A stretch of 64,000 nucleotides of DNA, taken from a virus. Its lineage: Duplodnaviria; Heunggongvirae; Uroviricota; Caudoviricetes. The stretch's first letter is position 1, and each line of letters opens with the position of its first letter. Location: positions 13,214 through 77,213 of the IMG/VR virus record IMGVR_UViG_3300048998_000119; one strand, given 5' to 3'. This document shows positions 1 to 64,000 of this stretch, in pieces. The notes below the pieces were generated by a model. The model did not search any database, was not told where the DNA came from, and was given only the letters and a program-made list of their open reading frames with translations. The translations under genes and the position numbers were made by a program.

Positions 1-1046
1 TTCGCGATGGCGAAACGACGACTGTCACCGATGGGCGTGTCGTAGGTCAGCTGCTTCAGTTCTTTCAAACCAATGCTGTTGCCCTTGGCGTTGCTGAACT
101 GATCAATCGTGAGCTTACCCTCGTTGAGTAGCTTCACCTTCTGATAGTCACCCAGGTGCTGTGCCTGAACCTCTTGAGGCTGACGCTTGAGCCAGTCGTT
201 GTAGGTCTCACGCAACGGTGTGGCACCATCATAGTAAGCTTGCTGCTTCTTGGTGAGTGCTTTAATATTCTTACGACGTACCTGCGCGACACCTTCGAGT
301 TCAGCCATCTGTTGCCAAGACTTAAACACAGGTACAGTTGTGCTTCGGCAACGATAGTGAGCGGGCGGGAGCATGTCTCGTTGGTTCACACCGTAGATAT
401 GACCGTCGCGTGAAGCACAGGTCTGCGTCGTGCGTGAATCCAGAATGGCGATATACTGCCAACCCGTCAACGACTTCTCGTTTGCGGTGTAGACGGCATT
501 ATCTGCCTGGGCCACAACAGAAGTGATGGACGTGATGGTCAGCGCCTCAGACTGACTGCGACTCAACTTGTGAATGTTGCCTCTGCGGACCATCACAGCG
601 ATTTCCTCAGCTGTCTTCTTGTCCGCAATGCCTTTACGAATTACCTGCTCAAGACGAATACGCTCAGCCTTTGAGATACGACCCCAAGCTTGCGAGAGAG
701 TGTCGTTGTCGACGAGCTTCGTCTTCAGTAGAAAGTTTTCCGGGACAGAGGTGGTCTGCGTGCGCCAAAGCTTACCGATGGCGGCGTCCATGGTCTGCAC
801 CTGAAAACTAATCTGATCCGCCATCAGTGACAGCAGAGAGTTTTTACTTTCATTGAGGGCCTTGTCATAAGCCCTCTTATATTCTGCGTTGATTGAGCTA
901 CCGTCGCGGATTGCCTTGTCCAGGTTCGCGGCGTGTTCATCCAGTATTTCGCCGAGCTTGCCGTTGATTCTGCGCTCATGAAGACGCAACATCGCGGAAC
1001 GATGAACGGCGGCGTCGTAGCTCTTTGTGGCTGCATTATCGGGCAT
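1..1046 (-). CDS. head morphogenesis protein, Mu F / SPP1 gp7 family (C-terminus beyond window start)
   Basis: Not in ORF track because it runs off the window. Own translation from ATG at ~1046 (AAGGA RBS 8 nt upstream) gives MPDNAATKSYDAAV...WQYIAILDSRTTQTCASRDGHIYGV..., matching the conserved D-x-R-T-x-x-C-x-x-DG core of Mu-F/gp7 head morphogenesis proteins. Confidence 0.65.
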   Translation of the reverse strand, partial: MPDNAATKSYDAAVHRSAMLRLHERRINGKLGEILDEHAANLDKAIRDGSSINAEYKRAYDKALNESKNSLLSLMADQISFQVQTMDAAIGKLWRTQTTSVPENFLLKTKLVDNDTLSQAWGRISKAERIRLEQVIRKGIADKKTAEEIAVMVRRGNIHKLSRSQSEALTITSITSVVAQADNAVYTANEKSLTGWQYIAILDSRTTQTCASRDGHIYGVNQRDMLPPAHYRCRSTTVPVFKSWQQMAELEGVAQVRRKNIKALTKKQQAYYDGATPLRETYNDWLKRQPQEVQAQHLGDYQKVKLLNEGKLTIDQFSNAKGNSIGLKELKQLTYDTPIGDSRRFAIA

Positions 1047-1188
1047 AAGATTTCCTTATTTGTTCAGCTTATCCTTATTCACGTCGGGATCGGCTGCTTG
1101 AGCGGCCAATTCTTCCTCTTGGTAAATGGGATCCATAAATTTGTTCATAGCAAAAATAAGGGAGAGCCGCTAAGCCCTCCCTCACTCC

Positions 1189-1593
1189 TCACTTGATCTT
1201 GTCGTATGCGCCGTGGAGCAGCGCATAGTCGGCCTGAACCGAATGACCGGTCGTAGCGACCTCGGCGTCCTTGGCCTTGGTGTAGGCCAGCTTACCCTTC
1301 GCACTCAGCGTGGCGAAGCGATTCTCGACAGTATTCGTCATTAGTTTAACTCCTGTATTTACTTTATAACCATGCTCGGTCAATACCGCGCCGGTCATTT
1401 TCACAAAACGTCCTAAGACAGTGGTGTCGAAGTAAACATCTGTGTTCGGGTGCAGAGAACGAAACTCGGCGAACATTCCCGCCAGCATATAAGGCTTCAC
1501 CAGATAGAGGAAGTCTATATACAGTCTTGGTTCATACACCCAAGTCATAAGTCCGACTAGCTCACCGTCCAACTCTCTGCGTATTCTATTCAT
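1189..1593 (-). CDS. hypothetical protein (134 aa)
   Basis: ORF track; co-oriented, 4-nt overlap with upstream GH5 gene. Confidence 0.45.
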   Translation of the reverse strand: MNRIRRELDGELVGLMTWVYEPRLYIDFLYLVKPYMLAGMFAEFRSLHPNTDVYFDTTVLGRFVKMTGAVLTEHGYKVNTGVKLMTNTVENRFATLSAKGKLAYTKAKDAEVATTGHSVQADYALLHGAYDKIK

Positions 1594-2825
1594 CGCCCCG
1601 AGATAATCTCCAGGTACTCACTGTGCGGCACTTGTGCCCGAGTGCCCTTCTTGGGTTCGATTTTATAGACATAGTTCTCGGGCCATTCACGTCCACCGCC
1701 CCACCAAGTAATTCCGAGCCAATCATCGGGATGACCTTTGATTTCAGCGACTGCTTGATTGAGATCATCGCGGCAAACAGGATTGATGCCACCGGCGTTG
1801 CCGCCTGCACCCTCGCCCATGTAGGCTTTATAGCCCAGTAGAGCAGCGTCGGCGCGAAGGCTGTCGTACCAGAAGCCGGTTTTGGTTACACACTCCCAGT
1901 GCGTACCCGTACCGCCGTCATCCCAGTACATATGACCTTCCATAAGGAGATTGGTGTCACCCAAACCGCCCACACGCTTGATTGCACAGACGGCGCTTTC
2001 ACACGCCTTGGTGTCTGCCTCATGCTTGTTGAAGCGATAAATAGCGCTGGAACCGGGCCATTCTACGGCGATCGTGTTGTTGAAGCCAGCCGCACGGAGT
2101 CCCGCGATGATGGCCTTGGTGTCTGTCGCCCACTGCATCCAGTCATTCGTCACGACGGTGTCGTTGAAGTCCCTCGGCTCATTCATCAGATCGATGATGA
2201 CTCTGGGATTTGACTTGTAGGGAGCAGCCTTCTTAATCCAGTAGGGGATTTGCTCGTCGGGCGTATGCCAAGTGAAGTGATGGCGATCCATCACCACGGT
2301 CGCACCCTTGGCCAGCAAGGAGTCTATAGAGAAATAGAGCTTACTGGTCGGAGTGACGTCCTTGAACGCCACACGGAACAACTGGAAGTTCTGCGCCGGA
2401 GCGGTATACCAGTCGATGTCGTCTTGATTTGGACAGAGAGCGCCATCGTTCGACGCGTAACAACCTGCGAGGTTGACACCGAAAGGATTGAGCGTGGGGG
2501 CGGCGACTGCACCGTCTAGCACCTGATACTTGAACGCGTCGGCCTTGTAACCAACGGTAGGTACAGGAGCTACGGCCTTGAGCTTGGTTGCTCCACCGCT
2601 CAAAGAGAAGCGCGCACTGTTCATGCGGTTGACCCAGCCATCCTTCAGACGCTGAGTGAGTACGCCGTTCGCGTCGACCTTCTCCACAAGAGGTTTACTC
2701 GTGTAGATGATGTCGCCCTGATGGACTTGTATCACACCGCCCGATAGCGGAATGGGGATTGTGTCTGCGTACGCAACTGTACTGGACAGAAGCATAAACA
2801 GCATCAGAAAGTATTTGATCATCAT
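1590..2825 (-). CDS. secreted glycoside hydrolase family 5-like enzyme (putative polysaccharide depolymerase)
   Basis: N-terminal signal peptide MMIKYFLMLFMLLSSTVAYA; GH5 acid/base motif IIDLMNEPR and nucleophile motif YMGEGAGG; GHMYWDD. Confidence 0.7.
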   Translation of the reverse strand: MMIKYFLMLFMLLSSTVAYADTIPIPLSGGVIQVHQGDIIYTSKPLVEKVDANGVLTQRLKDGWVNRMNSARFSLSGGATKLKAVAPVPTVGYKADAFKYQVLDGAVAAPTLNPFGVNLAGCYASNDGALCPNQDDIDWYTAPAQNFQLFRVAFKDVTPTSKLYFSIDSLLAKGATVVMDRHHFTWHTPDEQIPYWIKKAAPYKSNPRVIIDLMNEPRDFNDTVVTNDWMQWATDTKAIIAGLRAAGFNNTIAVEWPGSSAIYRFNKHEADTKACESAVCAIKRVGGLGDTNLLMEGHMYWDDGGTGTHWECVTKTGFWYDSLRADAALLGYKAYMGEGAGGNAGGINPVCRDDLNQAVAEIKGHPDDWLGITWWGGGREWPENYVYKIEPKKGTRAQVPHSEYLEIISGR

Positions 2826-5422
2826 GAGACCTTTATGAGACGGCCCGAACCGTATTCCGGCTTGACCGTACGACTTGCGCTTTCAGGCTTCACAATACGT
2901 CCGGATGGCGTAATCGTGGGTTTGTACAGAATGTAGTAGCCCGTGACCACATCATCGGCTTCTCGAATTACTTGAGGTGCTCCGACCAGCGCACCGCCGC
3001 CCGAAACAACTTCCGACAGCAAGTCGGCGTCTACACCGATACGCACTTTGGCGTCAGACACGTAGACATCATCCTCCAGGGATATAATTGAATCTACCTT
3101 GTCATACGCGACGACGCTTGCCGTGACCGTATCGTTCTCCAAGGTGAAAGCGCAGTAAGCCATAATGGGATAAGTCACGTCTCCCGACGCGATGTCGTCT
3201 TCCAGTTGCATCAGCCCGTTGGCGTATACAAGCTCGGTGCTGACACTGGACAGAATGTCGTTGTCTTCGATGATGGAAGCCTGGGTTAATACAACAACCT
3301 TGGCTGAGCCAACGAACCCGTCCGCTTCCTCGCAGATGTCTGCATTGAAGGTGAAACGAGAAGGCAGCGCACCGATGAGCGTATCATCTGCCTCAGCTAT
3401 AAGCCCGGTGGCCTGCACCTTGGCGATGAGGCTACCAGTTAGAGTGTCGTCGGAAACCAGCATTGTGCCGCTGGCCGTTACTCTCGCGAGCGTCAAACCT
3501 AGAGCGACGTCGTCTGCTTCCACCAGAGAAGCGTTGGCTTGCACCTTGACGCCCGTGGAGGAAACAATCGTGTCGTCGCCCAACGCGATCGAGCTGCTTA
3601 TCTGTAGACGTACAGAACCCGAACCTGAAGCGGTGTCGTTGGCTTCTGTGAACGAGCTATTGGCGGTCGCCGCAGCGGAAGCGGAAGCCGCAACCATAGG
3701 ACGGACTGTCTTATATGGATGATCCGTTGGTAGTAAAGCCTGCAAACCTGTGGCCCAGGCATACCAACCGCTCAACATAATACGTAAGTCGTCTGTCAGC
3801 GCACCTGCAACAATAACCAACTGTTGAAGCGGTCCGTTCAGACCCGTGGTGTCGGTCGCGCTGTAACCACCAACAGTGACAAGCTGAGTATCCACAGGAT
3901 ATGGCACAAGTCTGCTGAGTGTACCACTGCTACCGTTAATGTTGAGATACTGACCCGCAGAATCCCAACTGGCGATCGCCAACACGTCCTTACTGTTCCA
4001 GGATACAGCGCTAACGGTATTAGAACCAGACTTATTACTGATGTATGCGTTGCCGTTATTGGCAATGCCGATGGCACGTACGTTGGTGGTACCCTGGTTG
4101 AAGAGGGAACGATAACCAGTAGTCGTGAATTCACCACCCGCCAAAATAACAACAGGTTGAGCGCCTGAGGGCATCGTCGTGGCTTGCGCAGTCATCTGCG
4201 TATTGCTGTTGAACATAATAGCCGGATAGCCATTACGCCCGGTGGCATTGTATGATGGACCCCTACCAGCGGTCGCGGGCGTAAGATTGAAGCCACCTAC
4301 GCCCTTATTGTTCCACTGCAAGAGCTTAGCGCCGTCTGTGTCGAAGACCATTGTGGCGGTATCTGCACTATCAAACCAGCCAATAAGCGCACTGCCCAAC
4401 TGCGTGGGCGTCCAAGGGACCAACAACTGAGCGGAACCTTGCACAATGTCGCTGTCTTCCAGCATAGAGCCAATTGACTTGACACGTACACTGGCGTCAC
4501 CCGAACCCACATCGCCGCCTGAACCGGGAGCGTTAAGCATAGCACCGATAAGCACCTTACCCACAGAGACGAGTGTGTCGTCCTCCGTGAGCAGGTTGGC
4601 GTCTGCTTTGACGAGCTCCTGAGAGCTACTAACGAGAATGTCGTCCGCTTCAGCGATAGAGGCATCAGCCTTAATCAGAAGCGAACTGGCACCCACAGCG
4701 ACATCGTCGTCGGTCGTGATTGTGGCGTCCGCTTTGATCACAACAGCACTGTCCGCAGACAGAACATCGTTCTCCGTCAACAAGCTGGCGTCGGCCTTCA
4801 CAGGCACAACAGCATCAGACAACAGAAGATCGTTATCTTCAAAGCCACCGCCGTCGAACTTGGGAGGATCGGGCAGAGTATACTCAGCCACAATCAAGCC
4901 ATTGCCGCCCACCGAAGAGGCCTTGTTCGCGCCGAACCCGAAGGCTGAACGCTGTAAGGTTTCTCCGGTCGAAGAAGTCCAAGACGTAGGCAAGGCAGGA
5001 ACAGCTGCACCCGAATAACTACCTGTCGTACCACTGCCTGCGGCCGAACCGTTCGTGGTGGTACCCTTGGCGCTGTTGTAGACGTTGTAGTCCACAGTAC
5101 GAGGATAGATACTAGAGTTACTGGCCGCAGCACCCGGCGTTGTGCCGGAAGCGTTGTAACCGTAACCCGCCATCACAGTGCGATCGTAATGTGGGGAGTT
5201 TACACTGGTTGTGGCTGTACCGCCTACCGCGTCCACGGTGATGACGAGCACTTCACCGGGAGTGACCGCCATAGTGCTGACGATGATTACACCGCCAGAA
5301 CCACCCGCACCCGTTGAAGACTTACCGCCTGCACCGATGGCGGTGAACTTGATGGACGTGCAACCTGCCGGTACTGTATAGGTAGTCGTACCGGCTTTAA
5401 GAAATTCGACTACCTGAGACAT
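2822..5422 (-). CDS. tail-fibre-like protein: Gly-rich N-terminal domain, ConA/lectin-like central domain, two blocks of ~14-aa repeats
   Basis: 866 aa; repeats KADASLLTENDVLS / KADATITTDDDVAV / KADASIAEADDILV etc; low complexity G/S/T-rich N-terminus. Confidence 0.6.
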   Translation of the reverse strand: MSQVVEFLKAGTTTYTVPAGCTSIKFTAIGAGGKSSTGAGGSGGVIIVSTMAVTPGEVLVITVDAVGGTATTSVNSPHYDRTVMAGYGYNASGTTPGAAASNSSIYPRTVDYNVYNSAKGTTTNGSAAGSGTTGSYSGAAVPALPTSWTSSTGETLQRSAFGFGANKASSVGGNGLIVAEYTLPDPPKFDGGGFEDNDLLLSDAVVPVKADASLLTENDVLSADSAVVIKADATITTDDDVAVGASSLLIKADASIAEADDILVSSSQELVKADANLLTEDDTLVSVGKVLIGAMLNAPGSGGDVGSGDASVRVKSIGSMLEDSDIVQGSAQLLVPWTPTQLGSALIGWFDSADTATMVFDTDGAKLLQWNNKGVGGFNLTPATAGRGPSYNATGRNGYPAIMFNSNTQMTAQATTMPSGAQPVVILAGGEFTTTGYRSLFNQGTTNVRAIGIANNGNAYISNKSGSNTVSAVSWNSKDVLAIASWDSAGQYLNINGSSGTLSRLVPYPVDTQLVTVGGYSATDTTGLNGPLQQLVIVAGALTDDLRIMLSGWYAWATGLQALLPTDHPYKTVRPMVAASASAAATANSSFTEANDTASGSGSVRLQISSSIALGDDTIVSSTGVKVQANASLVEADDVALGLTLARVTASGTMLVSDDTLTGSLIAKVQATGLIAEADDTLIGALPSRFTFNADICEEADGFVGSAKVVVLTQASIIEDNDILSSVSTELVYANGLMQLEDDIASGDVTYPIMAYCAFTLENDTVTASVVAYDKVDSIISLEDDVYVSDAKVRIGVDADLLSEVVSGGGALVGAPQVIREADDVVTGYYILYKPTITPSGRIVKPESASRTVKPEYGSGRLIKVS
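2932..3640 (-). repeat. tandem in-frame repeats (block 2) inside fibre gene
   Basis: C-terminal third of protein: ANASLVEADDVAL, ATGLIAEADDTLI, TQASIIEDNDILS, DSIISLEDDVYVS... Confidence 0.55.
4546..4840 (-). repeat. tandem in-frame DNA/peptide repeats (block 1) inside fibre gene
   Basis: recurring gcgtc(c/g)gc(c/t)tt...gtcgtc units encoding (K)ADAxhxxxDDxL. Confidence 0.6.
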
Positions 5423-5424
5423 GA

Positions 5425-5832
5425 TTAAGCGTTACCGGCCGTAATGGTGAAGCTGTTGACGATGATGTCCTGGTTGACCTGAACATTGGTGTTGTCCACC
5501 GTGATGTCGCCACCCTGACCGGTCATGGACACGGTGCCCTGAAGATGGCAGGTCGTGCCGTCAGAAGCATAGATGCGGAAGTGCGCGATCACACCTGCGG
5601 CATCAGCCTGAGTGTCTTCCCACGTACCGAGCTTAGCCTTACTGCCGCCAGCCGCTGCCGCCATCCAGTCAGAAGGAAGAGCGAGCGTGGCCACAACCGT
5701 GCCGGTGTCTGCAGCCGCACAGGAAGCCGGAGCCGCGCCTGTACGAAACTTGAGGATCGGAGAAAGACCGATGGCCGCCTCGATGGCGTCCAAGCGGGCG
5801 TTGCGCACCACGACGGACTGCTGAATCGACAT
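5425..5832 (-). CDS. hypothetical virion-associated protein (135 aa)
   Basis: ORF track; tightly packed upstream of fibre gene. Confidence 0.45.
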   Translation of the reverse strand: MSIQQSVVVRNARLDAIEAAIGLSPILKFRTGAAPASCAAADTGTVVATLALPSDWMAAAAGGSKAKLGTWEDTQADAAGVIAHFRIYASDGTTCHLQGTVSMTGQGGDITVDNTNVQVNQDIIVNSFTITAGNA

Positions 5833-5835
5833 ATG

Positions 5836-6027
5836 TTAGTTCCTTTGGTATCTTGCGTTACGTGCGCCTGGCACATACGGACTCGCCGTATTCTCCAGAA
5901 GGGTCCAAGTGTAGCCTTCCAGTTCGATATCTTTGTTGAATAGTGTTCTCGGACCGAACCACGAGATAAGCAGCAGGTCTTCTTTGATGAGGGCTTGGCA
6001 ATCGACGCCATCTTTGGTGATAATCAT
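5836..6027 (-). CDS. hypothetical protein (63 aa)
   Basis: ORF track, 4-nt overlaps with neighbours. Confidence 0.3.
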   Translation of the reverse strand: MIITKDGVDCQALIKEDLLLISWFGPRTLFNKDIELEGYTWTLLENTASPYVPGARNARYQRN

Positions 6028-6377
6028 CGTTGCACAACCCTCACGGCGAACGTACGCTGACGAGTACGCGAAGGTACGGCATCAGACAGAACTGTGAGTT
6101 CCAACGGTAGGGTGACACCGCCCACAAACAGAGGATTGCTCTTGTAAGTGGGGTCGATGCTGAACCACAACTGCAGTATGTTACTCTTCAGGACAGGCGC
6201 TCTCACGCCGTTGCCCAGCACCAGACCGAGCAACAACGCATCGGGCAAGACCACAACAGAGTAGTCAGCCACGTTGTCGCCTGTATCCAGCATAGCAGAT
6301 AAATCGATCTTGTAATCAACTACGTCCGAAGGATCCATGGTGTCCGTCCAAACGTAGGTTGTGGATGGAAATGCCAT
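6024..6377 (-). CDS. hypothetical protein (117 aa)
   Basis: ORF track; start overlaps stop of 502-aa gene. Confidence 0.4.
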   Translation of the reverse strand: MAFPSTTYVWTDTMDPSDVVDYKIDLSAMLDTGDNVADYSVVVLPDALLLGLVLGNGVRAPVLKSNILQLWFSIDPTYKSNPLFVGGVTLPLELTVLSDAVPSRTRQRTFAVRVVQR

Positions 6378-7885
6378 TAGCTTTTCAGAACCTTCTTTAC
6401 AGGAGCTTGAGGTTGAGCGCCCGAGAGTTGAGTGTTGACGGCCGAAGCGATCTTATCCGTGTAGGACTTGAATGAGTCTTCGTCCTTGACAATCTCCTTC
6501 TGGCCCTCTTCGTCGTCGTAGTCGTCTTCCAACACGTCGTTGGCCTTGAGCAGCTGCACCCAAACAGTACGAGGAATGTGACCATTCTCATACCATTCTG
6601 TGGCGAGCCGCAGCCAACCTTCACCGACGATCGTCTGAGCAAAGTCGTCTTGCAACTTAAACTTAATCTGATCTGCGGTGTACTCAGTATTGTAGCGCCA
6701 GTTCAGCATAGTCGCGATGACCTGTGACATGATGACGCTGATGCGAGTATTCAGAGTACCCAGGCGAGCCGTCTGAGAAGCATTACGCAACTGTAGGGCG
6801 ACACCACTTTGAGCGGTTTCGGGGGACAGCATACGGACACCGAGCTGGGCCAACTCCTGAATACCCGAGGCGATTGAACGATCGTAGTCCACCAGTGCCT
6901 CGGTGGGCGGCTTGAGAACATCAAGCTTGGAATCCTTGTCGGGTAGGTGTAACCATGAACCCAAACCTGCGGAAACAATCTTATTGAAAGCTTCAGGATC
7001 TTGCACACCGGAGACGTAAGGCGTGTACGTGCCTGCGCCCAACAGCAAGTGATTGCGACGAGTGACCTTGTTGTACAGGGCTATCTCTTTGTTCACAATC
7101 GTGGTGAGGAAAGGATCGACGGGATCCAACTCGCCGTTGTTCGGCCAAGCAGGAATGAAATCCATAAGCTCACCCTGATACATGGGAGGCTTATCTGGTT
7201 GCGGTTGCTCGATCCAGTCTTCCTGCTTCACGTTGCCATTCTCGTCGTAGGTCTGTCTGAAGGTGCGTACACGGTATGCGTCGTTGAACAGCTCATGAAC
7301 GCGAATGACCGGCACATAGACAGGGTGGAATTCACTCTGACCGGGGATAGACTCATACACACAGACAATTACTCGCGTAAGCTCTGTGGCGTCGTACTCC
7401 CAGTTGATGATTGACTCAGCGGGATAGAGCGTGGCGAAGGGAACACCAGAGTCGGTGTCCATGTCAACAAAGGTCCAGCCCCGCGAGGAGACTACTTCTT
7501 CGGAGACAGAAGACAACATGTAGCTGGCGATCGGAACACCGTCCCGACCGAACTCGTTGACTATCCATTCACGTGCACCAGCCGGTACGTCGTCGGGCAG
7601 AACAATCTCTGGTTCTTTACGCAATAGTGCACCCGACAGTAGATGAGAAAACTCGGCGGAAATACCGGGCAACTCTGCCTCAGAACGCAGAAAGTCATAT
7701 TGATCCTGCTGCATGGAAGGCGAGAAAGGAATGAGGAAGTTGTCTGGATGATGCACTAGGGCGTCATGGTCCTTGACCTCTTCCTCACTACCGCACACCG
7801 CCCGGCATTTCTTCCAAAGCTTAGCTTTAGCGAGGTAAGCGTCGCATGGTGTCGCGACTGTCTTAGTGGTGGCGGCGATACCCAT
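6377..7885 (-). CDS. putative portal protein (502 aa, acidic C-terminal tail)
   Basis: size, position downstream of terminase, acidic C-terminus DDYDDEEGQKEIVKDED; no diagnostic motif recognised. Confidence 0.45.
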   Translation of the reverse strand: MGIAATTKTVATPCDAYLAKAKLWKKCRAVCGSEEEVKDHDALVHHPDNFLIPFSPSMQQDQYDFLRSEAELPGISAEFSHLLSGALLRKEPEIVLPDDVPAGAREWIVNEFGRDGVPIASYMLSSVSEEVVSSRGWTFVDMDTDSGVPFATLYPAESIINWEYDATELTRVIVCVYESIPGQSEFHPVYVPVIRVHELFNDAYRVRTFRQTYDENGNVKQEDWIEQPQPDKPPMYQGELMDFIPAWPNNGELDPVDPFLTTIVNKEIALYNKVTRRNHLLLGAGTYTPYVSGVQDPEAFNKIVSAGLGSWLHLPDKDSKLDVLKPPTEALVDYDRSIASGIQELAQLGVRMLSPETAQSGVALQLRNASQTARLGTLNTRISVIMSQVIATMLNWRYNTEYTADQIKFKLQDDFAQTIVGEGWLRLATEWYENGHIPRTVWVQLLKANDVLEDDYDDEEGQKEIVKDEDSFKSYTDKIASAVNTQLSGAQPQAPVKKVLKS

Positions 7886-7888
7886 AAC

Positions 7889-8407
7889 TTAGATGTCTTT
7901 GGTCAGTTCCGAAGCCGGACCGGTGTAGGTGCGACCCGTGACCACGTTGACGGCTTCAATGTTGCCGTCGTTGTCGAGCATCTTCACGCGGTAGTTTGCC
8001 GGTACAGAGTTCTGGACCTTGTCATTCGACTTGTCGCGGCTCTGCGACTTGAGATTTTCGGCGCGTGCCTTGGCGGTTGCCATGAGCTCGTCCGTGGCCG
8101 GAGCACTAACCAGACCAAGAGCGTGCTGCATGGTCTTCTGATGATCGAGGCGCTCAAGCTCAAGCGTCTCAAGATGACGATCCTGCTTGTACGTACCCGC
8201 GACCACTTCGGTACGGATCTGATCGTGAGTCTCGGACACAAGAGCGGAAGGATCCTTGACGGTCACACCGGTCTTCTGCATAACGATTTCGGCGTTGTTG
8301 TCCGAGTTACGCTGAGACAGCTCTGCGATGGCCGCGCCGGTCTTCTCGTCCAGAGTATTCTCTTCGAGCTTCGGGCCTTCGACCTTGGGGGATTTGGCAG
8401 TTACCAT
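7889..8407 (-). CDS. hypothetical protein (172 aa)
   Basis: ORF track. Confidence 0.45.
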   Translation of the reverse strand: MVTAKSPKVEGPKLEENTLDEKTGAAIAELSQRNSDNNAEIVMQKTGVTVKDPSALVSETHDQIRTEVVAGTYKQDRHLETLELERLDHQKTMQHALGLVSAPATDELMATAKARAENLKSQSRDKSNDKVQNSVPANYRVKMLDNDGNIEAVNVVTGRTYTGPASELTKDI

Positions 8408-8409
8408 AG

Positions 8410-8871
8410 TTATTCTTCTTTCTGAAATTTAGACAAGCTCTCGCCGGTCATTATCGAACGTTCAAGAACTTCACGCGACTCCTGAAGAGCGCGCATTTCG
8501 CGAACCTTAATCGCTGCGGCCTGAGCCTTGGCGGGGTCTTGCTCAATCAGCACCAACAACATCGTCAAACACTGATCGAGATTGTTCATGCGATGACGCA
8601 TAATGCGGATTTCGGCTTCGTGCAACATCTTTTCTTTTTCGAGCCTAGACTCGTATTCCTTACGCTGTGACTCGAGCAGTTCTTCAACCTTAGTCACACG
8701 ACCCATGAGGTCATCGACGAGTTTGTCTTGCGCGCTGCCTTGTAGTTCTTTCATCTTGGGTCGTTGTTTAATCCAGGCCACGAGTGCACCGCCGACCAGA
8801 AGGTTCAGCAAGCCCACCATGCCTGTAGTCCAAGACCACCCAGTTACGGACACAACATCATGGGGCTGCAT
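8410..8871 (-). CDS. membrane-anchored coiled-coil protein (153 aa)
   Basis: TM segment MVGLLNLLVGGALVAWI then heptad-rich region. Confidence 0.45.
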   Translation of the reverse strand: MQPHDVVSVTGWSWTTGMVGLLNLLVGGALVAWIKQRPKMKELQGSAQDKLVDDLMGRVTKVEELLESQRKEYESRLEKEKMLHEAEIRIMRHRMNNLDQCLTMLLVLIEQDPAKAQAAAIKVREMRALQESREVLERSIMTGESLSKFQKEE

Positions 8872-9088
8872 CGGACTCTAGTCTCTGATAATAAATTGAG
8901 AAGCCAGTGAGCAGCAACGCCAAGACCACAGGATAAAGACCTGGACTCGGTGTCGAGAGTCGATTGAGCGATCCGAGGAAACAGAGCGCCCAGAAGGGAT
9001 CGGAGTACCGTCCTTTGTAGAACATCAAACGCCACAAGGGCATAATGAATGTCAGCAACGGTAGAATCCAGAAGTAGGAGAGTAACAT
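8858..9088 (-). CDS. small membrane protein (76 aa)
   Basis: three hydrophobic stretches; follows terminase stop. Confidence 0.35.
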   Translation of the reverse strand: MLLSYFWILPLLTFIMPLWRLMFYKGRYSDPFWALCFLGSLNRLSTPSPGLYPVVLALLLTGFSIYYQRLESDAAP

Positions 9089-10425
9089 TAAAAGGTGGAT
9101 CCTTTCGCCGAGCCGACCACAGAAGATCGAACAGGGAAGAGATAGTCGGTGGCGTACCTAACACCATCGGAGAAGTGTTCCGCGTTCTCAGTCTTATCGA
9201 TGAGCGCGAGATCGCTGTTTCCTTCAACCCACTTTGTTCGTTCCACGGACTTAATCGTGTCCGGGCAACCGATTGGATCGAAGAACATGTTGGTCTTGCC
9301 GTTGGCGTTCTTGAGCATACTGTTGACGGCGTTCGTCGAATCCACAATGGGAACCTGCGAGCGAGCCATGACGGTGATGCCTGCTTGTCGCAACAGAGAG
9401 AAATCGGTTTGACCCACCACGGCTGAACTCTTACGAGCGTTGCCTGACGGATCGGGATAGGCGATGATGCGGCGAATGTCGTTCTTAAACTTGGCGTTGA
9501 TGTAAGCGGCCAGCTCAGGTGTGTCCGGCGAGCCTTGCTTTTCGGCGAAGAATTGCATTTGCCCGCCTCGGACCACAAAGAAAGAAGTCGCCATACGCAT
9601 GACGTTGAAGTCGATGGCGCAATGGATTGTTTCTTCGGGTTCGGGCGGGATGATGTTTTGCACGTGGATTTGGCGATCGAACATATAGAACAGTGACGCG
9701 CCTGATTCCTTAAACAGCGCCAAGTACTCACTCGCAAAACGAATGGGATCCATTTTCTGTTTGGCCTTCTCCACTTCACGTGGATCCAGCAGAGGCGAGG
9801 CGGTGTAGTCGTGTATGTACGTCATCCACTCGTTGTCGATTTCGCGGTAGTTGCTGACTTCCTCCAGAAAGTTAAATCCTTTGGGTGTTCCAGCAAATAG
9901 TGCTCTTCCCGCTGAACGCGCACCGTACAAGTCGGCGTGCATCCAGGACCAGCGAGAAGTAATCGTAGGGTAAATCACGTTCTCCCAGTTCTCTTTCAAG
10001 TTCCTCATGGAAGACGGCTCGTCGATGACGACAAGATAGTACCCTTTACCGCGCATACGCTCGACGGCTTCATAGGATAACAGATGAAGCTCAACGTTGT
10101 TTGGGAAATAGTAACGACCCAGTGATTCCTTTTCGGATTCAACAAAGTCGCTTATGCCGAACTGATTCGACAGCAGTGGTTGATAGATGTCTCGGACCTG
10201 ATCAAAGGTCGGCGCGACGATGGCGACGTTCTTGTTCGGAACAGACGCGTCCAGCTCCATAAGCTCAAAGACAGCAGTCATAGCCACCGTGGCCGCTTCG
10301 TGACTCTTGCCCCAACCGCGACTGCAGACGGCGACCGCGAAACGGCATTTCAGATCAATGAATAGATCTCTGTAGATCTCACTCTGTGTCGGATGCAGGC
10401 TTATCTGCGGCATCTTTGTTCCCAC
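9088..10425 (-). CDS. terL: terminase large subunit
   Basis: Walker A CSRGWGKSH, Walker B YYLVVIDEP, C-terminal nuclease region AYPDPSGNARKS. Confidence 0.85.
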   Translation of the reverse strand: MGTKMPQISLHPTQSEIYRDLFIDLKCRFAVAVCSRGWGKSHEAATVAMTAVFELMELDASVPNKNVAIVAPTFDQVRDIYQPLLSNQFGISDFVESEKESLGRYYFPNNVELHLLSYEAVERMRGKGYYLVVIDEPSSMRNLKENWENVIYPTITSRWSWMHADLYGARSAGRALFAGTPKGFNFLEEVSNYREIDNEWMTYIHDYTASPLLDPREVEKAKQKMDPIRFASEYLALFKESGASLFYMFDRQIHVQNIIPPEPEETIHCAIDFNVMRMATSFFVVRGGQMQFFAEKQGSPDTPELAAYINAKFKNDIRRIIAYPDPSGNARKSSAVVGQTDFSLLRQAGITVMARSQVPIVDSTNAVNSMLKNANGKTNMFFDPIGCPDTIKSVERTKWVEGNSDLALIDKTENAEHFSDGVRYATDYLFPVRSSVVGSAKGSTF

Positions 10426-10759
10426 CCAGAGTAAATGTGCCGCCTTGATCAGACAGTGAAATGTGCAACACGGGAACGGGCTTGTCTTCGACAGCTTCCT
10501 TGATAGGCGCGTAGCCGTACTTCAGAAGTTTCTCGGCGAGATTGGCCGCTTTCTCGATCAGATCCATGTGGAAATCAACCAGATAGGCTTTGTGGGAGCC
10601 ATCCTTGTTCAGACGATGATAAGTTCCTTCGGAAATCTGTTCTTGTGTCTCTATTTCTTTCAGAAGGCGAGCGTAGTTCTCAGCCATCTTTTGTATTGGA
10701 TCGAATCCCAGGGAAGACAGCCGGTGAGCCGAGTTCCCAAGGCCACGTTTTGCCGACAT
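10379..10759 (-). CDS. putative terminase small subunit (126 aa)
   Basis: position immediately upstream and overlapping terL; no motif support. Confidence 0.35.
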   Translation of the reverse strand: MSAKRGLGNSAHRLSSLGFDPIQKMAENYARLLKEIETQEQISEGTYHRLNKDGSHKAYLVDFHMDLIEKAANLAEKLLKYGYAPIKEAVEDKPVPVLHISLSDQGGTFTLGGNKDAADKPASDTE

Positions 10760-10780
10760 GTAAATTCCTTGAGCTTCTTG

Positions 10781-11143
10781 TTAGCCAGTGTTTTCCAACA
10801 CGGCTGCGAGATAGGCTTGACGAGCAGAATCTGAATCGTCAAAGTACCCCAAATGTTTCTGGCCTCCCAAAACCCGCAGGCGAGCCTGAAATTTTCGACG
10901 AGTACTATCCCAGTGATAACCTTTTTCTTGAGGTTTGTCTATAAGAAGGAGATTGTCGAGAGACAGATTATCATTATTCTGATCAACACAGACGACTGTT
11001 TTCCCCTTAGGGAGCGGGCCATGATGCAGCATCCACGCAATCACTCGCGGGAAGTATCTTGTGGTTTTGTACCGATAGCGAAGCGAGGGGTTCAGACGGA
11101 GCTGGTCCTGATACAGATGACGACCTATATGCTCAAACATCAA
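10781..11143 (-). CDS. HNH homing endonuclease with AP2 DNA-binding domain
   Basis: VVCVDQNNDNLSLDNLLLI (HNH_3-like) followed by YHWDSTRRKFQARLRVLGGQKHLGYFDDSDSARQAY (AP2). Confidence 0.65.
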   Translation of the reverse strand: MMFEHIGRHLYQDQLRLNPSLRYRYKTTRYFPRVIAWMLHHGPLPKGKTVVCVDQNNDNLSLDNLLLIDKPQEKGYHWDSTRRKFQARLRVLGGQKHLGYFDDSDSARQAYLAAVLENTG

Positions 11144-11159
11144 GTTTATCTCGCTTATC

Positions 11160-11290
11160 TTAAGACTAACCTAAAGGTTAAGTCAATTGAAAACCTTTAG
11201 GTTTAGTTCTTTTAGAAGAATTACTAAGAAGATCTTTCTCTAAAGGATCAACCTCAGGTTCAACCTTAAGGTTAAGAAAGCTCTCAGGGA
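11160..11290. repeat. cluster of 12-bp palindromes AACCT(T/A)(A/T)AGGTT in intergenic region upstream of HNH gene
   Basis: aacctaaaggtt (~11169), aacctttaggtt (~11195), aacctcaggtt half-site, aaccttaaggtt perfect palindrome (~11262). Confidence 0.6.
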
Positions 11291-11337
11291 GGGCTCTTAG
11301 GGCTAATTCAACGGGGTCTGGTAAGGGCGAACGATCG

Positions 11338-11400
11338 AAAAAAAAAAAAATTGGTGTAAAGATCCCCTCCCCACACCCAGCCCCGAAGGACCAAGCGTGA
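11338..11400 (-). terminator. putative terminator: GC hairpin CCCCTCC...GGAGGGG followed, after a 13-nt spacer, by T13
   Basis: read on minus strand downstream of lipoprotein gene stop at 11414; spacer longer than canonical. Confidence 0.4.
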
Positions 11401-11413
11401 GGAGGGGAGAAGG

Positions 11414-11611
11414 TTAGTTATTGTAGACGCATCGCCATTCGTTACTGTTCTGAATAGTTATCGCGCCTTCCAGGCCGTTCTCATCCGTCACAATCCAGGC
11501 ATAGCCTCGATTCAATGCGGGGAGTGTGCGCCCAGAGTCGACCTGTGTGCACTTACCACTGTTGTCGTGACAACCGGTGAGCAACAACAGTAAAAACAGT
11601 AGCTGTTTCAT
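11414..11611 (-). CDS. small lipoprotein (65 aa)
   Basis: signal peptide + lipobox LLLTGC. Confidence 0.45.
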   Translation of the reverse strand: MKQLLFLLLLLTGCHDNSGKCTQVDSGRTLPALNRGYAWIVTDENGLEGAITIQNSNEWRCVYNN

Positions 11612-11931
11612 GTGAACACCGCCTCACCATCTTGTGGAACACGTTCGTAGGTCTTCTCAAAGATGTCTGGCTTGCAGGGATAGAGTTCGCCGTTGATCCC
11701 TCGAATGATCCAGTCACCGGTCGAGACCTTCATGTCTCCCTCCAGTGTCTTGATGAACTGTTCGTCGCCACGCTCGAACAGAACACCCGAGACTGCAGCC
11801 TCAATCAGCCACGCAGGGATCGTTCCGGTCAAATCACTCTTCAGTATAGAGTTCTGAACCGCCTCGATCACCACAGGCTTTTTCTTATAAGCAAACGGAC
11901 TGGTGTGGAGGCTTACCATGAGTAGATCCAC
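11608..11931 (-). CDS. hypothetical protein (107 aa)
   Basis: ORF track. Confidence 0.45.
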   Translation of the reverse strand: MDLLMVSLHTSPFAYKKKPVVIEAVQNSILKSDLTGTIPAWLIEAAVSGVLFERGDEQFIKTLEGDMKVSTGDWIIRGINGELYPCKPDIFEKTYERVPQDGEAVFT

Positions 11932-12191
11932 GCGGCCGCGATGGTGAGCAAACTGACGAACACGCCTACCAGGTTGGCACCCGGTTCTGGCTTCTCATCC
12001 TTCTTTCGAAGCGAGGTCGCGGGAAGCAAGACAAAGCCGATCGTGATGTTGATCATCATGGCGAGAGCGATGGCGATGTCCCAGTGGAACACGTGCAACG
12101 CCGTATACTGGATGGCGTAACTGCGCAACCAGAAGGCGAAGAGGGCGAACACGAATACGCCCAGGATTTTCAGTGCGGTGTCAGATTTCAT
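11913..12191 (-). CDS. membrane protein (~92 aa; start trimmed to ATG at 12191 with GGAG RBS)
   Basis: three TM helices; the track ORF extends upstream to 12314 but would overlap the next gene by 130 nt. Confidence 0.45.
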   Translation of the reverse strand: MKSDTALKILGVFVFALFAFWLRSYAIQYTALHVFHWDIAIALAMMINITIGFVLLPATSLRKKDEKPEPGANLVGVFVSLLTIAAAWIYSW

Positions 12192-12486
12192 CGTTTTTCT
12201 CCAATTTATCTGCGATTTCGTTGAAGGTGAGTCCTGCTGTGTCATTCCAATGAATACACAGTCTACGCGTCTCGCTCTCCAGAAAATCTGGATACTGCAC
12301 ACACTTGGGATCAATTAGGGCACCCAACACACCGAGACAACAGAAAGAAATACATTTCTCGGCTGGAAAGCAAGCGCCCGACAGCTCAGGATCCGACACA
12401 AGCACCGCCAGCATACCCTCGCTCTGCTTGTACTCGCCCGAACGCAGGGCCGCGATCCAACGCTTCTTGAGTTCAGCTTCCATCAC
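12181..12486 (-). CDS. ALRSGEYKQ/CCLGVL family small protein, paralog A
   Basis: motifs WIAALRSGEYKQ, FCCLGVLGALIDP, FNEIADKLE. Confidence 0.55.
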   Translation of the reverse strand: MMEAELKKRWIAALRSGEYKQSEGMLAVLVSDPELSGACFPAEKCISFCCLGVLGALIDPKCVQYPDFLESETRRLCIHWNDTAGLTFNEIADKLEKNDEI

Positions 12487-12815
12487 AAGTTCTTCTCCAC
12501 ATAGTCGGCGATTTCGTCGAAAGACATTCTCTTAGCGTCGTTCATCGTCATGAACGCGTGTCCACCAAGTTCGGTCATGTCCGGATACTGTACGCGTTCG
12601 GGATTGATCAGCGCACCCAACACGCCTAAACAGCAGAACCCCACGCCCTCACACGCGGGTGCGTTGATGATCTCATCACCTTCTTTATCGACGATAAGCA
12701 TTTCTCTGGCTTGCTTATACTTGCCGGATCGCAGAGCGTCAATCCACTGCTTTTTGAGTTCCGGTGTCACTTGTACTTCTCCATCAGACTGAGGATTGAT
12801 TTGATGTCTTGCCAC
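12483..12815 (-). CDS. ALRSGEYKQ/CCLGVL family small protein, paralog B
   Basis: WIDALRSGKYKQ, FCCLGVLGALINP, FDEIADYVE; tandem with paralog A. Confidence 0.55.
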   Translation of the reverse strand: MARHQINPQSDGEVQVTPELKKQWIDALRSGKYKQAREMLIVDKEGDEIINAPACEGVGFCCLGVLGALINPERVQYPDMTELGGHAFMTMNDAKRMSFDEIADYVEKNL

Positions 12816-13111
12816 CGCGAGTCCAGCTTGATCTGTTCCAGAAGAAACTTAACGTCGTTCTCCTCCGGCGGACCGTACTTGCGCAGCCGCGCCTCCACGA
12901 AGAGTTTGGCGTCTTCCTTCGACATGAACTGACCGAGTGTGATGGTGGTGTTCTTGCTCAGTTGGCAGTTGGCCTTCAATCCGGGACCGGTGACATAAAT
13001 AGGTTTACCACGCGCCTGCGTGATTGAGTAGTCCTCTTTCTCACTGTTGATCTCAAAGCCCGGCCCCTCGTCGGTGAGGTCGCGCCAACCATTTGCCTCG
13101 TAGATGATCAC
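12767..13111 (-). CDS. hypothetical protein (114 aa)
   Basis: ORF track. Confidence 0.4.
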   Translation of the reverse strand: MIIYEANGWRDLTDEGPGFEINSEKEDYSITQARGKPIYVTGPGLKANCQLSKNTTITLGQFMSKEDAKLFVEARLRKYGPPEENDVKFLLEQIKLDSRWQDIKSILSLMEKYK

Positions 13112-13503
13112 GGACGACGCAGCTCGTCGAGGCGCTTCAGAAGCTCTTCCTCGGACGCGTTCTCCAGCGCCGTGTCGCGCTTCTTCTCCAGAATGTCGTG
13201 GATCTTGTCCGCCTCCTCACGACGCTTGGCTTCATTGCGGGCGTCCGCGTCTTCCTTCTGACGAACAGAGATCACGTACTTCACCACCTCCAACTGCTGA
13301 TCGAGCAAATTCCGCGCGCCGGTGTTGACGTCACGGTTCAGAAGCGAAGCCCCGACCAGCTTGTCGCGTGAAGCGATGATGCGCTGGCCAATGTTGTCGA
13401 GTGTGGCGAGCTTCAAGTCCCACAGCTGTTCGGTGGTGATGTTGGCGTTAGTGTCCGACGAGTAGCGGAACTTGTTGCGGAGTGCGTTTTCGAAGATGCT
13501 CAT
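13108..13503 (-). CDS. coiled-coil protein (131 aa)
   Basis: ORF track; charged heptad-rich. Confidence 0.45.
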   Translation of the reverse strand: MSIFENALRNKFRYSSDTNANITTEQLWDLKLATLDNIGQRIIASRDKLVGASLLNRDVNTGARNLLDQQLEVVKYVISVRQKEDADARNEAKRREEADKIHDILEKKRDTALENASEEELLKRLDELRRP

Positions 13504-13706
13504 GATTGGTTCTCTTTCAGATAGTTGATGATTGTAATAAGACTTGCTATACGAGGTAGATAAGCTGCGTCTTGTTGTGATAACTGTGCAATTAAATACT
13601 GTTCCACAGAGTACTCATACGACTTTATAAGAAAGTTTCTCTGTTTATCGGTCACAGCAATCGACTCACCACTAGGATGATAAAGCCGAACACAAGAATC
13701 AAACAA
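13500..13706 (-). CDS. hypothetical protein (68 aa)
   Basis: ORF track. Confidence 0.35.
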   Translation of the reverse strand: MFDSCVRLYHPSGESIAVTDKQRNFLIKSYEYSVEQYLIAQLSQQDAAYLPRIASLITIINYLKENQS

Positions 13707-13752
13707 CCCATCGGCGGTGGAATGGGTGGTTCGTCGTTCAGATAGAAATCCA

Positions 13753-13986
13753 TCAGTATTCCTTTTGTGGGTACTTGCTGCGTTTCTGTAGATCGAGTTC
13801 CAGACTATTCAAGTCACTGAGCTTGGAGACGTACTTGCTTTGATTGACGGCGTAAATACCATGCGTCCTATTGAGCTTCTCCAGCCACGCAAGATTGAAA
13901 GCACGTTCTTCTTTCTTATACTGCTCGTATTCTTTCTTTGTGGGAAAGTGTAAAGCGAGTCCGTCGCTTCCGTGCACACTATGCAT
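13753..13986 (-). CDS. hypothetical protein (77 aa)
   Basis: ORF track. Confidence 0.35.
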   Translation of the reverse strand: MHSVHGSDGLALHFPTKKEYEQYKKEERAFNLAWLEKLNRTHGIYAVNQSKYVSKLSDLNSLELDLQKRSKYPQKEY

Positions 13987-14203
13987 GTGAACGACTCACG
14001 ATGATGAGCAACAGAATGATGATTATCACGGCGAAACAACCCATTTTAAATACCCTTCGAGCGTTTAGACTGCTGCAATGCATCTGAATGCTTCACAATA
14101 TCGAGGTGCATAAGCTTTCGTATATGGTCAACTATTTTGTCTTGCCCCTTAATCTTGGCGTCCATCATTGTTTCAAGTCTATCCAACTCCCGCAACGTGA
14201 GCA

Positions 14204-16156
14204 TCAGAACTGAATCACATAAGGACGACCGTCGACCTTGACCTTCACCTGCTCAGGCTTGGTGCTGGAGAAGCCCACACCCGACAGCTGTTCTTTCTGA
14301 TGCGGAGCACGCGACCGTGAGCCGAGAACCTCAAACACCTTGCGATGCTCGTTGAGTTCGGCCTTCAGGTACTCATTGTGAATACCCCGAACAGACTCAG
14401 GATTCTCCATTTCCTTCACAAAGAAGAAGACGTGGAGATTGCCCGTGCCTTCACCCCAGTAGTTCGGGCTGAGTGTGATCGCGTCGAGCTCCCGGTATTG
14501 GCCCAACTGGACGCCCCACTTGTCGACCTTGCGTCCACCCACCTGGACCGAGTTGTCGCCCGCTCCGTATTGGACGATCTGTCCGTTTGTAACTCGGAAG
14601 CTGGCGGTCGCGACCACCTCGTTGTGGCGCACCTCACGCGGGCAGTTGAACTTCAGCAGCGTGTCACCACACTCGACTTCAACCTCGAAGCCCACGTCTT
14701 TAACTTCACGGTGTGTGAAGTTGTGAACGCCCACACGATACTCACCGTCCAGCAACTTGCTGAAGTAGACGTTCTCCACGGCGTCTCGACGATCGCCGCT
14801 GACGTTCATGTCCACGTCGAGCTGACCGTATGAACCGATCGGCTTCTTCGCGGCGAAGTGGATCTTGATACCCTTGCTGTCCCAGACATGAAGATCAAGA
14901 TCGTCTGTGTTGAACCAGCTCAGACTGATGCGAAGCGGAGCGTCCACCTTGCCGCCCGCCTGCTTGACACGTTCTTTCACGCTGTCCGTGACGTCGCCGT
15001 CGTAGGACCAGGAGAAAGGATTGTCCCACTTGAAGATAGACGAGCCGGTGGTGAGCGTCATGAAGTTGCCCGGATGCTCGATCAGCAACTCCACCTTCTT
15101 CGCGCCAGGAAGAATGGTCTTCAGGAAGCTGTCGGCGTCGATCGTCTCACCGTCCTTCGAAGGCTTCTTCTTGTTGAACGCCACGCCCGCCATGAGCAAC
15201 TCCAGCGGGGAGTTGATGCGATCGTTGTTGGCGACGAACAACAGATGCTCCATTGGAATGTCGTCAATTGTGGCCATGCGACGCGTGACGTCCATACCCA
15301 TTTCCTCGATCTTGGCGAGCGCCGCGTCGATCTGCTTCTGCGACACCAACGACTTGGGCTTCTTGTAGTTGTTTGGATCCAACATACGACCGAACGCCTC
15401 AGCCGCCTCGTCTGGGTCACGCTTCATGGACTTGTTGTTCGGATCGTTCCATTCAGCTAATTCAATCAAGAACGTGCCGATGCTGACATTGCGTAGACCC
15501 GCCACACGTGTCTTCAAGTGCTTCCACACGAACGTGTCGGATCCATCATACTGACGCGCCAGATCCAAGAAGCCGGACACCTGAGCACGGAACTCGGCGC
15601 CGCGATACAGACGGTTCTCGTCGATCATTTCCAGTGCCTGTTGTAAGACAGCCGGAGTGAACTGGTCCAGACCGCGCTTGAACACACCGAACAGATTGTT
15701 CAGGTCGCCGCGTTCCTTCGATGGCTGAGACACCCTGTGCTTGACGACACGACCGAAGAAGTGATCGTACTTGATCGTGGGATCCTCCTTGTCGCGATTG
15801 GGGCCGGAACCGTAGCTCGCCTGATCGGTACGATACACGCCGGTGATTGGAGCCTGGCGCACTAGATCGCGAAGAGCGGTCGCCACGATGTTGTACGGCA
15901 TAGGCAAGTTCACGTCGTCCCACACGGTGTCGCCGTCGATTGTGCGCAGACGCCCGATATTGCGGATGAAGTTCTTGCAGCAGTTGCAGTTGTGCCAGGT
16001 GTTGACACGGTGGATCGGATCGGTGCCGATCGGGAAGGCGCTGAGATACTTATCCCAGATGTCGTCCACGTCAACCGTGTAGAGTTCCTGTGAGGACATC
16101 GCGTCCCACTTTGAGGCGACGCTCTTCGAGAAAGTTTGAAATGCTGTCATGGTCAC
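14204..16156 (-). CDS. large hypothetical protein (650 aa) with N-terminal Cys cluster HNCNCC
   Basis: long uninterrupted ORF; no recognisable family. Confidence 0.55.
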   Translation of the reverse strand: MTMTAFQTFSKSVASKWDAMSSQELYTVDVDDIWDKYLSAFPIGTDPIHRVNTWHNCNCCKNFIRNIGRLRTIDGDTVWDDVNLPMPYNIVATALRDLVRQAPITGVYRTDQASYGSGPNRDKEDPTIKYDHFFGRVVKHRVSQPSKERGDLNNLFGVFKRGLDQFTPAVLQQALEMIDENRLYRGAEFRAQVSGFLDLARQYDGSDTFVWKHLKTRVAGLRNVSIGTFLIELAEWNDPNNKSMKRDPDEAAEAFGRMLDPNNYKKPKSLVSQKQIDAALAKIEEMGMDVTRRMATIDDIPMEHLLFVANNDRINSPLELLMAGVAFNKKKPSKDGETIDADSFLKTILPGAKKVELLIEHPGNFMTLTTGSSIFKWDNPFSWSYDGDVTDSVKERVKQAGGKVDAPLRISLSWFNTDDLDLHVWDSKGIKIHFAAKKPIGSYGQLDVDMNVSGDRRDAVENVYFSKLLDGEYRVGVHNFTHREVKDVGFEVEVECGDTLLKFNCPREVRHNEVVATASFRVTNGQIVQYGAGDNSVQVGGRKVDKWGVQLGQYRELDAITLSPNYWGEGTGNLHVFFFVKEMENPESVRGIHNEYLKAELNEHRKVFEVLGSRSRAPHQKEQLSGVGFSSTKPEQVKVKVDGRPYVIQF

Positions 16157-16294
16157 TGTCCTTGTATGAATTGACGAAGTGTTGCATTCACTCTGGTTTG
16201 CCAGCCGGGACCGGTGTTGCGCAGAGCGGCGAGCAAATCGGCGTCCAGTCGCAAGCTCACGGCGACTTTCGGGTTGTCCAGCTTGGGTCTACCT

Positions 16295-16501
16295 CTACCA
16301 GTCACGCAGTCGCTCTTTCTCTGCTTGAGAAACGATGCTGTAGTTCTCGAAACCTTCTCCTCCGTGGACTAAATCGTTCAGACGTTCCAGTTCGTTTTCG
16401 AGTTCCGTTGTGTCGCTGAGCGCCTTGGCTTGCAGACGAAGCTCACCCAGCTTCAGCAAGGCCTCTTCATGGGTGAGATGCTTTGTGGATTTGACGCCCA
16501 T
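16295..16501 (-). CDS. hypothetical protein (68 aa)
   Basis: ORF track. Confidence 0.35.
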   Translation of the reverse strand: MGVKSTKHLTHEEALLKLGELRLQAKALSDTTELENELERLNDLVHGGEGFENYSIVSQAEKERLRDW

Positions 16502-16665
16502 TACAGAACAGTCCAGATGACGGTGAGAAGTATACCGACAGCCGAGATAACACCTAAGCCACCCGCGATGACGGGAAGTACGTTGCTGTCGTCACCGCCC
16601 TCGGTCACCAAGCCCAGCAACATCGACAGAATGAATACTGTCATGAGAATTTTGATGAGAAGCAT
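16501..16665 (-). CDS. small two-TM membrane peptide (54 aa)
   Basis: own translation MLLIKILMTVFILSMLLGLVTEGGDDSNVLPVIAGGLGVISAVGILLTVIWTVL; GGAG RBS; below track cutoff. Confidence 0.3.
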   Translation of the reverse strand: MLLIKILMTVFILSMLLGLVTEGGDDSNVLPVIAGGLGVISAVGILLTVIWTVL

Positions 16666-16671
16666 ATAAAC

Positions 16672-16716
16672 TCCATTTTTAACCCTCCCACAGCCGGAGC
16701 TATGAGAGGGTGTTGA
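16672..16716 (-). promoter_or_regulatory. stem-loop + A-run + RBS module, copy C
   Basis: minus: CCCTCTCA...TGGGAGGG TTAAAAATGGAGTTTAT ATG. Confidence 0.4.
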
Positions 16717-16889
16717 GATTACTTCTTAGGAACGTCGAGCGCCGGAGCGTTCTGCTTGGTCACGACTTCCTCATCCGTTTCCAGCTTGTTGTCGGTCTGG
16801 TACATTTCCTTGACCATCTTCTTCTCGGCGTCGGTGGCGTCCGGGAACTGCTTTTCCCAGCTTGCGTAGAGCGACTTGTCGTATGCCAT

Positions 16890-17153
16890 TCAATGTTCCT
16901 TTGTAAATGCAACAAGAGAAACCAGATCGATCCCAGAATCTTTGCGGGCAACTTCTTTGCCGTCCACAACCTTGGTCAACGTCGGGTACTTTCTGATCAC
17001 CTTGTTTTGATGCCTGATGGGGCATTCTTCCAGCCAGTCATAAATAATTTCTCTGCCCGGAAGTAGAGTTTCTCGGAAGCAATCGATCGTCTCGACCAGC
17101 TCCTCGCTTTTCATCGACCAATGAGCTACGTAGACAATGTAGATTGTGCCCAT
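16890..17153 (-). CDS. hypothetical protein (87 aa)
   Basis: ORF track. Confidence 0.35.
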   Translation of the reverse strand: MGTIYIVYVAHWSMKSEELVETIDCFRETLLPGREIIYDWLEECPIRHQNKVIRKYPTLTKVVDGKEVARKDSGIDLVSLVAFTKEH

Positions 17154-17566
17154 TCTAATCTTTCCTCATGCGTCAATCGATATAACATGAGTAGTGTGTC
17201 TCCATGACAACGTTTCGGAGCACATAGACACAGCATGTTTTTACCGTCGAATTCTCGAAAATCTTGGTCTGCCACGTCTAGGTTAAGTAAACGGGTTGCG
17301 ATGTGCATAGCGTACTCGTCGCATACCTGATCACGCATCTTATCGTTCTTGATTGGTCTGTGGAGGGCCCATTTGGTGGGACGACCAATCCATTGAGACA
17401 GTCTGATCGCCGTGCGACTGCTGAAATGCTTGTTGATCACTTTGGTGTTGGTGGAAGTTTGATTCTTGGTTTCCCTCCGCATTCTCCCACCGCCGCCGAT
17501 CACTTCAACCAGTCTGACCATCGATGATCTTCGCCGTGTCCACATCCATGGTGAAGAAGCTGACAC
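17126..17566 (-). CDS. DUF4326-like protein (start uncertain)
   Basis: C-terminal motif NMLCLCAPKRCHGDTLL resembles the DUF4326 CxC(A)P..CHGD signature. Confidence 0.45.
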   Translation of the reverse strand: MSASSPWMWTRRRSSMVRLVEVIGGGGRMRRETKNQTSTNTKVINKHFSSRTAIRLSQWIGRPTKWALHRPIKNDKMRDQVCDEYAMHIATRLLNLDVADQDFREFDGKNMLCLCAPKRCHGDTLLMLYRLTHEERLEWAQSTLST

Positions 17567-18355
17567 CGCCTTCCGAGATAAAGCTCTTGGACTTGGCGTC
17601 CTCCGGCATCACCTCATCTGTCTTACGTGGACGCCAGAGCCAGTTGTCCTCGTCCAGGGACCAGCCGGGCGGAAGCTCCTGACCCAGCCATTCTAATTTA
17701 GCCATGTGTGCTCTCCAACATTTCACCCAAGTCACGATACACAGTCATGAGGTATTCCATAAGCTGTTCACGTGTCTTGAGCTCTGCTTCACCGTTCTCG
17801 ATCACGCTATAAGTGTTGAGGCTGACTTGAATGACTTCGAATATCATTCAGCTACCGTGATCACGATGTTTACTTTCTTGGCGTCGAAAATTTCGAGACG
17901 TTTGATGTCGCCTCGATAAGACAACAGCCACTCATCCAACTTAGTCTTGTCGGATAGTCGATAGACATCTTTGCCATTGCTTCCCGCTTGTTCGCTGGAA
18001 GATAGCGCCAATACAATGAACATCAGTCAGGCTTAACCGGCTTGCGATAAGCTTCCCTCAACGCCACCTGCTTGTTCTTCTGCTGAAAGCGTTCGTATCC
18101 GATCACGTTGGTAGAAGCCTGGATCGCAGCTTCGCGATCCTCCAACGGCAGTTCCCTCATCGCTTTCGCCGTCGAGAATTTGTCCATAATGCACCTCAAT
18201 TTTGATGTCAAGTTTCTCGGCCTGATACACTTCTGCCTGCTTGCGTTCGTCGCCGCTGAGCCGCAGTATATGCGCGGTGAGAAGATCTTTGGTTTTGAAC
18301 TCGTACTTGACTTTGCCTTTACCGTTTATATGTGGAAGTAAACAAATATACATAA

Positions 18356-18682
18356 TTACAGCACCTCTGTGAGAATACGCCAGCCAGTCATTTTCAGACC
18401 TTCGAAAGTGACCTCGATCGGTTTACCCTTCAACCCACTGAGGTCATCAGTCTTGGCGTCATGAAGAAGGTTACGCAAGAAATCAAAAAGATCTGCTTTT
18501 TGTTGATTCCAGGCCTCCAATGAGTATTCCGCGGTCTCTCTTCGATTAGCCCATGGTCCTTTAAAATCATGTATGCTTCCATCGGGAGTCCACATGTAAA
18601 TAGTAATGCCGAACTGCGCATCTTGGTAGCCACCATAGCCAAAGCCTACTTCGGTGATCTTACCTAATGACTTTACTGTCAT
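18356..18682 (-). CDS. hypothetical protein (108 aa)
   Basis: ORF track. Confidence 0.4.
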   Translation of the reverse strand: MTVKSLGKITEVGFGYGGYQDAQFGITIYMWTPDGSIHDFKGPWANRRETAEYSLEAWNQQKADLFDFLRNLLHDAKTDDLSGLKGKPIEVTFEGLKMTGWRILTEVL

Positions 18683-19113
18683 GAGAACACCTCTTTAAGA
18701 AGCGCGCCGATGTTGTCGTGGATGTAAATCCAGAAGATAACTCCCGCGATCTCGTGAGGTATGCCCCACTCACCCAAGTTTTCCGCGTCGAGTCGTTCTT
18801 CGACGAGCTTGTCCATCTTCTTGTCGAGCAGGACCGCCTGCGTGTGGGTCAGCTGCGGAAAAAGCTCCCGCATGCGTGTGACACGTTTCTCGATTCCCGC
18901 GACGTCCGGATCAATACTTGGCATCGCGAATCCTCCGAGCAATCTCTCTGAACGACTCACGGTCATCGTTGCGGCTGGCGAGGTAATCAGCTTCTTCTTG
19001 ACTAATCTTGAAAAAGTCACGCACGGCTTGAGGCGGCATCGCGTAATTGTGTTTGTTATACATATAACGTCGTTCTTGATCGGCGTGCCAACCTTCAGGT
19101 TGGAAAAGGTCAC
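18679..19113 (-). CDS. hypothetical protein (144 aa; possibly MazG-like helical fold)
   Basis: ORF track; weak EIAGVIFWIYIHDNIG similarity only. Confidence 0.3.
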   Translation of the reverse strand: MTFSNLKVGTPIKNDVICITNTITRCRLKPCVTFSRLVKKKLITSPAATMTVSRSERLLGGFAMPSIDPDVAGIEKRVTRMRELFPQLTHTQAVLLDKKMDKLVEERLDAENLGEWGIPHEIAGVIFWIYIHDNIGALLKEVFS

Positions 19114-19237
19114 AAGCCACCCCCAGGCAACAGAAGCCCTCTTCTGTCCTCAGCGAGCCTTGTGCCTGCTTGTACTCACCTGACTCAAGGGCGCTCGCCC
19201 ACGCCTCTCTCCTCTCGGAGAAGCTTCCATTCAGCAT
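18911..19237 (-). CDS. ALRSGEYKQ/CCLGV family small protein, paralog C (start trimmed)
   Basis: WASALESGEYKQ, FCCLGVACDL, FREIARRIR. Confidence 0.45.
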   Translation of the reverse strand: MLNGSFSERREAWASALESGEYKQAQGSLRTEEGFCCLGVACDLFQPEGWHADQERRYMYNKHNYAMPPQAVRDFFKISQEEADYLASRNDDRESFREIARRIRDAKY

Positions 19238-19685
19238 AGACGTTGATAAATTCTTTTCTACGACTTTGGGCGTAGCGGACGGTCGCGCCGGTGCCGCTGT
19301 GAGAGTAGCCATTAAAGTTGACCAGAAGCTTTTGAGAGTCATCGACTATAGCCTTATTTCTGAGGAGTGTAAGTTTGTCGTCGTACTTCTCGCCAAACAC
19401 ACGTTCGACTTCGGCGTGGTCGCGCAGAGACGCCCAACGGAACCTGCTCTGCTTCGGCCAAGCATTTGCCTGATCCTCGTAGGGAATGTAGCAACCATAA
19501 GGTATACCCAACTCCCAGCAAGCTGTGGCGCACGCCTGATCCCAGCCCAACGCCATTCCTTGAATAACCGCCTTGGGTGTAATTTCTTTCAGATGAATCT
19601 TAGCCACCTCCACCAGAAGCTGGAAGGCCTCTTCCGAGTAACCTCCCAGATCCGGTGGACGATGACCGCTTACGCCCAGAATCAT
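19185..19685 (-). CDS. YpsA-like SLOG domain protein (DUF1273-like)
   Basis: N-terminus MILGVSGHRPPDLGGY...QGMALGWDQACATACWELGIPYGCYIPYE resembles YpsA/DUF1273. Confidence 0.5.
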   Translation of the reverse strand: MILGVSGHRPPDLGGYSEEAFQLLVEVAKIHLKEITPKAVIQGMALGWDQACATACWELGIPYGCYIPYEDQANAWPKQSRFRWASLRDHAEVERVFGEKYDDKLTLLRNKAIVDDSQKLLVNFNGYSHSGTGATVRYAQSRRKEFINVYAEWKLLREERGVGERP

Positions 19686-20077
19686 ACCGGAAAAGGATTC
19701 TTATCTGGATAGACAACACCGTTTACGCCAGTATGCCAGAAGAGCGCTTCGCAGTAAGCCTCTCTCGCCATAACCAGTGTCCAGCAGCCTCCCGGCGAAA
19801 CGTCCACAATCTTGTGCATCGCGCGGGCGTCACGATAAAGCGACTCACCTTCACGATTGATCTGCACATCTTCAATATACAAACCGGATCGATCTGAACG
19901 CGCCCATCGCTCTTCGACGTACCAGCCTTTCAGAATATGACTGTGGAAGTCCCACGGATGACTATGCGGGTCGGAGTGGTCACGATCCTTCAGATGATGT
20001 ATAACCGGAGAGAAGGGCCAAGGTCCCTCCCCCAAGTGATACTTCGTGAAGTGTGGACCCATTTCTTCAACACGCAT
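19682..20077 (-). CDS. His-rich hypothetical protein (131 aa)
   Basis: HSDPHSHPWDFHSHIL cluster suggests metal binding. Confidence 0.4.
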   Translation of the reverse strand: MRVEEMGPHFTKYHLGEGPWPFSPVIHHLKDRDHSDPHSHPWDFHSHILKGWYVEERWARSDRSGLYIEDVQINREGESLYRDARAMHKIVDVSPGGCWTLVMAREAYCEALFWHTGVNGVVYPDKNPFPV

Positions 20078-20553
20078 CAGCCGAAAGTCTTCTGCATGAC
20101 GACCTGGACCTTGTTGTCCGTGCTGTCGAGCCGAACCTGATACACGTCGCGATCGAGTGCGTTGATCACCGCCAGCGCGTTCTCGATGTCGGCGACCGAG
20201 GGATCCACCTGAACGAGATTCTCGACGCGTGCGTTCTTGTACTTGCGCGGCGGCTTCTTTTCGGTCAGCGGACGTTCCAAATCGATGATGAACACGTTGT
20301 CTGAAGTCTCAGTGGCCTCATACTCTGTCTTTCCCCATTGTTCACCGGAAAGCGTCGACGCGATCAGTGCCTGACAAGGCAGATCCGCATTGCTGTGCTC
20401 GCCGGTGCCCAGCGTCACTGCGCCTCCTCGACGAACGTAAACGGTGCGGTTATGAACATTAACGTCGAAATGAGTACCATACTTTTCGCGGAATGCCTTG
20501 CTCGTGTAGAGAAGCAGACCGCTGGTGGTGTTGCTGATTGCGAACTTGGTCAT
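20077..20553 (-). CDS. hypothetical protein (~158 aa, start at MTKFAIS)
   Basis: AAGGAAA RBS; 1-nt spacer from upstream stop. Confidence 0.4.
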   Translation of the reverse strand: MTKFAISNTTSGLLLYTSKAFREKYGTHFDVNVHNRTVYVRRGGAVTLGTGEHSNADLPCQALIASTLSGEQWGKTEYEATETSDNVFIIDLERPLTEKKPPRKYKNARVENLVQVDPSVADIENALAVINALDRDVYQVRLDSTDNKVQVVMQKTFG

Positions 20554-20554
20554 G

Positions 20555-21334
20555 TCATTTCCTTTTGATTTTGAGCGTTGCGATCGAAGATATTTTTGGA
20601 CTGTCTCCTGAAGCTGTGGAGACAGGCATTGTTGGGGCGGTTGGAGATTTAAGCTGCGGACTCTTTCTGATTTGAAGCGGCTTATCTTCGCTCCCCGACG
20701 TCTCTTTGGGCTTCCCAATGATCAATCCTTTCGTGGAAAGTTTCTTTGGTGGTTCATAAGGAGTCCAGTTAGGCTTACGTCCGGGTTCAGTGTAAGTAGC
20801 TCCCGGAAGTTTTTCTGCAGCATAGTAACGTCGATAGCCGACGACGGCGTCTTCTGTGGACGGTCCGACATAGTAGGCATCTCTGTTTGGCCCATAGGCT
20901 TGCGCCGGAGCGGTCCAGTTGCGCCACGCGAACAACTCAAGCCAAGGCTTCATTTGAGCCACGGCTCGTCGTCCGTTTCTGAACTTCAAAACATCCTTGT
21001 TTCTGTGTCTGAAGTCGTATTGCCGAATGATTTCCTCCAGATGGAGAACAAGCCATTCGACGTTACCCAAGCCTTCGGTCAACCAGATACCGCAGGGGTG
21101 CTTCGGATTCTGGACACCAACCCAAGGATCGGGAGCGTGCAGCGCGTCGTCTTCCGGATCAAGTTGATTCAACTCAAAGCCACTGACGAGTTCCTCACTC
21201 GACAACGGGCCGTGATACTGCATCGCCCAACCGGACAACAACTGCGTGGATTCATTTATCTGTGAACGACAGTGGACGTCGTGCAGCCATTTCGCCGCCT
21301 GAACGGGATCCCTGTCCAGGAAGAAAATGTTCAC
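20555..21334 (-). CDS. hypothetical protein (259 aa), basic Pro-rich C-terminus
   Basis: ORF track. Confidence 0.45.
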   Translation of the reverse strand: MNIFFLDRDPVQAAKWLHDVHCRSQINESTQLLSGWAMQYHGPLSSEELVSGFELNQLDPEDDALHAPDPWVGVQNPKHPCGIWLTEGLGNVEWLVLHLEEIIRQYDFRHRNKDVLKFRNGRRAVAQMKPWLELFAWRNWTAPAQAYGPNRDAYYVGPSTEDAVVGYRRYYAAEKLPGATYTEPGRKPNWTPYEPPKKLSTKGLIIGKPKETSGSEDKPLQIRKSPQLKSPTAPTMPVSTASGDSPKISSIATLKIKRK

Positions 21335-21716
21335 GCGTTGAGTTGCTCCACGATGATGTTGAACGCGCCCTTCACAATGGCATAATCAGTGCTGGCGTAT
21401 CCGATGGAAGTGTTGTCGCTGTTATCTGGATCCGGACTGAGCCACTCGATGCTGTCGATATTGATAGCTAGGGGTTGCAAGGTTTTTGCGTCGATGTACA
21501 TACGAAACTTAGGCATGGTTGAAGTGTCCCATCACAATTATGAGATTGACGACGAAGAGAACGGCGGCGACAATGAACCACGGCGTGTCTTCCTCACGAT
21601 AGAAGACGAAGAGGCAAACAGCGGTCATCAGCAACGCGATGTAATTCAGAATGATCATGTCAACTCCAAAATTATTGCCCCCAGACATCCGTTAGGACAT
21701 CCAGGGGCAGTTCGAC

Positions 21717-22340
21717 TTACTTCTTCTTCGGGGTCGCGACCTTCACGGGTGCGGCTTCCTCGACTTCAGGTTCGGCCTCAGTGGTCTGAGCGGCAGCCTT
21801 GGCGGCAGCCTTCTCAGCCTGATAGCGCGCGAGACCTTCCTTGGCCTTCGGGTTCAGAGCGCGCTTGACGCGACCTGCCTCGTAAGCTTCCAGAATCGCG
21901 GTCTTGTTCTCGATCACGAAGTCGGCGACGTCCGCGTTGCCGTCTGCGAGCGTGGTGAGCTCGGTCTTGACGACAGCCGTCTTCTCGTCGGCGTCCATAC
22001 GCGTGACCTTCGGCCAGCGGAAGGTATCCAGGATCGCGGCGGCGTTGTCGGCCACGAACTTGAACTTCGGCTCGTTGGCGTCAGAGATAGCCTTGAGCGC
22101 CTTTTCGAGCTGGTTCTTCTCGCTCTTGCTCACACGCTTGATCGTACCTGCCTCGAAAGCATCCTCGATCTGCGTGCGGTTGTCGATGAGCCACGTCACC
22201 AGTTCCGCGTTGTCGTCGATGAGACCATTCAGCGCCTCGGTGATAACCGGACGACGCATGTGGTCCATAGCCTCAGCCTTCGAGTCGAAGGTCTGGCCAT
22301 CGGGAGTGCGGTATACTTGGTTCAGTTCCATGTCAGCCAT
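21717..22340 (-). CDS. hypothetical protein with internal duplication, Ala/Lys-rich tail
   Basis: two copies of LIDNRTQIEDAFEAGTIKR / VIENKTAILEAYEAGRVKR. Confidence 0.45.
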   Translation of the reverse strand: MADMELNQVYRTPDGQTFDSKAEAMDHMRRPVITEALNGLIDDNAELVTWLIDNRTQIEDAFEAGTIKRVSKSEKNQLEKALKAISDANEPKFKFVADNAAAILDTFRWPKVTRMDADEKTAVVKTELTTLADGNADVADFVIENKTAILEAYEAGRVKRALNPKAKEGLARYQAEKAAAKAAAQTTEAEPEVEEAAPVKVATPKKK

Positions 22341-22355
22341 GTGATTTCTCTCTTG

Positions 22356-22388
22356 ATAAAAAGCTCGTCTCCACCCGGAGACGGCGTG
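22356..22388 (-). terminator. putative rho-independent terminator (CGTCTCC-gggt-GGAGACG + TTTTTAT on minus strand)
   Basis: read on minus strand directly upstream of gene 21717..22340. Confidence 0.45.
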
Positions 22389-22559
22389 ATTGGGTCGTTG
22401 GAAATAAGGGTTAATAAAACGGGGTCCGGTCTGAGTGCTCGCGTCGTGGTCGCCGTTACAAAGTTCCCGTTTGGGCCAACGCGAGTGCGTCGGGCGGGGC
22501 GGCGGAGGACGCGAGTGACCGGGGTCCGGGCGGCACACCGGACAGCATAATCATATCAG

Positions 22560-22823
22560 TTACTTCCGATCATGTTGCGGACGAGGACGTGACTTTTCGA
22601 TCACCTTGATCACGTCGTCGACCACGTGATTGTCCTTGGGCCATACACCCGACCAGACCTTGAACGCCTTGGTCCGATCGCCGTTTTCGTAGTTCAGATG
22701 ACCCTTGTCGTAGACGGCCACACGATTTTCTTTGATGACGAAGCAGCGAGTGGCTCCCAGATCCTGCGTGAGAAACTTGACGGGGCCGTTGTAACGATCG
22801 CTGAAACCGATGTACTTGTTCAC
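22560..22823 (-). CDS. hypothetical protein (87 aa)
   Basis: ORF track. Confidence 0.4.
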   Translation of the reverse strand: MNKYIGFSDRYNGPVKFLTQDLGATRCFVIKENRVAVYDKGHLNYENGDRTKAFKVWSGVWPKDNHVVDDVIKVIEKSRPRPQHDRK

Positions 22824-23008
22824 TTTACTTCACCTTCAATGAGATCGAGTTCACTGGTCTTCTTTTCGTAGTAGTGGCCCTCCCGAGTGAACTTCTCGAG
22901 TTTGCCCTTTTCGTTCTTGGCCGTCAGAGGAAATTTGCCGTGTAAGTTATGAAGCACGATCGTGAACAGCTTGCCTTTGCCGTTCTTGTAAGACTTGTTG
23001 GGAAGAAA
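22820..23008 (-). CDS. hypothetical basic protein (~62 aa, start at MFLPN)
   Basis: ORF track, trimmed. Confidence 0.3.
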   Translation of the reverse strand, partial: FLPNKSYKNGKGKLFTIVLHNLHGKFPLTAKNEKGKLEKFTREGHYYEKKTSELDLIEGEVK

Positions 23009-23171
23009 CATAACTAACCTCAGAGGTCGAGTACACCCTGCGCCCATCGCGGTGTAATTTGTTTGTCGATAATCTTGTCGTAGTATTCTTGCATCTTCTC
23101 CGGATCAATGTGTTCCACATCGAACTGATCTCTGTATGCACGTCGCAGAGCTGAACGTTGTTGGTCTCGCG

Positions 23172-23468
23172 TCACAGCTTCTCGTCGATCCAATCAGCGA
23201 TTTCGGCGAAAGTTTTACCTTGAGCGTCATTCATATTGACGCAGGTGTTGACGGCCGAACCTTCTAATTCAGCCGGACCGTAAACATCAGTGTGAACATA
23301 CGTGCCGCTTCTGTCGGTGAACACACTTGGTTCCACAATTTCGGCCAAAACACCGAGACAGCAATGACTGACCGGAGAGTCGGTGATGTTTCGCAGCATG
23401 AACTTCGTTTGTGTGTACTCACCTGAACGGAGTGCGGCCGTCCACTTTTCTTTGATTTCTTTGTTCAT
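23172..23468 (-). CDS. ALRSGEYTQ/CCLGVL family small protein, paralog D
   Basis: WTAALRSGEYTQ, HCCLGVLAEIVEP, FAEIADWIDE. Confidence 0.5.
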   Translation of the reverse strand: MNKEIKEKWTAALRSGEYTQTKFMLRNITDSPVSHCCLGVLAEIVEPSVFTDRSGTYVHTDVYGPAELEGSAVNTCVNMNDAQGKTFAEIADWIDEKL

Positions 23469-23471
23469 TTC

Positions 23472-24443
23472 TTATTCCTCGAAGATGGTGTCGATGAGGA
23501 CGGCGAGATAGGTGCTGTCGATGCGCTGATTGGCGTCTCGATTCTGCAGAGCAGTGATGAGCTGATGCATGTACGCCACATCGACGCCCATTAGCTGTTC
23601 CTTCAACTGCACCGGATCCTCGAAATTGATGTCGCTGACTTGCCGCATCATCTTGAGAACCTGACCGGCGCTGATCCGCCAACCACGTTTGATGAACTTG
23701 CGCATGCGTAGAACAGAAGCCAGAGGATACAGACTACCGCTGTACACTAGTGTCTTGGACAGCAAACACTCCATCATTTCCGGAGTGATGATGACCTTGT
23801 CCGACGCATAGTCGTAGACGCCGGTGCAGTGCAGATAGTCGTAGTTCTTGTGGATCTGATCTGCTTCACCGTAGAACCGAATAATGATCTGCGTGCGATC
23901 CGTCAGCGTGATGGCGTTGTCCGTCATGAACACTGGCTTGTACTTGTGAGTCGGCGTCTTAACTTCATCCACCAAATCGATGATCTGATCCATGTCGTCC
24001 GACGAGGCCGAGAGTGAAGACACGAAGTCTTCCGTGGCTTGATCCGGTTGGGCCTCGAAGTACTTATACGCTTCCTGATCCACACCGGCCGTGCCCGCCG
24101 ACTTCATATAAATCAGCACACGATCTTCACTCTCGCCCGCCAGATTCAAGCGAGATTCAACTTTGACGGCGGGTTTGTACTCCACGGTGTCGGTGCCCGT
24201 CTTGGCCTGATTGAACTTCTGAACGTAGTACTCAGCCACCCGCTTAGTCATTTCGAGCGACTTGAAGTAGACGTCGTAGTCGTTGACCTTCTCGCCGAGC
24301 ATCATACTGCACACAGCGCCTCCCGTCACGAGCACCTCGTCCTTGATGTCGTGAGCCAGCGTGGGATCGTCGATAGACGCGATGAACTTGTTGAGCTTGT
24401 CGCGAATGAGCTTGCGAATAGTCCTGCGATGAAAACCTGACAT
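23472..24443 (-). CDS. tRNA nucleotidyltransferase / poly(A) polymerase family (PolyA_pol head domain) protein
   Basis: LVTGGAVCSMMLGEKVNDYDVYF matches the hhGGAVRDxLLGxxxxDhD head; FMTDNAITL resembles the RDFTINA motif. Confidence 0.6.
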   Translation of the reverse strand: MSGFHRRTIRKLIRDKLNKFIASIDDPTLAHDIKDEVLVTGGAVCSMMLGEKVNDYDVYFKSLEMTKRVAEYYVQKFNQAKTGTDTVEYKPAVKVESRLNLAGESEDRVLIYMKSAGTAGVDQEAYKYFEAQPDQATEDFVSSLSASSDDMDQIIDLVDEVKTPTHKYKPVFMTDNAITLTDRTQIIIRFYGEADQIHKNYDYLHCTGVYDYASDKVIITPEMMECLLSKTLVYSGSLYPLASVLRMRKFIKRGWRISAGQVLKMMRQVSDINFEDPVQLKEQLMGVDVAYMHQLITALQNRDANQRIDSTYLAVLIDTIFEE

Positions 24444-24457
24444 TTAGTTATCCTAAC

Positions 24458-25018
24458 TTAGTTGTTGACGATGCGGAATTCATCAGCGTAAACGGCAAAA
24501 CCGCGAGTGGCGAAAGATGACTGAAGCGACTCCAGCAGCTTGGCCTGCTTCGCCTCGGTCAACTCAGGATCGAGCGCGAGCGCGTTGATTTTCTGAATGC
24601 GCTCCTCGACCTGCGCGGCTTCCCTCTTGAGTCGTTCGGCGTGCTCCTCGTTGTTCTTGAGCAGCTTGGCGAGATTTAGCAGCACCGAGTTGTGCTCCAC
24701 AACCGTGGCTTCGTTCTGGATACCGCTGAGGGTCATTTTCTGAGTCGTCATTTTAAAGCTCCAATTGAGTTCGCGAATGAAATTCATCGCTTCGTTGTAA
24801 TCACTATCTGAGAAAGGCACTGTGCCCATCCAGTATAACTCTGCTTTGAAGAGTCCTTTTGTGGCGTTGACGTAGACTTCACCATCTTTCCAAACGCCGT
24901 CCCAATGACCGTTGATCACCCAGAAATTGATGCCGCCGTCCGGGTTCATTCCCTTGTTGCGGCACCAAAGGCTCAGCCGACCATCTTGGCCGAGCGCGAA
25001 CTGGTCAGGTAGGTACAT
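24458..25018 (-). CDS. hypothetical protein (186 aa), coiled-coil C-terminus
   Basis: ORF track; overlaps rSAM gene stop. Confidence 0.45.
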   Translation of the reverse strand: MYLPDQFALGQDGRLSLWCRNKGMNPDGGINFWVINGHWDGVWKDGEVYVNATKGLFKAELYWMGTVPFSDSDYNEAMNFIRELNWSFKMTTQKMTLSGIQNEATVVEHNSVLLNLAKLLKNNEEHAERLKREAAQVEERIQKINALALDPELTEAKQAKLLESLQSSFATRGFAVYADEFRIVNN

Positions 25019-25997
25019 GCACCTGTTCCAGACCGTGGCCTACACTGGGTTTCGCCTTGTCCGGGTTCTCCTTCATCCAGTCTTGAACGAACCACAGCTG
25101 GCCACATCCGCCCCCGATTGTATCCTGACCGGCCGGATCGAAGACACGCGTGTCGTATCCACGTTCGGCGAGTTTGTTGGCGAAATCGGTGGCCAGATCA
25201 CGCTGATGTTGATTACGGGCGGGCAGACCGTCGTTACGCTCACAGATCACAGAAATGGTGGCGTTAAAGGTGAAGTGATCATACAGATCAACAATCCGAT
25301 CTGCGTCTTCATCCGAGCTATTGCCGTCGTGGGCACAGTAGTTGAAGAACGGCTTGCGTCCGTCGCCGAGATTGTCCTTCCAGTCTTCGCCCTTCAGCGA
25401 CATTTCTTCCAGCGTCCATTTGGCCTTGAAGGGAACGAGCTTATCTCGCGCCTCATCGGTGCTCTCATGGACGGAGAACTGAAGGCCGATCGCGGGAATG
25501 TCACGACTGACCTGGATGAGCTCTTCCCACTGACCGTCGCTGATGCGTGGACCGCTGGTGCTGATGAGCAGACGTGCGTGTGGATACAGACGATAAAGCG
25601 CACGCATCGCAGGAATGAGCGCTTTCAGATTGAGAAGCGGCTCGCCCATGCTCATGAACATGATCTGCAATTTCTGCATTTGCTTTGCTCGACGCACGGC
25701 GGCAAAACCCAAAGAAGCTTCATCATTGGGAGTATCCGCCTCGCAAGAGGCAAGGATTGAATGACGAACCTGATCAACGATCTCTTCAGCCGTCAGGTTA
25801 CGAACGAAGTAGTCGCCCGCTCCGCAGAACCTGCAGCCGACCGGACACCCGCTCTGCGTCGAGCAGCAAATGACCGTTCGTTCTTCGTACGTCGGATACT
25901 TGTAGAGCACCGATTCGACCACCGCGTCCTTCTTGGTGAAGACGAACTTGGCGACGTTCTCGGCTGCGTCGTCGACGCGCTTGATGTTATCCCACAT
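25005..25997 (-). CDS. radical SAM enzyme of the RlmN/Cfr methyltransferase family, lacking the N-terminal accessory domain
   Basis: CCSTQSGCPVGCRFCGAG (resolving Cys + Cx3Cx2C), MSMGEPLLN, LISTSGP, C-terminal GGGCGQLW matching the RlmN mCys355 region. Confidence 0.65.
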   Translation of the reverse strand: MWDNIKRVDDAAENVAKFVFTKKDAVVESVLYKYPTYEERTVICCSTQSGCPVGCRFCGAGDYFVRNLTAEEIVDQVRHSILASCEADTPNDEASLGFAAVRRAKQMQKLQIMFMSMGEPLLNLKALIPAMRALYRLYPHARLLISTSGPRISDGQWEELIQVSRDIPAIGLQFSVHESTDEARDKLVPFKAKWTLEEMSLKGEDWKDNLGDGRKPFFNYCAHDGNSSDEDADRIVDLYDHFTFNATISVICERNDGLPARNQHQRDLATDFANKLAERGYDTRVFDPAGQDTIGGGCGQLWFVQDWMKENPDKAKPSVGHGLEQVHVPT

Positions 25998-26394
25998 TGG
26001 AATATCCTTTTTTAGTCATTGCGGTTTCGACACGCTCAGACCAGTCTTTGATCTTCAACAGCATCTTGGGATTGTCTCTGCAATAGAACATCAAATTCAT
26101 GACGCCTTTCCAGAGCAGATCTGTGGACGGAACAGAGCGTTCGAGTAACCAGTCACGCCACGCCTCACACTTCTTGTGCACAACGATGGCGAGTGGCTCA
26201 GTCCGCACTTGCGCGCGAGACCGTGCCCTTACACTCGCTCGGTAACCTTCGTCATTGGCATATCTGACACGTTGACGCTTACTGTCGCACTCCTTACAGT
26301 ATGAGCCTACATCCATTACGTTAGTTCGGCTCTTGTAGAATTTATCCAGCGGTAAGTTATGGCCGCAATCGATACACCGTTTTGTTTGCGGCAT
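25987..26394 (-). CDS. zinc-ribbon protein (135 aa)
   Basis: CIDCGHN...CKECDS, KKCEAW. Confidence 0.4.
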   Translation of the reverse strand: MPQTKRCIDCGHNLPLDKFYKSRTNVMDVGSYCKECDSKRQRVRYANDEGYRASVRARSRAQVRTEPLAIVVHKKCEAWRDWLLERSVPSTDLLWKGVMNLMFYCRDNPKMLLKIKDWSERVETAMTKKGYSNVG

Positions 26395-26395
26395 A

Positions 26396-26602
26396 CTACT
26401 TGCTAAACTCTTCTAATGCGTGAGTTATGGCTGAAAAGCCAAACACACAAATCATTACAAGAGAGACACCTAGCACGTCGGGCGTCAACCCTTTATTGCA
26501 CGCAGAGAGTGGTTCACCCGCCATCTGAAACATGACGAGGGTGCAGGCGACGGCCATAACTAGACATGCCCACAGTGAAATAAAGCGCATGAGAGGAATC
26601 AT
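26396..26602 (-). CDS. small membrane protein (68 aa)
   Basis: two TM helices. Confidence 0.4.
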   Translation of the reverse strand: MIPLMRFISLWACLVMAVACTLVMFQMAGEPLSACNKGLTPDVLGVSLVMICVFGFSAITHALEEFSK

Positions 26603-26681
26603 AAAATTTCCTTATTGCCCGCTGCGGGTTTTGGACACAACCTTTTTACGCTGAATCTGTATCTTCAGCGGAGTGCGCTTC

Positions 26682-27581
26682 TTAAAGGTCGATTTTGTCT
26701 CGCCAACCGATGGCTCGGGCGTGACGTGGATCATCCTTGACACCGTGCGCGAAGATACGGAACTTAAGAAGCTTGCCTTTGTAGAAATCCCGTGCATTCC
26801 AAATCTCCTTCAATTCGTCGTGGGTGAATTTACCCGGCGCGACGTTGATGATCTTTCCGTTCCAAAGAACCTTGAACTTACCCAGCATGCCCACGCCGAC
26901 TTTGTTGTCTTTGTGGGAGGATCGCTTGGCGTAACCGCGTTCGTCGGTTGTCTTCTCATTGTTATTCTGCATACGCTCGACGAAGTCAACCACTTCACCT
27001 TCGGCGTCCAGAAAACGCTTCAGCTTGTAGATGATACCTTCGTTGATTGTGGCGCGGCCCTCTTTGTAACGGCCCCACGGCGTACGCAGCATCACACCTT
27101 CGTAACCCAGATCAAGCTTCTCCTGCTCAAACTTTAGCACCTCTTCGATATTCTCGAGAGGTGTTTGTTCAACCAGTTTATACATGTCTGGATCAAGGCC
27201 GTTATGCAGCTTCGCCAGAGCGTCCAGCCGCTTCTCGTAGAACTCTTCGCGGAGCTCCGGCAGAGGATAGTCGAACAGATTGAAGGTGATGCTGCCTGGT
27301 TTATCCGCCGACATAACATGAGAGTTGGTGCGATTGTAGACGTTAAAGTCCGTCACACAACCTTCTATGAATTCACCGTCTAGCCACGGCTCGTGGTTGA
27401 ATTCTTCCTGAACCTGTTCGGAGGGAAGCTCTTTCCACGTACGAGACATGACACGATTGTCTGGACCGATTACACCGCGAATGCCATCGAGTTTGGGTGA
27501 GCCAAGCAAAGGAAACTGTAGCTTCTCCCAGTATTTGGGATAACCTGTGGGTACTTCGCTCGGCGCTAGAAGGACTCTCAT
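26682..27581 (-). CDS. ATP-dependent DNA ligase (minimal, Chlorella-virus/T7-like size)
   Basis: motif I SPKLDGIRG, motif IV EGVMLR, motif V LKR...; 299 aa. Confidence 0.75.
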   Translation of the reverse strand: MRVLLAPSEVPTGYPKYWEKLQFPLLGSPKLDGIRGVIGPDNRVMSRTWKELPSEQVQEEFNHEPWLDGEFIEGCVTDFNVYNRTNSHVMSADKPGSITFNLFDYPLPELREEFYEKRLDALAKLHNGLDPDMYKLVEQTPLENIEEVLKFEQEKLDLGYEGVMLRTPWGRYKEGRATINEGIIYKLKRFLDAEGEVVDFVERMQNNNEKTTDERGYAKRSSHKDNKVGVGMLGKFKVLWNGKIINVAPGKFTHDELKEIWNARDFYKGKLLKFRIFAHGVKDDPRHARAIGWRDKIDL

Positions 27582-27925
27582 CCCTGCACAACGTCCCCGT
27601 CGACGAGACTCAGACGTTCGTCGCCCATCAGCGAACGAAACTCAGCCATGTAGGTCTGGTCTGAAGCGCCTGAACCCATGAAATGGAACAGAATTCGTTC
27701 GTCGGCGATTGGCTCATCCAGCATGGCCGTTTCGCTGACACCCATGAACACAGGCAACAGCATACGCCGGAAGCGTTCGATCACCTGCAGTGCATCCTGA
27801 GCGGTGGGCGAGCCGGACATGGCGCGGAGCTTCTCGGTGAGTTCCTGCATGTTGATGTTCTTGCCGCGAAGCTCAACCAGACAAGCTTCGTCGGCGTAAA
27901 GCTTGCCGTTCTTTTCATAGGTCAT
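27578..27925 (-). CDS. hypothetical protein (115 aa)
   Basis: ORF track. Confidence 0.4.
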   Translation of the reverse strand: MTYEKNGKLYADEACLVELRGKNINMQELTEKLRAMSGSPTAQDALQVIERFRRMLLPVFMGVSETAMLDEPIADERILFHFMGSGASDQTYMAEFRSLMGDERLSLVDGDVVQG

Positions 27926-28080
27926 TCTTGTAATCCTCAGTGAGAAAGTAAAGGTATTCGGCGTAAGTTATCTGCAATAGACCACGACGTGTGGGACGAA
28001 AGAAATAGCCGCCTGCTCGGACGACTCCGCGTTTTCGGCAGATGGTGGAGTATTGACGCAACCGTCGTTCTTCTTCACGT

Positions 28081-28533
28081 TTAGCCATTGAGTACTTCGT
28101 CGATGAGATCGGCCTCCTCCGCATTGGCCACAGCCTTTCGATTACCTTCCACTGTGTGCTTGAGTCGATGCAGAGCGGCGTAGTCCTGGAAAATACGCTT
28201 GTGCTGACGCAGCAAGTTCTCCATCTGCTCGGCTCGACGAATATAAGCGAAGGCGCGTTGATACCAGTTGTTGCGGAACGGATTAGTTTGGTTACCGCTT
28301 TCGGCTTTCTTGCCAAAGTGTGTCAGCATGTCTTTGTGCGACAGTGGCCGCTCTTCTTGTGGAGCTTCGGCGCGCAGCTGGTCTTGATGATAAGGGATCT
28401 GTTCATCCTTCTTCGCACCGAGATAGCTGTAGTAGCCTCGACGTGCGTCGTCGTCGTGCCAGTGAGCGGGAACGCTCTTGCCGTTGTAGGCGTGATTCCA
28501 GCCGCGCATGTAGTTAAACTTGCTCACAATCAA
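28081..28533 (-). CDS. hypothetical protein (150 aa; start codon uncertain)
   Basis: preferred over overlapping frame 27915..28316 on composition. Confidence 0.35.
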   Translation of the reverse strand: MIVSKFNYMRGWNHAYNGKSVPAHWHDDDARRGYYSYLGAKKDEQIPYHQDQLRAEAPQEERPLSHKDMLTHFGKKAESGNQTNPFRNNWYQRAFAYIRRAEQMENLLRQHKRIFQDYAALHRLKHTVEGNRKAVANAEEADLIDEVLNG

Positions 28534-28825
28534 AGTCCTTTCATTTTTGCTTCACGAAGAATGTGTTCCAATGCGACCAACGGTATGGAAATGTGGTTAC
28601 CGTTGTTCTGCGTAAACTCAATCACTTGATCTCCGAAAGAATACTGATCTGGATCAATATCTCCGGTGAATTGCGTGTTGTGTAATTTGAGTTTTACGTG
28701 GGTGATCATTCACCAGAAGCTTCATCGTAGTCCACTGCCTTGCCCATCCAATACTGATATGAGTCATACATGCTCACAGCGTAGAAAATGAGACCGAGTC
28801 TAAAACAAAGCCATGATTTGAATTT

Positions 28826-28872
28826 ATTCACGGTGATCTCCAATTTTTGAGGAGGCTCATCGGCCTCCTCAG
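28826..28872 (-). promoter_or_regulatory. stem-loop + A-run + RBS module, copy A
   Basis: minus: GAGGAGGCC-gatga-GCCTCCTC AAAAATTGGAGATCACC GTG. Confidence 0.4.
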
Positions 28873-28873
28873 A

Positions 28874-29065
28874 TTATCCTTGTAGTTCAAGTGGACCCAC
28901 GTATTCGTTCCACTCGGTGCTGGTCAGTTCCAGAAAGTAATTTGGATCTTTGTATTCCTCGTTGACCAACACTGTACGCGACATCACAATCGCGATTTTG
29001 GGTATCATCGTCAAATTCTCTCCGCCGATGAAATGCATCATCCTGACAGGATAATAAGACAACAT
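28874..29065 (-). CDS. hypothetical protein (~63 aa) overlapping RNR 3' end
   Basis: ATG with GGAG RBS inside the last 40 nt of the RNR gene. Confidence 0.3.
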   Translation of the reverse strand: MLSYYPVRMMHFIGGENLTMIPKIAIVMSRTVLVNEEYKDPNYFLELTSTEWNEYVGPLELQG

Positions 29066-29102
29066 ATCTCCTCGTTTTGAGAAAACTTCTTTCAGCGGCA
29101 GA

Positions 29103-31007
29103 TCACTTGATGGGGCATGCTCCACTTGCACATTCATCGTCCCCTTCGAACTCCGCCTCTGAGACGGAGGTGATAAGCCGAGTTTCTGCCACAAGTTCGT
29201 CATACTGTTCTTTCGTGATTTCCTCCAACGGTGCTTGCTTGAAGCCGTGATCGGAATGCAGCAGGAAGGAGAGTGACTTATGGCTGTGCCGGTAATACTT
29301 CTCCAAGTACTCACGGATCGCCGGAAGCTCTTCCTTCTTGTAGTAAATGGTGCATGAGACAGAATTGTCCGACCACTCAGTCTGAAGACGCTTGATCCAG
29401 TTCAACTGATCAAAGGCCGTGACGTCTGCGGCCACGGTGGTGCCTTCAGGATAAGCGAACGGGAAGGTCACGACCACAGTGTTGTAGTCGTCTGAGCCGT
29501 CGAAGTTCTGCTGATACTCGACCGGATAGCCAGCCTCACGACAGATCGCCACGAGGCGATGATCTGCGGCGATGCGAATGCGACGATACATATGACGAGC
29601 ATATGCGGGATGGACACCCGGAGTCACACCCGGCAGAAGAGACAACGTGCCGCTCGGCTTGACCGTGGTGAGCTTGATCGAGATTGGAACGCCCTTGCGC
29701 TTACTATACGTCGCGTCGTACTCACGCAGGAACAGATAGCCGTCGTTCATCCAGGACAGCTGCTCTTCGCTGCTCTGGAGAATACCCGTCAGACCAATGC
29801 CCATACGCATGTTGCGGTGGACGATTGCTTCGGTGCCGGGCTGATGGCTCTTCATCATCAACGAGTGCTTGTTGATGCGGTAACTCAGTTGCAGAATATC
29901 GAGGAACTCTTCCTCCGATGTAACATTCGGAAGGAATACCTCACTCAGACAGCAGGTTTCGAAATTCGCAAGCGACTGTTCTGCGCAAGGATTGTACCCC
30001 TCGACGTCCGGGTCTGGGTAATCAAAGTCACCCAGGCGACCGATCTGACGAGATAGACTGAGATTAATGAGTCCGTAAGGCTCGCCTTTGCCTTCGTAAC
30101 CGTCCCAGAAGTAGGGATGCAGATCGGCAATGTCGTCGCACGCGACCGAGTTGTTCGACATAGCGCGCCACTTTGGAATATTGCCCATATCCCAACGCTT
30201 CGCAAGCAGGTACTCAACGTCATCTGGATCTCCAATGGCCAACTGAGCCGACCGGCGTACGTTACCGGCCACAATGATGAAGCCGATGATGTTCATAATG
30301 TCAAGGGCGTCGATCGGACGGATCTTACGACCCGCACGCTTCATCAGAATCTCGCTGATCTGCTGAATGCCCCAACACAGTTCTTCCGGCCCGCTGGCCA
30401 CACCGCCGAAGCCGTTGATCGGCTTACCCTTGCCGCGAATTACCTGCGTGCTGTAAGTGAAACTCCCCTTGGACGATTGGTCTGAGAGGAACGCCGACTT
30501 GAGGGTTTTTCCGAGAAGCTTGACCCAACCCTCACGGCTATCCGGCACAATGAAGTCTGCGCCACCTTCGTCAGTACGAACAGGAGCTTTGAACCACGGC
30601 CGGACTTCGGGTAGTTTGTCCACATGTTTCTTCTGAATGTTATACCCAACACCACTGCCGAGAGCCAGCATATCCATGCACCAGCAAAAAGGAGTGATGG
30701 GATGGTCCACCACGGTGAATGCACAGTTCTGGAGTGAAGCCAGTCCCAGACGATCCACAGTGCCAGTGCCGAGTTGCCAAAGAAATCGGCCAGCAACAGA
30801 CATTTTGAGATCGAGCATGTAACCTCGGGCGCGGTCTTCTTCATCCTTGGTGAACCCCACATGTAGTTGTTCGTCCGCCGCCTTGAGTACGCGGTCGATC
30901 GTGTCGGGAAATTCTTCCTGACGACCGTTGTCCATCTTACGCGAATAGGTACGCTTGTACGTAAGATAGCCTACGCTAGACCACGGCGTTTGTCCATTAT
31001 TCATCAA
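29103..31007 (-). CDS. nrdJ: ribonucleotide reductase, class II (adenosylcobalamin-dependent, monomeric-type)
   Basis: active-site GYNPCAEQS, C-terminal redox pair ECASGAC, 634 aa. Confidence 0.7.
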   Translation of the reverse strand: MMNNGQTPWSSVGYLTYKRTYSRKMDNGRQEEFPDTIDRVLKAADEQLHVGFTKDEEDRARGYMLDLKMSVAGRFLWQLGTGTVDRLGLASLQNCAFTVVDHPITPFCWCMDMLALGSGVGYNIQKKHVDKLPEVRPWFKAPVRTDEGGADFIVPDSREGWVKLLGKTLKSAFLSDQSSKGSFTYSTQVIRGKGKPINGFGGVASGPEELCWGIQQISEILMKRAGRKIRPIDALDIMNIIGFIIVAGNVRRSAQLAIGDPDDVEYLLAKRWDMGNIPKWRAMSNNSVACDDIADLHPYFWDGYEGKGEPYGLINLSLSRQIGRLGDFDYPDPDVEGYNPCAEQSLANFETCCLSEVFLPNVTSEEEFLDILQLSYRINKHSLMMKSHQPGTEAIVHRNMRMGIGLTGILQSSEEQLSWMNDGYLFLREYDATYSKRKGVPISIKLTTVKPSGTLSLLPGVTPGVHPAYARHMYRRIRIAADHRLVAICREAGYPVEYQQNFDGSDDYNTVVVTFPFAYPEGTTVAADVTAFDQLNWIKRLQTEWSDNSVSCTIYYKKEELPAIREYLEKYYRHSHKSLSFLLHSDHGFKQAPLEEITKEQYDELVAETRLITSVSEAEFEGDDECASGACPIK

Positions 31008-32746
31008 TCGAACTTTCCCTTGGAGACACGCGTCTCCTCAACTTCTTCCATCTTTTCTGCCTCGAACTCTTCTTCGTCGTCCGAATAGATAGTCTCGTCG
31101 TAATTGAGACGACCTGTTTCGAACACATACGAGGCACCGGCGACTGGACCGGTTAGGCCGGTGTAGCGGCACTTGAGTACTTCCATTTCGATCTTGTTGC
31201 GGACGTTGTCTTTCTTTGCTCGCATATTACGAGCGAACGCCACAATGTCCATCGAGATCTGCTTGATCGAGCCGGAACCCTTGATGTCATCCATAGACGG
31301 CAACTTGCCTTCTTCGAATGCCTGGGAGCCGGACGAAACCTTACGCAGATGTGACACAACACCGATCCACACTTCATACCGCTTGACCAATGTCAGAAGC
31401 GCATTCATAAACTTGTCGATGGCTTCATTGCCGTCTGAGCCTTCAAAACCCTCGGAGGCGGCGATGGTGATGTGATCCAGATAGATGTGCTTGCAGCCCT
31501 TGAGACACAACCACTCCATCTTTTCAATCAGACCTGTGTCACTGACTGAACCTTGGTGATCCAACACAATGAACTGATCTGAACCGAACACCGCGTCGAA
31601 GCCCGGACGCATTTCCTCCAGCGTCATCGGCTCGTCTTGCGCGGCGGGATTCTTGTTCAACGCCATACCGGAGAACTTGCGGGCGGATTCACCCGGACCT
31701 TCCTCCAGCGCAATCCAGCCAATCTTCTGACTCGGATCTGGATTGCCGTCCTCGTCTACCAGATGATGCTCTTTGGTGAACAAGGCATCTTCACGCAGGA
31801 TGGTGCTCTTGCCCGACCCAGTGCCGGAAATGAACAGCGTGATGTCGCCGTACCGCTTACCCTTGGTCTTCTTATTGACGCCCGCGAGGCAGTCGGGGAA
31901 CAGCAGAGATTTGACCTTGCTGTCAGCTTCCATCTTTTCCCAGAGCTCGTCTCTGGACAGAAAGCCGCCCGGCGTATACGACTGAGCATCGAACATGGCG
32001 TTTATGAGCGCCGGTCCACCACTCTCCCGCAGGACGTCGTTGGCGTCCTTCTGAGGCAACTTGGTTATTTTGACTTTGTCGATGCCGACGATCTTGATCG
32101 CCTTCTCCAGGGCTGCTCTGCCGCTGGCGTCTTCATCGAAAGCCAGAACCACTTCATCGTACTGTCGTACTAACTCACGTCGTTCGAGCAAGAGTTTGAG
32201 ATTGGTGTCTGACCCAGCGGACATCACGGGATAGATCTTACCGTACTTGTCCATCATCGCTTCGGCGAACGCCATTGCGTCTTCTTCGCCTGTGGTCAGA
32301 ATAAGTCTCCGGTTACCACCTACGAAAGGAAGTCCTTCTCCGAACAGACCTTCAAGCTTACCCAGTCTGTACCAGCCGTCTTTGGGATAACGGCGAGCGT
32401 TGTATCCACCTGGATACGGATAGAACCTAGTATCCACCTTGCCGTTGCTGTTGAAGCTATTCTTCACCTTGAAGAACTCGTAGACCGCTGTGCTGATTTG
32501 CCTATCGCGGTCGCCCTTTGCAAGCTTCAACCCACTCACTTCTTCCATCGTCAACTGACGACTTGTACTCTTCAACAACGGAGATTTCTTCTCGGACGGG
32601 GGCCTCTCGATGTCGACCACGTCGCCCTCTTTTAACTGCTTCGCCGAGAATGACTTCTCACAGACGTAGCATTTTGCTCCACCATCCTCATAAATTTGCA
32701 TGCCATCGGATGATGGGCAGTATACACACGGTTGGTTATGCTTTAC
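31004..32746 (-). CDS. DNA primase/helicase (T7 gp4-like)
   Basis: Zn finger CVYC...CYVC, TOPRIM VVLAFDEDASGRAA, Walker A GTGSGKST; start trimmed to TTG after GGAG, overlapping GIY-YIG stop. Confidence 0.8.
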   Translation of the reverse strand, partial: VKHNQPCVYCPSSDGMQIYEDGGAKCYVCEKSFSAKQLKEGDVVDIERPPSEKKSPLLKSTSRQLTMEEVSGLKLAKGDRDRQISTAVYEFFKVKNSFNSNGKVDTRFYPYPGGYNARRYPKDGWYRLGKLEGLFGEGLPFVGGNRRLILTTGEEDAMAFAEAMMDKYGKIYPVMSAGSDTNLKLLLERRELVRQYDEVVLAFDEDASGRAALEKAIKIVGIDKVKITKLPQKDANDVLRESGGPALINAMFDAQSYTPGGFLSRDELWEKMEADSKVKSLLFPDCLAGVNKKTKGKRYGDITLFISGTGSGKSTILREDALFTKEHHLVDEDGNPDPSQKIGWIALEEGPGESARKFSGMALNKNPAAQDEPMTLEEMRPGFDAVFGSDQFIVLDHQGSVSDTGLIEKMEWLCLKGCKHIYLDHITIAASEGFEGSDGNEAIDKFMNALLTLVKRYEVWIGVVSHLRKVSSGSQAFEEGKLPSMDDIKGSGSIKQISMDIVAFARNMRAKKDNVRNKIEMEVLKCRYTGLTGPVAGASYVFETGRLNYDETIYSDDEEEFEAEKMEEVEETRVSKGKFD

Positions 32747-32750
32747 TATC

Positions 32751-33227
32751 TTACCCAACGTCACTCCAATCACTGACCGCAGCCAGACGCTGTTTATGCC
32801 TGAAGGTGACGTTCTCACGAACGGTCCATCCCACCTTCTCAATCCGAGTATTATACCAATTAGGTGTGGTGGGCGCTTCCACCATACACAGAGACCATGT
32901 TTCGGCGAAGGACAGACCAGATTTGGTCGAGTACTCTTCGATGCAGTAGAATTCAAACTCGTCTATGGGCCGTTGCGCAAACAACTGAGACATGGTCGTG
33001 GATGAAGACTTATACTTTCGCCAAGCGGTTTCTTCGCCGCCTTTGGTTACTCCGAGGACTCTGTATTGCTTCTTGCCGATGTAGCCGCGCTTGAGGACCA
33101 AGTCACGAATTGCATAGACGAAGCCAACCTTGCCGTCCATTCCCATTTTCTCCGGGAACACCCAGTGTCCGTTTGGATTGGACGCTTTGATGGACGGCGC
33201 TTTTGGTATATTACCCAAACTCACCAT
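32751..33227 (-). CDS. GIY-YIG homing endonuclease
   Basis: KVGFVYAIRDLVLKRGYIGKK. Confidence 0.65.
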   Translation of the reverse strand: MVSLGNIPKAPSIKASNPNGHWVFPEKMGMDGKVGFVYAIRDLVLKRGYIGKKQYRVLGVTKGGEETAWRKYKSSSTTMSQLFAQRPIDEFEFYCIEEYSTKSGLSFAETWSLCMVEAPTTPNWYNTRIEKVGWTVRENVTFRHKQRLAAVSDWSDVG

Positions 33228-34114
33228 TATAAAATTTCCTTAACCACATTCCAGTTGTCTGGTGTGAAACGATCCCCTGGATGGGTCAGTAGATGAATCA
33301 ATTGTCCGTTCATAAGCAAGTTATTATACCAGTCACCGTCGTACGCTTTGATGTAGCTGTCGACGACAACTGTCTGCATTTCATCGAGCGTCGTGCAATC
33401 CTTCAACAGCTTGGTGGCTGTCTTCTCACCGATCCCGATTACACCGGGAATGTTGTCGGTCGGATCGCCTTTGATAAGTTGCTCATGGTAATGACGACGG
33501 GCTTCAAGTTCATCGACCGTAATGATCTTTTCGTTGCCTTTGTGCATACGATAGTGCTGCCCAGGTATGCAGAGTAGATCTTTGTCGACTGAGCAAATGA
33601 TGTAGTCCTGCCCAATCTTTCGAGCCTCCCCGGCCCAAATACAGAGCAGATCGTCAGCTTCCATTCCGTCAGCATTGATTGCATAGCCCTCCGCGACAGC
33701 CAATCGGCGAAGGACGGGAACTGTGGTGTTCTTGAAGGCATTGTTACGGTGCCTGTGCTGTTTATATTCTGGGTATACATCATCGCGGAAGTTTTTTCCT
33801 CCGCCCATAGCGATGAGCTTGTCGTCGCAATAGACTTTCTCGTGGATTGAATCCAGCAAATAACGTAGATTACTCCACGCCGTTTCCAGATAAGCTTGTT
33901 CTTCTTCAGGAGTGTACTCTTGTGGTCGACGTTTACCGTCTTCGCCTAGCAGCACCACCTGCGTCGTTTCATCGTCATAGACCCTACGCGGAGGACAAGA
34001 ATGATAACAGATGACGTCGCCATCTATCAGAGCAATCTTGCCCTGCACGTTCGGGATGAAGCTCAATGAGGGTTCTTCCTCCTTTTTCTTGAGCTTCAAC
34101 TGGCCGATCCCCAT
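33227..34114 (-). CDS. 5'-3' exonuclease / flap endonuclease
   Basis: H3TH motif GDPTDNIPGVIGIGEKTATKLL; acidic clusters DGMEADD, SVDKD. Confidence 0.75.
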   Translation of the reverse strand: MGIGQLKLKKKEEEPSLSFIPNVQGKIALIDGDVICYHSCPPRRVYDDETTQVVLLGEDGKRRPQEYTPEEEQAYLETAWSNLRYLLDSIHEKVYCDDKLIAMGGGKNFRDDVYPEYKQHRHRNNAFKNTTVPVLRRLAVAEGYAINADGMEADDLLCIWAGEARKIGQDYIICSVDKDLLCIPGQHYRMHKGNEKIITVDELEARRHYHEQLIKGDPTDNIPGVIGIGEKTATKLLKDCTTLDEMQTVVVDSYIKAYDGDWYNNLLMNGQLIHLLTHPGDRFTPDNWNVVKEIL

Positions 34115-34292
34115 CAGTTGATCAGCAAAATTCCGTCATCTTCGTTCTCGACTTGAGTCCCGATGACAGCCATCATAAGCTTGTCGATGAGACGCAGCTT
34201 CTGTTCGTCTTTGACTTTGTGCGAGAGCGTCTTGACGAAATCGACGAGCTCGGACTTTTCTTCTTTCGTGTCGAAGTAGACATGCTGAATCA
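34113..34292 (-). CDS. hypothetical protein (59 aa)
   Basis: own translation MIQHVYFDTKEEKSELVDFVKTLSHKVKDEQKLRL...; AGGA RBS. Confidence 0.3.
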
Positions 34293-34467
34293 TTTATTAA
34301 TCCTGATTTCGTAATTAACCAGCGCCGCCAAACAGAGTACAGCACAGATAATGAATAAGGCTGCTGCAATATCTGGTGTCATTTGCCATTCTCCACCCAG
34401 ATGGTGAAGCAGTAGCAGATAGTCGCTGCAACAATTATCGCCAGCAGAACAATTGTCTTGTTGTCCA

Positions 34468-36495
34468 TCAGTGAATTTCCCTCCAGTTCTTTCCGGTCTT
34501 GCCGCTGCCGTCCATGAAGTCGATTCCGAAAATCTTCGGACCTTCCTGGAAAGCCTTGACGCCCAACTCAGCCGCTCTGGCCGCGTGCTCATCCGGCACG
34601 GAGCAGTCGCCTTCGTCGTGCATAAAGATATGTGGCTTGAACGGAATACCTTCTTCGCGCATCCAGCGCATCCACAGCATAATAGCCGCAGAGCAAGTGG
34701 CCTTTTCAAACGCTTGCAGTAGATACACAAGTAGCTTGTGCGTCGAATCAACATACACAGGTACTCCACCGATTCCGGTGATGTAGCCACCCTTCTTGAT
34801 CGAACCGCTAAATCCAATCTTCTTGGTCTCTGCGAACTCACGATTGAGCGCCTTCTCCAGCTTGACTAGATTAGGAACTTTCTTCGTGAAACCCTTCTTA
34901 AGTTGACCGCCGAGCGTGGCGTCCGGTGAACCAAAGCAGTAGAGCCAGACTTTAGCGCCACCTGCTCCGAACAAGAACGCGTAATACACACGTTTAGATC
35001 GAGCACGTCTTTGCTTCCACATAACTTTTTCAGCCGCTTTGCGACCAGACGTGTAGTACTGCTCATAACTAATCCCCTTTCTGTCGAGGAATCGTTTGAG
35101 CGCACCTTTGGCTTTGGTGCTCTTGGCGAGGAACGCACCCCAGTCCACACCCATTTCTTTGAGCACTGCGTCCAGCGCCTTAGCGTTGTACATGTGGATG
35201 TCGCCCTTGGTGATGACGTCGATGTACTCAGCACTCTTCAGATAGAAGGCAAGTCCTCGTCCTTGGTTGCCCGCAGAGTCGCAACCCACCAGCGTCCATC
35301 CAGGCTCTGAAATGAAAAGGGATCGCATTTCTGGTCCCCATTTTGATTCCATTGCGGGGACGTTAACGATAATGCTGTGGCGCGCACGTAGACTCGGGGT
35401 GCCGATAGTGACGCAGTCACCGTGGAGTCGTCCTTCGGCGTCTGTGTTTTCAATCCACCCTTTGAGGATGGATAGTCGTGAAGATGCAACAGAGAACTCA
35501 CGATAGAGCTTACCGTCGCCGCCAAGAAACTCCAGACTCTCTTCGGTAATCTTAGGGCTTGTTTGGACCTTACGTTTTGTGGCTTCGTCGAATTTGCTGT
35601 TGTACTCAAGAGGTATCCATCCGTTTCTGAACAGAAATGTCTTCACATCATCTGTCGAACCAAGCTCAAGCGGCACCACCTTCATACGGCAGTACTCGCC
35701 GACGACCATGACTTCCTCGCCCGGATAACCGGACCAGGGATCCACATCGAAATAGGTGGCGATGTGTGAGTGATACGCACCTTCTTTGGTCCACCTAGTG
35801 GATTTGACTTCGACCTCTTTGCCCTGAGTGTTGGGCACCTTGTCGAGCGCCACCGTCTTCATTCCCAACTTGGGTTCCAACAGTGCTCTGTTCTTCTCGA
35901 CAAGTTCTTCTAGTTCAATCGCCAGCTTCGAACCGGTTTCGACGTCGAAGGGCCAACCTCCCATGTGAGCCATACCGACCCATTCGGACGCGGCGTGTTC
36001 GCACAGAAGATAATCAGCCAACTGAGGGGCTCGCTTGGACTTCGACTTGTACTCATCCAAGAGCATCTTGTACATGACGATGTTACCTTTGACGTCGCTC
36101 AAACAACGTGTCCTCATTTCTTGTGAGAACTGGCTCCAATCGTTATGCTCTTGCTTGTCGTAACCTGTGTGCTTGCCCCATTCGTCTTGGCTGTGTTTGA
36201 AATTGCCGAATCTGTTATAGTCCAACGCGCGAGACATAATGAGAGTATCTTGGAGTAACGCCTCTTCGGGAGGCACCCAGCCAGTCAACTTCTTGAATAA
36301 GGGCAGATCGTGTTCGATTATGTTCTGCCCGATGATGTGGGTGGCGGTTTCCAAACGTTCCTGCCACCCAAGATCACCTTCAAGATATTCCCATACCTCG
36401 CCCGTCTCGACATCTTCAATCACGACGATCCAGAGCCGAGTTGCCTCAAGCGCCAGACCGTCTGATTCAGAGTCGAATACGAGTTTTACAGCCAT
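34468..36495 (-). CDS. DNA polymerase, family A (T7 gp5-like) with 3'-5' exonuclease domain
   Basis: exo I FDSESDGL, motif B RRARSKRVYYAFLFGAG, motif C HDEGD. Confidence 0.8.
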   Translation of the reverse strand: MAVKLVFDSESDGLALEATRLWIVVIEDVETGEVWEYLEGDLGWQERLETATHIIGQNIIEHDLPLFKKLTGWVPPEEALLQDTLIMSRALDYNRFGNFKHSQDEWGKHTGYDKQEHNDWSQFSQEMRTRCLSDVKGNIVMYKMLLDEYKSKSKRAPQLADYLLCEHAASEWVGMAHMGGWPFDVETGSKLAIELEELVEKNRALLEPKLGMKTVALDKVPNTQGKEVEVKSTRWTKEGAYHSHIATYFDVDPWSGYPGEEVMVVGEYCRMKVVPLELGSTDDVKTFLFRNGWIPLEYNSKFDEATKRKVQTSPKITEESLEFLGGDGKLYREFSVASSRLSILKGWIENTDAEGRLHGDCVTIGTPSLRARHSIIVNVPAMESKWGPEMRSLFISEPGWTLVGCDSAGNQGRGLAFYLKSAEYIDVITKGDIHMYNAKALDAVLKEMGVDWGAFLAKSTKAKGALKRFLDRKGISYEQYYTSGRKAAEKVMWKQRRARSKRVYYAFLFGAGGAKVWLYCFGSPDATLGGQLKKGFTKKVPNLVKLEKALNREFAETKKIGFSGSIKKGGYITGIGGVPVYVDSTHKLLVYLLQAFEKATCSAAIMLWMRWMREEGIPFKPHIFMHDEGDCSVPDEHAARAAELGVKAFQEGPKIFGIDFMDGSGKTGKNWREIH

Positions 36496-36716
36496 CAGCC
36501 GCCGCAGGTTTCTTTGTAATCATCCTTGTCCCAACGAATAACATCGGGATCGGTGACGTCACCTTCGGTCGGCATAGAGTCTAGCTTATCAAACTCGACC
36601 AGCTGTCGCTCGTTCAAGCACTCACGCAACGGAAGATTTCCATACGCGGTGCCTGTGAAGATGTCGTACAGCATGCGCTTTGGAGTGAGCTCATCCTCGC
36701 GAACGTAATCAGCCAC
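36495..36716 (-). CDS. hypothetical acidic protein (73 aa)
   Basis: ORF track. Confidence 0.35.
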   Translation of the reverse strand: MADYVREDELTPKRMLYDIFTGTAYGNLPLRECLNERQLVEFDKLDSMPTEGDVTDPDVIRWDKDDYKETCGG

Positions 36717-37239
36717 TCTTCTTCTCCGACAGAATTCGTTCGATGTCGACCACGCGAATTGGCTGGTAGCCGTTCAGCATGACTGCGGTCGCGAACTTGT
36801 AATACCAGAGAGCTTTCTGCATTTCCTGCGTCTCGTCGTCCTTCGCACCCATACGCGAAAGATACTTGTCGCCGCACATATCTCGCACGGCGTGCACGAA
36901 TGCCTGCATGTTGTTGCGCCAGAAAGGTTTATATTGCAGATGCTCCAACCACTGAATTGTGTCGGTGATTTCGCCGTTCGAATTCTTGATCTCGTACAAC
37001 GACTTGTAGTGGCTGGGATTGATCGCGTTTTTCTTTTCTTCGGTCACGGTAGGGTACACGCCTCCTGTACGATAAAGTTGCCATTCAGCACCTGTATTGA
37101 AAATGGCAATAATCTCATCCTTGTTGTCCACCATCACTACTCTAAATGATGCAACTCTGTCGAAATCAGAAGCAAAGATATTTGACGGTGGGAGTGAACC
37201 GATGAAGGTTTCATTCTCATACATTTTAAAAGCGGTCAT
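36709..37239 (-). CDS. hypothetical protein (176 aa), possibly DUF3310-like
   Basis: INPSHYK motif reminiscent of DUF3310. Confidence 0.35.
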   Translation of the reverse strand: MTAFKMYENETFIGSLPPSNIFASDFDRVASFRVVMVDNKDEIIAIFNTGAEWQLYRTGGVYPTVTEEKKNAINPSHYKSLYEIKNSNGEITDTIQWLEHLQYKPFWRNNMQAFVHAVRDMCGDKYLSRMGAKDDETQEMQKALWYYKFATAVMLNGYQPIRVVDIERILSEKKSG

Positions 37240-37289
37240 AGTCTAATTCCAAATTATTGGAGGGTCGCCGAAGCAACCCTCCTTTCCCG

Positions 37290-37862
37290 TCAGTCAAACT
37301 TGTCTTTCTTCACGGCGATCTTCGGCTTCGCAACCGGCACCTCGTCGTCAGCGTCGTCGGTGGATGTCTGGACTTCCGTCTCATCGTCTTCGTCGACGAC
37401 TTCCATTTCTGTTTCCTCGAAGTCATCGTCATGCGGCTTCGGAGTGTACTTGACGAGCCTCGTCAGCTTAATGCCCTGCAGGACATTCGCCACGCCCTTG
37501 CCGCCGACTTCCTTCGTGTACTCGTACTGATACACACGAACGTCGCCGATGGACTTGTTGCCCACGATCGCCGGATCGCAGTCTTCCAGGTTGCCCTTCT
37601 TCACTTCCACAGGATCCGACTCTTCGCCGCTCTTCTTGTAGATGCGCTTCTTGAGCGTGGTCTTCCAGTATGGCTTCTCGCCATCTTCCTCTGGGACGAC
37701 CGCCTTCATCGTCAGACCCTGAGCTTCCCATTCCTTCCGCTGAGCCGAGGAGTAGGTGCGGATCTGCACTTCCCAAGTTGGGTTTTCACGGTTGAACTTC
37801 TTGTTGGGACGGTTGGGGACACAACGAACAAACCAAAGTTCTGCGTTCTTGATCAAAGCCAT
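37290..37862 (-). CDS. putative ssDNA-binding protein (acidic C-terminal region)
   Basis: position in replication block; HDDDFEETEMEVVDEDDETEVQTSTDDADDE. Confidence 0.4.
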   Translation of the reverse strand: MALIKNAELWFVRCVPNRPNKKFNRENPTWEVQIRTYSSAQRKEWEAQGLTMKAVVPEEDGEKPYWKTTLKKRIYKKSGEESDPVEVKKGNLEDCDPAIVGNKSIGDVRVYQYEYTKEVGGKGVANVLQGIKLTRLVKYTPKPHDDDFEETEMEVVDEDDETEVQTSTDDADDEVPVAKPKIAVKKDKFD

Positions 37863-37941
37863 GTTATTCTCACTTGAAACCACATACAGACTTCTGTACG
37901 CGTAGACGGGATAATTAAACGGGTTCCCGTAACCCAAAGCA

Positions 37942-38295
37942 TCAGTTAGTTTCGTGGCTTACCCGAATGATTTCTCGCACGATGACGCACGAGTCGACAA
38001 TCCATTTCGGAATAAAGTAGCAAGGACCACCGGCGTCATTTGTCGCGATAAAGAAGACGGCGTGGTCACCGTGCATTTCTGCCGCGTCCAATGGAGCCAC
38101 AGTGTCGGCGGCTGTACCACCCGACTCGTAATCCACAGTGATCTCCGTCAAATCTGTGACCTGCTCTACCAAGTACACGTCGCCACCCAACAGTGCGTCG
38201 AAGGCTCCGTGTTCTCCGTTCAGAACAAAATCGAGGTGATTCCGAACGTCCTTGGGCATTGCCTCATAGTCGTTGGTCGTTTTGAAAGTCTTCAT
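37942..38295 (-). CDS. hypothetical protein (117 aa)
   Basis: ORF track. Confidence 0.4.
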   Translation of the reverse strand: MKTFKTTNDYEAMPKDVRNHLDFVLNGEHGAFDALLGGDVYLVEQVTDLTEITVDYESGGTAADTVAPLDAAEMHGDHAVFFIATNDAGGPCYFIPKWIVDSCVIVREIIRVSHETN

Positions 38296-38304
38296 TTCAT
38301 TCTC

Positions 38305-40596
38305 CTAGACAAAGCAATATTCTGAATCCAGAACAGCCCTGATGTCCAACGTGCCGTAAACTATTTCCGACGCGTCACCCTGGATGTCCTTCATCAGATT
38401 TTGAAGTGGATCCGTCTGATACAGTTCCACAAACGTTTCTCGCACAATCCTGAACAAGTCAGGCATGTCGGCCAACAGACAACCGAAACTGTCGTGAATG
38501 GTCGTGACTGCAAACGGAGCCTTGTCCACAGTCATCGCGAGGTGAGCGGCGTCCAGAGAGTGAATACAGTTTGGACTTGCACCCGAAGCCTGCTTACCCT
38601 TTGAATGCTCAGTGTCTTCGATGAACGAAATGTTCAGCTGCAGCGTATTCTGATAGTAGCCGCTGAGCTTTCTCTCACCCAACGGAGGACCGTACTGGAT
38701 CCACCGCTTTTTGACTTTACCTTGGGTGTAGTGCTGGACGACCGGGAAGTTTGTTACGGGAACAGTCCAGCTCAAGAACCGCCCCTCCTCCTCAGCCTTA
38801 CGTCCGGCTTTCTCGAAGATCGACAGTAGCTGCATAGGCTTGGTGAGTGACAACTGAGCTGCCTCAAAGATGAGACGACCCATGTACGCACCCCACTTAT
38901 GTTCCATATACAGCAATAGTTCGATGCCGTGCTTCTTGGCGTCGTCTATCACCTGCTGTCCGAGTCCGTACGCGGTGCCGCCATACGGCAGTGTCATCAC
39001 ACCACGTTTCATCACCTTACGCCTGTCCTTGGCGCTGGTGAGTCTAGACCAGAAGACAGTAGAGGCGTCGTTGTTCAACTCCACATTGTCTTCTTTATAC
39101 GCTTTGATCTGTTCAACCAATTCCGCCCTACGGTCGCTGCTTGGTTCAGCCGCCGTGATTTGTTTCTTCAGTTCAATCAGATTGTCGATGAAGCGATTAA
39201 TCTCGTTCAGTCGCTCCTTGCTGAAGTCCGTCAGTCGGTCGACGATGATTCCCCAGACATAATCCGCCACAAAGCGATAGAGATCGCCCGGAAGCTCAAG
39301 CGGAACCAGATTCACGTGTGGCGCCGTGGTCTCGTCTCTGACCAACGCAGTCAGATGCTGTGAACCATTGTTAGAGCCGTCGATGAAACATTCCAGCGAA
39401 GATTCATAATCCGTTGGATCGCCGTGCTCAAGCGCTTTCCTCAACTCCAAACAAGCCGCCAAGAACTGCCACGGCTTATCTGCGTCCATCCACCCTTGAT
39501 TTACTTTAGGGGATTCGGCGTAAGATAAAATGATTTCAATGTTGTCTCGTGTCCAGGCTTCTCTGGCGTCGAGCGGGATTTTATCTGTCTTAAGACCATC
39601 GTCTCTGCCGGAGTTTCCGGCCCACGTAGAAGCGATGCTAATAAGTAGCCATCGGAATCCGGCCTCTCCGATAGACTTTGAATCGCTCCGGAGTAGGAGT
39701 CCGCGAGCGACGTCAGTGCCTTGTTCATGGAGATACGCTGTTGTGGGGTATTTGCGACCTCTAAAGTCATAATAATATAGATGATAAAACTCCTTGTCCA
39801 AGAAGCGTTTCGCCATACCGCTGATGGCTCGGGCTTCACGAAGTTTTGTTTGACGAGCCTGGGGGTTGCGTTGTTCCCAGATGTCGCTGAAGGCGTTTGT
39901 CTTGTTTCTCAACGCCCACAGCTGAAGTTCGTAAACCTCTTTGTTCACACGCCAACCGACTCGCTGCGCTTTGTTGATGCAGTTAAACAGAATCGGATGG
40001 GTGTCGGGCTGAACTGCGGCGAAGACTTCCTTGTTGCCGGTCTTGATCATGTAGTTGCCGGTCTCGTGCCTGGAGGCGATCCAAGGCGCGTACGCTGTTT
40101 CAGAAGGAAGCTTTTCTATGCGTTCATTAGGGATACTTTCCCAGAGAGCGATGATGCCCTCTTCGTTGTTGATCTGAATCATATATGCGTTGTGGTTCTT
40201 GTTACCTTGACCCAGCAACACCGTTAACAACTGCAGTTGTTCAAAGCTGAAGACGAAGAACGCGCCCACCTTAGCCGCCAAGGAAGAGTCGCGTTTGATC
40301 TTGTTTTTGTTCAGAATGTTGTGACCGATGGCGGCGATCACTTCTGTTAGATACACAGTCTTGTTCACACCCTTCTTCATACGGGTGTACAAGTACAAAG
40401 TAGTTATGGCTGCGTCGATACAACCCTCCAGGTCCACATCGCGCAGGAATATAAGAGGACTCTGCGGTGCGATCTCTCGCATAATGCGGTCATAGAGAAG
40501 TTGTTTCAGTTCTGATCTCATCCAAATAATATCCATGACAGAAGATCTAGACCGAAGTATAAGACTAGGAGTACGGCGACGACATACGAAGTGCAA
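38305..40596 (-). CDS. single-subunit DNA-dependent RNA polymerase (T7-like)
   Basis: motif A FIDGSNNGSQHLTAL, motif B RRKVMKRGVMTLPYGGTAYGLGQQV, motif C IHDSFGC; true start may be ATG at ~40536. Confidence 0.8.
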   Translation of the reverse strand: MHFVCRRRTPSLILRSRSSVMDIIWMRSELKQLLYDRIMREIAPQSPLIFLRDVDLEGCIDAAITTLYLYTRMKKGVNKTVYLTEVIAAIGHNILNKNKIKRDSSLAAKVGAFFVFSFEQLQLLTVLLGQGNKNHNAYMIQINNEEGIIALWESIPNERIEKLPSETAYAPWIASRHETGNYMIKTGNKEVFAAVQPDTHPILFNCINKAQRVGWRVNKEVYELQLWALRNKTNAFSDIWEQRNPQARQTKLREARAISGMAKRFLDKEFYHLYYYDFRGRKYPTTAYLHEQGTDVARGLLLRSDSKSIGEAGFRWLLISIASTWAGNSGRDDGLKTDKIPLDAREAWTRDNIEIILSYAESPKVNQGWMDADKPWQFLAACLELRKALEHGDPTDYESSLECFIDGSNNGSQHLTALVRDETTAPHVNLVPLELPGDLYRFVADYVWGIIVDRLTDFSKERLNEINRFIDNLIELKKQITAAEPSSDRRAELVEQIKAYKEDNVELNNDASTVFWSRLTSAKDRRKVMKRGVMTLPYGGTAYGLGQQVIDDAKKHGIELLLYMEHKWGAYMGRLIFEAAQLSLTKPMQLLSIFEKAGRKAEEEGRFLSWTVPVTNFPVVQHYTQGKVKKRWIQYGPPLGERKLSGYYQNTLQLNISFIEDTEHSKGKQASGASPNCIHSLDAAHLAMTVDKAPFAVTTIHDSFGCLLADMPDLFRIVRETFVELYQTDPLQNLMKDIQGDASEIVYGTLDIRAVLDSEYCFV

Positions 40597-40652
40597 ACAC
40601 TTAGAAGGTAGAACCAGAAATACACTAGGTATGCCAATCGTGCGCCCATAAC

Positions 40653-40949
40653 TTATCCTATCTTATTGAGCTCACTCCAGAGCTTTTCCAATTTTGCCTG
40701 ATTCAGATCCCTCTGATCGGGCGACACTCCGGCGATGTTCTCGTCCAGAATGTCATTCACTTCTTTTTGTTTTCTGCTGATTACTTGCTGATCTTTTTTC
40801 GCGGTCCTGACCTGGGCGAGTCCGTCGGCGATGTCCAAGAAGTCTTTAAAGGGGAGCATACCTCGTAACAGAGCACTTATAAAACCGGTCAAGGAATTCT
40901 TGCGCTGCTTTTTCCGGGGACCAGAGGGCGAAGGGAATGTCGATGTCAT
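40653..40949 (-). CDS. hypothetical protein (98 aa)
   Basis: ORF track. Confidence 0.35.
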   Translation of the reverse strand: MTSTFPSPSGPRKKQRKNSLTGFISALLRGMLPFKDFLDIADGLAQVRTAKKDQQVISRKQKEVNDILDENIAGVSPDQRDLNQAKLEKLWSELNKIG

Positions 40950-41379
40950 AGACTCTCTCGATGTCGGGGTAAAGGAACGTCTCCTCCTGATGGAACAGAA
41001 GGTTGTCGACCAGCTTAAACGTCATTTCGTCCGGTTCTTCGAACGCGAAACGATACTCCATATCTCGCATGATACGATGCTCAGTTGCCTTAAAGGAATC
41101 AGCGTCCCTTTTAAGAGGCGTGATGAGATCACCCATAACAAACTCAGGAGCATCGTGCAGGAGAGCACCTTTACGATTACGAGGATACAAGTCATGAGCA
41201 TGACAGCAGTGCTCCGCCACAGAGTAATGATGGACGACGTGGTCGCCGAAACGACACTTCTTGCCGAGCATTTCCGCGACGAATTCAATGTCGTAGATCG
41301 CAGTTTCAGGCTTTGCGAAGTCGAAGATGTGATTGTTCATCATTCGTAGACCGTTGCTGAACTTGACGCTTTCTTGCAC
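40846..41379 (-). CDS. HD-domain phosphohydrolase (YfbR-like 5'-deoxynucleotidase)
   Basis: YSVAEHCCHAHDL ... ALLHDAPEFVMGDLITP; GTG start after GGAGG. Confidence 0.65.
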   Translation of the reverse strand: MQESVKFSNGLRMMNNHIFDFAKPETAIYDIEFVAEMLGKKCRFGDHVVHHYSVAEHCCHAHDLYPRNRKGALLHDAPEFVMGDLITPLKRDADSFKATEHRIMRDMEYRFAFEEPDEMTFKLVDNLLFHQEETFLYPDIERVYDIDIPFALWSPEKAAQEFLDRFYKCSVTRYAPL

Positions 41380-41391
41380 GTGGACCTCCGG

Positions 41392-41470
41392 AAAAAAAAA
41401 AAAAAATAGTGAGTTATGGTTCAGAAGAAGGACACCCCAGAGAAACGCCCGAAGGCGTCTCCCTGAGGTG
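41392..41470 (-). promoter_or_regulatory. 14-bp hairpin (with G-U pairs) followed 30 nt later by T16 immediately upstream of the HD-gene RBS
   Basis: minus strand: CTCAGGGAGACGCC-ttcg-GGCGTTTCTCTGGG ... T16 CCGGAGGTCCACGTG. Confidence 0.35.
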
Positions 41471-41482
41471 AACCCTAATCCA

Positions 41483-41728
41483 TTACTGGATAGGGGTGAG
41501 CGTACCGTTTGCTTCTTCGCGATACGAAACGCCGTCGACGACCTTGACGTTGTCCTTGGCCTTCGCCGTCATCGACATGATGTCGTTGCGCTCGCTTTCG
41601 GACATGTTGCAGGTCTTCTGATTGTTGTCGAGGTCGAAGGAGCAGGAGGTCGTCTCCGAGCGCGGCAGACCGTGGCAGGCCGAAACCGAGAGAGCGACAA
41701 AGGCGATGGCGATGAGCTTGGTCTTCAT
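41483..41728 (-). CDS. small lipoprotein (~81 aa)
   Basis: MKTKLIAIAFVALSVSAC lipobox. Confidence 0.4.
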   Translation of the reverse strand: MKTKLIAIAFVALSVSACHGLPRSETTSCSFDLDNNQKTCNMSESERNDIMSMTAKAKDNVKVVDGVSYREEANGTLTPIQ

Positions 41729-41741
41729 GGGATGTCTTCCT

Positions 41742-42065
41742 TTAAGAGATAGAGGCTGCGATGATACGCTCTTCGTCGTGGAACGCAACCAAATCCACGA
41801 TGGCCGAGTTGATCGCCTTCATCTGAAGATCCAGATGAGGAAAGAGACGATCAAGGTCGGTGAGTGCCACTTCGAGTTCTCGGCGTTCGCCGGACCACGA
41901 CTCTATTTCGGTGAGCCGAGCCTTGACGGCGTCGGCGAGCGCCTTGGTCATGTCCATCTGACGCGCCATAGTGCGGAGATAGCCGATGAGGTGATTGAAC
42001 ACATCGGCCTTGTTGAAGAACTTGTCGGCTCTGGACAGTTCTTTGAGGATCTGTTCGCGGTCCAT
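41742..42065 (-). CDS. hypothetical protein (107 aa)
   Basis: ORF track. Confidence 0.4.
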   Translation of the reverse strand: MDREQILKELSRADKFFNKADVFNHLIGYLRTMARQMDMTKALADAVKARLTEIESWSGERRELEVALTDLDRLFPHLDLQMKAINSAIVDLVAFHDEERIIAASIS

Positions 42066-42243
42066 TAGAACTTAGCTCCACGAGCCATAGCCTGACGGCG
42101 AGCCTCGCCCTTCTTGGCCGACTTTTCTTTGCTGACGACGCCCGGATACTTGGGAGCCGCGTTCGCGCCGTAGATGTTGGCCAGGCCCTTGAAGCCCAGC
42201 TTGTACTGACGACGACGACGTGCTGCGGTGCGTGCTACCGACA
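42064..42243 (-). CDS. small basic protein (59 aa)
   Basis: own translation MSVARTAARRRRQYKLGFKGLANIYGANAAPKYPGVVSKEKSAKKGEARRQAMARGAKF; GGAGAAGAGAAA RBS. Confidence 0.35.
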
Positions 42244-42396
42244 TTTTCTCTTCTCCGATATGTCACTAACGTGTGAACTTATTTGGTTGCTGCGTTGAAG
42301 TCTTCGACGGCCTTCTTGGCCTTCTGAAGTGCGGTGTCGACGTCGTGGGTCTGGTGATAGACCTGTGCGAAGACGCGATTGTAGATCTGTGCAAGA

Positions 42397-42582
42397 TCAG
42401 CCACGCTTGAGATACTCCTGGCGCGACAGCTTGAGCCGCCATCCGTTCTGGAAGACGACGGACTTGTGCGGACGCAACCAGTAATCGATGCTGCCGAAGA
42501 CGACGTGTTCTTCAAACAGACAGATGCACACGGCGGTGCACAGAAGCAAGATGCCACTGACGAGAAGTATTCCCACAGTCAT
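42397..42582 (-). CDS. small membrane protein (61 aa)
   Basis: TM helix GILLVSGILLLCTAVCICLF; AAGGAG RBS; preceded by conserved 32-nt element. Confidence 0.4.
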   Translation of the reverse strand: MTVGILLVSGILLLCTAVCICLFEEHVVFGSIDYWLRPHKSVVFQNGWRLKLSRQEYLKRG

Positions 42583-42600
42583 TTCTCCTTTTGAGGTTCT

Positions 42601-42632
42601 CTCATATAAGATACCTCTTTTTCCGCGTTTTC
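42601..42632 (-). promoter_or_regulatory. conserved 32-nt element copy 1 (minus-strand sense GAAAACGCGGAAAAAGAGGTATCTTATATGAG)
   Basis: near-identical copies at 44270-44300 and 50721-50752. Confidence 0.6.
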
Positions 42633-42859
42633 TTTCGGTGGTTTCGGCGCATACCGCTTACGCCACCGATAGGACGACTGCTGAGAATTATTGGACAAAG
42701 CTGCTGGTGGGCTTGCGACCCAGCAACGTGTCGGCCTCGTTCTGCACCTTGACGGTGTTGTAGAGTTTACCGGCAGCGTTGGCGTGTGCATCCAACATCT
42801 TCACGTCGATTTTACCCAAGTCAAGATCCTGCATACGCTCCGCCAAGAACGCGGCGACA

Positions 42860-43474
42860 TCATCGAGCTTTTTCATTATATAGTTTCCTTCTAACCGCTA
42901 GTAATTGACGTTTTAATTCTATGAATGCAGTAGGCACGTCCTTTTTACTGTTTAAATTTAGATCGGTACAAATCCTACGTTCAACATAGGTATCGGCAAG
43001 AAATAGACGTTCTAAAGAGGAACGATATTCTGTACGGGCAGCGGTGTCCCTCCCTCTCTCGTTACGTCTCGCACAACCACGTCGAGCACGTCGTAATCTG
43101 ACAATGTCAGCCGTGTACCGTCCGTAGCAGCTAATACACAAAGTTGTGTAGTTATATCGTGGTACTGTTGCCCACGTGCAATGACAGTGATCGCAACGAG
43201 GTCTAGGCGGAGTTTCATGGACGGGTGGTTTATAGTCTACACGCTTGGCTCGACATTTACGCACCACTTCTTTTCTCACTTCGGGTCCGCAATCTCGACA
43301 ATAAAATACATGCGAAGGCCCTTCAGCAATTGATATATTGCAACGCTTGCATTTACGAGCTAATCGTCTCTTTTCACTCCTCTCATTTTGAAAACATGTT
43401 CTACAACGACTTGTGCAAGTCTTATAGAACATGGTGACATCTTCTGTGCGACAGAAGACACAGCTGTACTTCAC
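42860..43474 (-). CDS. Cys-rich multi-zinc-ribbon protein (204 aa)
   Basis: >20 Cys in CxxC pairs. Confidence 0.45.
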   Translation of the reverse strand: MKYSCVFCRTEDVTMFYKTCTSRCRTCFQNERSEKRRLARKCKRCNISIAEGPSHVFYCRDCGPEVRKEVVRKCRAKRVDYKPPVHETPPRPRCDHCHCTWATVPRYNYTTLCISCYGRYTADIVRLRRARRGCARRNERGRDTAARTEYRSSLERLFLADTYVERRICTDLNLNSKKDVPTAFIELKRQLLAVRRKLYNEKAR

Positions 43475-44256
43475 TTAATATTGACGAGCGACCCGCCGGT
43501 GCCCTGGACGAACGTGCAGTTCTTGTTTCCGCAGACGGATTTCAGCGTGTCCAACGTGCGAAGCTGAACGAACTGATCTGCATTCAGACCCAGACCATTC
43601 TGGTAGGCTCGATCCGCTTCGGCGCGCTTGGCTTCTGCGTTTTTGCGCTGCTCTTCAGCCAACACAGTCTTCTGCATCGTCAGCACACGCTGTTCCTGAG
43701 AAGCCGTGGCGATGCGCTGATCCTTCACAGAATCAGGCGGATTTGCCCGACCAATAGTGAACCGAACGAGTCGCACAGGGAACTTGTTCCGGGCGAAGTA
43801 CTGTTCCAGCCGTTCCGAAACTTCGGCATCGATCGAGGCTGCGGCGGTAGTGCTGATGGCCGTCTCGTTCAGACCATGCTTCTTGACGGCGTCGCGGATG
43901 TACGACAGCAGTTCGGTGCTGATGTTGTTGTCGTACCAGTTCGAGCCATAACGCTTGACGAGCGCGACCGAGTCGGTGACCTGCGTGACGACAGAAGCGT
44001 CGAAGTCCAGAGGTACACCGTCGCTGGTCATCAGATCGTTTAGCTCAAGCTTGTGCTGCTCCGGCTGCATGTTGACGGTGATCGCACTAGTCGACCAAGC
44101 GACTAGTTCGGTGCCCTTGACGGGAGTGTCGAACACACCGCCCGAGCCGAAGAACCAGGGCTTTGCGTTGAGAACTTTTTCCTCGTTGGGCTCAGTACTC
44201 ACGTAGGAGCAAGCCGAAGTGGCGAACAGAAGCGAGAGAAGAAACATATTTTTCAT
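43471..44256 (-). CDS. SPFH (band-7/HflKC-like) lipoprotein
   Basis: lipobox LLFATSAC; RLVRFTIGRANPPDSV and Ala/Glu/Gln-rich AEEQRKNAEAKRAEADRA tail typical of SPFH C-termini. Confidence 0.5.
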   Translation of the reverse strand: MKNMFLLSLLFATSACSYVSTEPNEEKVLNAKPWFFGSGGVFDTPVKGTELVAWSTSAITVNMQPEQHKLELNDLMTSDGVPLDFDASVVTQVTDSVALVKRYGSNWYDNNISTELLSYIRDAVKKHGLNETAISTTAAASIDAEVSERLEQYFARNKFPVRLVRFTIGRANPPDSVKDQRIATASQEQRVLTMQKTVLAEEQRKNAEAKRAEADRAYQNGLGLNADQFVQLRTLDTLKSVCGNKNCTFVQGTGGSLVNIK

Positions 44257-44269
44257 GATGGAGTCCTTT

Positions 44270-44300
44270 CCATATAAGATACCATTATTTCCGCGTTATC
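44270..44300 (-). promoter_or_regulatory. conserved 32-nt element copy 2
   Basis: GATAACGCGGAAATAATGGTATCTTATATGGAAAG immediately 5' of the SPFH gene. Confidence 0.6.
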
Positions 44301-44604
44301 AATGATCGTAATAACCACGAGCACGTCGTCGGGCAGCTTCCAGAATTCGCTCGGCGCCCGCTTCACCCATAGCCGCATACTCATAGAGTGTCGGTTGAAT
44401 GCCGTTACTGTGAGCAGACAGCTGACTCACCGTGCCGCTGGGCTTGATGGTCTTGACGCGACCTTTGTTACAGATGGTTTGAAAGACTTTCTTCCAACCC
44501 ATTCCGTAACTGAGGCCGAACGCCATATTCTTGGCCACCTTGTCGCCACCGAAGAGGACCAAGGTGAGCGCGGCCAATTTCCAGAAGAAATTCTTCATGC
44601 TCAT
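44299..44604 (-). CDS. hypothetical membrane-associated protein (101 aa)
   Basis: ORF track. Confidence 0.35.
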   Translation of the reverse strand: MSMKNFFWKLAALTLVLFGGDKVAKNMAFGLSYGMGWKKVFQTICNKGRVKTIKPSGTVSQLSAHSNGIQPTLYEYAAMGEAGAERILEAARRRARGYYDH

Positions 44605-44927
44605 ATGTCCTCGACGATTGCGTCGCCCACAGACGCCACGCTGGTCAATTCGAATATACCGATGCGAGGTCTCGACGAACTGACCATCTTTGCAGCCGCG
44701 ACTTGCGCGGACATCTTGTTGGGATACAGAGTTGATGACAGATAGGGAAAGGTGTGCAGCGGGTGATTATCTTTGGTGACACCCAGAATGATGAAGCTCA
44801 TAGTACCTCCGATGAAATCATGACATAGTTTGGACCGGCGTCCTTGAAGGCGGTTTCGGTGAGCACCGCAATGTTGTCACCTTTCAAGGTCACCGTCATT
44901 TTGCCGGGCTTGTTGACCCGAACAAAC

Positions 44928-45371
44928 TTAAATCTTATTCGCACGACGCATCCGTGCCACGCCTCCCAACGCCAGGAAGCCGACGGTCATTGCGCCCCAG
45001 GTGGCCGTCTCCGGGACCGGGGTGATGAGACCCTGCCCGCCGCCGCCGTGCCCAACTCCGCCTCCACCTGGGAAGCCACCGCCTGAGCCTGCACCTCCGC
45101 CGCCCACAAAACCGCCGCCACCGGAGCCGAAACCACCGTAGGAGAACTCGCCGCCAACGCTATCGGGCAGCGGGCAAAGAGCCAGATTACTCTCGATCTT
45201 GATGTCGCGAACTGGAGGCTCGTCGAAGACTTCCTTATGAGCCGTTTGGTTGATGTGGTGTTTGACCACAGCGATGCCGTGATTTATTTTGGCGTGATAG
45301 TGGTGAGTCGCGATTGGAGCCACCACAACGCAAGATAGTAGAACACCTTTGCTGAGCAAGTATTTAAGCAT
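44928..45371 (-). CDS. secreted Gly-rich protein with PEP-CTERM-like C-terminal sorting signal
   Basis: signal peptide; GGFGSGGGGFVGGGGAGSGGGFPGGGGVGHGGGG; C-terminus PVPETATWGAMTVGFLALGGVARMRRANKI. Confidence 0.45.
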   Translation of the reverse strand: MLKYLLSKGVLLSCVVVAPIATHHYHAKINHGIAVVKHHINQTAHKEVFDEPPVRDIKIESNLALCPLPDSVGGEFSYGGFGSGGGGFVGGGGAGSGGGFPGGGGVGHGGGGQGLITPVPETATWGAMTVGFLALGGVARMRRANKI

Positions 45372-45373
45372 GT

Positions 45374-45661
45374 CTAATCCTCTGAAAAGAGTTCCTGCAG
45401 GGTCCGTTCTGGATCCCAGCCAACTTTACGCTTTACTTCTTTCCCGTTGTGCATCAGCACAAGAGTGGGTACACCTCGCACGTCAAAGCGATGTGCCATC
45501 AGTGGTTGCTCGTCGACGTCTGACACCAACAACTCGATGTCATTTCGCTTACGAGCTTCCTCCAACGCGGGTTTCGCGGGCAACGCCCAAGACGCCCAGA
45601 ACAGCAACAACTTGTCGCCGGTGTCCAGGAGATCTTCGTTTGCTTGAGTGAGTTCGATCAT
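45374..45661 (-). CDS. thioredoxin-fold protein lacking the CxxC active site
   Basis: FWASWALPAKP aligns to Trx FWAEWCGPCK; RGVPTLVLMHNGKEVKRKVG aligns to Trx [20 protein letters not shown]. Confidence 0.55.
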   Translation of the reverse strand: MIELTQANEDLLDTGDKLLLFWASWALPAKPALEEARKRNDIELLVSDVDEQPLMAHRFDVRGVPTLVLMHNGKEVKRKVGWDPERTLQELFSED

Positions 45662-46152
45662 CGTTTCACCTTCAGACCAGCGGCGCTGAGTTTGGGCTTG
45701 GGAGCCTCCACAGGCTTTGCCTCTTCAACACTGACGGTCTCGATCAGGTTCTTCTGACCATTCATCTGCTTGGAGGCACCGGAGAGAGCGTCCTGCAGCT
45801 CGACCGCAGTCCAGACTCCTTGGTACTCACCATCCGACACAGTGACTTTGAAGCTGCCGTCCGGACATTCTGAGTCGGGAGCGACAACCTCAATCACCAG
45901 AGCACGTTCTTGACGCAGCAGACGAAGAGAGTCGCCGAGCGCGTTGATCTTGTCGCGATCGCTGAGATCTTCATTCGCCTCAAACTCGGCGTCGATCTTA
46001 ACCTGCAGCAACCACCACTTAGTTCCGCGATAAAGTTCTCTGGCTTCCTCCAGAAGTTCTTTCGCTCGGCTTTTTGTTTTGTGACCGGTGAAGGTTCCGG
46101 CCCTGACGATCGCCCAACCCGCGCCGTCTTTGGGTTTAAGAAACGGGGTCAT
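45658..46152 (-). CDS. hypothetical protein (164 aa)
   Basis: ORF track. Confidence 0.45.
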   Translation of the reverse strand: MTPFLKPKDGAGWAIVRAGTFTGHKTKSRAKELLEEARELYRGTKWWLLQVKIDAEFEANEDLSDRDKINALGDSLRLLRQERALVIEVVAPDSECPDGSFKVTVSDGEYQGVWTAVELQDALSGASKQMNGQKNLIETVSVEEAKPVEAPKPKLSAAGLKVKR

Positions 46153-46517
46153 CGACGATTGGCGCTGGACACAACCAGCTTCCCATCGTGTTTCGTCCGA
46201 ATCTTTTCCATAATGTCCGGCTGCTCGATGCGGCGCAGTTCCCGTTCGAACAACTGTTCGGGCGAGGCGCCTGTGACAGCGAAGTAAGCCGCCAGAGTGG
46301 TCAGCACACCACCGATCTCTTGACTGGTGACGCCGGGAGGTTTGGCGTAGACCTGCTCGATAAGCGCGAGCGCCTGTTCTTTTGTGACGCCTTCAACTTG
46401 ACCGAGTTCGATGCTTTCTTCCAAGAAGCGTAGCACACGCTCCTCGACGTCCATACAACGATTGCCGAAGCAATTGCGAATCCACTTGATTAAGCGGAGA
46501 GGTTGAAAATCAAGCAA
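46149..46517 (-). CDS. MazG-like nucleotide pyrophosphohydrolase
   Basis: RFLEESIELGQ ... EIGGVLTTLAAYFAVTG. Confidence 0.45.
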   Translation of the reverse strand: MLDFQPLRLIKWIRNCFGNRCMDVEERVLRFLEESIELGQVEGVTKEQALALIEQVYAKPPGVTSQEIGGVLTTLAAYFAVTGASPEQLFERELRRIEQPDIMEKIRTKHDGKLVVSSANRR

Positions 46518-46728
46518 GACGATACACTCCCACCCAAGCCACCACTGCGTAATACAGTAGTGTAGACCAAGCGATGAGCACCGCGCCGTTCCAGAGAAGT
46601 AATCCGAAGACTATCCCCAACAACGTGGTGCAAACTTCCGAAATTGCAACTGTCCCCGCCGCCATAATGATTGCGCCGAAGAGCAACCCGGCGAACGACA
46701 GTACAGTCAATAGAATTGCGATGAACAT
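46510..46728 (-). CDS. small polytopic membrane protein (~73 aa, trimmed)
   Basis: MFIAILLTVLSFAGLLFGAIIMAAG... Confidence 0.35.
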   Translation of the reverse strand: MFIAILLTVLSFAGLLFGAIIMAAGTVAISEVCTTLLGIVFGLLLWNGAVLIAWSTLLYYAVVAWVGVYRLA

Positions 46729-46729
46729 T

Positions 46730-46999
46730 TTATTTACTCTTTTCCGCAAGGAGTCTGTCCGTGTAGCCGTGGTTGTAGGCGTGACAGATGCTGATGACGA
46801 CGAAGGCGAGCTCACGGTCTGGGACTTGGTGAGACACAAAGTAGGCAAGTGTGTACTTGCTTTGGTAGTCCCGTGTGTACGGGATGCATACCTTCTCCAC
46901 CGCTTGTTGTTCGAGTTCCAGGGTGCGGACTTCGACGTGACCATTGGATTCTTTCGGCAGGAGGATTGAAGATGCGGCGAACAGCAGAATACCGATCAT
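46730..46999 (-). CDS. small secreted protein (89 aa)
   Basis: N-terminal signal-like MIGILLFAASSILL. Confidence 0.35.
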   Translation of the reverse strand: MIGILLFAASSILLPKESNGHVEVRTLELEQQAVEKVCIPYTRDYQSKYTLAYFVSHQVPDRELAFVVISICHAYNHGYTDRLLAEKSK

Positions 47000-47168
47000 T
47001 CGGTGTCTTCCTTTATGCAGTGAGAAATCATCATGTTCTCGTTTCGAGCGTGGAGCTCGATGAACGAACGGCGGGCGACTTCACAGATCTTGCGACTCGA
47101 GAAGTCTTGGATCTGCTGGCTGCAGACGTTGGGTTGCATGCAGATCATGACGAGAAATCCAAACATGG

Positions 47169-47552
47169 CTAATCCTTTTTAAAATGTTTCTGAATACGGT
47201 CGCAGAGTTCAAGTGTCATTCTGTCGTCCTGAGTCGTCACAATCTCGGGTCGACTTTTCTTCAGCTGACGGCTGAGCCATTTATCTTCGGCGATTGATGT
47301 CTCTAATGTTCGATACTGATCAAGATAAACTGAACTCACTTTGCTGTCGCGAGTCAGTTGTATTCTGACGCCGGAGTCATGCAAGAGCCACGAATCTGTT
47401 CGTTGCCAGCCGGGACTGAAAAGAAGCTTGCCGATAAGTTCAACACTCTGACGACGGCGCTGTAAGTAGCCCCCATTTATCAAGAAAGGAGAGCCAAAAC
47501 AGATGGTGAGGCCGGTGGCTACTACCACCAGGAAGAATATAAAGTCAAACAT
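47169..47552 (-). CDS. membrane protein (127 aa)
   Basis: N-terminal TM helix. Confidence 0.4.
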   Translation of the reverse strand: MFDFIFFLVVVATGLTICFGSPFLINGGYLQRRRQSVELIGKLLFSPGWQRTDSWLLHDSGVRIQLTRDSKVSSVYLDQYRTLETSIAEDKWLSRQLKKSRPEIVTTQDDRMTLELCDRIQKHFKKD

Positions 47553-47937
47553 CGGTCATCTTACTCCGCAAGAGTTTTGCGGCGTCGCCCGCCTTGTCGG
47601 GACGCACAATCAAGTGCTTGACGCGACGATATAGCCACTTCTTGTCGCCTTTGGTTAGCTCGATTGCGTAGCCGGGTATATCTACGCCTCTGATCTTTTC
47701 GTAGTCGTAGTCGAGAGCAATCTCGACACCGGTTGCGGTATGCTTCAAGTAGCGGCCTTCCATAAACCAACCATTTATAGCCGCAATCTCACCGATAACC
47801 GCTAACGCGGGATCCTTGCGTTCACCGTAGGAAGCGAAGGGTCGCACGCCGTCGACCATCCACGACAGCAAGACGACCATGAGCACCGCTCCACCGATAC
47901 CGAGTGCGGAAGCGAGAAGAAATTGAATTACAATCAT
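47545..47937 (-). CDS. membrane protein (130 aa)
   Basis: N-terminal TM helix. Confidence 0.4.
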   Translation of the reverse strand: MIVIQFLLASALGIGGAVLMVVLLSWMVDGVRPFASYGERKDPALAVIGEIAAINGWFMEGRYLKHTATGVEIALDYDYEKIRGVDIPGYAIELTKGDKKWLYRRVKHLIVRPDKAGDAAKLLRSKMTDV

Positions 47938-48164
47938 TACAGTACCTCACAAGTTTCGTTGAAGAGCGCTTCGGCGAGATCCAGCTTAGTGCCATGCTTG
48001 ATGAGGTGATCCTCCAGTATAAGCTTTATGTCCAGAATCTGTCGGATGTCTCGGTTTGCTCTGAAAGTGACTTTCTCTCGGTTGAGCCAAACGAAGAAGA
48101 CCAGCGGATGATCGGTGGTGTGAATGCCCGCGAACAACCACTCTTGAATGATACGTTCCGTCAT
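47937..48164 (-). CDS. hypothetical protein (75 aa)
   Basis: ORF track. Confidence 0.35.
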   Translation of the reverse strand: MTERIIQEWLFAGIHTTDHPLVFFVWLNREKVTFRANRDIRQILDIKLILEDHLIKHGTKLDLAEALFNETCEVL

Positions 48165-48742
48165 ATGTTCAACTCCTTGAGCTGCAGGAGACGCTTTACG
48201 ATTTGATCTTCCGTGAAACGATCGTACAGACCGTCCAGAGAAGGAGTCTCACGTCCGTCGCCCGGTTGAAAGGCGCGGGTGCTCGCCCAGGTCGGCAGCT
48301 TGTCGGCGAATTGCGTCAACAGAAGAACGGTGTCCGTGTCGACGACGATGCTGTGGATCTCCGAGGCGTGCTGATGGTACGACTCACCTTCCTTGTGCAG
48401 CATGCTGGACTCGATCGACAGCAGTGTTTCGCGCTTCCAGACGAAACCGGAGCCGCCGTTGAGCGGTGTCTCGTAGTCGAATTCTTGGAAACGCGTGTGG
48501 CGAGGATCACCCCAGCCACTTTTGTATTTGTTGTTGCGAACTTCTCCGGCCAATACCGTGGTGGAAAAATCATAACGATGATCGTGCGGCACGACGATTT
48601 CGGCGTCGGTCTTCAAGTTGTCGAAGAAGTAAGCTTTGATCGTCAGCGTATCCGAACGATGCAGACAGATGTAGTCGAGTCCTTTCGAGTGGAAGTTGCG
48701 GAAGCTGTTGGCGGCGATGGTTTCGACGTCGTCGTATCTCAT
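48161..48742 (-). CDS. putative cupin-fold / 2OG-Fe(II)-oxygenase-like protein
   Basis: VPHDHRYDF (HxD) and HQHASEIHSIV. Confidence 0.35.
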   Translation of the reverse strand: MRYDDVETIAANSFRNFHSKGLDYICLHRSDTLTIKAYFFDNLKTDAEIVVPHDHRYDFSTTVLAGEVRNNKYKSGWGDPRHTRFQEFDYETPLNGGSGFVWKRETLLSIESSMLHKEGESYHQHASEIHSIVVDTDTVLLLTQFADKLPTWASTRAFQPGDGRETPSLDGLYDRFTEDQIVKRLLQLKELNI

Positions 48743-49227
48743 TTGGCGTATCCTTTATAGTGATTGAGAAAGTTTCCGTGAAAACAATTTTCGCTGAACC
48801 CTGACGGAACGCCGTGGTCGAGAAAAAAGTAAATACGTTCGGCCGCACCCTTGGCGGTGTTGTCGAAATGGGACCACATACCGCCGAACATCCACGCGAA
48901 CTCAGATGAAATCGCATCGCTGCCTTCGGAAAAGACTGGACAGAAGTTACGTTCGCAGTAAGCACTCCAGTCTATAGTGCTGCCGGGAAAATCACTGTCG
49001 ACCGCCAGAAAACCAGCGCTGGGACCGTGACCAACTGCGCAGGCGACGGCACCACAGTTGTGCACACCACCGTTCTCGCGAGCGTATTTATTTCTGATCT
49101 CAAACTCTCGTCCCCAGAGACCATCCTCGACCACGCTGAAGTAAGAACTCATATTGAAGCTGTCGTAGTTCTCGGGAAGCTCAAAGAGATAGTCGGCGAG
49201 CGTCTTGAGGTTGCCGCGATTAACCAT
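48739..49227 (-). CDS. tandem paralog 1 of unrecognised family (CGAVACAVGHGPSAGF motif)
   Basis: start trimmed to MVNRGNLKTLADYL; shares three blocks with paralogs 2 and 3. Confidence 0.6.
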   Translation of the reverse strand: MVNRGNLKTLADYLFELPENYDSFNMSSYFSVVEDGLWGREFEIRNKYARENGGVHNCGAVACAVGHGPSAGFLAVDSDFPGSTIDWSAYCERNFCPVFSEGSDAISSEFAWMFGGMWSHFDNTAKGAAERIYFFLDHGVPSGFSENCFHGNFLNHYKGYAK

Positions 49228-49675
49228 TGTAGATCTCCACGAATGCACGATAGGAATAACCCTTGAAGACTTCCGGCACACCGTGCTCGAGATAGTAGTT
49301 GATGCGCTTGGCGGCACCATGAGGTGTGTTGTCGCAGAAAGACCAGAATGAACTGAACATCCACTCGAACTCGCGCGTGTTGTTGCCATCTTCGTCGCGC
49401 ACATCGCAGAAGAGACGATGAGTGTACACATCCCAGTGGACTTCCACGTCGTTGAGTTCATGTTCCTGAAACAAAAAACCCGCCGAAGGACCATGACCCA
49501 CAGCACAGGCCGCAGTTCCACAACGCGAGACTCCACCGTTGTTCAGTGCGTAGTCTCGTTCGTCGGCGGGAGTGTGGGCGTAGAAGAAACCCGCCATGTC
49601 GAATTCGGCGTAGTCTTCCGGCAGCGTGAGCAGGTAGTCGGCGAGCTTCTTGAGGTTGTCGCGGCGGTTCATGCG
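49220..49675 (-). CDS. tandem paralog 2 of unrecognised family
   Basis: start trimmed to MNRRDNLKKLADYL; CGTAACAVGHGPSAGF; HGAAKRINYYLEHGVP. Confidence 0.6.
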   Translation of the reverse strand, partial: RMNRRDNLKKLADYLLTLPEDYAEFDMAGFFYAHTPADERDYALNNGGVSRCGTAACAVGHGPSAGFLFQEHELNDVEVHWDVYTHRLFCDVRDEDGNNTREFEWMFSSFWSFCDNTPHGAAKRINYYLEHGVPEVFKGYSYRAFVEIYNG

Positions 49676-50151
49676 ATGTACTCCTGATAGATGGGGACAT
49701 AATAACGAAAGCTTTTGCAAACGTCGAAACTCTCCGGCACGCCATTTCTCAGATAGTAGTAGATGCGTGCGGCGGCTCCGTGAGGTGTGTTGTCGTAAGG
49801 CGCCCACCTACCGCCAAACATCCAGCTGAAAGCATTGGCAGCTTCTGGGCTGAAGCGACGACCGACGATGAAGTTGGCGTAGGTATATTCCGGCCACATC
49901 ACTCCACCGCCTTCTGAAATGAACTCTTCGGTAAAGAGAATACCGGCGGTAGGTCCGTGACCAACCGCGCAAGCCACGGCTCCGCACGCGCCCACACCGC
50001 CGTTGTGTAGAGCATACTCACGTTCCACTGAGGTGTGAACACCCTCCATGAAAGATATCATGTTGAAATGTTCGTAGTCCAGCGGAAGCGCCGACAGATA
50101 ATCGGCGAGCTTCTTGAGATTTTCACGCTTGTCCATCTTGGAGCCTTTCAT
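49669..50151 (-). CDS. tandem paralog 3 of unrecognised family
   Basis: MDKRENLKKLADYL; CGAVACAVGHGPTAGI; HGAAARIYYYLRNGVP. Confidence 0.6.
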   Translation of the reverse strand: MKGSKMDKRENLKKLADYLSALPLDYEHFNMISFMEGVHTSVEREYALHNGGVGACGAVACAVGHGPTAGILFTEEFISEGGGVMWPEYTYANFIVGRRFSPEAANAFSWMFGGRWAPYDNTPHGAAARIYYYLRNGVPESFDVCKSFRYYVPIYQEYIA

Positions 50152-50395
50152 AGTTGTCGTAGATGTACTCAGCCATTTGCATGAGATTCAGCGCGGACTG
50201 CTTGGTGAGGAAGCGAATGAAACAAAACGGTTCGGCGTTAATCTCGATTGTGTCGGCGTTCTCTTCCGTGATCGGTTCGTCGCCTTTGACGGCGTGGAAT
50301 GTGATGCAGGGAAACTTATCTTCATCCCAGTTGGGCACCATAGCGAAACGACCGGTGCCGATTTCTATTCCAGGAATAACCATCTGAATTTCCAA
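50123..50395 (-). CDS. hypothetical protein (90 aa)
   Basis: ORF track; preceded by stem-loop element. Confidence 0.4.
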   Translation of the reverse strand: MEIQMVIPGIEIGTGRFAMVPNWDEDKFPCITFHAVKGDEPITEENADTIEINAEPFCFIRFLTKQSALNLMQMAEYIYDNYERLQDGQA

Positions 50396-50428
50396 TTTTT
50401 AGGAGGAAGCTTTTTACGGCTTCCTCCA
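50388..50428 (-). promoter_or_regulatory. stem-loop + A-run + RBS module, copy B
   Basis: minus: GGAGGAAGC-cgtaaaaa-GCTTCCTCC TAAAAATTGGAAATTCAG ATG. Confidence 0.4.
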
Positions 50429-50587
50429 GGATTAATTAGGCGTACGCGAGGACAAGCAACCGAAGCTGATGTTCGGTGTAGTCCAGGATGCGACGATGAA
50501 AGTTTTCGGCGGCGGCGCGATAACCACGACGCTGCATTCCATCGACGATCTGCTGATAAGCTTGTTCGAGTTCCATACCAAATCCTT

Positions 50588-50695
50588 TTATCCAGAGCAT
50601 CGGCGATTGGCCTTTTCGCAGGCGTGGAAAAACAGAATGACCACCGGAGTGGCCACAGCAGAAAGCATACCGTAGTAGCCGATCACGGTGAACAT
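50588..50695 (-). CDS. small hydrophobic peptide (35-45 aa)
   Basis: own translation MFTVIGYYGMLSAVATPVVILFFHACEKANRRCSG; in frame with the ATG of conserved element 3. Confidence 0.3.
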   Translation of the reverse strand: MFTVIGYYGMLSAVATPVVILFFHACEKANRRCSG

Positions 50696-50720
50696 TATAT
50701 TTCTCCTGAGAGATGATCCT

Positions 50721-50752
50721 CTCATATAAGATACCTTATTTTCCGCGTTTTC
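50721..50752 (-). promoter_or_regulatory. conserved 32-nt element copy 3
   Basis: GAAAACGCGGAAAATAAGGTATCTTATATGAGAG; first intergenic region after the lysis cassette. Confidence 0.6.
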
Positions 50753-50863
50753 TTTTGACGAAAATTTGCAACTTAGGGTTGACGATCAGACGACGTGTGG
50801 CGCGTCTCAGCAAGTGAGAAGACAGTTCATCCGCTTCCAGATGGAGTGCGTCCTCAAGCCGGG

Positions 50864-51172
50864 TCACTTCATCGCGTCCGCGTCTCGTTGCTCACAGCGA
50901 GTTATGATGTCTATGACGTCCGTGGTTCGACCGTTTGACTGGTCAACCTTGTTCGCCTCCGACACACCAAAGTTCACCCAGTTCTTGAGTGAGTCCAGCG
51001 GGTCGGTGACGTCGACGGGAGGCGGTGTGTGGGCCACACCTTTGTGCCAACTGTCAGGGATTAGTTTTGAGCACGCACTCGGGTGACCCACTATAACCGG
51101 CGAGTGCGCACAGCCCGCTGCGGCCAGCAGTGTTGACGCCGTGAGCGTCCTTAGCAGATTGAACTTGAACAC
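50864..51172 (-). CDS. o-spanin (Rz1-like outer-membrane lipoprotein)
   Basis: lipobox LLAAAGC, Pro-rich TPPPVDV, starts inside the Rz gene in another frame. Confidence 0.5.
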   Translation of the reverse strand: MFKFNLLRTLTASTLLAAAGCAHSPVIVGHPSACSKLIPDSWHKGVAHTPPPVDVTDPLDSLKNWVNFGVSEANKVDQSNGRTTDVIDIITRCEQRDADAMK

Positions 51173-51380
51173 GGGTGGTCTCCACTACTCGATCGCCTTC
51201 AGCGTCGGTTGAAATTCTATTCTGAGTCGTCTCGACGGCGTCTTCGCCGGACAGTATAGCGCCCGTGGCGATGTTGCCGTCCAGATGAGCTTGATCGCTC
51301 TTTGAGCCGCCGCATGTCGCCATCAGAAATATAGCGATGACGGCTATGACCACCATGGCGATTGTGATGTATTTACTCAA
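51054..51380 (-). CDS. i-spanin (Rz-like)
   Basis: N-terminal TM IAMVVIAVIAIFLMA, periplasmic remainder; directly downstream of endolysin. Confidence 0.5.
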   Translation of the reverse strand: MSKYITIAMVVIAVIAIFLMATCGGSKSDQAHLDGNIATGAILSGEDAVETTQNRISTDAEGDRVVETTRVQVQSAKDAHGVNTAGRSGLCALAGYSGSPECVLKTNP

Positions 51381-52069
51381 CGAATTACCTCCAAAGCTTT
51401 CTTGCGCTTGGCTTCTACTTCGGCCAGACCGATGAGGCCACCGTTGATCGAGCGTCGAGCGCCCTTGAGATCAGCCATATCCACATAGTCGAACGTGTGC
51501 TTGCGCAACATGAAGTCACAGGCGGCAACCAGCGACTTGGCCGGATCCGCGACATCGTCTGGATCGAAACCCAGATTCAGTTTGAGAACGAGATACTCAG
51601 CTGCTCCGGTGTGTTGGAGCATTCCTCGACCACGGTTTTCCCAGCCGTGGCCCTGATTTCCCATGCGATTTCCGTATACAAGATTTGCGAGGGCAACATC
51701 CTCCCTATCTGGATCAGTCGGATCCCAAGAATAGGGTGCCGCAGAAGCCAGAGTAGGGAATCTAGTTGGCCAAATTTGTGTGAGACGTTTTGCACTGTAG
51801 TGGAGGTTCTCTTCAAAGCGAGTCCAACCGCCGGACTCATTACTCGTTTCACCGAGGAATTCCGCCAACCGCATAGGGGTGTCGACCTTATACTTGGGGA
51901 ACGAGATTACAGCCTGCGCGCCGATTGCTCGGAGTATCGCGTCGGGTTGACGTCCGGCGACGTAACCGAACAGCATGGCGTAAGTTATCTTACCGGCCAC
52001 ACCGTCGATTGCACCGCAGGGGAATTTTGCGTCAGTCAGATTTTGTTGGGTTTTCGTCCAATTTATCAT
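51377..52069 (-). CDS. endolysin, glycoside hydrolase family 19-like
   Basis: LAEFLGETSNESGG (GH19 catalytic Glu region) and NLVYGNRMGNQGHGWENRGRGMLQHTG. Confidence 0.7.
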   Translation of the reverse strand: MINWTKTQQNLTDAKFPCGAIDGVAGKITYAMLFGYVAGRQPDAILRAIGAQAVISFPKYKVDTPMRLAEFLGETSNESGGWTRFEENLHYSAKRLTQIWPTRFPTLASAAPYSWDPTDPDREDVALANLVYGNRMGNQGHGWENRGRGMLQHTGAAEYLVLKLNLGFDPDDVADPAKSLVAACDFMLRKHTFDYVDMADLKGARRSINGGLIGLAEVEAKRKKALEVIR

Positions 52070-52370
52070 TTTCGGCCTTTGCTTCTCCGGTGACCGGTGG
52101 AACCTTTTCGGCGGTGGCTTTAGCTGCAGCCGCGAGGTCTCGATCAGCCTGATTGGTCTTAAACAATGCCTGAGCCGCCATACCCATAATAGTCATGAGA
52201 CCAGTGACCGTAGAATCAACAATTCTGATCTTTGATTGAGTGACCAGATCATTGAGATTACCGTCGGGGAAGTAACGAACGAGAAGCATGAGTAGGAGGA
52301 TGGAAAGGAGGAGGGTCATAAACGCTATGAACCCTTCATGCTCTTTCCAGGAACTAGAGGGTATTTTCAT
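52032..52370 (-). CDS. putative holin (112 aa)
   Basis: two hydrophobic helices, charged C-terminus, overlaps endolysin start. Confidence 0.45.
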   Translation of the reverse strand: MKIPSSSWKEHEGFIAFMTLLLSILLLMLLVRYFPDGNLNDLVTQSKIRIVDSTVTGLMTIMGMAAQALFKTNQADRDLAAAAKATAEKVPPVTGEAKAENDKLDENPTKSD

Positions 52371-52432
52371 AAGGATAACTCACTATGATGATTACTCCAA
52401 GGAAGGAATCTAAGGGAGCGCCCATCGTTAAT

Positions 52433-52891
52433 TCAACGGGATGGATGATGCCGAGTCGGCCAAACCAAACGACCCGAAGCGACAGGCGTCCAGCCATCTT
52501 TTTCAAGCACTCGCTGGAACACACTCTGGTTATGAAGCGTACTGCTCGTCACCGCGATGTGGAAACCCTTCTTCTCAACCCACTCTCTGAAGTCTCTGTG
52601 GAAGTCACGTAACTCGTGAACAGCCTTGACGCCAGTAATGTTTGAGTGATAATAGATTTGACTGACCGCTCGAATCGGTGAGTGATGATTGCCGTGGCCT
52701 TCTATAGCCATCATCCAACCATGCTCACCGATCTTGAAGTACCGTCTATCCGCGATTGCTTGATTCAGGAAAGCTCTAAAATGAACTCGATCGTGTGGAA
52801 AGAATTCATCGTTGTAGCGTGCGTAGAGATCTTCGGACAGATCACAAATCCATCCGAAGTCTGATCTCTTAGCTTGTCTGTAAGTACCCAT
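52433..52891 (-). CDS. hypothetical protein (152 aa)
   Basis: ORF track. Confidence 0.4.
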   Translation of the reverse strand: MGTYRQAKRSDFGWICDLSEDLYARYNDEFFPHDRVHFRAFLNQAIADRRYFKIGEHGWMMAIEGHGNHHSPIRAVSQIYYHSNITGVKAVHELRDFHRDFREWVEKKGFHIAVTSSTLHNQSVFQRVLEKDGWTPVASGRLVWPTRHHPSR

Positions 52892-55508
52892 CTTGTGTCT
52901 GCGCCAAATAGGGTGCCAGCATCTTCATAGAGGGGCTGTCCACCGGAGCCGAATAGTTGTTGTTGTCTGGATCCAGATGATAGATGTAGCTGAGCGGGAA
53001 GCCCGAACCCCATGTCGTCCAACCAAACAACACATCTTTATGGTCAAGCATATACTGATACATACTTGCCATGATAGGTCCACAGATGGTCTGAGCGGGA
53101 TCGCCTCCCGCCGTCTCACCGATGAAACCTCGTTTGTTGTGGGCGGTCAACCAATCCACGAACTGGCTGATTCTGCCGGAGCCTGTTCCGGACACACAGA
53201 AAGCTGAAGTACCGGAACCGTCGCTGTCGTTATAGCTGTGGCAGTGGTAAACTTCATTGTTGGCCGGATCATAGCTGGTGATGTTGGCGTCGCCGTTGCC
53301 GTTCTTGATGAACGAACCCGCCGAAGCGTACTCAGACATTTCACGATGGATTAGACCGGTGAAGTTAGTCTGAGCGCGAATGGCGTTCATCACTGCTTGA
53401 TTTATGTCTCGGGCCCAACCGGCGCCCAAGGAGTTGTTCACATCCTTCGGCTCGTTCATGAGATCAAAGTGAACACGAGGGTTGCCTTGAAACACCAGCG
53501 CGAGTTTCACCCAGACATCGATTAGATGCATGGTATTCAGTTCCGCGCCGTTGTAACGAACAGTGACGCCTCGACCATAATACTTATTGTCTGTTGAGTT
53601 GAAATACGGCTCGATGTTGTACTCCATGAAGTTATGCATATCCAGCAGAATATATCCGCCGAGGACGTTAGTCCAATAATTGATAACTTCAATGATTCGC
53701 CGCATATCCTGGTCATTGCTACCGGTGAACGGTACGTCGGGTCCGTAATAGAGTGGTCCCATAAGAACAGGTTGAATACGTTCCCAACGAATTGGAAGAC
53801 GTGCATAGCGTACGCCCTTGGACCAGTAGTAGTCCATTCGCTCATGCTGATAGCCCACACCGTTTTCCGGCTTGGACGGGTAGTAATAACGACCGCCGTT
53901 GTACGCGTACTTCTTGCCTGTGGTTGGATCGAAGATTGCGCCGAACTCACCGCCTGAGATATTCAAACCGTAAAGATTCTTGGGACAAGGTGGTTTAATC
54001 AAACCCGACAAGTAGACACAACTGTCCGGTATCACAAGTGGATCGAGATCCGGATCCGTGAGCCGCATAGTGTGCTTGCCCGTACCCGCGTGAGGAACCG
54101 TAAAGGTCACAGCACCCTGTGCCAAGGCTGTGTTCGTCGTCGTCAGCCTCGTGCCGTTTAAGGACATAAAGCCGCTCGCCGCCAAAGCTGCCTGCAGCGC
54201 CGAGTCGAACCCTGGGGGTGAGTTGACCGACGCCAGCGTCACGCTGCTGGGATTGTCGTTGGCCGGACCTTGTAAGGTGTAGGTGATGGTCGTACCGTCC
54301 GAGGTGGCCCGCAGTTCCCAGAACCGAGGAGGAAGATCGGCGAAGATACGCGTCTGCGAACCTCCGTTCATGGCGACCGGCGTGTATTGCCTCCACCAGT
54401 TGTTACGATAGGTCGTGCCGTCTGAGGGTGGCGGATTGGCGGAAGACTTCGTGACTAGATCATAGATAAACTTTTGTCCCGTCGGAACATAGATTACCCA
54501 GTCACCTTTCTTGTAGATGGTGGTGTTGTTCCAGTTGCCCTGATACGACACTGTGGCATCTTCAAAGCCGACAGCCACATCGCCCTCGATTGAAACGTTG
54601 GTAATACAATCCCACTGCATCGGGAGAGGTTCCGCCACACCGTCTTGTTTGACGGTCAACAGTATGCTCATTGGTTTGGTGGGATCGTAGCCCTTGCCCC
54701 ACGTCACATAACCACCGTTGAACCACTGTCCGGCCGTCGCTTCAGTCCATTGTGGAATTTCCACAGTGCAACCGGCCTCAAGTGCGGCTTTACGCAACTG
54801 TGTTCGGAAGTCCGGATCCAACTGCTTCTGACCGACGTTCGCTTCGTAGATTTTACAGCGATGTCCCTCAATCAGATTTGTCGTGTAGTAAGTAACTCTG
54901 AAGGAATCTCCTTCCTTCAGCTGCGCCGACACCGCTCCGTGATCCACACTCTCACAGTAGATATTCATGGCGGGAACGCCGGTGGGTCTCCGCGATGTGT
55001 CACGTACGTAAATGTAGCTACCAGAACCTGGAGCGATGTCGCCGTTGCCATAACCCTTCAGCAAGATCTGAAGATCACGTCCCACAGTTTTATCCGGAAA
55101 AGTGGTGTTCTGATCGTCCGAACGGTTACGTCTCACCGTGTTGGTGAACGTCATCACGTCGAAGCCTTTATAACTCGGCGTCGTCCTGATGGCGAACGAC
55201 ATAGTGCCGGACACAGCTGGCGTAGTGGTGCTGGACAGACGCTGGCTTGTACAACCGTGCTTGGCACACTCCGCCGCCACAATACCGTCCCAGTCTTGAA
55301 CGTAGGCGCCGTTGCCGCCGATATTGCCGGGTCCAGTAAACCAGACCACAATCATTTCATCGCCGTTGCCGGATGGATTGAAACAAGCCAACGTCCAAGT
55401 AATGTCGTCTCCTTCGCTTATATAACGTTCATTCAAATGGAGTTTCTGCCACGCAGGTTTAAGTGCGTAAAACGGAAACTCCATCGACGTATTAAACGGA
55501 GTAATCAT
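52869..55508 (-). CDS. tail fibre/spike with C-terminal GH5-like glycosidase domain
   Basis: 879 aa; C-terminal HFDLMNEPKD and GFIGETAGG paralleling the GH5 motifs of the 1590..2825 gene. Confidence 0.65.
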   Translation of the reverse strand: MITPFNTSMEFPFYALKPAWQKLHLNERYISEGDDITWTLACFNPSGNGDEMIVVWFTGPGNIGGNGAYVQDWDGIVAAECAKHGCTSQRLSSTTTPAVSGTMSFAIRTTPSYKGFDVMTFTNTVRRNRSDDQNTTFPDKTVGRDLQILLKGYGNGDIAPGSGSYIYVRDTSRRPTGVPAMNIYCESVDHGAVSAQLKEGDSFRVTYYTTNLIEGHRCKIYEANVGQKQLDPDFRTQLRKAALEAGCTVEIPQWTEATAGQWFNGGYVTWGKGYDPTKPMSILLTVKQDGVAEPLPMQWDCITNVSIEGDVAVGFEDATVSYQGNWNNTTIYKKGDWVIYVPTGQKFIYDLVTKSSANPPPSDGTTYRNNWWRQYTPVAMNGGSQTRIFADLPPRFWELRATSDGTTITYTLQGPANDNPSSVTLASVNSPPGFDSALQAALAASGFMSLNGTRLTTTNTALAQGAVTFTVPHAGTGKHTMRLTDPDLDPLVIPDSCVYLSGLIKPPCPKNLYGLNISGGEFGAIFDPTTGKKYAYNGGRYYYPSKPENGVGYQHERMDYYWSKGVRYARLPIRWERIQPVLMGPLYYGPDVPFTGSNDQDMRRIIEVINYWTNVLGGYILLDMHNFMEYNIEPYFNSTDNKYYGRGVTVRYNGAELNTMHLIDVWVKLALVFQGNPRVHFDLMNEPKDVNNSLGAGWARDINQAVMNAIRAQTNFTGLIHREMSEYASAGSFIKNGNGDANITSYDPANNEVYHCHSYNDSDGSGTSAFCVSGTGSGRISQFVDWLTAHNKRGFIGETAGGDPAQTICGPIMASMYQYMLDHKDVLFGWTTWGSGFPLSYIYHLDPDNNNYSAPVDSPSMKMLAPYLAQTQDGYLQTS

Positions 55509-56062
55509 GAGACTACTAGGTCACCCACAAAGACATAGGCCGCAACACCGTTGCTGAACTTCTCGACACAGATAGCTGTGCTGCAAGACCACTGAGCACG
55601 GTGAACAGCCGCACCTTGACTGTTGCGGAAGGTCGCCGTCAGATTATTCACACCAGAATTGGTGGAACCCCAAGGGAACTTGCCGGTGCCGCGTTGGATA
55701 ATACCCACTTGTGAACCAACTTCGGCGGTCCAAGGCAAAAGGACGGTGACGTTGATGTTGGCGGCTGGACCGATGAGGTACAGAATTTTCTGATTGTGTT
55801 GAGCGAAGTCTACGGTGTAGGTGTTGCCCGAAGCCAGATTGACCTGGATGATCTGTTGCTTCTGGGCGTCGTACATAGTGCGAGCCGGGCAAGCTACCTG
55901 CCGATCGGCGTTGAGACCAATCGGAAGTGGATACTTACCGTCGCCCGCTACACCGCCGTTGTAGGTGCCCGCAGACCAATCGGCATACTTCTGAGTTGTG
56001 GCCGTCAAGAAATCCAGAGTCTTCTGGAGCTGTGCGTTGACGTCTTCAATGGTGAGACTCAT
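55505..56062 (-). CDS. tail-associated protein (185 aa)
   Basis: position between J-like protein and fibre. Confidence 0.4.
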   Translation of the reverse strand: MSLTIEDVNAQLQKTLDFLTATTQKYADWSAGTYNGGVAGDGKYPLPIGLNADRQVACPARTMYDAQKQQIIQVNLASGNTYTVDFAQHNQKILYLIGPAANINVTVLLPWTAEVGSQVGIIQRGTGKFPWGSTNSGVNNLTATFRNSQGAAVHRAQWSCSTAICVEKFSNGVAAYVFVGDLVVS

Positions 56063-56218
56063 TTGGCCACCAACTTTCCTTTGATCACTTTATGTGTGGC
56101 GTCGTAGTCCGGACGGAAGTCGTCTACCACCAGATAAGGCGTCTTCATCAACTCGGCGACGATCAACGTCATCTGGGCGGACGAAGTGATATTTCCTTCT
56201 TCATCATAAAATACGAGA

Positions 56219-59200
56219 TTAACCATAATAGGCTACTCCAAATAGTGTACGCGAAGCAATACCCACACCGCTGTTCCCCATTACGTCGAGGGTGACAGTG
56301 TAAGTGCCCGCAGCATTCATGTATAGTGGTGCGCTGAGTGCAATACTGTCGGAGGTCTTCTGACCACCTGTGGCGAACACGGCGACGCCGTTGATCGTGA
56401 GTCGAGCATTCCAACTCATATCACCACTTGGAAAGGCCAACTTGGCGCTGGCTTGAGCGAAGATGGTGCCCGGACCGTCCAGCACAACGATGACCGTCAT
56501 CTGCGTGGTCCAGGTTGAACTGAACTGCATGGTGTTGGTCGCACTCTGAATAGACGGAATGGAGACTGTGCCGCCTGTACCCACTTTAATTTTACCCACC
56601 ACGACTTCGTTCATATAAACGACGCCCTGTGAGATCTGGAAAGGTGTGATAGGCGAGCCACCGTTTGGATCGATCACCCGAAACGTATTGGCGGCGATGA
56701 TGTATTCGCTATAACCACCGGTTGAGGTGTTGAACGTACCCGTGATGTGACCTTGATCGTTCAATGTATTCAAAGAACGAAGAGTCGCACTTCCGTCTGG
56801 GGCGTAGACGATGTCATTGATCTGGTCGATCTGATAAGTCGCTTTGTCTGTATCCGAACGAAGTGTCTTGATCGAGCTGACCAGCGGTACACCGTTCTCT
56901 ACGTAAGCTGTATCGGCGGACAGATAGAAGGCTTTACCCGTACCGCCTGGACCGACACCCGAAGCACCCAACAGCGCAAGATCCTGAGCGTAACTCACGT
57001 TGCCGTCTGAGAACTGCGTCTGCAAGTGATCGATGACCGTGGCGATTGGCGTGCCGTTGATGTACTTGATGTCGTTGATGATCTTCTCGTTGTCGGCGTT
57101 CTTGATGATGGACAGCGCGAGATTGAACCCGTTTTGTGTCATCTGAGTCATCGCCGCTTGAGCTTCCAGATCACCCACCATCGTCCCGGCCGGAGCACCG
57201 CGTGTCGCGCCCGGTTCAGCTTGAACCTTGGAGAACAGTGTGATGCTGACCAAGTCACTGATGGTTGGATCGTTCGCTTCGCTGACAGACAACTGATAGA
57301 CACGTGTCTCTTCATCGAACGGAGTAACCACGATGCTCTGCTGATTGCTGTCGAAGGTGTTTGCGCCGGAGACCATATGCCAGTGATAGACAGGATTGAC
57401 ATAAGCATAAGCCAAAGCCTGCAGATCAATCTCGGTGGGAGTGTAGACTGCGTCGCCCGGACGATGAATGAACGTCAGTGCGTTCGAAACAATCGTCACA
57501 TGTCGTGTCCAGTTATGATTCAGGAACACCGCGTTGTAAGGATCGGTCAAAGTCATCTGAGACAACTTGCCGCCCGAACTAACGGCTCGCACACCGAAGA
57601 AAGCCGAAGCCGCATTGATGGCAGGAAGGTCATAGAAAGGCAGAGGAGAACGACCGATTTCCGAGTAGACCGGATTGCCGTTACTGTCCGTCGCGTCCAC
57701 GCCGGGTCGGTACACGTAGTACACATAACCGGCGAGCTCCGCGAGGTAGACAGGCGTCGTCACCAACTGACCCGAACTGTTCGTCCTGTCGCCGACCGGA
57801 GGCAGATAGTTCAACGCATACGGTTGAGGAATAAACGACGAGTACAGATTGGGCGCCGACGAATAAACGTCATCCTTGTTTGCCCAAGCCAACTGAGACA
57901 CATCGAAACGAGTGGTGTTCAGTGTAACCTTGGTGCCGTCAGAAGAAACCTTGGTCTCGTCCACACGCATGTATAGAGCCACATCGATGCCCAAGAAGAC
58001 ATCGGCGACCGCGAATTGAATGAAGTCACCCGGCTCAGGAAGCTTGTCCTGTACCAGAATTGTGAACTCATACTGTGCGGCAGAACGACTTGTGCGCACC
58101 AACTCTTCGCACTTGGCGAGAGCATGGAAAGGATCGGTGATGCCGTCAGCAAAGACGTCCGTCTCAAGCTTCAGACCGTTGTCTTCCGCTAACATCTGAT
58201 AGTAAACGCCGTTGGTTTCATTGACGTCGATGTAGGCGGAGTAAGCCGTCAGACGAGTATTCCAAAGAATTGTTGACGCCGAGTCAATCTTGGCCGCGAC
58301 ACCCTTGTAGTCGTTGCTGCCGCCTCCGGTGTTAGTGCCGGTGATGACGATCTTATACACGCCCGGATTCAGTGAAATGCTCGCCGTCTTGAGATTCTTC
58401 ACGTCGGACACGCTACCGTTGTAGACTGAAGCGCCGGTGGCGTTGTTGGTGATCGCGATTGCGCAACTGTCGTCGCCAGCATAAGTCAGCGTATAGTTGC
58501 CTGAACTGTTGTTGTCGACATACAGCATATATTGCAGAGAAGTCGAGTTCCCGGTGCCCTTCCAGACATTGTATTGGTTCAACAGTCTGCCGGAAGCTGT
58601 GGTGTCGTCCCATGAACCCACACCCGAAGGATAGGTCTGCGCGCCGATGCCTCGCTTGTACGAGTTGTTGAACTTAGGAGGCCAGCTTACACTGTCTTCT
58701 GTGAAGTTCTCGTGTTCGTTGTGGAAACGAACCGTGCCGAAGTTGAACCTGTCGGAGGCGCTCGGCCATTGAACAGAGAACTCTTCTCCGAAAGCGAAGT
58801 TGTCGTCATTGACCAACATGTCGATTTTGATGTCGGCGTTGGTCAGCGGATACTGAATCGACAACTTGTACTTACCGTTCGACCAGACGAGACGCGTGTC
58901 GCCCATGGTTGCCAAGATCGACTCGATGTTGTCTCGAATCGGTTTGCTGGTGTCCACAAGCATGTTGCACTCATAGAGAGGGATGTCGCGCTTGCTGATC
59001 GTGTTGGTGCCGTCGGTTGGCTGCCAGATCTTACCGCCCACGTTCATATTGGTCTGCACAATGAAAGTGCGGATCGCCTCAGCGTGTTCAAAAGAAGCCA
59101 AATCAATCTCACTGAGATCGTAGCCACCGCCGTCAAGCGGATCCAGCATATAGTCCAGCAAACAGTAAGGACCACCGTTGTTGTAGCGGTAGTTCGTCGG

Positions 59201-60004
59201 ATCTTGCTCGTAAGTCTGAGTGGTTGAAATGACACCGTTCGTCACCCAACGAACCAGACGACCTTCGGCGTAAACCTGAATCGGCGGAATGTTGTTGAAC
59301 TGAGGATTGTCACGATCGATGCGAATAACCGCAGACAGATGCGCCATGCCTGTAAACAAGGCATTAGATCGCTCGGAAAAGTTCGCGGCGATAATTGAGT
59401 CGGCTGTGCCCCCGTTGTTGTGAATGTCCACACGCAGAGCGGCCTTGACGCCGGTGTGCTCCTTGGTCGTGACCGTCTTCTCGATCTTGCCGTAGCTGCC
59501 GAGCGTCGGATCGTCGATGTACCTCGAACCATCCACGACAATGTCGCGCACGCCCGCGATCGGACCCACACAAAGCGCCTGTTGATAGAACAAGAAGTCG
59601 TTGCGACCACCGTCCAGGCTCTGATTTAGATAACCCGCGCCCTGAGCATTGACGGTTGCACTCTTGTCCAAGAAGGTGGCGGTGTCGTCGCCCCACTGCT
59701 TATAGTTGTACGTGTAGCCAGCGACACCTGCGTCGCCGGTCAAATAACTCTTGTCGGAGTTTGGAGCCACATACTTAAAGTTACCAGAGGTCGCCGACCA
59801 AGAGCGAATGCCCCCGACCAGTGCTCGACCGTACAGAATAGGAAGATACGAAGGCTGGCCTTCAGAAACAATCTCGAAACCCTTACGGGCGTCCGCTGCC
59901 GCTTCAGCGGCTCGCTTCATCTTCTTTGCTTGGATAATCTGGAACGCCGTGGTCGCCGCAGTGACAACCAGAGCGATGATGGCTACTACAAGTTCGAAAC
60001 CCAT
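56219..60004 (-). CDS. large tail tip/central fibre protein (host-specificity J-like, 1261 aa)
   Basis: size and position after minor tail proteins downstream of tape measure. Confidence 0.55.
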   Translation of the reverse strand: MGFELVVAIIALVVTAATTAFQIIQAKKMKRAAEAAADARKGFEIVSEGQPSYLPILYGRALVGGIRSWSATSGNFKYVAPNSDKSYLTGDAGVAGYTYNYKQWGDDTATFLDKSATVNAQGAGYLNQSLDGGRNDFLFYQQALCVGPIAGVRDIVVDGSRYIDDPTLGSYGKIEKTVTTKEHTGVKAALRVDIHNNGGTADSIIAANFSERSNALFTGMAHLSAVIRIDRDNPQFNNIPPIQVYAEGRLVRWVTNGVISTTQTYEQDPTNYRYNNGGPYCLLDYMLDPLDGGGYDLSEIDLASFEHAEAIRTFIVQTNMNVGGKIWQPTDGTNTISKRDIPLYECNMLVDTSKPIRDNIESILATMGDTRLVWSNGKYKLSIQYPLTNADIKIDMLVNDDNFAFGEEFSVQWPSASDRFNFGTVRFHNEHENFTEDSVSWPPKFNNSYKRGIGAQTYPSGVGSWDDTTASGRLLNQYNVWKGTGNSTSLQYMLYVDNNSSGNYTLTYAGDDSCAIAITNNATGASVYNGSVSDVKNLKTASISLNPGVYKIVITGTNTGGGSNDYKGVAAKIDSASTILWNTRLTAYSAYIDVNETNGVYYQMLAEDNGLKLETDVFADGITDPFHALAKCEELVRTSRSAAQYEFTILVQDKLPEPGDFIQFAVADVFLGIDVALYMRVDETKVSSDGTKVTLNTTRFDVSQLAWANKDDVYSSAPNLYSSFIPQPYALNYLPPVGDRTNSSGQLVTTPVYLAELAGYVYYVYRPGVDATDSNGNPVYSEIGRSPLPFYDLPAINAASAFFGVRAVSSGGKLSQMTLTDPYNAVFLNHNWTRHVTIVSNALTFIHRPGDAVYTPTEIDLQALAYAYVNPVYHWHMVSGANTFDSNQQSIVVTPFDEETRVYQLSVSEANDPTISDLVSITLFSKVQAEPGATRGAPAGTMVGDLEAQAAMTQMTQNGFNLALSIIKNADNEKIINDIKYINGTPIATVIDHLQTQFSDGNVSYAQDLALLGASGVGPGGTGKAFYLSADTAYVENGVPLVSSIKTLRSDTDKATYQIDQINDIVYAPDGSATLRSLNTLNDQGHITGTFNTSTGGYSEYIIAANTFRVIDPNGGSPITPFQISQGVVYMNEVVVGKIKVGTGGTVSIPSIQSATNTMQFSSTWTTQMTVIVVLDGPGTIFAQASAKLAFPSGDMSWNARLTINGVAVFATGGQKTSDSIALSAPLYMNAAGTYTVTLDVMGNSGVGIASRTLFGVAYYG

Positions 60005-60591
60005 TATGCTCTACCCCATTTTAGGATGAGCGAGCCCGACCCTGTGTAAATTGAATCGAAGCTGGCGTCTTTGGCGTTGCGATGACGCACGTTGTCGCGA
60101 GACAGATAGAAGCCACGACTTTGTTCCAACGACACCATAGGCGAAGCTCCCGAAATGACATACACAGCTTCGCCGACTGCTTCTGTGCTCAACGTACCGG
60201 AACAACCGTCGATGATACCTTGATACAGAATAAACGTATCGGCGAAGGTGGCCTGCACGAGACCGGTGTCTGGATTAACGAACCCGAGATAGACAGTCAT
60301 GTCCATGCCGACCAGCCCGTTTTCGGCTTCCGCCTGCAACCCGAAAGTGTCGTCTTGAACAGTAAGCTTATACTGCTCACGATCGACCGTTGAGCTCTGT
60401 TGCGGTGGATCCGCTGAAATAATAAAATCGTCTGCTTTGTAAGTGACGTTGTCCTGGAAAGTGAAATCAGAATAATGTGTCGTGGAGGCCCGGAAAACAG
60501 TTCCCGAACCATCCACAATCTTCACGAAGAAGAGACATTCTGCTTTATTCGTCTTGATCCACGACGCCACCAAAGGGCTGAAGGTGATCAT
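60004..60591 (-). CDS. minor tail protein (195 aa)
   Basis: position. Confidence 0.45.
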   Translation of the reverse strand: MITFSPLVASWIKTNKAECLFFVKIVDGSGTVFRASTTHYSDFTFQDNVTYKADDFIISADPPQQSSTVDREQYKLTVQDDTFGLQAEAENGLVGMDMTVYLGFVNPDTGLVQATFADTFILYQGIIDGCSGTLSTEAVGEAVYVISGASPMVSLEQSRGFYLSRDNVRHRNAKDASFDSIYTGSGSLILKWGRA

Positions 60592-61184
60592 TATACATTC
60601 TCGATTATTTTCACGACGCCGTTGTCCATCAAGATGGCGTCTTCATAAACCATTCCCTGCACCGTGTCTGTGTCGTACAGACAATCCATGATGACATCAT
60701 CCTGGAAAGTGAAGGTGGTGGCGTTCTGAGGGATACGAAGCTGTGGGTAGATACCCAACGGCCCCGTACCGGTCAGAGTAGTTGTGGTCATGTAGATCTT
60801 CGAGTGATTCGAAAATCTGATGAAGGTGCCCGTGGGGATAATTCCCACGTTATTGGCTACCGTCACCTGTGTGGCTCCAAGCGAGCCTGTGCAAGTCGGA
60901 GTGGAGGTGGACGTCTTCGCTTGCTTCGCGCCCTGATTCTGGGGAACGATGATCTGGAAGACGTCCGTATTTCCTTTCACAATCATGTGCGTCATCACGA
61001 TGTGAGCGCCCGTACGCTTGGGGTCGAAGCGAGCTTCAAGTTCCCAACGCTGCGAAGAGCGCTTCATCACGTTACGCTTCAGAGAAGCAGAGTCGTTGGC
61101 GAACACCGGCTTATTGGTCCGCAGCGTGAGTGGAACCACAAACTCGGCAATCACTACGCCATTGTCCAAAAGACCGTATGCCAT
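60591..61184 (-). CDS. minor tail protein (197 aa)
   Basis: position directly after tape measure. Confidence 0.45.
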   Translation of the reverse strand: MAYGLLDNGVVIAEFVVPLTLRTNKPVFANDSASLKRNVMKRSSQRWELEARFDPKRTGAHIVMTHMIVKGNTDVFQIIVPQNQGAKQAKTSTSTPTCTGSLGATQVTVANNVGIIPTGTFIRFSNHSKIYMTTTTLTGTGPLGIYPQLRIPQNATTFTFQDDVIMDCLYDTDTVQGMVYEDAILMDNGVVKIIENV

Positions 61185-63970
61185 TACCTAATACCTTTTT
61201 CTCGATTATGAGCGTTCACGCCCCGAGTGATCTCTGGGATCATTTCGAAGATAGTGCGCTTAGTCTGGCGGCTGATGTCGCCTGTGATCGGAATGTTGAT
61301 AGTCTGAGACGTCTTGCTGTTGTCGGTGGTGGGCATAGACTTGTCGATTGCTTGAGTGGCCATACCGATGTCGACACCCGCTCCAACCAAGCCACCGTCG
61401 GCGTACTTCGGGACTTGATCGTTGTTGATCGCCGTCAGCAAACCACGATGTTTCCCAACCTGTTTCGCCTTGACGACGAACTCACCGTTGGACAGCATAG
61501 CAGGAATGGAGTCAGACGTACTGGTGCCTGGGCCCTTGACGTGACCGCCGTCTGCGAACAGATTGCCGATCAACATACCCAAAAGACTACCAGCTGTGGC
61601 TGCGGCACCAATCATACCACCGCCTCCACCACCACCTGCAGAGGTCACAGACTTGAGCGAGTCGCCCATAGTCTTACCCATGTCGGGAGCGATTTTCAGC
61701 AGAGGATTGGCGATGTCGCCGCCGATGTCCGGAGCCTTGCTCGTGAGCACAGACGCGATTGCGCCGCCCGGACTGTCCTTCTTCTTGCCGCCGAACAACT
61801 TACCGAGGCCTCCGAAGAGACCACCGCCCGACGCCTTATCGTTGGCCGGAGCGGCCATTGACGTCATCTGAGACAGCATACCGGAGACCGGGATCTTGTC
61901 GGAATTCATGTCGATGGACTTGGGATCCAACAGACCGGCCACATCAGGTGTGTACGTAGATGCAATGTCGCTGACGCTCTTACCCTTGTCGAGCAAGCCG
62001 CCGAGACCGCCGCCCGCTTTAGCCGTGGAACCACCAATCAGATCAAAGATACCACCCATCTTGGAACCCTGGCCGAACAGTTTGTCGGTCAACGAACCGG
62101 TGAAGCCATCGATAATCTTATTGGTGAACGTGGAGGCGATGTCCATGAGATTGAACTTGCCGGTTTTGATGAACTTGCTGATGCCTTCGGAGAAGCTACT
62201 CTTCATTGTGTTGGTGAAGTCTTCGCCCGCCTGCTTGGCCTTATCTTCAGGTTTGTCCAGCAATCGTCCGAGAATCTTGTGATTCGCGTCAATCTTCTGC
62301 TGAGCCGCCTGACGACCTTGTTCATCCAAACCACCGTCAATTTGCTCCTGCAGATTCTTAATGTTCTGCATGATACCAACAATCTGCGCCTGGGCCTTGC
62401 TGGACAGACGATTGAAAGCACTCTTGTCGACCTGATCGCCGGTTTCACTCGCCAAAGCGGTGACCCGTGCATAAACAGAACGATAGATGCTCTGATTTTC
62501 GTTGATGGCACTAGTCAAGTCCGCCGTGGCATTGGTCATGCTAGTGCGGATTTCGCGACTGTTGATCGGATTGTCTTCGAGCTGTTTAGCCCAAGCTTCC
62601 ATCTTGGTCAGATAATCCTGCACCTGCTTAACCGTGTCCGGCGTCAGCATCTGATACTCTTCTTTGGTGATGTTCAGACCCATAGGTTCCAAACTACCAG
62701 CCATAGCGTCGTATGAGTTGCGACCTGCGTTGACCTTACTGGTGATGTCGGGAGTCATGGTCGCAATTTTAGACTGCTGATCGGCGACGAATTCCGCCAC
62801 ACCCGGAGTGTTGGCCGCTACGTCGTTTGCACCCTTCAGCTTACGCTTAATGGGAACAATCGAGTTGAGGATTTCCGCACGCGTTGATGCAGCCATCTTC
62901 AAGTACTCTTTCATCGTCAGACGAAGTTTCGGGAACATTTCATTGATGATGTCGAGTTCATCGCTGAACTTAATGTCGGGATCGGTCTCGGTGGTCGTGG
63001 TCTTCGGACCCTTTGTTTTGTCGTCTGCCTTAGGATTGGCGCCGGACAACGCAGAGGTTTGAGCCACAGCAGAGAAGTTACGCAGGTCCTGCATGTCGGC
63101 GATTTGCTTATCGATATTGGCGATAATACGACCACCGGCCCACTTCATCACGCCGCTGCTGACCTTAGCCGTGTTGGCTGCAGTCTCAGCACGTGTGGCT
63201 TGCAGCTGAGCGATCCTGACGTCGATTGGGTTTACGTCTACGCCCACGCTGATATTGACGGCGTCGGGAGCTTTGTAATCGACCTTGGCCTTAGTCTTAG
63301 CCTTAGATGCCCGAGTGTGCGTCTTCACACCACCCATGTTACGATCGATCTGATGCTGAATGGCCATGCCACCGTCCGCGAAGGCCGGGAGAGGCTGTCC
63401 GCCGTTGATGGCTTCCAGAAGATCTTTGTGGCGTGCGGTCGAAGCCGCGTTCACCACGTACTCACCGTTGGACAACCAAGCAAGAACGTCGTCACTCTTA
63501 CCCGTACCCGGACCGGAGATTGGACCGCCAGTGGCGTGTGATTGGATTATGTCACCATTCTCATCACGCTTTGTTCCAAACATCCAATCGCCGATACGGT
63601 CAGCAACAGAAACAGTCTTCTTAGGAATATTTCCGTTTCGCTGATCTTCAACTTTGATGTTTGGATCGTAGTTGGGAAGCCCCTTCTTGCCCGGCAAAGC
63701 CTTAGGCATCAAACTCTTCAGCAATTGAACATAGGCGTTTTGATGTGCAAGGGCTAGTTTGAAATAAGGTACCTGTGGCAGAGTGACGAAATCACCATGC
63801 ACGTTATCGAGCCAAGAGTATTTGTATTGCTGCATAGAAGCGTATTTAGCTTCTTTAGTGCGCGCATGAAACTCTAGTTCTTTCTCTTGCAAATTTTCAA
63901 AGTCACTAGTGTATAACTTCTTGGCGGCCACCACATCAGGACGTTTATTGATGGCGTCGATGGTGTTCAT
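61184..63970 (-). CDS. tail tape-measure protein
   Basis: 928 aa; repeated TMP signature GGPISGPGTGKSDDVLAWLSNGEYVV / GHVKGPGTSTSDSIPAMLSNGEFVV; Ala/Gln-rich helical middle; Gly-rich stretch. Confidence 0.7.
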   Translation of the reverse strand: MNTIDAINKRPDVVAAKKLYTSDFENLQEKELEFHARTKEAKYASMQQYKYSWLDNVHGDFVTLPQVPYFKLALAHQNAYVQLLKSLMPKALPGKKGLPNYDPNIKVEDQRNGNIPKKTVSVADRIGDWMFGTKRDENGDIIQSHATGGPISGPGTGKSDDVLAWLSNGEYVVNAASTARHKDLLEAINGGQPLPAFADGGMAIQHQIDRNMGGVKTHTRASKAKTKAKVDYKAPDAVNISVGVDVNPIDVRIAQLQATRAETAANTAKVSSGVMKWAGGRIIANIDKQIADMQDLRNFSAVAQTSALSGANPKADDKTKGPKTTTTETDPDIKFSDELDIINEMFPKLRLTMKEYLKMAASTRAEILNSIVPIKRKLKGANDVAANTPGVAEFVADQQSKIATMTPDITSKVNAGRNSYDAMAGSLEPMGLNITKEEYQMLTPDTVKQVQDYLTKMEAWAKQLEDNPINSREIRTSMTNATADLTSAINENQSIYRSVYARVTALASETGDQVDKSAFNRLSSKAQAQIVGIMQNIKNLQEQIDGGLDEQGRQAAQQKIDANHKILGRLLDKPEDKAKQAGEDFTNTMKSSFSEGISKFIKTGKFNLMDIASTFTNKIIDGFTGSLTDKLFGQGSKMGGIFDLIGGSTAKAGGGLGGLLDKGKSVSDIASTYTPDVAGLLDPKSIDMNSDKIPVSGMLSQMTSMAAPANDKASGGGLFGGLGKLFGGKKKDSPGGAIASVLTSKAPDIGGDIANPLLKIAPDMGKTMGDSLKSVTSAGGGGGGGMIGAAATAGSLLGMLIGNLFADGGHVKGPGTSTSDSIPAMLSNGEFVVKAKQVGKHRGLLTAINNDQVPKYADGGLVGAGVDIGMATQAIDKSMPTTDNSKTSQTINIPITGDISRQTKRTIFEMIPEITRGVNAHNREKGIR

Positions 63971-64000
63971 CTGAGCTTGCCAAGCTGGACCTTTGATTGC

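Follow-up and report, generated by a model that had tools for sequence, protein, structure and literature searches.

The Ralstonia podophage GP4 carries a Fiber I protein, gp80, together with a fibre-tail adaptor, gp77 (PDB 8JOU; Zheng et al., J Mol Biol 2023, as cited in PMC10925440). In the Shigella myophage Sf14, neck whiskers are made of gp30 and gp31 (PDB 9C39), and the whisker genes immediately follow the portal gene (PMC11821841). The garland protein gp014 of Agrobacterium phage 7-7-1 can be found beside the long tail fibre gp015 (PDB 9RKV; PMC12796354). The locus considered here belongs to a phage contig of 77,118 bp, of which a stretch of 64,000 nucleotides, hereafter the window, was analysed. 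Like GP4, it encodes a Gp77-like small protein, and in related loci Gp80 and Gp77 matches lie beside, or are fused to, a large glycine-rich protein. However, GP4 is a podophage, whereas the present genome encodes a tape measure and has the gene set of a long-tailed phage; the Gp77 match is partial and under the cut-off, the 135-aa protein has no Gp80 sequence match, and a lectin-bearing protein of 866 aa is additional. Sf14 differs in being a myophage with whiskers of two small proteins only, attached via the adapter gp37, and its whisker block has neither a large fibre nor a glycanase. As in 7-7-1, a small protein is encoded next to a fibre gene in the packaging/head region, although gp014 belongs to a myophage and is located on its baseplate fibres, not at the neck, and sequence identity is only 17-22%.

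Regarding genome organization, the phage is a siphophage whose relatives include EBPR siphovirus 1 and the Naomviridae (DSS3_VP1), with which it shares the order TerS-TerL ... portal-MuF(giant)-scaffold-capsid-connector-tube at 30-58% identity. In contrast to the present locus, the portal and MuF genes of these relatives are adjacent, and in EBPR siphovirus 1 the genes between TerL and the portal include a Gp80-like one and two for large carbohydrate-active proteins; a secreted GH5 was found in none of them. Glycanases of the BcsZ, PslG and ExoK type are encoded inside bacterial exopolysaccharide loci, and PghP of Bacillus phage PhiNIT1 is a soluble, non-virion phage depolymerase. Similarly, chromosomal members of the GH5 family described below lie in exopolysaccharide loci and the phage GH5 is free-standing instead of forming part of a fibre, but the known glycanases belong to another glycoside hydrolase family. 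To our knowledge, neither Sec export before lysis nor linkage to a fibre gene has been described for PghP, whereas the phage GH5 is predicted to be so exported and is genetically linked to fibre genes.

Table 1. Features of the portal/MuF junction and of the GH5-bearing tail fibre (window coordinates).
Feature	Position	Strand	Evidence or remark
MuF-domain head protein, first 348 codons of 1525 aa	1..1046	-	Downstream boundary; ORF leaves window start
Intrinsic-terminator-like hairpin and U-tract	1145..1192	-	Closes unit ahead of MuF gene
134-aa ORF	1189..1593	-	Start overlaps GH5 stop; gene in source contig as well
Exported GH5 endoglucanase, 411 aa	1590..2825	-	Pfam Cellulase/GH5 PF00150, E 1.1e-21
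GH5 signal peptide, aa 1-20	2766..2825	-	
GH5 N-terminal domain, aa 21-115		-	
GH5 catalytic domain, aa 116-411		-	
866-aa multi-domain repeat protein, candidate fibre	2822..5422	-	ORF; architecture as in P0028
Repeat array 2, aa 587-830, ~11 copies of the array 1 unit	2933..3664	-	Self-comparison
Central ConA-like lectin domain, aa 335-580	3683..4420	-	AF2 pLDDT ~90 and Foldseek
Repeat array 1, aa 191-337, ~6 copies of 21-residue unit ..DDxLxSxxxxLVKADAxL..	4412..4852	-	Self-comparison
N-terminal glycine-rich beta domain, aa 1-175	4898..5422	-	Gly_rich_2, phrog_4474
135-aa small virion protein, garland/whisker/Fiber-I fold	5425..5832	-	phrog_3758
63-aa ORF	5836..6027	-	Called as gene in source contig too
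117-aa candidate fibre-to-virion adaptor, Gp77-like	6024..6377	-	Start overlaps portal stop by 1 nt
Portal, 502 aa	6377..7885	-	Upstream boundary; phrog_145, DUF4055
879-aa tail fibre, C-terminal GH5 domain (residues 563-834)	52869..55508	-	PF00150, E 4e-29; context, outside block

A preliminary description of this DNA had placed about 5 kb, including an 866-aa repeat protein and a GH5 enzyme with a signal peptide, between the putative portal and a Mu-F-like gene. This stands: the spacer amounts to 5330 bp, the ORFs are as described, and both proteins are borne out by Pfam and repeat evidence. Positions 1047-6376 of the minus strand are occupied by six tightly packed genes flanked by the portal and the MuF-type gene (Table 1). 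Every gene in the run that starts with the portal and ends with the 134-aa ORF abuts or overlaps its neighbour, and translation of the block is coupled to that of the portal gene. The terminator-like hairpin folds at -24.4 kcal/mol (z -4.9), a value equalled by none of 200 shuffles, and no promoter signal exceeding chance was found. Two sub-modules make up the block, namely an accessory fibre set and the GH5 endoglucanase with the 134-aa gene and the terminator. Their parts are of known kinds; the constant pairing of an exported GH5 with fibre genes has so far been undescribed.

The large protein of the fibre set has the same architecture as P0028, from a Sphingomonas prophage, to which it is 64% identical in the central domain and 35% at the N-terminus. 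Its N-terminus matches Pfam Gly_rich_2 just under the cut-off (E 4.5e-5; 24.0 bits against 24.3) and phrog_4474 (E 1e-8), and AF2 places beta strands at aa 1-85 with moderate confidence. The repeats, found by self-comparison and by printing in a 21-residue register, are visible in the protein only, as TRF gave no DNA repeat in the encoding sequence. For array 2, the shaft being modelled as a monomer and with low confidence, AF2 predicts a strand of 13-14 residues every 21 residues (pLDDT ~60). The lectin domain is matched by Foldseek with a probability of 1.0 to a trans-sialidase lectin domain, AbnA domain 4, BoNT Hc-N, CRP and a Pan3 tailspike chain, and has 2573 representative homologs, some matching Laminin_G_3.

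Among the small proteins, the 117-aa product matches Pfam PF23148 (Gp77) with E 8.1e-6 and 26.7 bits (cut-off 27), over profile positions 2-33 of 84 only. A homolog of 165 aa (E 7e-11) can be found in contig L010, upstream of another pair of a large protein and a secreted GH5; a Gp77 domain is also fused to the C-terminus of P0028, and in L013 the protein after a homolog of the 135-aa protein ends in such a domain (E 4e-16). The 63-aa ORF gave no match in a family search. The 135-aa protein matches phrog_3758, "virion structural protein" (E 7e-29), and has more than 7900 homologs; those in L014 and L018 come immediately after P22-type portals, and one in L049 follows a MuF gene. Its AF2 model (pLDDT 92.7) matches 7-7-1 gp014 (chain A, assigned by length), an Sf14 neck chain (chain K, assigned to gp31 by length alone) and the Fiber I entry chain of GP4. 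A search of the 135-aa sequence against Gp80, the Pfam family of GP4 Fiber I, gave no match; this family is matched by the protein upstream of P0028 and by gp37 of EBPR siphovirus 1. Known proteins with the 135-aa fold lie at the neck (Sf14), the tail (GP4) and the baseplate fibres (7-7-1), and the candidate fibre would probably attach at the neck or tail and not at the head shell.

The start codon of the GH5 gene overlaps the stop codon of the 866-aa gene (ATGATG). By inspection, a Sec-type signal peptide was called at its N-terminus, MMIKYFLMLFMLLSSTVAYA followed by DT, which shows a basic residue, a hydrophobic core (Kyte-Doolittle ~2) and an A-x-A motif. The signal peptide is kept in 15 of the 16 aligned family members, which supports a non-virion enzyme; the sole exception, the chromosomal P0016, has a longer ORF and possibly a lipoprotein-type N-terminus. 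Invariant in the alignment are N215-E216, H298, Y300, E338, W375 and four cysteines, and the catalytic residues are intact. Its closest matches in the PDB are endo-beta-1,4-glucanases from fungi and bacteria (e.g. 6TPC, 1GZJ, 3QR3, 4W7U; E-values only ~1e-15 to 1e-11), which share the NEP acid/base, the GE nucleophile, H-x-Y and the C-terminal W. Unlike these, the phage enzyme has an extra N-terminal domain of ~95 aa, and its family is essentially restricted to Sphingomonadales and their phages: of 12 genomic matches among 185,579 species, 11 fall in Sphingomonadales. The chromosomal copies are located in loci for exopolysaccharide synthesis and export, next to genes for Wza-like export, a priming transferase, GT4 and UDP-glucose dehydrogenase. 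The substrate is more likely to be an exopolysaccharide of bacteria than cellulose of plants, although we know of no sphingan hydrolase described in this GH5 family.

In all 11 phage and prophage contexts, the GH5 gene lies directly downstream of a gene for a protein of 487-1476 aa, with GH30, GDSL, SASA, Calx-beta, GH5 or GH43-like domains. Since these upstream proteins differ between phages and are mutually non-homologous, the linkage could reflect a preferred insertion site and not a joint function. The portal-to-head slot is seen once among the 11, in L044 (TerL, portal, 960-aa protein, secreted GH5, scaffold, capsid). The 134-aa ORF is weakly similar (hhalign E 8.5e-4) to a 101-aa gene after the GH5 of L010. 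A peptidoglycan hydrolase (lysozyme, GH108, weak SLT match) is encoded in addition to the GH5 in prophages L009 and L019 as well as in contig L010, so the GH5 is not the lysin.

The tail fibre with its own GH5 domain, 26% identical to the exported GH5, is 41-43% identical over its full length to fibres of the Sphingomonas prophages L009 and L012. The host is most likely a sphingomonad, although the phage, at 52-53% GC, departs widely from the content typical of Sphingomonas. While this second GH5 protein lies where the tail module had been noted, its distance of some 50 kb holds in window coordinates only. The 13 kb of the contig outside the window contain the rest of the MuF gene (Phage_Mu_F, E 9.6e-10 for the full 1525-aa gene in L022/L004) and the scaffold, capsid, connector and tube genes, which continue straight into the tape-measure gene at the opposite end of the window; the structural genes being contiguous, the gap is an artefact of where the window was cut.

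Taken as a whole, the block is in our view probably a mobile accessory cassette at the portal/MuF junction, providing an extra virion fibre and an exported, non-virion endoglucanase that are functionally linked. Among the readings proposed beforehand, a fibre or decoration system with a soluble depolymerase comes closest: the conserved signal peptide fits a non-virion enzyme, while the small proteins and the 866-aa protein resemble a GP4-type fibre and adaptor set more than a capsid decoration. The fibre would comprise the 117-, 63-, 135- and 866-aa products, with the Gp77-like protein docking it to the particle, the 135-aa protein acting as a small fibre or whisker subunit, and the 866-aa protein forming a long beta-repeat shaft with its glycine-rich and lectin domains, the latter binding a host surface glycan. 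Attachment would most likely be at the collar or neck, immediately beneath the portal.

A less likely reading is that the GH5 serves mainly for receptor destruction or superinfection exclusion, stripping or shortening the surface polysaccharide bound by the phage's fibres. Produced by the infected cell or lysogen and exported to the envelope, it would prevent later phages from adsorbing and spare progeny from debris, a logic paralleled by the Llp lipoprotein of phage T5, encoded beside its receptor-binding protein. That the GH5, with its widely kept signal peptide, always adjoins a receptor-binding-type gene agrees with this, as do its location in L009 and L019 behind the lysis genes, where the late region ends, a typical position for conversion genes, and in L033 and L038 after a large carbohydrate-active protein; moreover, the related domain in the phage's own tail fibre may share its substrate. 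Here, however, the gene is part of a late structural operon and gave no separate promoter signal, Sec alone delivers to the periplasm and not to the cell surface, and the GH5 is conserved while the adjoining fibre proteins vary completely. Receptor destruction and the cassette explanation are not mutually exclusive.

It is improbable that the block in its entirety contributes nothing to the particle and rides along as cargo (a moron or auxiliary metabolic island), the 866-aa product being a non-virion adhesin or other protein and the GH5 a host-derived enzyme merely helping host or phage metabolism. Only in evolutionary terms is an island, as suggested early on, correct: the portal and MuF genes are adjacent in four of five related lineages, which identifies the block as an inserted cassette. 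Its parts are found at other slots in other phages, the junction takes unrelated inserts (a tRNA in DSS3_VP1, ribonucleotide reductase genes in Kolga), and the GH5 family includes chromosomal members. Against cargo, GC, GC3 and codon use resemble those of the remaining genome, the block gave no promoter signal beyond chance and is coupled to the portal gene, three of its products resemble known virion fibre parts, and the nearest relative, EBPR siphovirus 1, has its analogous Gp80-like gene and large carbohydrate-active proteins in a neighbouring slot.

Even less credible is a virion-bound depolymerase carried on the upstream fibre, the hydrophobic N-terminus then not being a cleaved export signal. 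That in several phages the GH5 gene strictly adjoins the gene of the large upstream protein, its start overlapping the stop of the latter, could be so explained, and the conserved N-terminal domain could dock; yet the n-h-c layout and A-x-A site recur in the 15 relatives, the invariant cysteines suit an oxidising compartment, the mutually unrelated partners make a common docking surface unlikely, and chromosomal members stand alone in exopolysaccharide loci. Finally, that the 502-aa protein is no portal and the gene order therefore conventional, an early suspicion, can be dismissed, as no evidence supporting it was found beyond the lack of a direct sequence match to solved portal structures, and a comparison with portal families shows it to be a true portal (phrog_145, E 8.4e-53, residues 7-485; DUF4055, E 3e-7; 40-41% identity to the annotated portal proteins of DSS3_VP1, Pelagibacter phage Kolga and EBPR siphovirus 1, placed between TerL and MuF in syntenic relatives).

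Under the favoured explanation of a cassette joining a fibre to an exported endoglucanase, the GH5 would never enter the virion; the Sec system would send it to the periplasm, where it would fold with its conserved cysteines forming disulfides. Freed at lysis, or acting earlier on nascent polymer, it would cut the host's own exopolysaccharide, and such cutting would help progeny to escape and spread through slime.

Every gene of the window is on the minus strand, and the ORFs that separate the portal gene from the MuF-type gene are tightly packed: from the portal stop codon to the 134-aa gene, neighbours overlap by 1-4 nt or lie 2-3 nt apart, and the junction between the 866-aa and 411-aa ORFs is a stop/start overlap (..TCATGATGATC..). 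The ORFs and coordinates of the preliminary description are thus right. The hairpin 3' of the 134-aa gene (-24.4 kcal/mol, z -4.9) is followed by a U-tract, in the gap before the MuF ORF, and is a good intrinsic terminator. A second strong terminator-like hairpin, with a T-run, precedes the HNH gene, the two hairpins thus bracketing a unit that extends from the HNH gene to the 134-aa gene. Regarding the small ORFs upstream of the portal gene, the 153-aa protein combines a membrane helix at its N-terminus with a coiled coil, and because it is 43% identical to the product of a gene beside the GH108 endolysin of prophage L019, it may be a lysis protein.

Features around the portal/MuF junction (window positions)
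Feature	Position	Strand	Remark
Terminator-like hairpin	11353-11377	-	precedes HNH gene
HNH endonuclease	10781-11143	-	directly upstream of small terminase
Small terminase	10379-10759	-	
Large terminase	9088-10425	-	
Small ORFs of 76, 153 and 172 aa		-	between terminase and portal; 153-aa ORF at 8410-8871
502-aa protein (portal)	6377-7885	-	
117-aa ORF	6024-6377	-	
63-aa ORF	5836-6027	-	
135-aa ORF	5425-5832	-	
866-aa ORF	2822-5422	-	
411-aa ORF (GH5)	1590-2825	-	
134-aa ORF	1189-1593	-	
Hairpin 3' of 134-aa gene	1145-1192		
Gap			142 nt, between 134-aa ORF and MuF ORF
MuF-type ORF	1-1046	-	runs off window start

The largest protein of the block, of 866 aa, has a modular architecture. Its N-terminus (residues 10-175) scores 24.0 bits against Pfam PF21722 Gly_rich_2, just under the cut-off of 24.3, and matches phrog_4474 (E 1e-8). 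Two arrays of a 21-residue repeat, with about 6 and 11 copies, are seen in the protein only, the gene having no DNA-level tandem repeats. The central domain of 245 residues is modelled as a ConA-like lectin fold (pLDDT ~90), a beta-sandwich of the ConA-like/LamG superfamily, and Foldseek relates it with probability 1.0 to the lectin domain of trans-sialidase, domain 4 of an arabinanase, the Hc-N domain of a clostridial toxin and pentraxin, as well as to a chain of the tailspike of cyanopodophage Pan3. Among 2573 representative relatives of this domain some match Laminin_G_3, a match that the 866-aa protein itself does not give, and no catalytic domain was found in the protein. Its sole close homolog, P0028 from a Sphingomonas prophage, has the same architecture, with 64% identity in the central domain. 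Sequence searches of the PDB with the 866-aa and 502-aa proteins returned nothing meaningful.

The 135-aa protein belongs to phrog_3758, annotated as 'virion structural protein', and to a strongly conserved family with more than 7900 matches, the best at 70-79% identity. Its AlphaFold model (pLDDT 92.7) resembles chains of three small virion proteins, which, named by gene length, are gp014 of Agrobacterium phage 7-7-1, gp31 of Shigella myophage Sf14 and gp80 of Ralstonia podophage GP4. The model thus has the small fibre/whisker/garland fold of the 7-7-1 gp014 chain, the Sf14 neck chain and chain a of the GP4 structure 8JOU. In 7-7-1, the garland protein gp014 is encoded beside the long fibre gp015 (PMC12796354), while gp31 of Sf14 is a whisker protein (PMC11821841). 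At the sequence level the relationship is fainter: no Pfam match to PF23140 Gp80 was found at E <= 0.1, a PDB sequence search gave nothing meaningful, and hhalign comparisons with Gp80-positive proteins gave E values of 0.43 and 0.0064. The protein encoded just upstream of P0028, and gp37 of EBPR siphovirus 1, show weak Pfam Gp80 matches. On the strength of the model, this common and unannotated family can be labelled a putative small fibre/whisker subunit. The family (also at L013-L018, L023-L025 and L048-L050) is unusually conserved and mobile. It has members in phages that infect Caulobacter, cyanobacteria or mycobacteria as well as in P22-like contigs, with three typical positions, namely 3' of the portal gene, 3' of MuF and, in the late operon, at the end where the fibre genes lie.

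The 117-aa protein is a candidate adaptor resembling Gp77, the fibre-tail adaptor of GP4, by a match to Pfam PF23148 that is borderline (26.7 bits, cut-off 27) and partial (profile positions 2-33 of 84). A PDB sequence search with it gave nothing meaningful, and tblastn against isolated phages gave no match. The link gains credibility from three independent observations. A homolog (E 7e-11) is encoded upstream of a further pair of large protein and secreted GH5 in a 79-kb contig of an uncultured Sphingomonas MAG (L010); P0028 carries a Gp77 domain at its C-terminus; and in the IMG/VR contig L013 the gene 3' of a homolog of the 135-aa protein (68% identity) encodes a 543-aa protein that has a full-length Gp77 domain (E 4e-16).

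Fibre genes beside the portal gene are a known arrangement, and one that recurs in the lineage of this phage. In Sf14, two whisker genes lie directly 3' of the portal gene (PMC11821841). Homologs of the 135-aa protein are encoded directly 3' of the portal in two P22-like contigs and 3' of MuF in one further phage; Caulobacter phage Seuss, Pseudanabaena phage Pan4, mycobacteriophage Charlie and contig L048 have them in the late region, at its fibre end. The genes for the fibre and the garland protein of 7-7-1 lie between the small terminase and head genes, distant from the baseplate genes. The nearest relative, EBPR siphovirus 1, has an analogous accessory set one slot away, between TerL and portal, made up of a Gp80-like gene and genes for two large carbohydrate-active proteins. 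This set (2995-8712 in that genome) comprises the Gp80-like gene of 140 aa, a 779-aa protein whose N-terminal domain is rhamnogalacturonan-lyase-like, and a fn3-rich 696-aa protein annotated as a glycosyl hydrolase. As for where the fibre would sit on the virion, the Sf14 and GP4 precedents favour the neck or collar, a placement to which we give somewhat less than an even chance; gene position alone does not settle the site. Different cassettes occupy the slot 3' of the lysis genes in two Sphingomonas prophages that share one integration site. The cassette of L009 holds an 812-aa GDSL/Calx-beta protein, a secreted GH5 and a 120-aa gene, that of L012 an 82-aa gene, a 131-aa Gp80-like gene, a 992-aa glycine-rich/Gp77 protein and a 97-aa gene, and the window phage unites one element of each.

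The 411-aa protein is, from its sequence, a member of glycoside hydrolase family 5 with intact catalytic residues. It matches PF00150 Cellulase at 77.9 bits (cut-off 23.5; E 1.1e-21), its best solved relatives in a PDB sequence search are endo-beta-1,4-glucanases, and its catalytic and signature residues line up with the motifs of solved endoglucanases. N215-E216-P217 (acid/base), E338 (nucleophile), H298, Y300 and W375 are invariant in 16 family members, as are four cysteines. Judged by eye and from a hydropathy scan, residues 1-20 are a typical signal peptide with a basic n-region and a hydrophobic h-region, ending in A-Y-A, and equivalent signal peptides occur in 15 of the 16 aligned relatives. 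A glycosphingolipid target of the endoglycoceramidase type, considered for this GH5 and its GH30 partner in locus L011, is not supported in view of the endo-beta-1,4-glucanases as nearest solved relatives and of the chromosomal members that lie in exopolysaccharide (EPS) loci.

The GH5 family is small, with 26 clusters in 5.8 billion proteins, and tblastn against 50,697 isolated-phage records gave no match. Across 185,579 species, with one genome per species, it is restricted to Sphingomonas, Novosphingobium and Altericroceibacterium, with the exception of a single weak and partial match. Chromosomal members adjoin genes for a Wza-like exporter, a priming sugar transferase, a GT4 transferase and UDP-glucose dehydrogenase, neighbourhoods that are, judged by gene content, exopolysaccharide loci. 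In phages and prophages, the GH5 gene lies directly 3' of an ORF of 487-1476 aa in all 11 independent contexts, often with a stop/start overlap. These upstream ORFs carry GH30, GDSL/SASA esterase, Calx-beta, GH5, GH43-like, FAD-oxidoreductase-like or lectin domains; no mutual homology was found between the large proteins of different phages, nor between the 135-aa protein and the small proteins encoded upstream of them. The same slot as in the window is used in L044, a 109-kb viral contig, where TerL and a portal of the same PHROG are followed by a 960-aa protein, a secreted GH5, scaffold and capsid, the two portals having no detectable BLASTP similarity. In a P22-like contig the pair of large protein and GH5 is placed between gp4 and gp10, and in a SU10-like contig between the head genes and the adaptor. 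A Sphingomonas xinjiangensis prophage (L033, 7800-10426) has tandem secreted GH5 paralogs of 440 and 385 aa, 3' of a 1226-aa protein with a FAD_oxidored-type domain. The enzyme is probably not the endolysin, since prophages L009 and L019 and contig L010 carry the GH5 together with a separate lysozyme, GH108 or SLT-type (weak match) lysin. An endolysin search of the window (with homologs from L009, L012, L019, DSS3_VP1 and Kolga; Pfam scans of 10 small ORFs) found none.

The preliminary description had offered three readings of the block, and the one that pairs a fibre or decoration system with a soluble, non-virion depolymerase comes closest; we infer both of its parts, the virion fibre and the free exported GH5. 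Another, a moron or island, agrees in the evolutionary sense with comparative evidence that the 5.3-kb block is an insertion. Core proteins are 30-58% identical to their EBPR siphovirus 1 counterparts, in the same order, and MuF lies directly 3' of the portal in EBPR siphovirus 1, DSS3_VP1 and two IMG/VR contigs, only a tRNA separating the two in DSS3_VP1; Pelagibacter phage Kolga has ribonucleotide reductase genes there. Since relatives have portal and MuF adjacent or with such cargo between them, the junction is a recurrent insertion point and the block an insertion relative to the adjacent layout. A moron would be expected to have its own promoter and terminator and a deviating composition; the GC content, GC3 and synonymous codon use of the block do not leave the range seen in the remaining phage genes, so that an island test on composition was negative, promoter-like sites were no commoner than in shuffled sequence, and a terminator is present downstream only. 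A megablast search with the first 12 kb against the 50,697 phage records gave no match. The third reading, a mis-assigned portal, fails, as the 502-aa protein matches phrog_145 over its full length (residues 7-485 of 502; E 8.4e-53) and Pfam DUF4055 (31 bits, cut-off 25), shares 40-41% of its residues with the portals of DSS3_VP1 (Naomviridae), Pelagibacter phages Kolga and Aegir and EBPR siphovirus 1, and has homologs between the large terminase and head-assembly genes of syntenic relatives, all of which identifies it by homology as a genuine portal.

Genes outside the window were read from a 77,118-bp contig (Logan SRR27584636) that carries an identical portal protein; the 866-aa and 135-aa proteins are also present on the 77,213-bp JGI contig. 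There, the complete MuF-type ORF has 1525 aa and is followed by a 151-aa gene, the scaffold, a 399-aa capsid protein, connectors, a tube protein and chaperones, then by the 928-aa tape-measure gene at the far end of the window, Dit-like and J-like proteins and an 879-aa fibre with a GH5 domain at its C-terminus. The structural genes are therefore a single contiguous run, and the tail module described as lying about 50 kb away is an effect of the window cut. The MuF-type protein (1-1046 of the window, continued in L022 at 10401-14978) has a Phage_Mu_F domain at aa 132-237 and also matches the single-subunit RNA polymerase family PF00940 (aa 980-1086, E 5.8e-9). Full-length homologs occur in DSS3_VP1 and IMG/VR contigs, while in EBPR siphovirus 1 the homolog is in two parts, of 1068 and 432 aa, with an HNH endonuclease gene splitting it near the PF00940-matching region. 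A separate T7-like RNA polymerase of 763 aa is encoded at 38305-40596.

Over its full length, the 879-aa fibre shares 41-43% identity with fibres of two Sphingomonas prophages, and neighbouring tail proteins also match. These matches, along with the taxa in which the GH5 family occurs, point to a sphingomonad host. The GC content of the phage, 52-53%, is well below that typical of Sphingomonas, despite fibre and GH5 homologs from this high-GC genus. Relatives of the phage include the dU-DNA Naomviridae.

From the computed domain content, folds, conserved export signal and catalytic residues, and gene linkage, a mechanism can be proposed. The 117-, 135- and 866-aa proteins would build an accessory, lectin-bearing virion fibre, while the GH5 would be exported by Sec, fold in the periplasm and act as a free enzyme. 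It could cut host exopolysaccharide, either the nascent polymer or after release at lysis, and so would complement the virion-borne GH5 fibre and aid progeny escape. A receptor-destroying or exclusion role of the GH5 is a rival that is compatible with this escape role. Sphingans have a common backbone and variable decorations, and a polymer of this type would suit a GH5 that stays constant next to fibre proteins that keep changing. A bolder extension of the escape role, which we consider unlikely, is that phages of slime-producing sphingomonads attack EPS from two sides, with a variable virion fibre or depolymerase outside and, inside, the conserved Sec-exported GH5, whose gene would always come directly 3' of the fibre gene. 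In the periplasm of the infected cell, the GH5 would cut nascent polymer and shut off or liquefy the capsule before lysis, and would represent a dedicated class of capsule shut-off or escape enzymes, possibly the first sphingan-type gum hydrolases.

Every component of the block is of a known kind. What is new is a predicted Sec-exported, Sphingomonadales-restricted GH5 travelling with fibre genes, of which no description in Sphingomonas phages was found in the literature, and the model-based assignment of the small fibre/whisker fold to a very common family of 135-aa phage proteins. Because fibre and whisker genes adjoin portal genes in other phages, the odd gene order need not be an anomaly, and of more use is the finding of an exported GH5 family confined to Sphingomonadales and their phages, always tied in phage contexts to genes of the receptor-binding type. 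If these enzymes cut sphingan-type exopolysaccharides, this would explain how such phages spread in very viscous slime, and would make them candidates for modifying the industrial gums gellan, welan and diutan.

Follow-up and report, generated by a model that had tools for sequence, protein, structure and literature searches.

The window, meaning the whole stretch of 64,000 nucleotides analysed here, derives from an uncultivated phage. All of its genes are carried on the minus strand, among them those for a tape-measure protein and for a single-subunit, T7-like RNA polymerase. The single-subunit polymerase of the family is small (738 aa), and its homologues place the phage among more than 400 metagenomic relatives. 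The general style of ribosome-binding site (RBS) is an A-rich stretch followed by GGA, for example AAAAAGGA and TAAAAAAGGA. Five full modules (S1 to S5, Table 1) read on the minus strand as a stop codon, 2-8 nt, a GC-rich hairpin of 9-15 bp, 7-9 A/T-only bases that are rich in A, the motif GGAG or GGAA and a start codon. All five occupy rare intergenic gaps right behind stop codons, with a spacing of 5-8 kb across the middle region, and the distance from hairpin to Shine-Dalgarno (SD) sequence is 7-9 nt in each. An earlier note on this DNA had placed S1, S2 and S3 correctly, and its recurring RNA-level stem-loop just upstream of RBSs holds and extends to S4 and S5. Its description fits less evenly: the stem of 8-9 bp and the GGAGG-like 5' arm apply to S2 and S3 (9 bp each; the arm is also found in S4) but not to S1, which has 13 bp and reversed arms with CCCTC as the 5' arm and GGGAGGG as the 3' arm, and the start codon, which had been put 6-10 nt after GGAG/GGAA, lies 5-6 nt past it at S1-S3.

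Table 1. Coordinates of the modules, hairpins and promoter-like motifs in the window
Feature	Position	Strand	Description
S1	16721-16663	-	stop TAA 16721-16719; ATG 16665-16663
S1 hairpin	16711-16682	-	13 bp, UCCG loop, two G·U pairs
S1 tail and SD	16681-16671	-	TAAAAATGGAG
S5 (new)	21719-21656	-	GCCCCTGGATGTCCtaacGGATGTCTGGGGGC AATAATTTTGGAG...ATG; stop TAA 21719-21717; ATG 21658-21656
S5 hairpin	21709-21676	-	15 bp, four G·U pairs; then AATAATTTTGGAG
5'-UTR hairpin after Q3	22383-22366	-	between Q3 and RBS
Q3, promoter-like motif	22408..22423	-	CCCGTTTTATTAACCC
S2	28876-28829	-	stop TAA 28876-28874; GTG 28831-28829; AAAATTGGAG between hairpin and GTG
S2 hairpin	28871-28848	-	9-bp stem TGAGGAGGC/GCCTCCTCA
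S4 (new)	37292-37237	-	GGAGGGTTGCttcgGCGACCCTCC AATAATTTGGAA...ATG; stop TGA 37292-37290; ATG 37239-37237
S4 hairpin	37282-37259	-	10 bp, C(UUCG)G loop; then AATAATTTGGAA
Q2, promoter-like motif	37908..37923	-	CCCGTTTAATTATCCC, upstream of SSB gene
S3	50438-50381	-	stop TAA 50438-50436; ATG 50383-50381; TAAAAATTGGAA between hairpin and ATG
S3 hairpin	50427-50402	-	9-bp stem GGAGGAAGC/GCTTCCTCC, 8-nt loop
P1, promoter-like motif	50723..50748	-	ACGCGGAAAATAAGGTATCTTATATG; then two small genes, then S3

The stems (13, 9, 9, 10 and 15 bp from S1 to S5) have no internal loops and are closed by loops of 4-8 nt, which are of the UNCG type in S4 (UUCG), S1 (UCCG) and many orthologues. Stem sequences are site-specific, and the modules share only about 10 A/T-rich bases and GGA. 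The tails read TTAAAAAT (S1), AAAAATT (S2), TAAAAATT (S3), AATAATTT (S4) and AATAATTTT (S5); the string AAAAAT(T)GGA occurs exclusively at S1, S2 and S3, with no copy on the plus strand of the window. The genes downstream are heterogeneous, three of them encoding small membrane peptides. S1 precedes a 54-aa two-helix membrane peptide, S2 a 41-aa hydrophobic peptide, S3 an 86-aa protein, S4 a 176-aa protein and S5 a 49-aa two-helix membrane peptide. Upstream, S2 is preceded by a small ORF that itself follows the RNR gene, S4 by a gp2.5-like SSB gene (phrog_112) and S5 by the gene of a 207-aa protein with a lysine-rich tail.

Weakly stable local folds are numerous in this genome of 52% GC, in which 75 forty-nucleotide windows reach a dG of -17 or below. 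A scan for W5-10+GGAR runs directly adjoining a helix of dG <= -16 nevertheless finds five sites on the minus strand and none on the plus strand, against a mean of 0.077 and a maximum of 2 in 300 dinucleotide shuffles. A small conserved ORF encloses a sixth, weaker match at about 40735-40690, which was treated as chance.

Two motifs that are conserved family-wide, P (26 nt) and Q (16 nt), are putative promoters. By a matrix trained on relatives only, the window holds exactly four Q sites, and two of the four open units that close at S4 and S5. One comprises Q2, the SSB gene and S4 in about 640 nt, and the other Q3, a 5'-UTR hairpin, the 207-aa gene and S5 in about 710 nt. P1 lies about 300 nt upstream of S3, and a small 5' hairpin is also seen after it. 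No recognisable promoter motif was found within 1 kb upstream of S1 or S2.

The hairpins are specific to the sense RNA. The sense fold is the more stable one in 15 of 17 hairpins (S1, -24.3 vs -14.7; S5, -26.2 vs -18.3), and the same set contains 18 G·U pairs when read as sense but 5 as antisense. Among the tetraloops of the family hairpins in sense RNA, UUCG is the most frequent (21/720 vs 5/528 antisense). Both G·U pairs and UUCG loops favour the sense reading, which implies that the hairpin acts in mRNA, and a stable structure is selected in the sense RNA between cistrons, as in stabiliser hairpins.

At least 13 relatives, with polymerases 50-73% identical and a GC content of 33 to 57%, have the hairpin at the same position behind the SSB gene. 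Orthologous stems are 8-14 bp long, and those behind the SSB gene differ in sequence (GGAGGGTTGC, AGGGGACCAC, AGGGGTGAC, AGGGGCCATC, GGGAGTCCAC, AGGGTCCACC, AGGGGCTAC, GGCCACCC and others). Covariation across related phages, which the earlier note had put forward as a check, bears out this stem (S4). With nine sequences registered on the stem, pairing extends to 98.9% of cells and both sides change in 9 of 10 pairs, giving 27 compensatory cells compared to 7.8 in shuffles, none of 500 of which reaches 27; when the partners are slid by 1-3 columns, pairing falls to 40-59%. S2 has positional orthologues in the relatives L150, L154 and L068. The tail, by contrast, is not kept at orthologous sites (TTACAATTAGG, TAATATTAAAGG, TTTTATTTCGGAG) and is T-rich in several relatives, among them L153 (TTTTATTT), L151 (TTTTCAGTT), L003/L004 (TTTTAAAT) and, at the S2 orthologue, L150 (TTTTATTT); hairpins with such tails include CCCCTTTTATTTCGGAG in L153 and GCCCCTCTTTTATTTGGAG in L150. 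In five relatives (L001, L002, L005, L013 and L015) the hairpin and 8 A/T bases stand directly before motif P without an RBS, an arrangement suggesting that the hairpin serves the 3' end of the upstream RNA. The hairpin-plus-RBS layout is likewise found after RNR genes in unrelated phage contigs. The five hairpins are real and conserved and look ordinary in kind, and the A-rich tail alone is unusual.

The explanation that we favour, with about even confidence, is that each module joins the usual A-rich RBS of the phage to a leaky terminator or a 3'-exonuclease barrier. Each stem-loop, formed in the sense mRNA at an intercistronic boundary of the early/middle gene region, would most likely mark a transcript boundary, where RNA synthesis may pause or end in a leaky, factor-independent way, 3'-to-5' exonucleases may be held up, or both. 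The short upstream message, such as that of the SSB gene before S4 or the 207-aa gene before S5, would accumulate relative to the downstream genes, which would be translated from read-through RNA. The 7-9 A/T-only bases would stand where a terminator has its tail and would double as an unstructured A-rich leader for the next gene, whose ordinary SD sequence is GGAG/GGAA. We infer that the hairpins affect 3'-end formation or stability. If this is correct, the modules are the punctuation of the transcription map in a large uncultivated phage family that pairs a tape-measure tail module with a T7-like RNA polymerase, and together with motifs P and Q they yield a testable operon map of promoter, abundant gene (SSB), hairpin and read-through genes.

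Leaky phage terminators such as T7 T-phi after gene 10, and the hairpin-plus-RBS junctions that are common in phage operons, resemble the modules in several respects. A GC-rich stem-loop within the limits of an intrinsic terminator (stem of 5-15 bp, loop of 3-8 nt) forms in the sense RNA a few nucleotides behind a stop codon. Short promoter-proximal units (Q2-SSB-S4 and Q3-gene-S5) end with it, the next RBS follows directly, and both the T-rich tails of relatives and the layout after RNR genes in unrelated contigs agree with such a terminator. The tails of the window differ in being A-rich over 7-9 nt with 0-2 U directly after the stem. Canonical intrinsic terminators depend on a U-tract that begins right at the stem and carries at least 3 U in about 7-9 nt, as is present at the orthologous sites in L153, L150 and L003/L004; a bacterial or T7-type polymerase is therefore not expected to terminate efficiently in the window, where termination is presumed. 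The statement of the earlier note that the hairpins are not terminators stands insofar as the canonical U-tract is absent on either strand of the window, but is too strong in view of the T-rich tails on orthologous hairpins and of the hairpin-plus-tail before a promoter-like motif in relatives. T4 mRNAs contain C(UUCG)G hairpins and other extra-stable ones between cistrons, and bacteria have stabilisers such as REP in malE-malF. Like these, the modules are short, very stable and RNA-specific, lie between cistrons and use UNCG loops, and by analogy their role may be that of a 3'-exonuclease barrier; unlike REP, they form no sequence repeat family and have a fixed spacing to the next SD. T4-type phages also carry PeSL (promoter-early stem-loop) cassettes, which are matched in relatives by a stem-loop with a conserved promoter-like motif right behind it, placed between variable small genes, whereas an RBS and not a promoter follows the hairpins of the window.

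Two further points count against a boundary role. S1 and S2 lack a promoter motif upstream, and hairpins between a promoter-like motif and an RBS, namely the one after Q3 and that at about 3601-3622 in L150, which follows a motif P, fit a 5' role at least as well. The modules may be processing sites and 5' stabilisers, at which RNase E or another host endonuclease would cut the AU-rich single strand by the hairpin, leaving the hairpin to cap the 5' end of the downstream RNA or the 3' end of the upstream fragment; we regard this as possible although rather unlikely. The 5' stem-loops of ompA and of the T7 gene 10 leader cap the 5' ends of messages, and the modules share with them the order of hairpin, unstructured AU-rich stretch (AAATAATTTTG in the T7 gene 10 leader, AATAATTTTGGAG in the window) and SD. 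The hairpin-to-SD spacing, fixed in all five modules, and the same geometry in 5' UTRs after promoter-like motifs (Q3, P of L150, P1) support such a role, and an A-rich rather than U-rich tail speaks against pure termination. RNase E prefers RN|WUU, which the AAAUU/AAUUU of the tails fits, but so short a motif is expected by chance in any AU-rich run. The window hairpins moreover lie behind stop codons inside polycistronic RNA, so that a 5' end there would require processing, and in the relatives where the hairpin-plus-tail precedes a promoter motif there is no RBS to protect.

U-rich signals are present elsewhere in the window, with a hairpin and T5 at 1188-1150 and T13-15 after two hairpins. 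As the phage uses such signals, the A-rich tails look deliberate and may mean 'do not terminate'. It is conceivable but distinctly unlikely that hairpin and A-rich tail form a dedicated signal of this branch, a U-tract-independent pause, termination or processing element that is read by the polymerase of the family or a partner factor. Phage and host polymerase could then respond differently to one boundary, and the A-tract that replaces the terminator U-tract in this genome would, if functional, be informative on the way in which hairpin signals are read by single-subunit polymerases or RNases.

The module lies right against the RBS, and the earlier note had suggested that the hairpin sequesters or unmasks it. 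As a translational operator, the stem-loop with the A-rich/GGAG stretch would be bound by a phage or host protein, or would refold, so as to control initiation of the downstream small genes, three of which encode membrane peptides that could need tight control; AAAAUUG is also the first half of the T4 RegA SELEX consensus aaAAUUGUUAUGUAA. At none of the five sites, though, does the hairpin include the SD or the start codon, and their predicted unpaired probability of 0.37-0.55 is no different from background (mean 0.47 in 64 other genes; Mann-Whitney p = 0.72). No stable alternative fold was found in which the CCUCC arm pairs with the SD, the 91 ORFs scanned against Pfam include no RegA-like or other RNA-binding family, and neither the unconserved tail nor the heterogeneous downstream genes suggest a common operator, which we consider quite improbable.

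The other mechanism put forward in the earlier note, T7-type RNase III processing, is very improbable. T7 sites such as R0.3, R1.1 and R3.8 are likewise intercistronic and just before RBSs (5 of 5 modules), in a phage with its own single-subunit polymerase, and the hairpin just after Q3 recalls the T7 pairs in which an R-site lies just downstream of a promoter. T7 R-sites are, however, irregular helices of about two turns (~20 bp or more) that are interrupted at the cut by an internal loop or bulge, and E. coli-type RNase III substrates span about two helical turns. The stems of 9-15 bp, perfect or with G·U pairs and without internal loop or bulge, have about half of that length, and short perfect stems capped by UUCG typify terminators and stabilisers. 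The hairpins match no Rfam family, and no phage RNase III was found in the Pfam scan of the 91 ORFs. T4 RegB cleavage sites were rejected as well: the bases after GGAG (TTTATATG, ATCACCGTG and others) are off the consensus GG*AGRAYARAA (PMC3014915), and no RegB nuclease family was found in the same 91 ORFs.

That the modules are themselves promoters for the single-subunit polymerase, either as N4-like hairpins or T7-like with initiation at GGAG, is scarcely credible, even though the phage encodes such an enzyme, the modules are spread 5-8 kb apart through the middle region and an AT-rich stretch with GGAG/GGAA superficially resembles TATA|GGGAGA. An N4-type promoter is a hairpin extruded on the template strand, with a stem of 5-7 bp, a 3-nt loop and conserved bases. 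The loops here measure 4-8 nt, the stem sequences are not conserved, and G·U pairs correspond to A·C mismatches on the template strand, which excludes a template-strand hairpin for S1 and S5. A T7-type promoter would require about 17-23 bp shared by all copies, to which P and Q are much better suited; with the Q matrix the tails of the window do not rise above background, and a start at GGAG would leave no leader. Equally hard to credit is that the modules are functionless, being inverted repeats that arose by chance or remnants of terminators that decay by drift, which could be read from the lack of the U-tract that relatives have and from the many weak folds of the genome, since the sites far exceed the shuffled expectation and are all intergenic, compensatory substitutions hold the stem over deep divergence and the UUCG loops are strand-specific.

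On the minus strand, which carries all genes of this phage with very few intergenic gaps, five modules (S1 to S5) consist of a stop codon, a GC-rich hairpin, a tail of A and T only, a GGAG or GGAA Shine-Dalgarno (SD) sequence and a start codon. The three sites of the earlier note (S1 to S3) are confirmed by reading this strand, and AAAAAT(T)GGA occurs in the 64 kb at these three places only and never on the plus strand. Its description of stems of 8-9 bp with a GGAGG-like 5' arm has to be amended for S1, whose stem measures 13 bp with two G·U pairs and has its G-rich arm on the 3' side, and the module is not confined to three sites, a perfect-stem scan having added S4 and a fold-based scan S5. 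Searching the window for 5-10 consecutive A/T bases that lead into GGAR and lie immediately next to a helix of dG <= -16 yields five hits on the minus strand and none on the plus strand, against a mean of 0.077 and a maximum of 2 in 300 dinucleotide-preserving shuffles. A sixth, weaker hit near 40735-40690 falls within a small ORF conserved in relatives and is treated as chance. All five modules occupy the early/middle genome region (50.4 to 16.7 kb), and the structural gene block contains none. The genes directly 3' of S1, S2 and S5 encode hydrophobic peptides, each predicted to have one or two membrane helices, and just downstream of S3 lie three tandem paralogous genes which share 65-79% nucleotide identity in blocks.

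Modules and associated features (window features all on the minus strand; L numbers denote related metagenomic phage loci)
Feature	Position	Sequence or extent
S1		TAA tctcaaca CCCTCTCATAGC tccg GCTGTGGGAGGG TTAAAAATGGAGTTTATATG
S2		TAA tc TGAGGAGGC cgatga GCCTCCTCA AAAATTGGAGATCACCGTG
S3		TAA ttaatcct GGAGGAAGC cgtaaaaa GCTTCCTCC TAAAAATTGGAAATTCAGATG
S4	37282-37259	GGAGGGTTGC ttcg GCGACCCTCC AATAATTTGGAATTAGACTATG
S5	21709-21676	GCCCCTGGATGTCC taac GGATGTCTGGGGGC AATAATTTTGGAGTTGACATG
S4 orthologue, L151		GAGGGGACCAC ttcg GTGGTCCCCTT TTCAGTTAAGGGAG
S4 orthologue, L152		AAGGGGTGAC ttcg GTCACCCCT CATAATTTAGGAG
S4 orthologue, L153		AAGGGGCCATC gaga GGTGGCCCCTT TTATTTCGGAG
S4 orthologue, L154		GAGGGAGTCCAC ttcg GTGGACTCCCTT GAATATTAAGG
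S4 orthologue, L149		GAGGGTCCACC tacg GGTGGACCCTT ACAATTAGG
S4 orthologue, L150		AAGGGGTCCA tttacg TGGACCCCTT TAATATTAAAGG
S2 orthologue, L150		GAGGGGC ttcg GCCCCTC TTTTATTTGGAG
S2 orthologue, L154		GGGGGAGTC tttat GGCTCCCCC
S2 orthologue, L068		GGGAGTGTC ttcg GGCACTCCC TTAAAAATGGAG
Genes 3' of S1, S2, S5	16665-16501, 28831-28706, 21658-21509	54, 41, 49 aa
Tandem paralogues	50151-48739	period ~465 bp
Motif P	50748-50723, 44296-44271, 42628-42603	ACGCGGAAA(A)nnnGGTATCTTATATG
Motif Q	52440-52425, 37923-37908, 22423-22408, 11315-11300	CCCGTTnAATTAnCCC
Putative unit Q2, SSB gene, S4		~640 nt
Putative unit Q3, 207-aa gene, S5		~710 nt
Putative unit P1, two small genes, S3		~300 nt
5' UTR hairpin	22383-22366	CGTCTCC gggt GGAGACG, then AGCTTTTTATC
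Hairpin with T5	1188-1150	GGAGTGAGGGAGGGC ttag CGGCTCTCCCTT ATTTTTG
UUCG-capped hairpin; T15	41470-41433; 41406-41392	-31.5 kcal/mol
UUCG-capped hairpin; T13	11409-11364; 11350-11338	-28.9 kcal/mol
Palindromes AACCT-n2-3-AGGTT	11273-11168	four in ~110 nt

This phage has both a tape-measure tail module and a T7-like single-subunit RNA polymerase (RNAP) of 738 aa (phrog_414, E = 1.6e-118), and PHROGs identifies in the window (proteins P0001-P0120) the tape-measure protein, portal protein and large terminase as well as a DNA polymerase, a primase/helicase and a ribonucleotide reductase (RNR). Metagenomes contain 439 homologues of the RNAP at E <= 1e-50, which reside on 60-90 kb contigs (the contig of the window measures 77 kb) and make up a large uncultivated family. 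The closest isolates by RNAP are the roseophages DSS3_PM1/VP1 with 32% identity, the best among 50,697 phage records, and a 14-kb query matched no phage genome by megablast. The modules were compared with 16 IMG/VR loci and seven closer loci with gene calls (GC 33-57%).

S4 follows the gene of a gp2.5-like ssDNA-binding protein (SSB, phrog_112), and in at least 13 relatives, including L001-L005, L013 and L015, a hairpin of different stem sequence occupies the equivalent place after the orthologous SSB gene. Conservation of the stem in relatives, by which the earlier note proposed to judge the element, holds for S4: in an alignment of nine 41-nt orthologues registered by their top ten pairs, which replaced a structurally inconsistent first MAFFT alignment, 98.9% of cells pair and nine of the ten pairs have changed on both sides. 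Compensatory cells number 27 as opposed to 7.8 ± 2.1 in shuffles (0/500 reach 27), and only 40-59% pair when the partners are slid by 1-3 columns. These pair counts lean towards structure because the sequences were registered on their stems, yet the compensatory changes are plain by eye. In three loci a positional orthologue of S2 follows the RNR gene and a small ORF. The protein upstream of S5 has no relatives in IMG/VR through which orthologues could be sought, and the nearest homologues of the 650-aa neighbour of S1 are only 43% identical.

The sense strand folds more stably than the antisense strand in 15 of 17 hairpins (-24.3 versus -14.7 kcal/mol for S1, -26.2 versus -18.3 kcal/mol for S5) and contains 18 G·U pairs over the 17 versus 5, and within ~400 kb of sequence from the family the most frequent tetraloop in the sense reading is UUCG (21/720), which is rare in the antisense reading (5/528). 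This sense-specific structure implies that the element works in mRNA; the hairpin acts neither as a DNA cruciform nor as a template-strand hairpin.

The tails in the window span 7-9 bases from stem to GGA and are exclusively A/T and A-rich (e.g. AATAATTT, versus TTTTATTT in L153); those at orthologous sites are also A/T-rich and range from canonical terminator-like (TTTTATTT, TTTTAAAT) to mixed (TAATATTAAA, TTACAATTA). An A-rich stretch before GGA is the usual RBS style of this phage (e.g. AAAAAGGA, TAAAAAAGGA, CAAAAGGAA), and gaps without a hairpin have no systematic A/T run. In L001, L002, L005, L013 and L015 the hairpin and an 8-nt A/T tail (TTTTAATT, TTTTTATT, AAAAAATG, TTTAAAAT) precede a conserved promoter-like motif and no RBS, so that hairpin and tail form a separate unit which in those cases can serve the upstream RNA only. 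There is about an even chance that the modules are transcript-boundary elements, acting as a leaky terminator and/or a 3' barrier.

Two promoter-like motifs accompany the modules. The 13-mer core of motif P, GGTATCTTATATG, is shared unchanged by 15 related loci that differ widely in GC (L001, L002, L005-L007, L010-L015, L069, L070, L148, L150). The motif is directional and intergenic and has a small 5' hairpin and an SD after it; it is a candidate phage-specific promoter and does not fit sigma-70 spacing. A matrix derived from relatives only places motif Q at exactly four sites in the window; the related loci hold about 30, with one 45-60 nt upstream of the SSB gene in every relative, and one copy lies just before the structural genes. 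Motif Q, which resembles the AATTAACCC portion of the T3 promoter, is a candidate second promoter for the single-subunit RNAP. If P and Q are promoters, they would open three promoter-gene-hairpin units (P1 being the P copy upstream of S3, Q2 and Q3 copies of Q) with the same layout as T7 phi10/gene 10/T-phi. No P- or Q-type motif lies within 1 kb upstream of S1 or S2.

A hairpin with T5 that immediately follows the stop codon of a late gene of 134 aa looks like a canonical intrinsic terminator, so the phage does employ U-tract terminators elsewhere. Two very stable UUCG-capped hairpins are separated from a T13-15 run by 10-25 nt, a spacing unusual for a terminator, and mark the two major gene-block boundaries (41470-41392 and 11409-11338), an arrangement kept before the YfbR-like dNMP phosphatase gene in L148, L150, L153 and L154. 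As U-rich signals are used elsewhere and yet the module tails have no proximal U, the A-rich modules are perhaps poor terminators by design and could be mainly exonuclease barriers, or processing/5'-stabiliser elements. The A-for-U tail is the sole feature of the modules that deserves experiment. A polymerase-specific U-independent signal shares in the small probability left by the other readings; the KP34 paper makes no mention of U-less terminators.

A role as processing site or 5' stabiliser is possible, if distinctly less probable than a transcript boundary. It is kept alive by module-geometry hairpins in 5' UTRs, one with hairpin, AU stretch and RBS between Q3 and the start codon at 22340 and another after motif P in L150; the promoter-preceding hairpins of the five loci can serve upstream RNA only. 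The more specific mechanisms of the earlier note, masking of the RBS by a translational operator and RNase III sites of the T7 type, are not supported. A translational operator is improbable: SD and start codon lie outside the hairpin, whose predicted formation probability is near 1, and their accessibility equals background (mean unpaired probability 0.37-0.55, compared with a mean of 0.47 for 64 other genes; p = 0.72). All that the modules have in common with the RegA SELEX sequence is AAAAUUG, and they do not fit the RegB consensus GG*AGRAYARAA (PMC3014915). A Pfam scan of 91 ORFs found no RNase III, RegA or RegB family. An RNase III site is still less credible, the stems being regular, 9-15 bp long and without internal loop; T7 R-sites are about twice as long and have one. 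Rfam at gathering thresholds gave no matches to the window.

That the modules are promoters is very unlikely given their strand asymmetry, on which N4-like hairpin promoters are also rejected, their lack of shared sequence and their background Q-matrix scores; a Q-type promoter hidden in the tail is rejected as the window tails score at background and only L004 exceeds the 99th percentile. A sigma-70 promoter with AAAAA as UP element and TTGGAR as -35 was rejected: a plausible -10 exists at S4 alone (TTGGAA-18-TAAAAT), and transcription from it would start inside the ORF. One literature search on siphoviruses that have a single-subunit RNAP found nothing relevant on hairpin promoters. Absence of any function is just as unlikely; the modules are real, their statistics are solid and they are conserved in evolution, yet they are ordinary in kind. 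Junctions at which an RBS follows a hairpin occur commonly in phage operons, and unrelated contigs have one after their RNR genes.

A tRNA scan of the window found none; cloverleaf-like folds in long intergenic gaps of L150 (4157-4604), L153 (1416-1773) and L154 (4723-5094 and 14196-14806) are probably tRNA genes. Between the Q4 copy of motif Q and the first late gene, the AACCT-n2-3-AGGTT palindromes could form a protein-binding array for a regulator, packaging or an origin.

Follow-up and report, generated by a model that had tools for sequence, protein, structure and literature searches.

A shortened RlmN/Cfr-type radical SAM gene between a DNA ligase and a Gad2-family nucleotidyltransferase in a phage genome

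The phage analysed here carries a shortened version of a bacterial-type RNA-methylating radical enzyme, next to a gene of a known anti-defence type and an ordinary DNA ligase. The three genes lie within 4 kb on the minus strand of the window, the 64,000-nucleotide stretch of viral DNA that was analysed (Table 1). A first-pass annotation had placed them there correctly and had read them together as an RNA modification and repair module, an interpretation that is only partly supported. On balance, and with modest confidence, we take the 4-kb stretch to be the place where the replication block gives way to a variable island of accessory (counter-defence) genes and not a single functional unit, the label "counter-defence island" being given through guilt by association. 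Three additional genes are interspersed among the three: a 68-aa membrane ORF, a 135-aa ORF for an EndoVII-like zinc-finger protein and a 186-aa ORF (ORF186).

Table 1. Genes of the 4-kb stretch and other window genes considered with it
Feature	Position in window	Strand	Basis
98-aa DUF8296 protein	23172..23468	-	PF26948 (precomputed); phrog_18067 1.1e-15
Gad2-family nucleotidyltransferase (NTase), class-II CCA-adding/poly(A)-polymerase-like fold	23472-24443	-	323 aa; PF26128
186-aa ORF (ORF186), coiled-coil-like C-terminus	24458..25018	-	translation
N-terminally truncated RlmN/Cfr-type radical SAM enzyme, phage-specific clade	25005..25997	-	330 aa; profile, PDB and fold matches
135-aa EndoVII/HNH-like zinc-finger protein	25987..26394	-	phrog_1035 endonuclease VII 1.4e-10; phrog_2255 HNH 1.1e-6
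68-aa hydrophobic ORF, variable slot	26396..26602	-	ORF list and translation
Minimal ATP-dependent DNA ligase, Chlorella-virus type	26682..27581	-	299 aa; PF01068, phrog_114, PBCV-1
YpsA-like SLOG protein	19185-19685	-	PF06908 1.2e-6, 29.1 bits vs cut-off 27.7
HD-domain 5'-deoxynucleotidase (YfbR-like)	40846..41379	-	phrog_318 5.7e-34; PF12917 8.6e-5, below cut-off

The description of the radical SAM protein as a truncated RlmN/Cfr relative with a full set of cysteines is borne out. Its best NCBIfam match is the RlmN model TIGR00048 (E 1.5e-27), with the Cfr models next, and E. coli RlmN is its top PDB sequence match (E 1.7e-16). The AF2 model (pLDDT 88) gives the same answer, the top 11 Foldseek matches all being RlmN or Cfr (E 1e-18 to 1e-12, TM 0.56-0.69); neither profile nor fold searches placed a family other than RlmN/Cfr first. 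C44 pairs with C118 of E. coli RlmN, C51/C55/C58 with C125/C129/C132, and C298, within GGGCGQ, with C355, and all five are invariant among 35-37 homologues. Identity to RlmN/Cfr is 22-35%, and the TIGR00048 score is 96.5 bits against a cut-off of 290. The protein is truly RlmN/Cfr-like, yet its scores are far below the cut-offs of both.

The match begins only at position 71 of the RlmN model (around residue 93 when aligned to the PDB sequence), so that the protein lacks the N-terminal HhH2 domain, as had been proposed for the RNA-binding extension. This domain is described as crucial to rRNA binding (PMC13001441). There are other differences: in the stem-binding arginine pair of Cfr (R184/R185), alanine takes the place of the first residue and the second varies, a conserved W/F-rich tail replaces the basic one at the C-terminus, and the β6 motif "IPWNP" reads "VICERN". 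Proteins of the clade are acidic, with pI 4.8-6.2 and a net charge averaging -9, where E. coli RlmN has -1. The residues of the nucleotide pocket, on the other hand, are retained, Cfr Y97, R249, Y252 and K250 corresponding to Y34, R214, F217 and K215.

All elements required for RlmN/Cfr chemistry are thus present, and the reaction is probably adenine C-methylation. By homology, one SAM would methylate Cys298, and a second would be cleaved by the [4Fe-4S] cluster held by Cys51/55/58, yielding a 5'-deoxyadenosyl radical. This radical would take a hydrogen from methyl-Cys298, whereupon the resulting methylene radical would attack an sp2 carbon of adenine, C2 or C8, and Cys44 would resolve the covalent adduct.

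What does the enzyme act on? The canonical RlmN pair (A2503 of naked 23S rRNA and A37 of host tRNA) is most likely not the target, because the RNA-docking domain is missing and the hosts of such phages already have RlmN. With neither tRNA nor NAD genes in the window, the substrate must therefore be supplied by the host or be phage DNA or RNA. There is a nearly even chance that the enzyme modifies an adenine exposed in a loop or in single-stranded RNA, such as that of a host or phage tRNA. An rRNA or tRNA target is plausible from the homology, but is weakened by the loss of the RNA-binding domain and by an association with NAD genes in other phages. An adenine nucleotide or a molecule related to NAD+ or ADP-ribose is a less probable target, and phage DNA a distinctly improbable one. 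Whatever the target, the gene would be a dispensable, horizontally mobile accessory that favours infection when the host is in some particular condition or has some particular defence.

For the nucleotidyltransferase, the earlier assignment to the CCA-adding type holds for the fold and the catalytic carboxylates but not for the family. Its AF2 model (pLDDT 80) retrieves only CCA-adding, A-adding or PAP I enzymes among the top 22 Foldseek matches. Residues 41-57 read GGAVCSMMLGEKVNDYD, and G41, G42, D55, D57 and E106, which include a GG…DxD motif, are invariant in 42 homologues, so that the catalytic aspartates are in place. A Pfam profile search, however, found no match to PF01743, and the precomputed Pfam assignment is "Gad2" (Gabija anti-defence 2). 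Comparison with the experimentally verified Gad2 of Brevibacillus gave a probability of 99.1% and E 1.1e-18 by hhalign, and 3e-14 (8e-5 for motif A) by BLASTP; phrog_4400 matches at 3.8e-59. The gene is a conserved Gad2-family member of the phage lineage. Founding Gad2 members neutralise Gabija defence (bioRxiv 10.1101/2023.05.01.538930), by a mode of action that is not established (PMC12904381). Their action is presumably enzymatic, with a template-independent active site that resembles those of CCA-adding enzymes and poly(A) polymerases and is made up of the DxD and a third carboxylate. An anti-Gabija role here would be an extrapolation from Gad2 proteins with which this one shares only 25-30% identity across some 150 residues; those proteins also have a further C-terminal domain, of roughly 200 aa, which this protein lacks.

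The ligase is, as had been suggested, a minimal ATP-dependent enzyme. PF01068 matches above its cut-off (30.6 bits vs 26.2), phrog_114 at 1.6e-50, and the PBCV-1 DNA ligase (1p8l) over its full length (residues 19-296, E 2.2e-44); the KLDG motif is at K30. The gene is the final one of a replication block comprising RNAP, polA, exonuclease, primase/helicase, class II RNR and ligase, and its product is the replicative nick-sealing DNA ligase of the phage.

Comparison with two relatives, L171 and L172, suggests how the arrangement arose. L171 is syntenic from polA to the ligase (63% identical), and its ligase is directly followed by a Gad2-like gene, with neither a radical SAM nor an EndoVII-like gene in between; Tad3 (PF25185) lies 1 kb past the Gad2-like gene. 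A remnant of the radical SAM gene, a 71-aa N-terminal piece that is 83% identical and ends at a stop codon, is found elsewhere in the L171 genome. L172 likewise lacks the radical SAM gene, and in it an ORF186 homologue, 49% identical, lies directly upstream of the Gad2-like gene. The EndoVII/HNH-like gene and the stand-alone radical SAM gene thus appear to be an insertion into a variable slot, a cassette gained between ligase and nucleotidyltransferase. The EndoVII-like gene is possibly the homing-endonuclease-type mobility gene of this cassette; in ANB28 and at several further loci, too, EndoVII/HNH genes are found close to the radical SAM gene. In this phage, the last 11 nt of the EndoVII-like gene are shared with the start of the radical SAM gene, whose stop end in turn shares 14 nt with ORF186; a gap of 14 nt then leads to the Gad2-like gene. 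Because these overlaps show co-transcription and translational coupling, a local functional tie is possible.

The radical SAM protein is a member of a large, hitherto unstudied phage family that is often found beside NAD-rescue genes. Its homologues number 5637, of which the best 120 share 64-76% identity with it and have lengths of 309-337 aa, and clade members (55-76% identical) are spread over about 60 unrelated genomic contexts. Salmonella phage Arash, Stenotrophomonas phage ANB28 and Vibrio phage 249E41-1 are isolates that carry the gene. The NAD- and ADP-ribose-related genes, tRNA genes and other neighbours counted below fit an accessory, counter-defence setting of the gene. When all window proteins were compared by tblastn with 86 loci bearing the radical SAM gene, which represent about 60 contexts with almost no other genes in common, that gene was found in all 86, a ligase relative in 2, and the nucleotidyltransferase, within 10 kb, in none.

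These counts bear directly on the module reading, in which the three enzymes jointly maintain or repair host tRNA or rRNA attacked by anticodon nucleases or CCA-trimming toxins, one methylating it (m2A/m8A), one adding CCA back and one sealing nicks. The RlmN/Cfr homology, the CCA-adding-like fold and the co-oriented, partly overlapping genes would fit, as would the tRNA genes that 24 of 60 loci have within 10 kb of the radical SAM gene and the RNA ligase and Thg1 genes near it in other phages (S21 and rIIA/B are further neighbours). The lack of co-occurrence, the Gad2 family of one enzyme, the replication-block position of the PBCV-1-type ligase, syntenic in relatives without the radical SAM gene, and the absence of tRNA genes from the window speak against it and make it highly improbable. 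Cfr-like resistance, whereby ribosomes would become insensitive to peptidyl-transferase-centre antibiotics during infection, is the least credible proposal. The Cfr models do match (E about 1e-20 to 1e-22) and a Cfr structure is among the fold matches, but the scores are 73-80 bits against cut-offs of 530-550, the fold is nearer to RlmN and the rRNA-docking domain is missing. RlmN and Cfr, moreover, act on naked 23S rRNA and not on assembled ribosomes (PMC13001441), so that a lytic phage would have little to gain.

A stronger, though still unlikely, competitor to the junction reading is an enzyme without any RNA substrate, acting on an adenine- or pyridinium-containing small molecule connected with NAD+ metabolism or with immune signals derived from NAD (candidates being ATP, NAD+, NMN, ADP-ribose and a cyclic ADPR-type signal), as chemical counter-defence alongside phage NAD+ reconstitution genes. 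NAD+ salvage genes are the most frequent neighbours in other genomes: of 62 independent contexts, 10 have NAMPT no more than 1.5 kb away, 14 have an NAD-synthesis gene within 3 kb, and 20 have within 10 kb a gene related to NAD or ADP-ribose (NAMPT, NMNAT-Nudix, NadE, NADAR, Macro). Across 297 neighbour proteins, the leading Pfam families are NUDIX, NAPRTase/NAMPT_N, CTP_transf_like, isochorismatase and NadA, and the order NMNAT-Nudix, NAMPT, radical SAM is kept where the remaining flanking genes are non-homologous. NAD genes were also adjacent in all three further contexts inspected, two with close homologues and one with a radical SAM-Nudix fusion (P0262) that is directly followed by NAMPT and an NMNAT without its usual Nudix domain. 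A shorter RlmN-core-like radical SAM protein without the two mechanistic cysteines occurs inside NMNAT-NAMPT operons, and the acidic clade lacks both RNA-binding domain and stem-binding arginine. Nevertheless, about three quarters of the contexts, including this window, have no NAD gene nearby; when 80 NAMPT loci are taken as the starting point, only 6-7 include an RlmN-related radical SAM gene, which comes about 16th in the ranking of neighbour families; the linkage could stem from both genes residing in the hypervariable accessory regions that large phages have; and the Cfr contacts to flanking RNA nucleotides (Y97, R249, Y252) are conserved. A small-molecule substrate is not known for any RlmN/Cfr-family member, which also counts against this proposal. 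Methylation of adenine in phage DNA, or of dATP before incorporation, giving 2-methyl- or 8-methyl-deoxyadenosine as a nuclease shield, is about as doubtful as the repair module. The gene sits among DNA-metabolism genes here, the clade has lost RNA-specific docking elements, and neighbours elsewhere occasionally include a 5-hmdU DNA kinase, DNA methylase, dCMP deaminase or adenylosuccinate-synthetase-like protein. P0375, a distantly related, truncated RlmN-like protein with a fused dGTPase-type HD domain, recalls the dNTP-pool editing of modified-base phages, but falls in another branch that is closer to canonical RlmN (it scores 209 bits with TIGR00048). A conserved link to DNA-modification genes was not found, a C2 methyl would be expected to crowd the A:T pair, and m2dA or m8dA genomes have no known precedent.

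No family match was found for the 68-aa ORF (Pfam and PHROG profiles) or for ORF186 (Pfam, PHROG and NCBIfam). A search of 5.8 billion proteins returned no ORF186 homologue; the sole one is that of L172, and ORF186 therefore seems to travel with the Gad2-like gene and not with the radical SAM gene. The DUF8296 protein is one of several window paralogues (paralogous repeats D8/D11/D20). The YpsA-like SLOG and HD 5'-nucleotidase genes reported earlier are both present. The former has homologues in L171 and L172, as a conserved lineage gene, and no evidence was found of a link to the radical SAM gene. The HD 5'-deoxynucleotidase gene lies 15 kb off, past the RNAP gene, and its product would serve in nucleotide metabolism.

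The radical SAM protein appears to represent a new phage-specific, domain-reduced branch of the RlmN/Cfr family. RlmN is a dual-specificity radical SAM methyltransferase that makes m2A2503 in 23S rRNA and m2A37 in tRNA, while Cfr is the 23S rRNA m8A2503 methyltransferase; both are textbook cases, of unusual methylation by radicals and of multidrug resistance. The assignment to this family made in the first-pass annotation is upheld by HMM searches, in which RlmN TIGR00048 leads the NCBIfam matches (E 1.5e-27), ahead of further RlmN and Cfr models; RlmN and Cfr are also the best matches among PDB sequences. With the AlphaFold model (pLDDT 88), RlmN and Cfr take all of the top 11 Foldseek places (E 9e-19 to 1e-12, TM 0.56–0.69), and other radical SAM enzymes follow, after a large gap, only at about E 1e-6. 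Like RlmN (TIGR00048; 3RF9, 5HR7), the protein combines the radical SAM TIM-barrel core and its β' extension with the motifs GEP and S-x-H. It also has the CX3CX2C motif of the [4Fe-4S] cluster and both mechanistic cysteines. C51, C55 and C58 correspond to RlmN C125, C129 and C132 and to Cfr C112, C116 and C119, C298 (in GGGCGQ) corresponds to the methyl carrier C355 of RlmN, and C44 to its resolving cysteine C118. Variants that lack this resolving cysteine, RlmN C118A and Cfr C105A, stall as covalent adducts with their substrate. The cysteine complement read from the sequence earlier is thus complete, all five residues being aligned to RlmN and invariant in the clade, that is, in the phage-specific truncated family to which the protein belongs. 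Given the five cysteines, the fold and the HMM matches, the RlmN/Cfr methyl-cysteine radical mechanism has very probably been retained. QueE, RNR activase and viperin were ruled out, with HMM E values of 1e-3 or worse and fold E values of at least 1e-6, compared to 1e-27 and 1e-18 for RlmN.

The protein is not a canonical member of either family. It scores 96.5 bits against a TIGR00048 equivalog cut-off of 290, a third of what is required for RlmN, and 72.9–80.4 bits against Cfr cut-offs of 530–550 (TIGR04432, NF000424), a seventh. In the alignments, position 71 of TIGR00048, or residue ~93 of RlmN, comes first, and the protein starts at the β' extension. The N-terminal RNA-binding extension, already noted as missing, is in fact the whole HhH2 domain of ~70–90 aa, an accessory domain for docking rRNA or tRNA that the paper on the Cfr–rRNA structure (PMC13001441) regards as crucial for binding rRNA. 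Identity to RlmN is 22–28%. In the clade, the basic C-terminal tail of RlmN is swapped for a conserved W/F-rich tail, the β6 motif 'IPWNP' has become 'VICERN', and C221, H223 and C252 are new invariant residues; the proteins are acidic (pI 4.8–6.2), with a mean charge of -9, versus -1 for E. coli RlmN. The window enzyme is furthermore phage-borne, mobile and dispensable, unlike RlmN. Compared to Cfr, which also has the N-terminal domain, the fold score is lower than for RlmN (TM 0.56, E 1e-12). The RNA contacts of Cfr (PMC13001441) were placed onto an alignment with the clade; the Cfr sequence used for this matched annotated plasmid cfr genes at 100% identity. The surroundings of the flipped nucleotide are preserved, with Y34, R214, K215 and F217 in the window protein as the counterparts of Cfr Y97, R249, K250 and Y252. 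At the stem-binding pair (Cfr Arg184/Arg185), the clade has Ala in the first position and varies in the second.

Homologues of the radical SAM protein number 5637 at E values up to 1e-10, and the best 120 of these 5637 are 64–76% identical and 309–337 aa long. Among the 50%-identity clusters of a library, about 73 representatives score 1e-30 or better, and canonical RlmN proteins come in only at about 1e-20. Deposited carriers, in which the clade can be tested in isolated phages, include Stenotrophomonas phages ANB28 and BUCTxx99, Xanthomonas phage JGB6, Salmonella phage Arash, Aeromonas phage Ahp1 and several Vibrio phages of 129–139 kb. The orthologues in BUCTxx99 (OR529408.1) and JGB6 (OQ436456.1) carry the label 'prohibitin family / SPFH Band 7 protein', which looks like a mis-annotation. 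The sole other window gene common to the Arash locus encodes a DUF8224/phrog_1735 protein that is 37% identical over 684 aa to the Arash 'structural protein' gp141 (L002:3966-5972, L002 being a compared viral locus); the gp141 gene is 3 kb from the radical SAM gene in Arash, and its window counterpart is 9 kb away.

The nucleotidyltransferase (NTase), for its part, appears to be a new and shorter addition to Gad2, an anti-defence family already known. It had been described as a CCA-adding-type head, which is correct at the level of fold; the family is a different one. No Pfam family matches at E values up to 10, including PF01743, which distinguishes it from class II CCA-adding enzymes and PAP I (E. 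coli poly(A) polymerase I); no NCBIfam model and no PDB sequence matches, and the sole sequence-library match is the unannotated phrog_4400. There are 2583 homologues in a search of 5.8 billion proteins, mostly on 60–86-kb contigs, and PF26128 ('Gad2') is the precomputed Pfam match both for the exact protein and for all 120 homologues listed. Gad2, or Gabija anti-defence 2, comes from Bacillus SPbeta-like phages: SPbetaL7 with Gad2 knocked out becomes Gabija-sensitive, a Brevibacillus homologue restores resistance, and AlphaFold predicts a nucleotidyltransferase domain (bioRxiv 10.1101/2023.05.01.538930). Against the verified Brevibacillus laterosporus Gad2 sequence, taken from Supplementary Table 10 of that study (bioRxiv 10.1101/2023.05.01.538930), a 42-sequence NTase profile gave an hhalign probability of 99.1% (E 1.1e-18, 105 columns), and BLASTP gave 3e-14, with the GG…NDxDVYF motif A aligned separately (8e-5). 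Like Gad2 of SPbetaL7 (ORF_159) and B. laterosporus, the window protein has this motif and the LYPxxSxLRxxK…G…IS core, and is a predicted, phage-borne nucleotidyltransferase in a variable anti-defence locus. Identity, however, is only 25–30%, and the alignment spans only Gad2 residues ~29–193; at 323 aa versus 394–400 aa, the protein is without the C-terminal half of Gad2, and it has a 50-residue acidic, low-confidence insert (residues 115–164). It comes from a metagenomic phage, and the rest of its subfamily is found in phages of Gram-negative bacteria. Because the protein is shorter and lacks the C-terminal half, anti-Gabija activity would be an extrapolation from Gad2, the mechanism of which is still not known (PMC12904381).

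The likeness to CCA-adding enzymes is of interest in this respect, as the fold may provide a mechanistic lead for Gad2. With the AlphaFold model (pLDDT 80), the top 22 Foldseek matches in the PDB are all class-II CCA-adding enzymes, A-adding enzymes or PAP I (probability 0.94–1.0, E 8e-5 to 1e-2), at TM scores of only 0.30–0.39. The head-neck-body architecture and motif A (GGxxxxxxxGxxxxDxD) are shared with these enzymes (5HC9, 3H37, 3AQM, 1VFG). G41, G42, D55, D57 and E106 are invariant, making up the GG…DxD of motif A and a third carboxylate, and the catalytic aspartates on which the earlier description depended (D55 and D57) are thereby conserved among the homologues. Against the single E. 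coli CCA sequence, the NTase profile aligned in motif A only (hhalign). In a comparison made by eye rather than by rigorous alignment, the helix that may correspond to the nucleotide-templating motif D of CCA-adding enzymes (EDxxR) reads GSLYPLASVLRMRKF; it is without E-D…R and appears to have LYPLA instead. Gad2-family NTases in other phages are labelled 'tRNA nucleotidyltransferase' or 'pcnB', and such labels within phrog_4400 should be reconsidered as Gad2-family.

The ligase, to judge from its sequence, is the DNA ligase of the phage, of the minimal ATP-dependent PBCV-1 type, and nothing indicates a connection to RNA. It matches PF01068 above threshold and phrog_114 at 1.6e-50, has K30 in KLDG, a KxDG adenylation motif, and matches the OB domain PF14743 at 17.2 bits, below the cut-off. 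The DNA ligase of the Chlorella virus PBCV-1 aligns end-to-end (E 2e-44, residues 19–296) and agrees in size, motif and domains (299 vs 298 aa, KxDG motif, NTase and OB domains only), without notable difference; the window protein looks like an ordinary member of its family. This full-length match rules out an RNA ligase. A homologue is found at the same position in L171, a related 72-kb contig (63% identical).

Features of the window, with the genes from the RNA polymerase to the DUF8296 protein in transcription order
Feature	Length	Coordinates	Strand	Remark
T7-like single-subunit RNA polymerase		38305-40596		replication block, first
Family A DNA polymerase				replication block
5'-3' exonuclease				replication block
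SegE-type GIY-YIG endonuclease		32751-33227		replication block; homing endonuclease
Primase/helicase				replication block
Class II ribonucleotide reductase				replication block
Ligase	299 aa	26682-27581	minus	replication block, last
Hydrophobic ORF	68 aa	26396-26602	minus	
Zinc-finger protein	135 aa	25987-26394	minus	EndoVII-like
Radical SAM protein	330 aa	25005-25997	minus	
ORF186	186 aa	24458-25018	minus	
Nucleotidyltransferase	323 aa	23472-24443	minus	Gad2-like
DUF8296 protein	98 aa	23172-23468	minus	PF26948
DUF8296 paralogue		~18.9-19.2 kb		early region
DUF8296 paralogue		12287-12737		early region
DUF8224/phrog_1735 protein	650 aa	14204-16156		
Tandem units D1-D3		48739-50151	minus	three units, ~465 bp apart
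ORF call within D1-D3	265 aa	48739-49536		
37-nt element, copy	37 nt	42599-42635		5' end of a minus-strand gene
37-nt element, copy	37 nt	44267-44303		5' end of a minus-strand gene
37-nt element, copy	37 nt	50719-50755		5' end of a minus-strand gene

The genes from the ligase to the DUF8296 protein sit within a long minus-strand gene run, and since neighbours from 27581 to 23172 overlap or are only a few bases apart, they are co-transcribed. PHROG and Pfam scans show a replication block at the upstream side, in transcription order, with the ligase as its last gene. The SegE-type gene within this block, between the exonuclease and primase/helicase genes, is found at the same place in L171 (68% identical). 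A scan of 22.5–29.5 kb for sigma-70 promoters gave no matches above chance, but is uninformative, because the phage has its own T7-like RNA polymerase, which is ~32% identical to those of roseophages DSS3_VP1 and PM1. The source is a 77-kb metagenomic phage, and there is no near-identical relative of the window DNA among deposited phages.

The L171 contig is syntenic with the window from polA to the ligase, and its Gad2-like gene then follows directly. About 1 kb past this gene, at 9514–10417, it has an AAA_33 kinase and a homologue of Tad3 (Thoeris anti-defence, PF25185), both missing in the window, and 7 kb further on (16238–16450) the radical SAM gene survives only as an N-terminal stump of 71 codons, 83% identical and with a stop codon at its end. 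In L172, another relative of the window phage, a homologue of ORF186 is found immediately before the Gad2-like gene and the radical SAM gene is absent; the 5.8-billion-protein search found no ORF186 homologues. From these comparisons, the ligase and ORF186/Gad2-like genes are fixed in the lineage and the surrounding space is a variable accessory slot, into which the EndoVII-like and radical SAM genes have been inserted as cargo. Other phages, too, have EndoVII/HNH-type genes beside the radical SAM gene, which would fit mobility of this gene. The Tad3 and AAA_33 genes of L171, together with the radical SAM remnant, suggest a rapid turnover of accessory genes in the region.

The company that the clade keeps elsewhere was followed in 86 radical SAM loci (80 from IMG/VR and six others), representing about 60 contexts with almost no common flanking genes. 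The clade is statistically associated with NAD+ salvage and ADP-ribose genes. NAMPT is located within 1.5 kb of the radical SAM gene in 10 of 62 independent contexts, an NAD-synthesis gene within 3 kb in 14, and an NAD- or ADP-ribose-related gene within 10 kb in 20. When flanking ORFs were clustered, the two commonest families were bifunctional NMNAT-Nudix and NAMPT, and the order NMNAT-Nudix, NAMPT, radical SAM repeats in loci with otherwise unrelated genes. This commonest neighbour set, which is absent from the window, constitutes phage NAD+ reconstitution pathway 2 (NadV/NatV in Vibrio phage KVP40). A Pfam scan of the proteins encoded within 3 kb in one locus for each context, 297 in all, yielded NUDIX (11), NAPRTase (9), NAMPT_N (8), CTP_transf_like (5), isochorismatase (4) and NadA (2), as well as NAD synthase and NADAR. 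NAD genes also adjoin in three out of three further contexts looked up by exact protein. Seen from the NAMPT side, NMNAT-Nudix is present in 55 of 80 loci and an RlmN-related radical SAM gene in only 6–7, four or five of which belong to a shorter sister family, inside the operon, without the two mechanistic cysteines. These numbers, and the fact that most radical SAM loci are without NAD genes, rule out an obligatory radical SAM–NAMPT module. Members of the sister family (L120:11398-12222 and L140:8836-9696; also in loci L108 and L113) are 274–286 aa long, match TIGR00048 at 1e-18 to 1e-20, are without the C-terminal GGGCGQ motif, and sit between or right after NMNAT-Nudix and NAMPT in phage NAD+ salvage operons. 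The fusion protein P0262 (L175:2043-3449), from one of the three further contexts, joins the radical SAM protein to a MutT-like Nudix domain and is followed by NAMPT and an NMNAT without the usual Nudix domain; in P0375 (759 aa), a more canonical truncated RlmN is fused to a dGTPase-type HD domain. The literature search turned up no paper that describes truncated RlmN in phages or places a radical SAM enzyme within NAD reconstitution operons, nor any published NAD+ reconstitution pathway with a radical SAM enzyme.

What, then, does the enzyme methylate? It would be expected to C-methylate an adenine in the manner of RlmN. The isolated clade phages infect Gammaproteobacteria that already have RlmN. 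For this reason, and because the docking elements are gone and RlmN and Cfr act on naked rRNA (PMC13001441), its target presumably differs from the canonical RlmN/Cfr sites. Identities of 55–76% across unrelated phages, despite the lost RNA-docking domain, point to strong selection for some conserved target, and the database label '23S rRNA (adenine2503-C2)-methyltransferase' is probably wrong in detail for the clade. A literature search found no description of the target of this phage branch. An exposed RNA adenine ranks first among the candidates, ahead of, in second place, an NAD-linked nucleotide or metabolite and, in third, phage DNA. The second of these would mean that the truncated clade has moved from RNA to an NAD+-linked, nucleotide-level substrate, where methyl-Cys radical chemistry would serve for adenine or pyridinium C-methylation of ATP, NAD+, NMN, ADP-ribose or an NAD-derived immune signal, thus blunting NAD-depleting or ADPR-signalling defences. 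This is rather improbable. It is favored by the position of the clade next to the NAMPT and NMNAT-Nudix NAD+ reconstitution enzymes, including the one Nudix-fused case; the window itself has no NAD genes. If true, RlmN/Cfr chemistry would have its first small-molecule substrate, and anti-defence enzymes would gain a new class. A Cfr-like role in resistance is unlikely. The window protein shares the mechanism class and cysteine set of Cfr (TIGR04432/NF000424; 9P0P), but the equivalents of W101, R184 and H286 are missing.

The first-pass annotation had combined the three genes into a module for RNA modification and repair. The underlying gene observations were accurate, every quoted motif being found in the gene concerned, and elsewhere, 24 of 60 loci have tRNA genes within 10 kb, at times on both sides of the radical SAM gene, and further contexts include RNA ligases, Thg1, ribosomal protein S21 and rIIA/B. 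The module as such is unlikely. In a tblastn search of every window protein against the 86 radical SAM loci, the radical SAM protein was found in all 86, the ligase in two and the Gad2-like NTase nowhere. These genes do not make up a conserved module. In the 64-kb window, tRNA and Rfam scans gave no tRNA genes or Rfam matches, so a local tRNA substrate is not encoded there. The genomic company of the clade instead suggests a role outside classical rRNA/tRNA maintenance, probably an accessory function in counter-defence or host takeover. Its siting by counter-defence genes (NAD+ reconstitution, NADAR and Macro; Gad2 in the window), together with the Nudix fusion, makes this a candidate for a new activity in anti-defence or host takeover. 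Phage-encoded tmRNA genes accompany the radical SAM gene at up to 8 kb, along with tRNA clusters, in three viral contigs that are unrelated (L008:2800-3124, L052:12483-12858 and L059:4884-5227).

Several small elements recur within the window. DUF8296 paralogues (repeat families D8, D11 and D20) are scattered in the early region, and relative L172 also has three copies. The tandem paralogous units of families D1-D3 are 65–79% identical in DNA, and the 265-aa ORF called there may join two fused copies of the unit. The three copies of the 37-nt element are 76–95% identical, the reverse complement reading AAAGAAAACGCGGAAA…AGGTATCTTATATG, and look like a shared leader/RBS, possibly a phage promoter.
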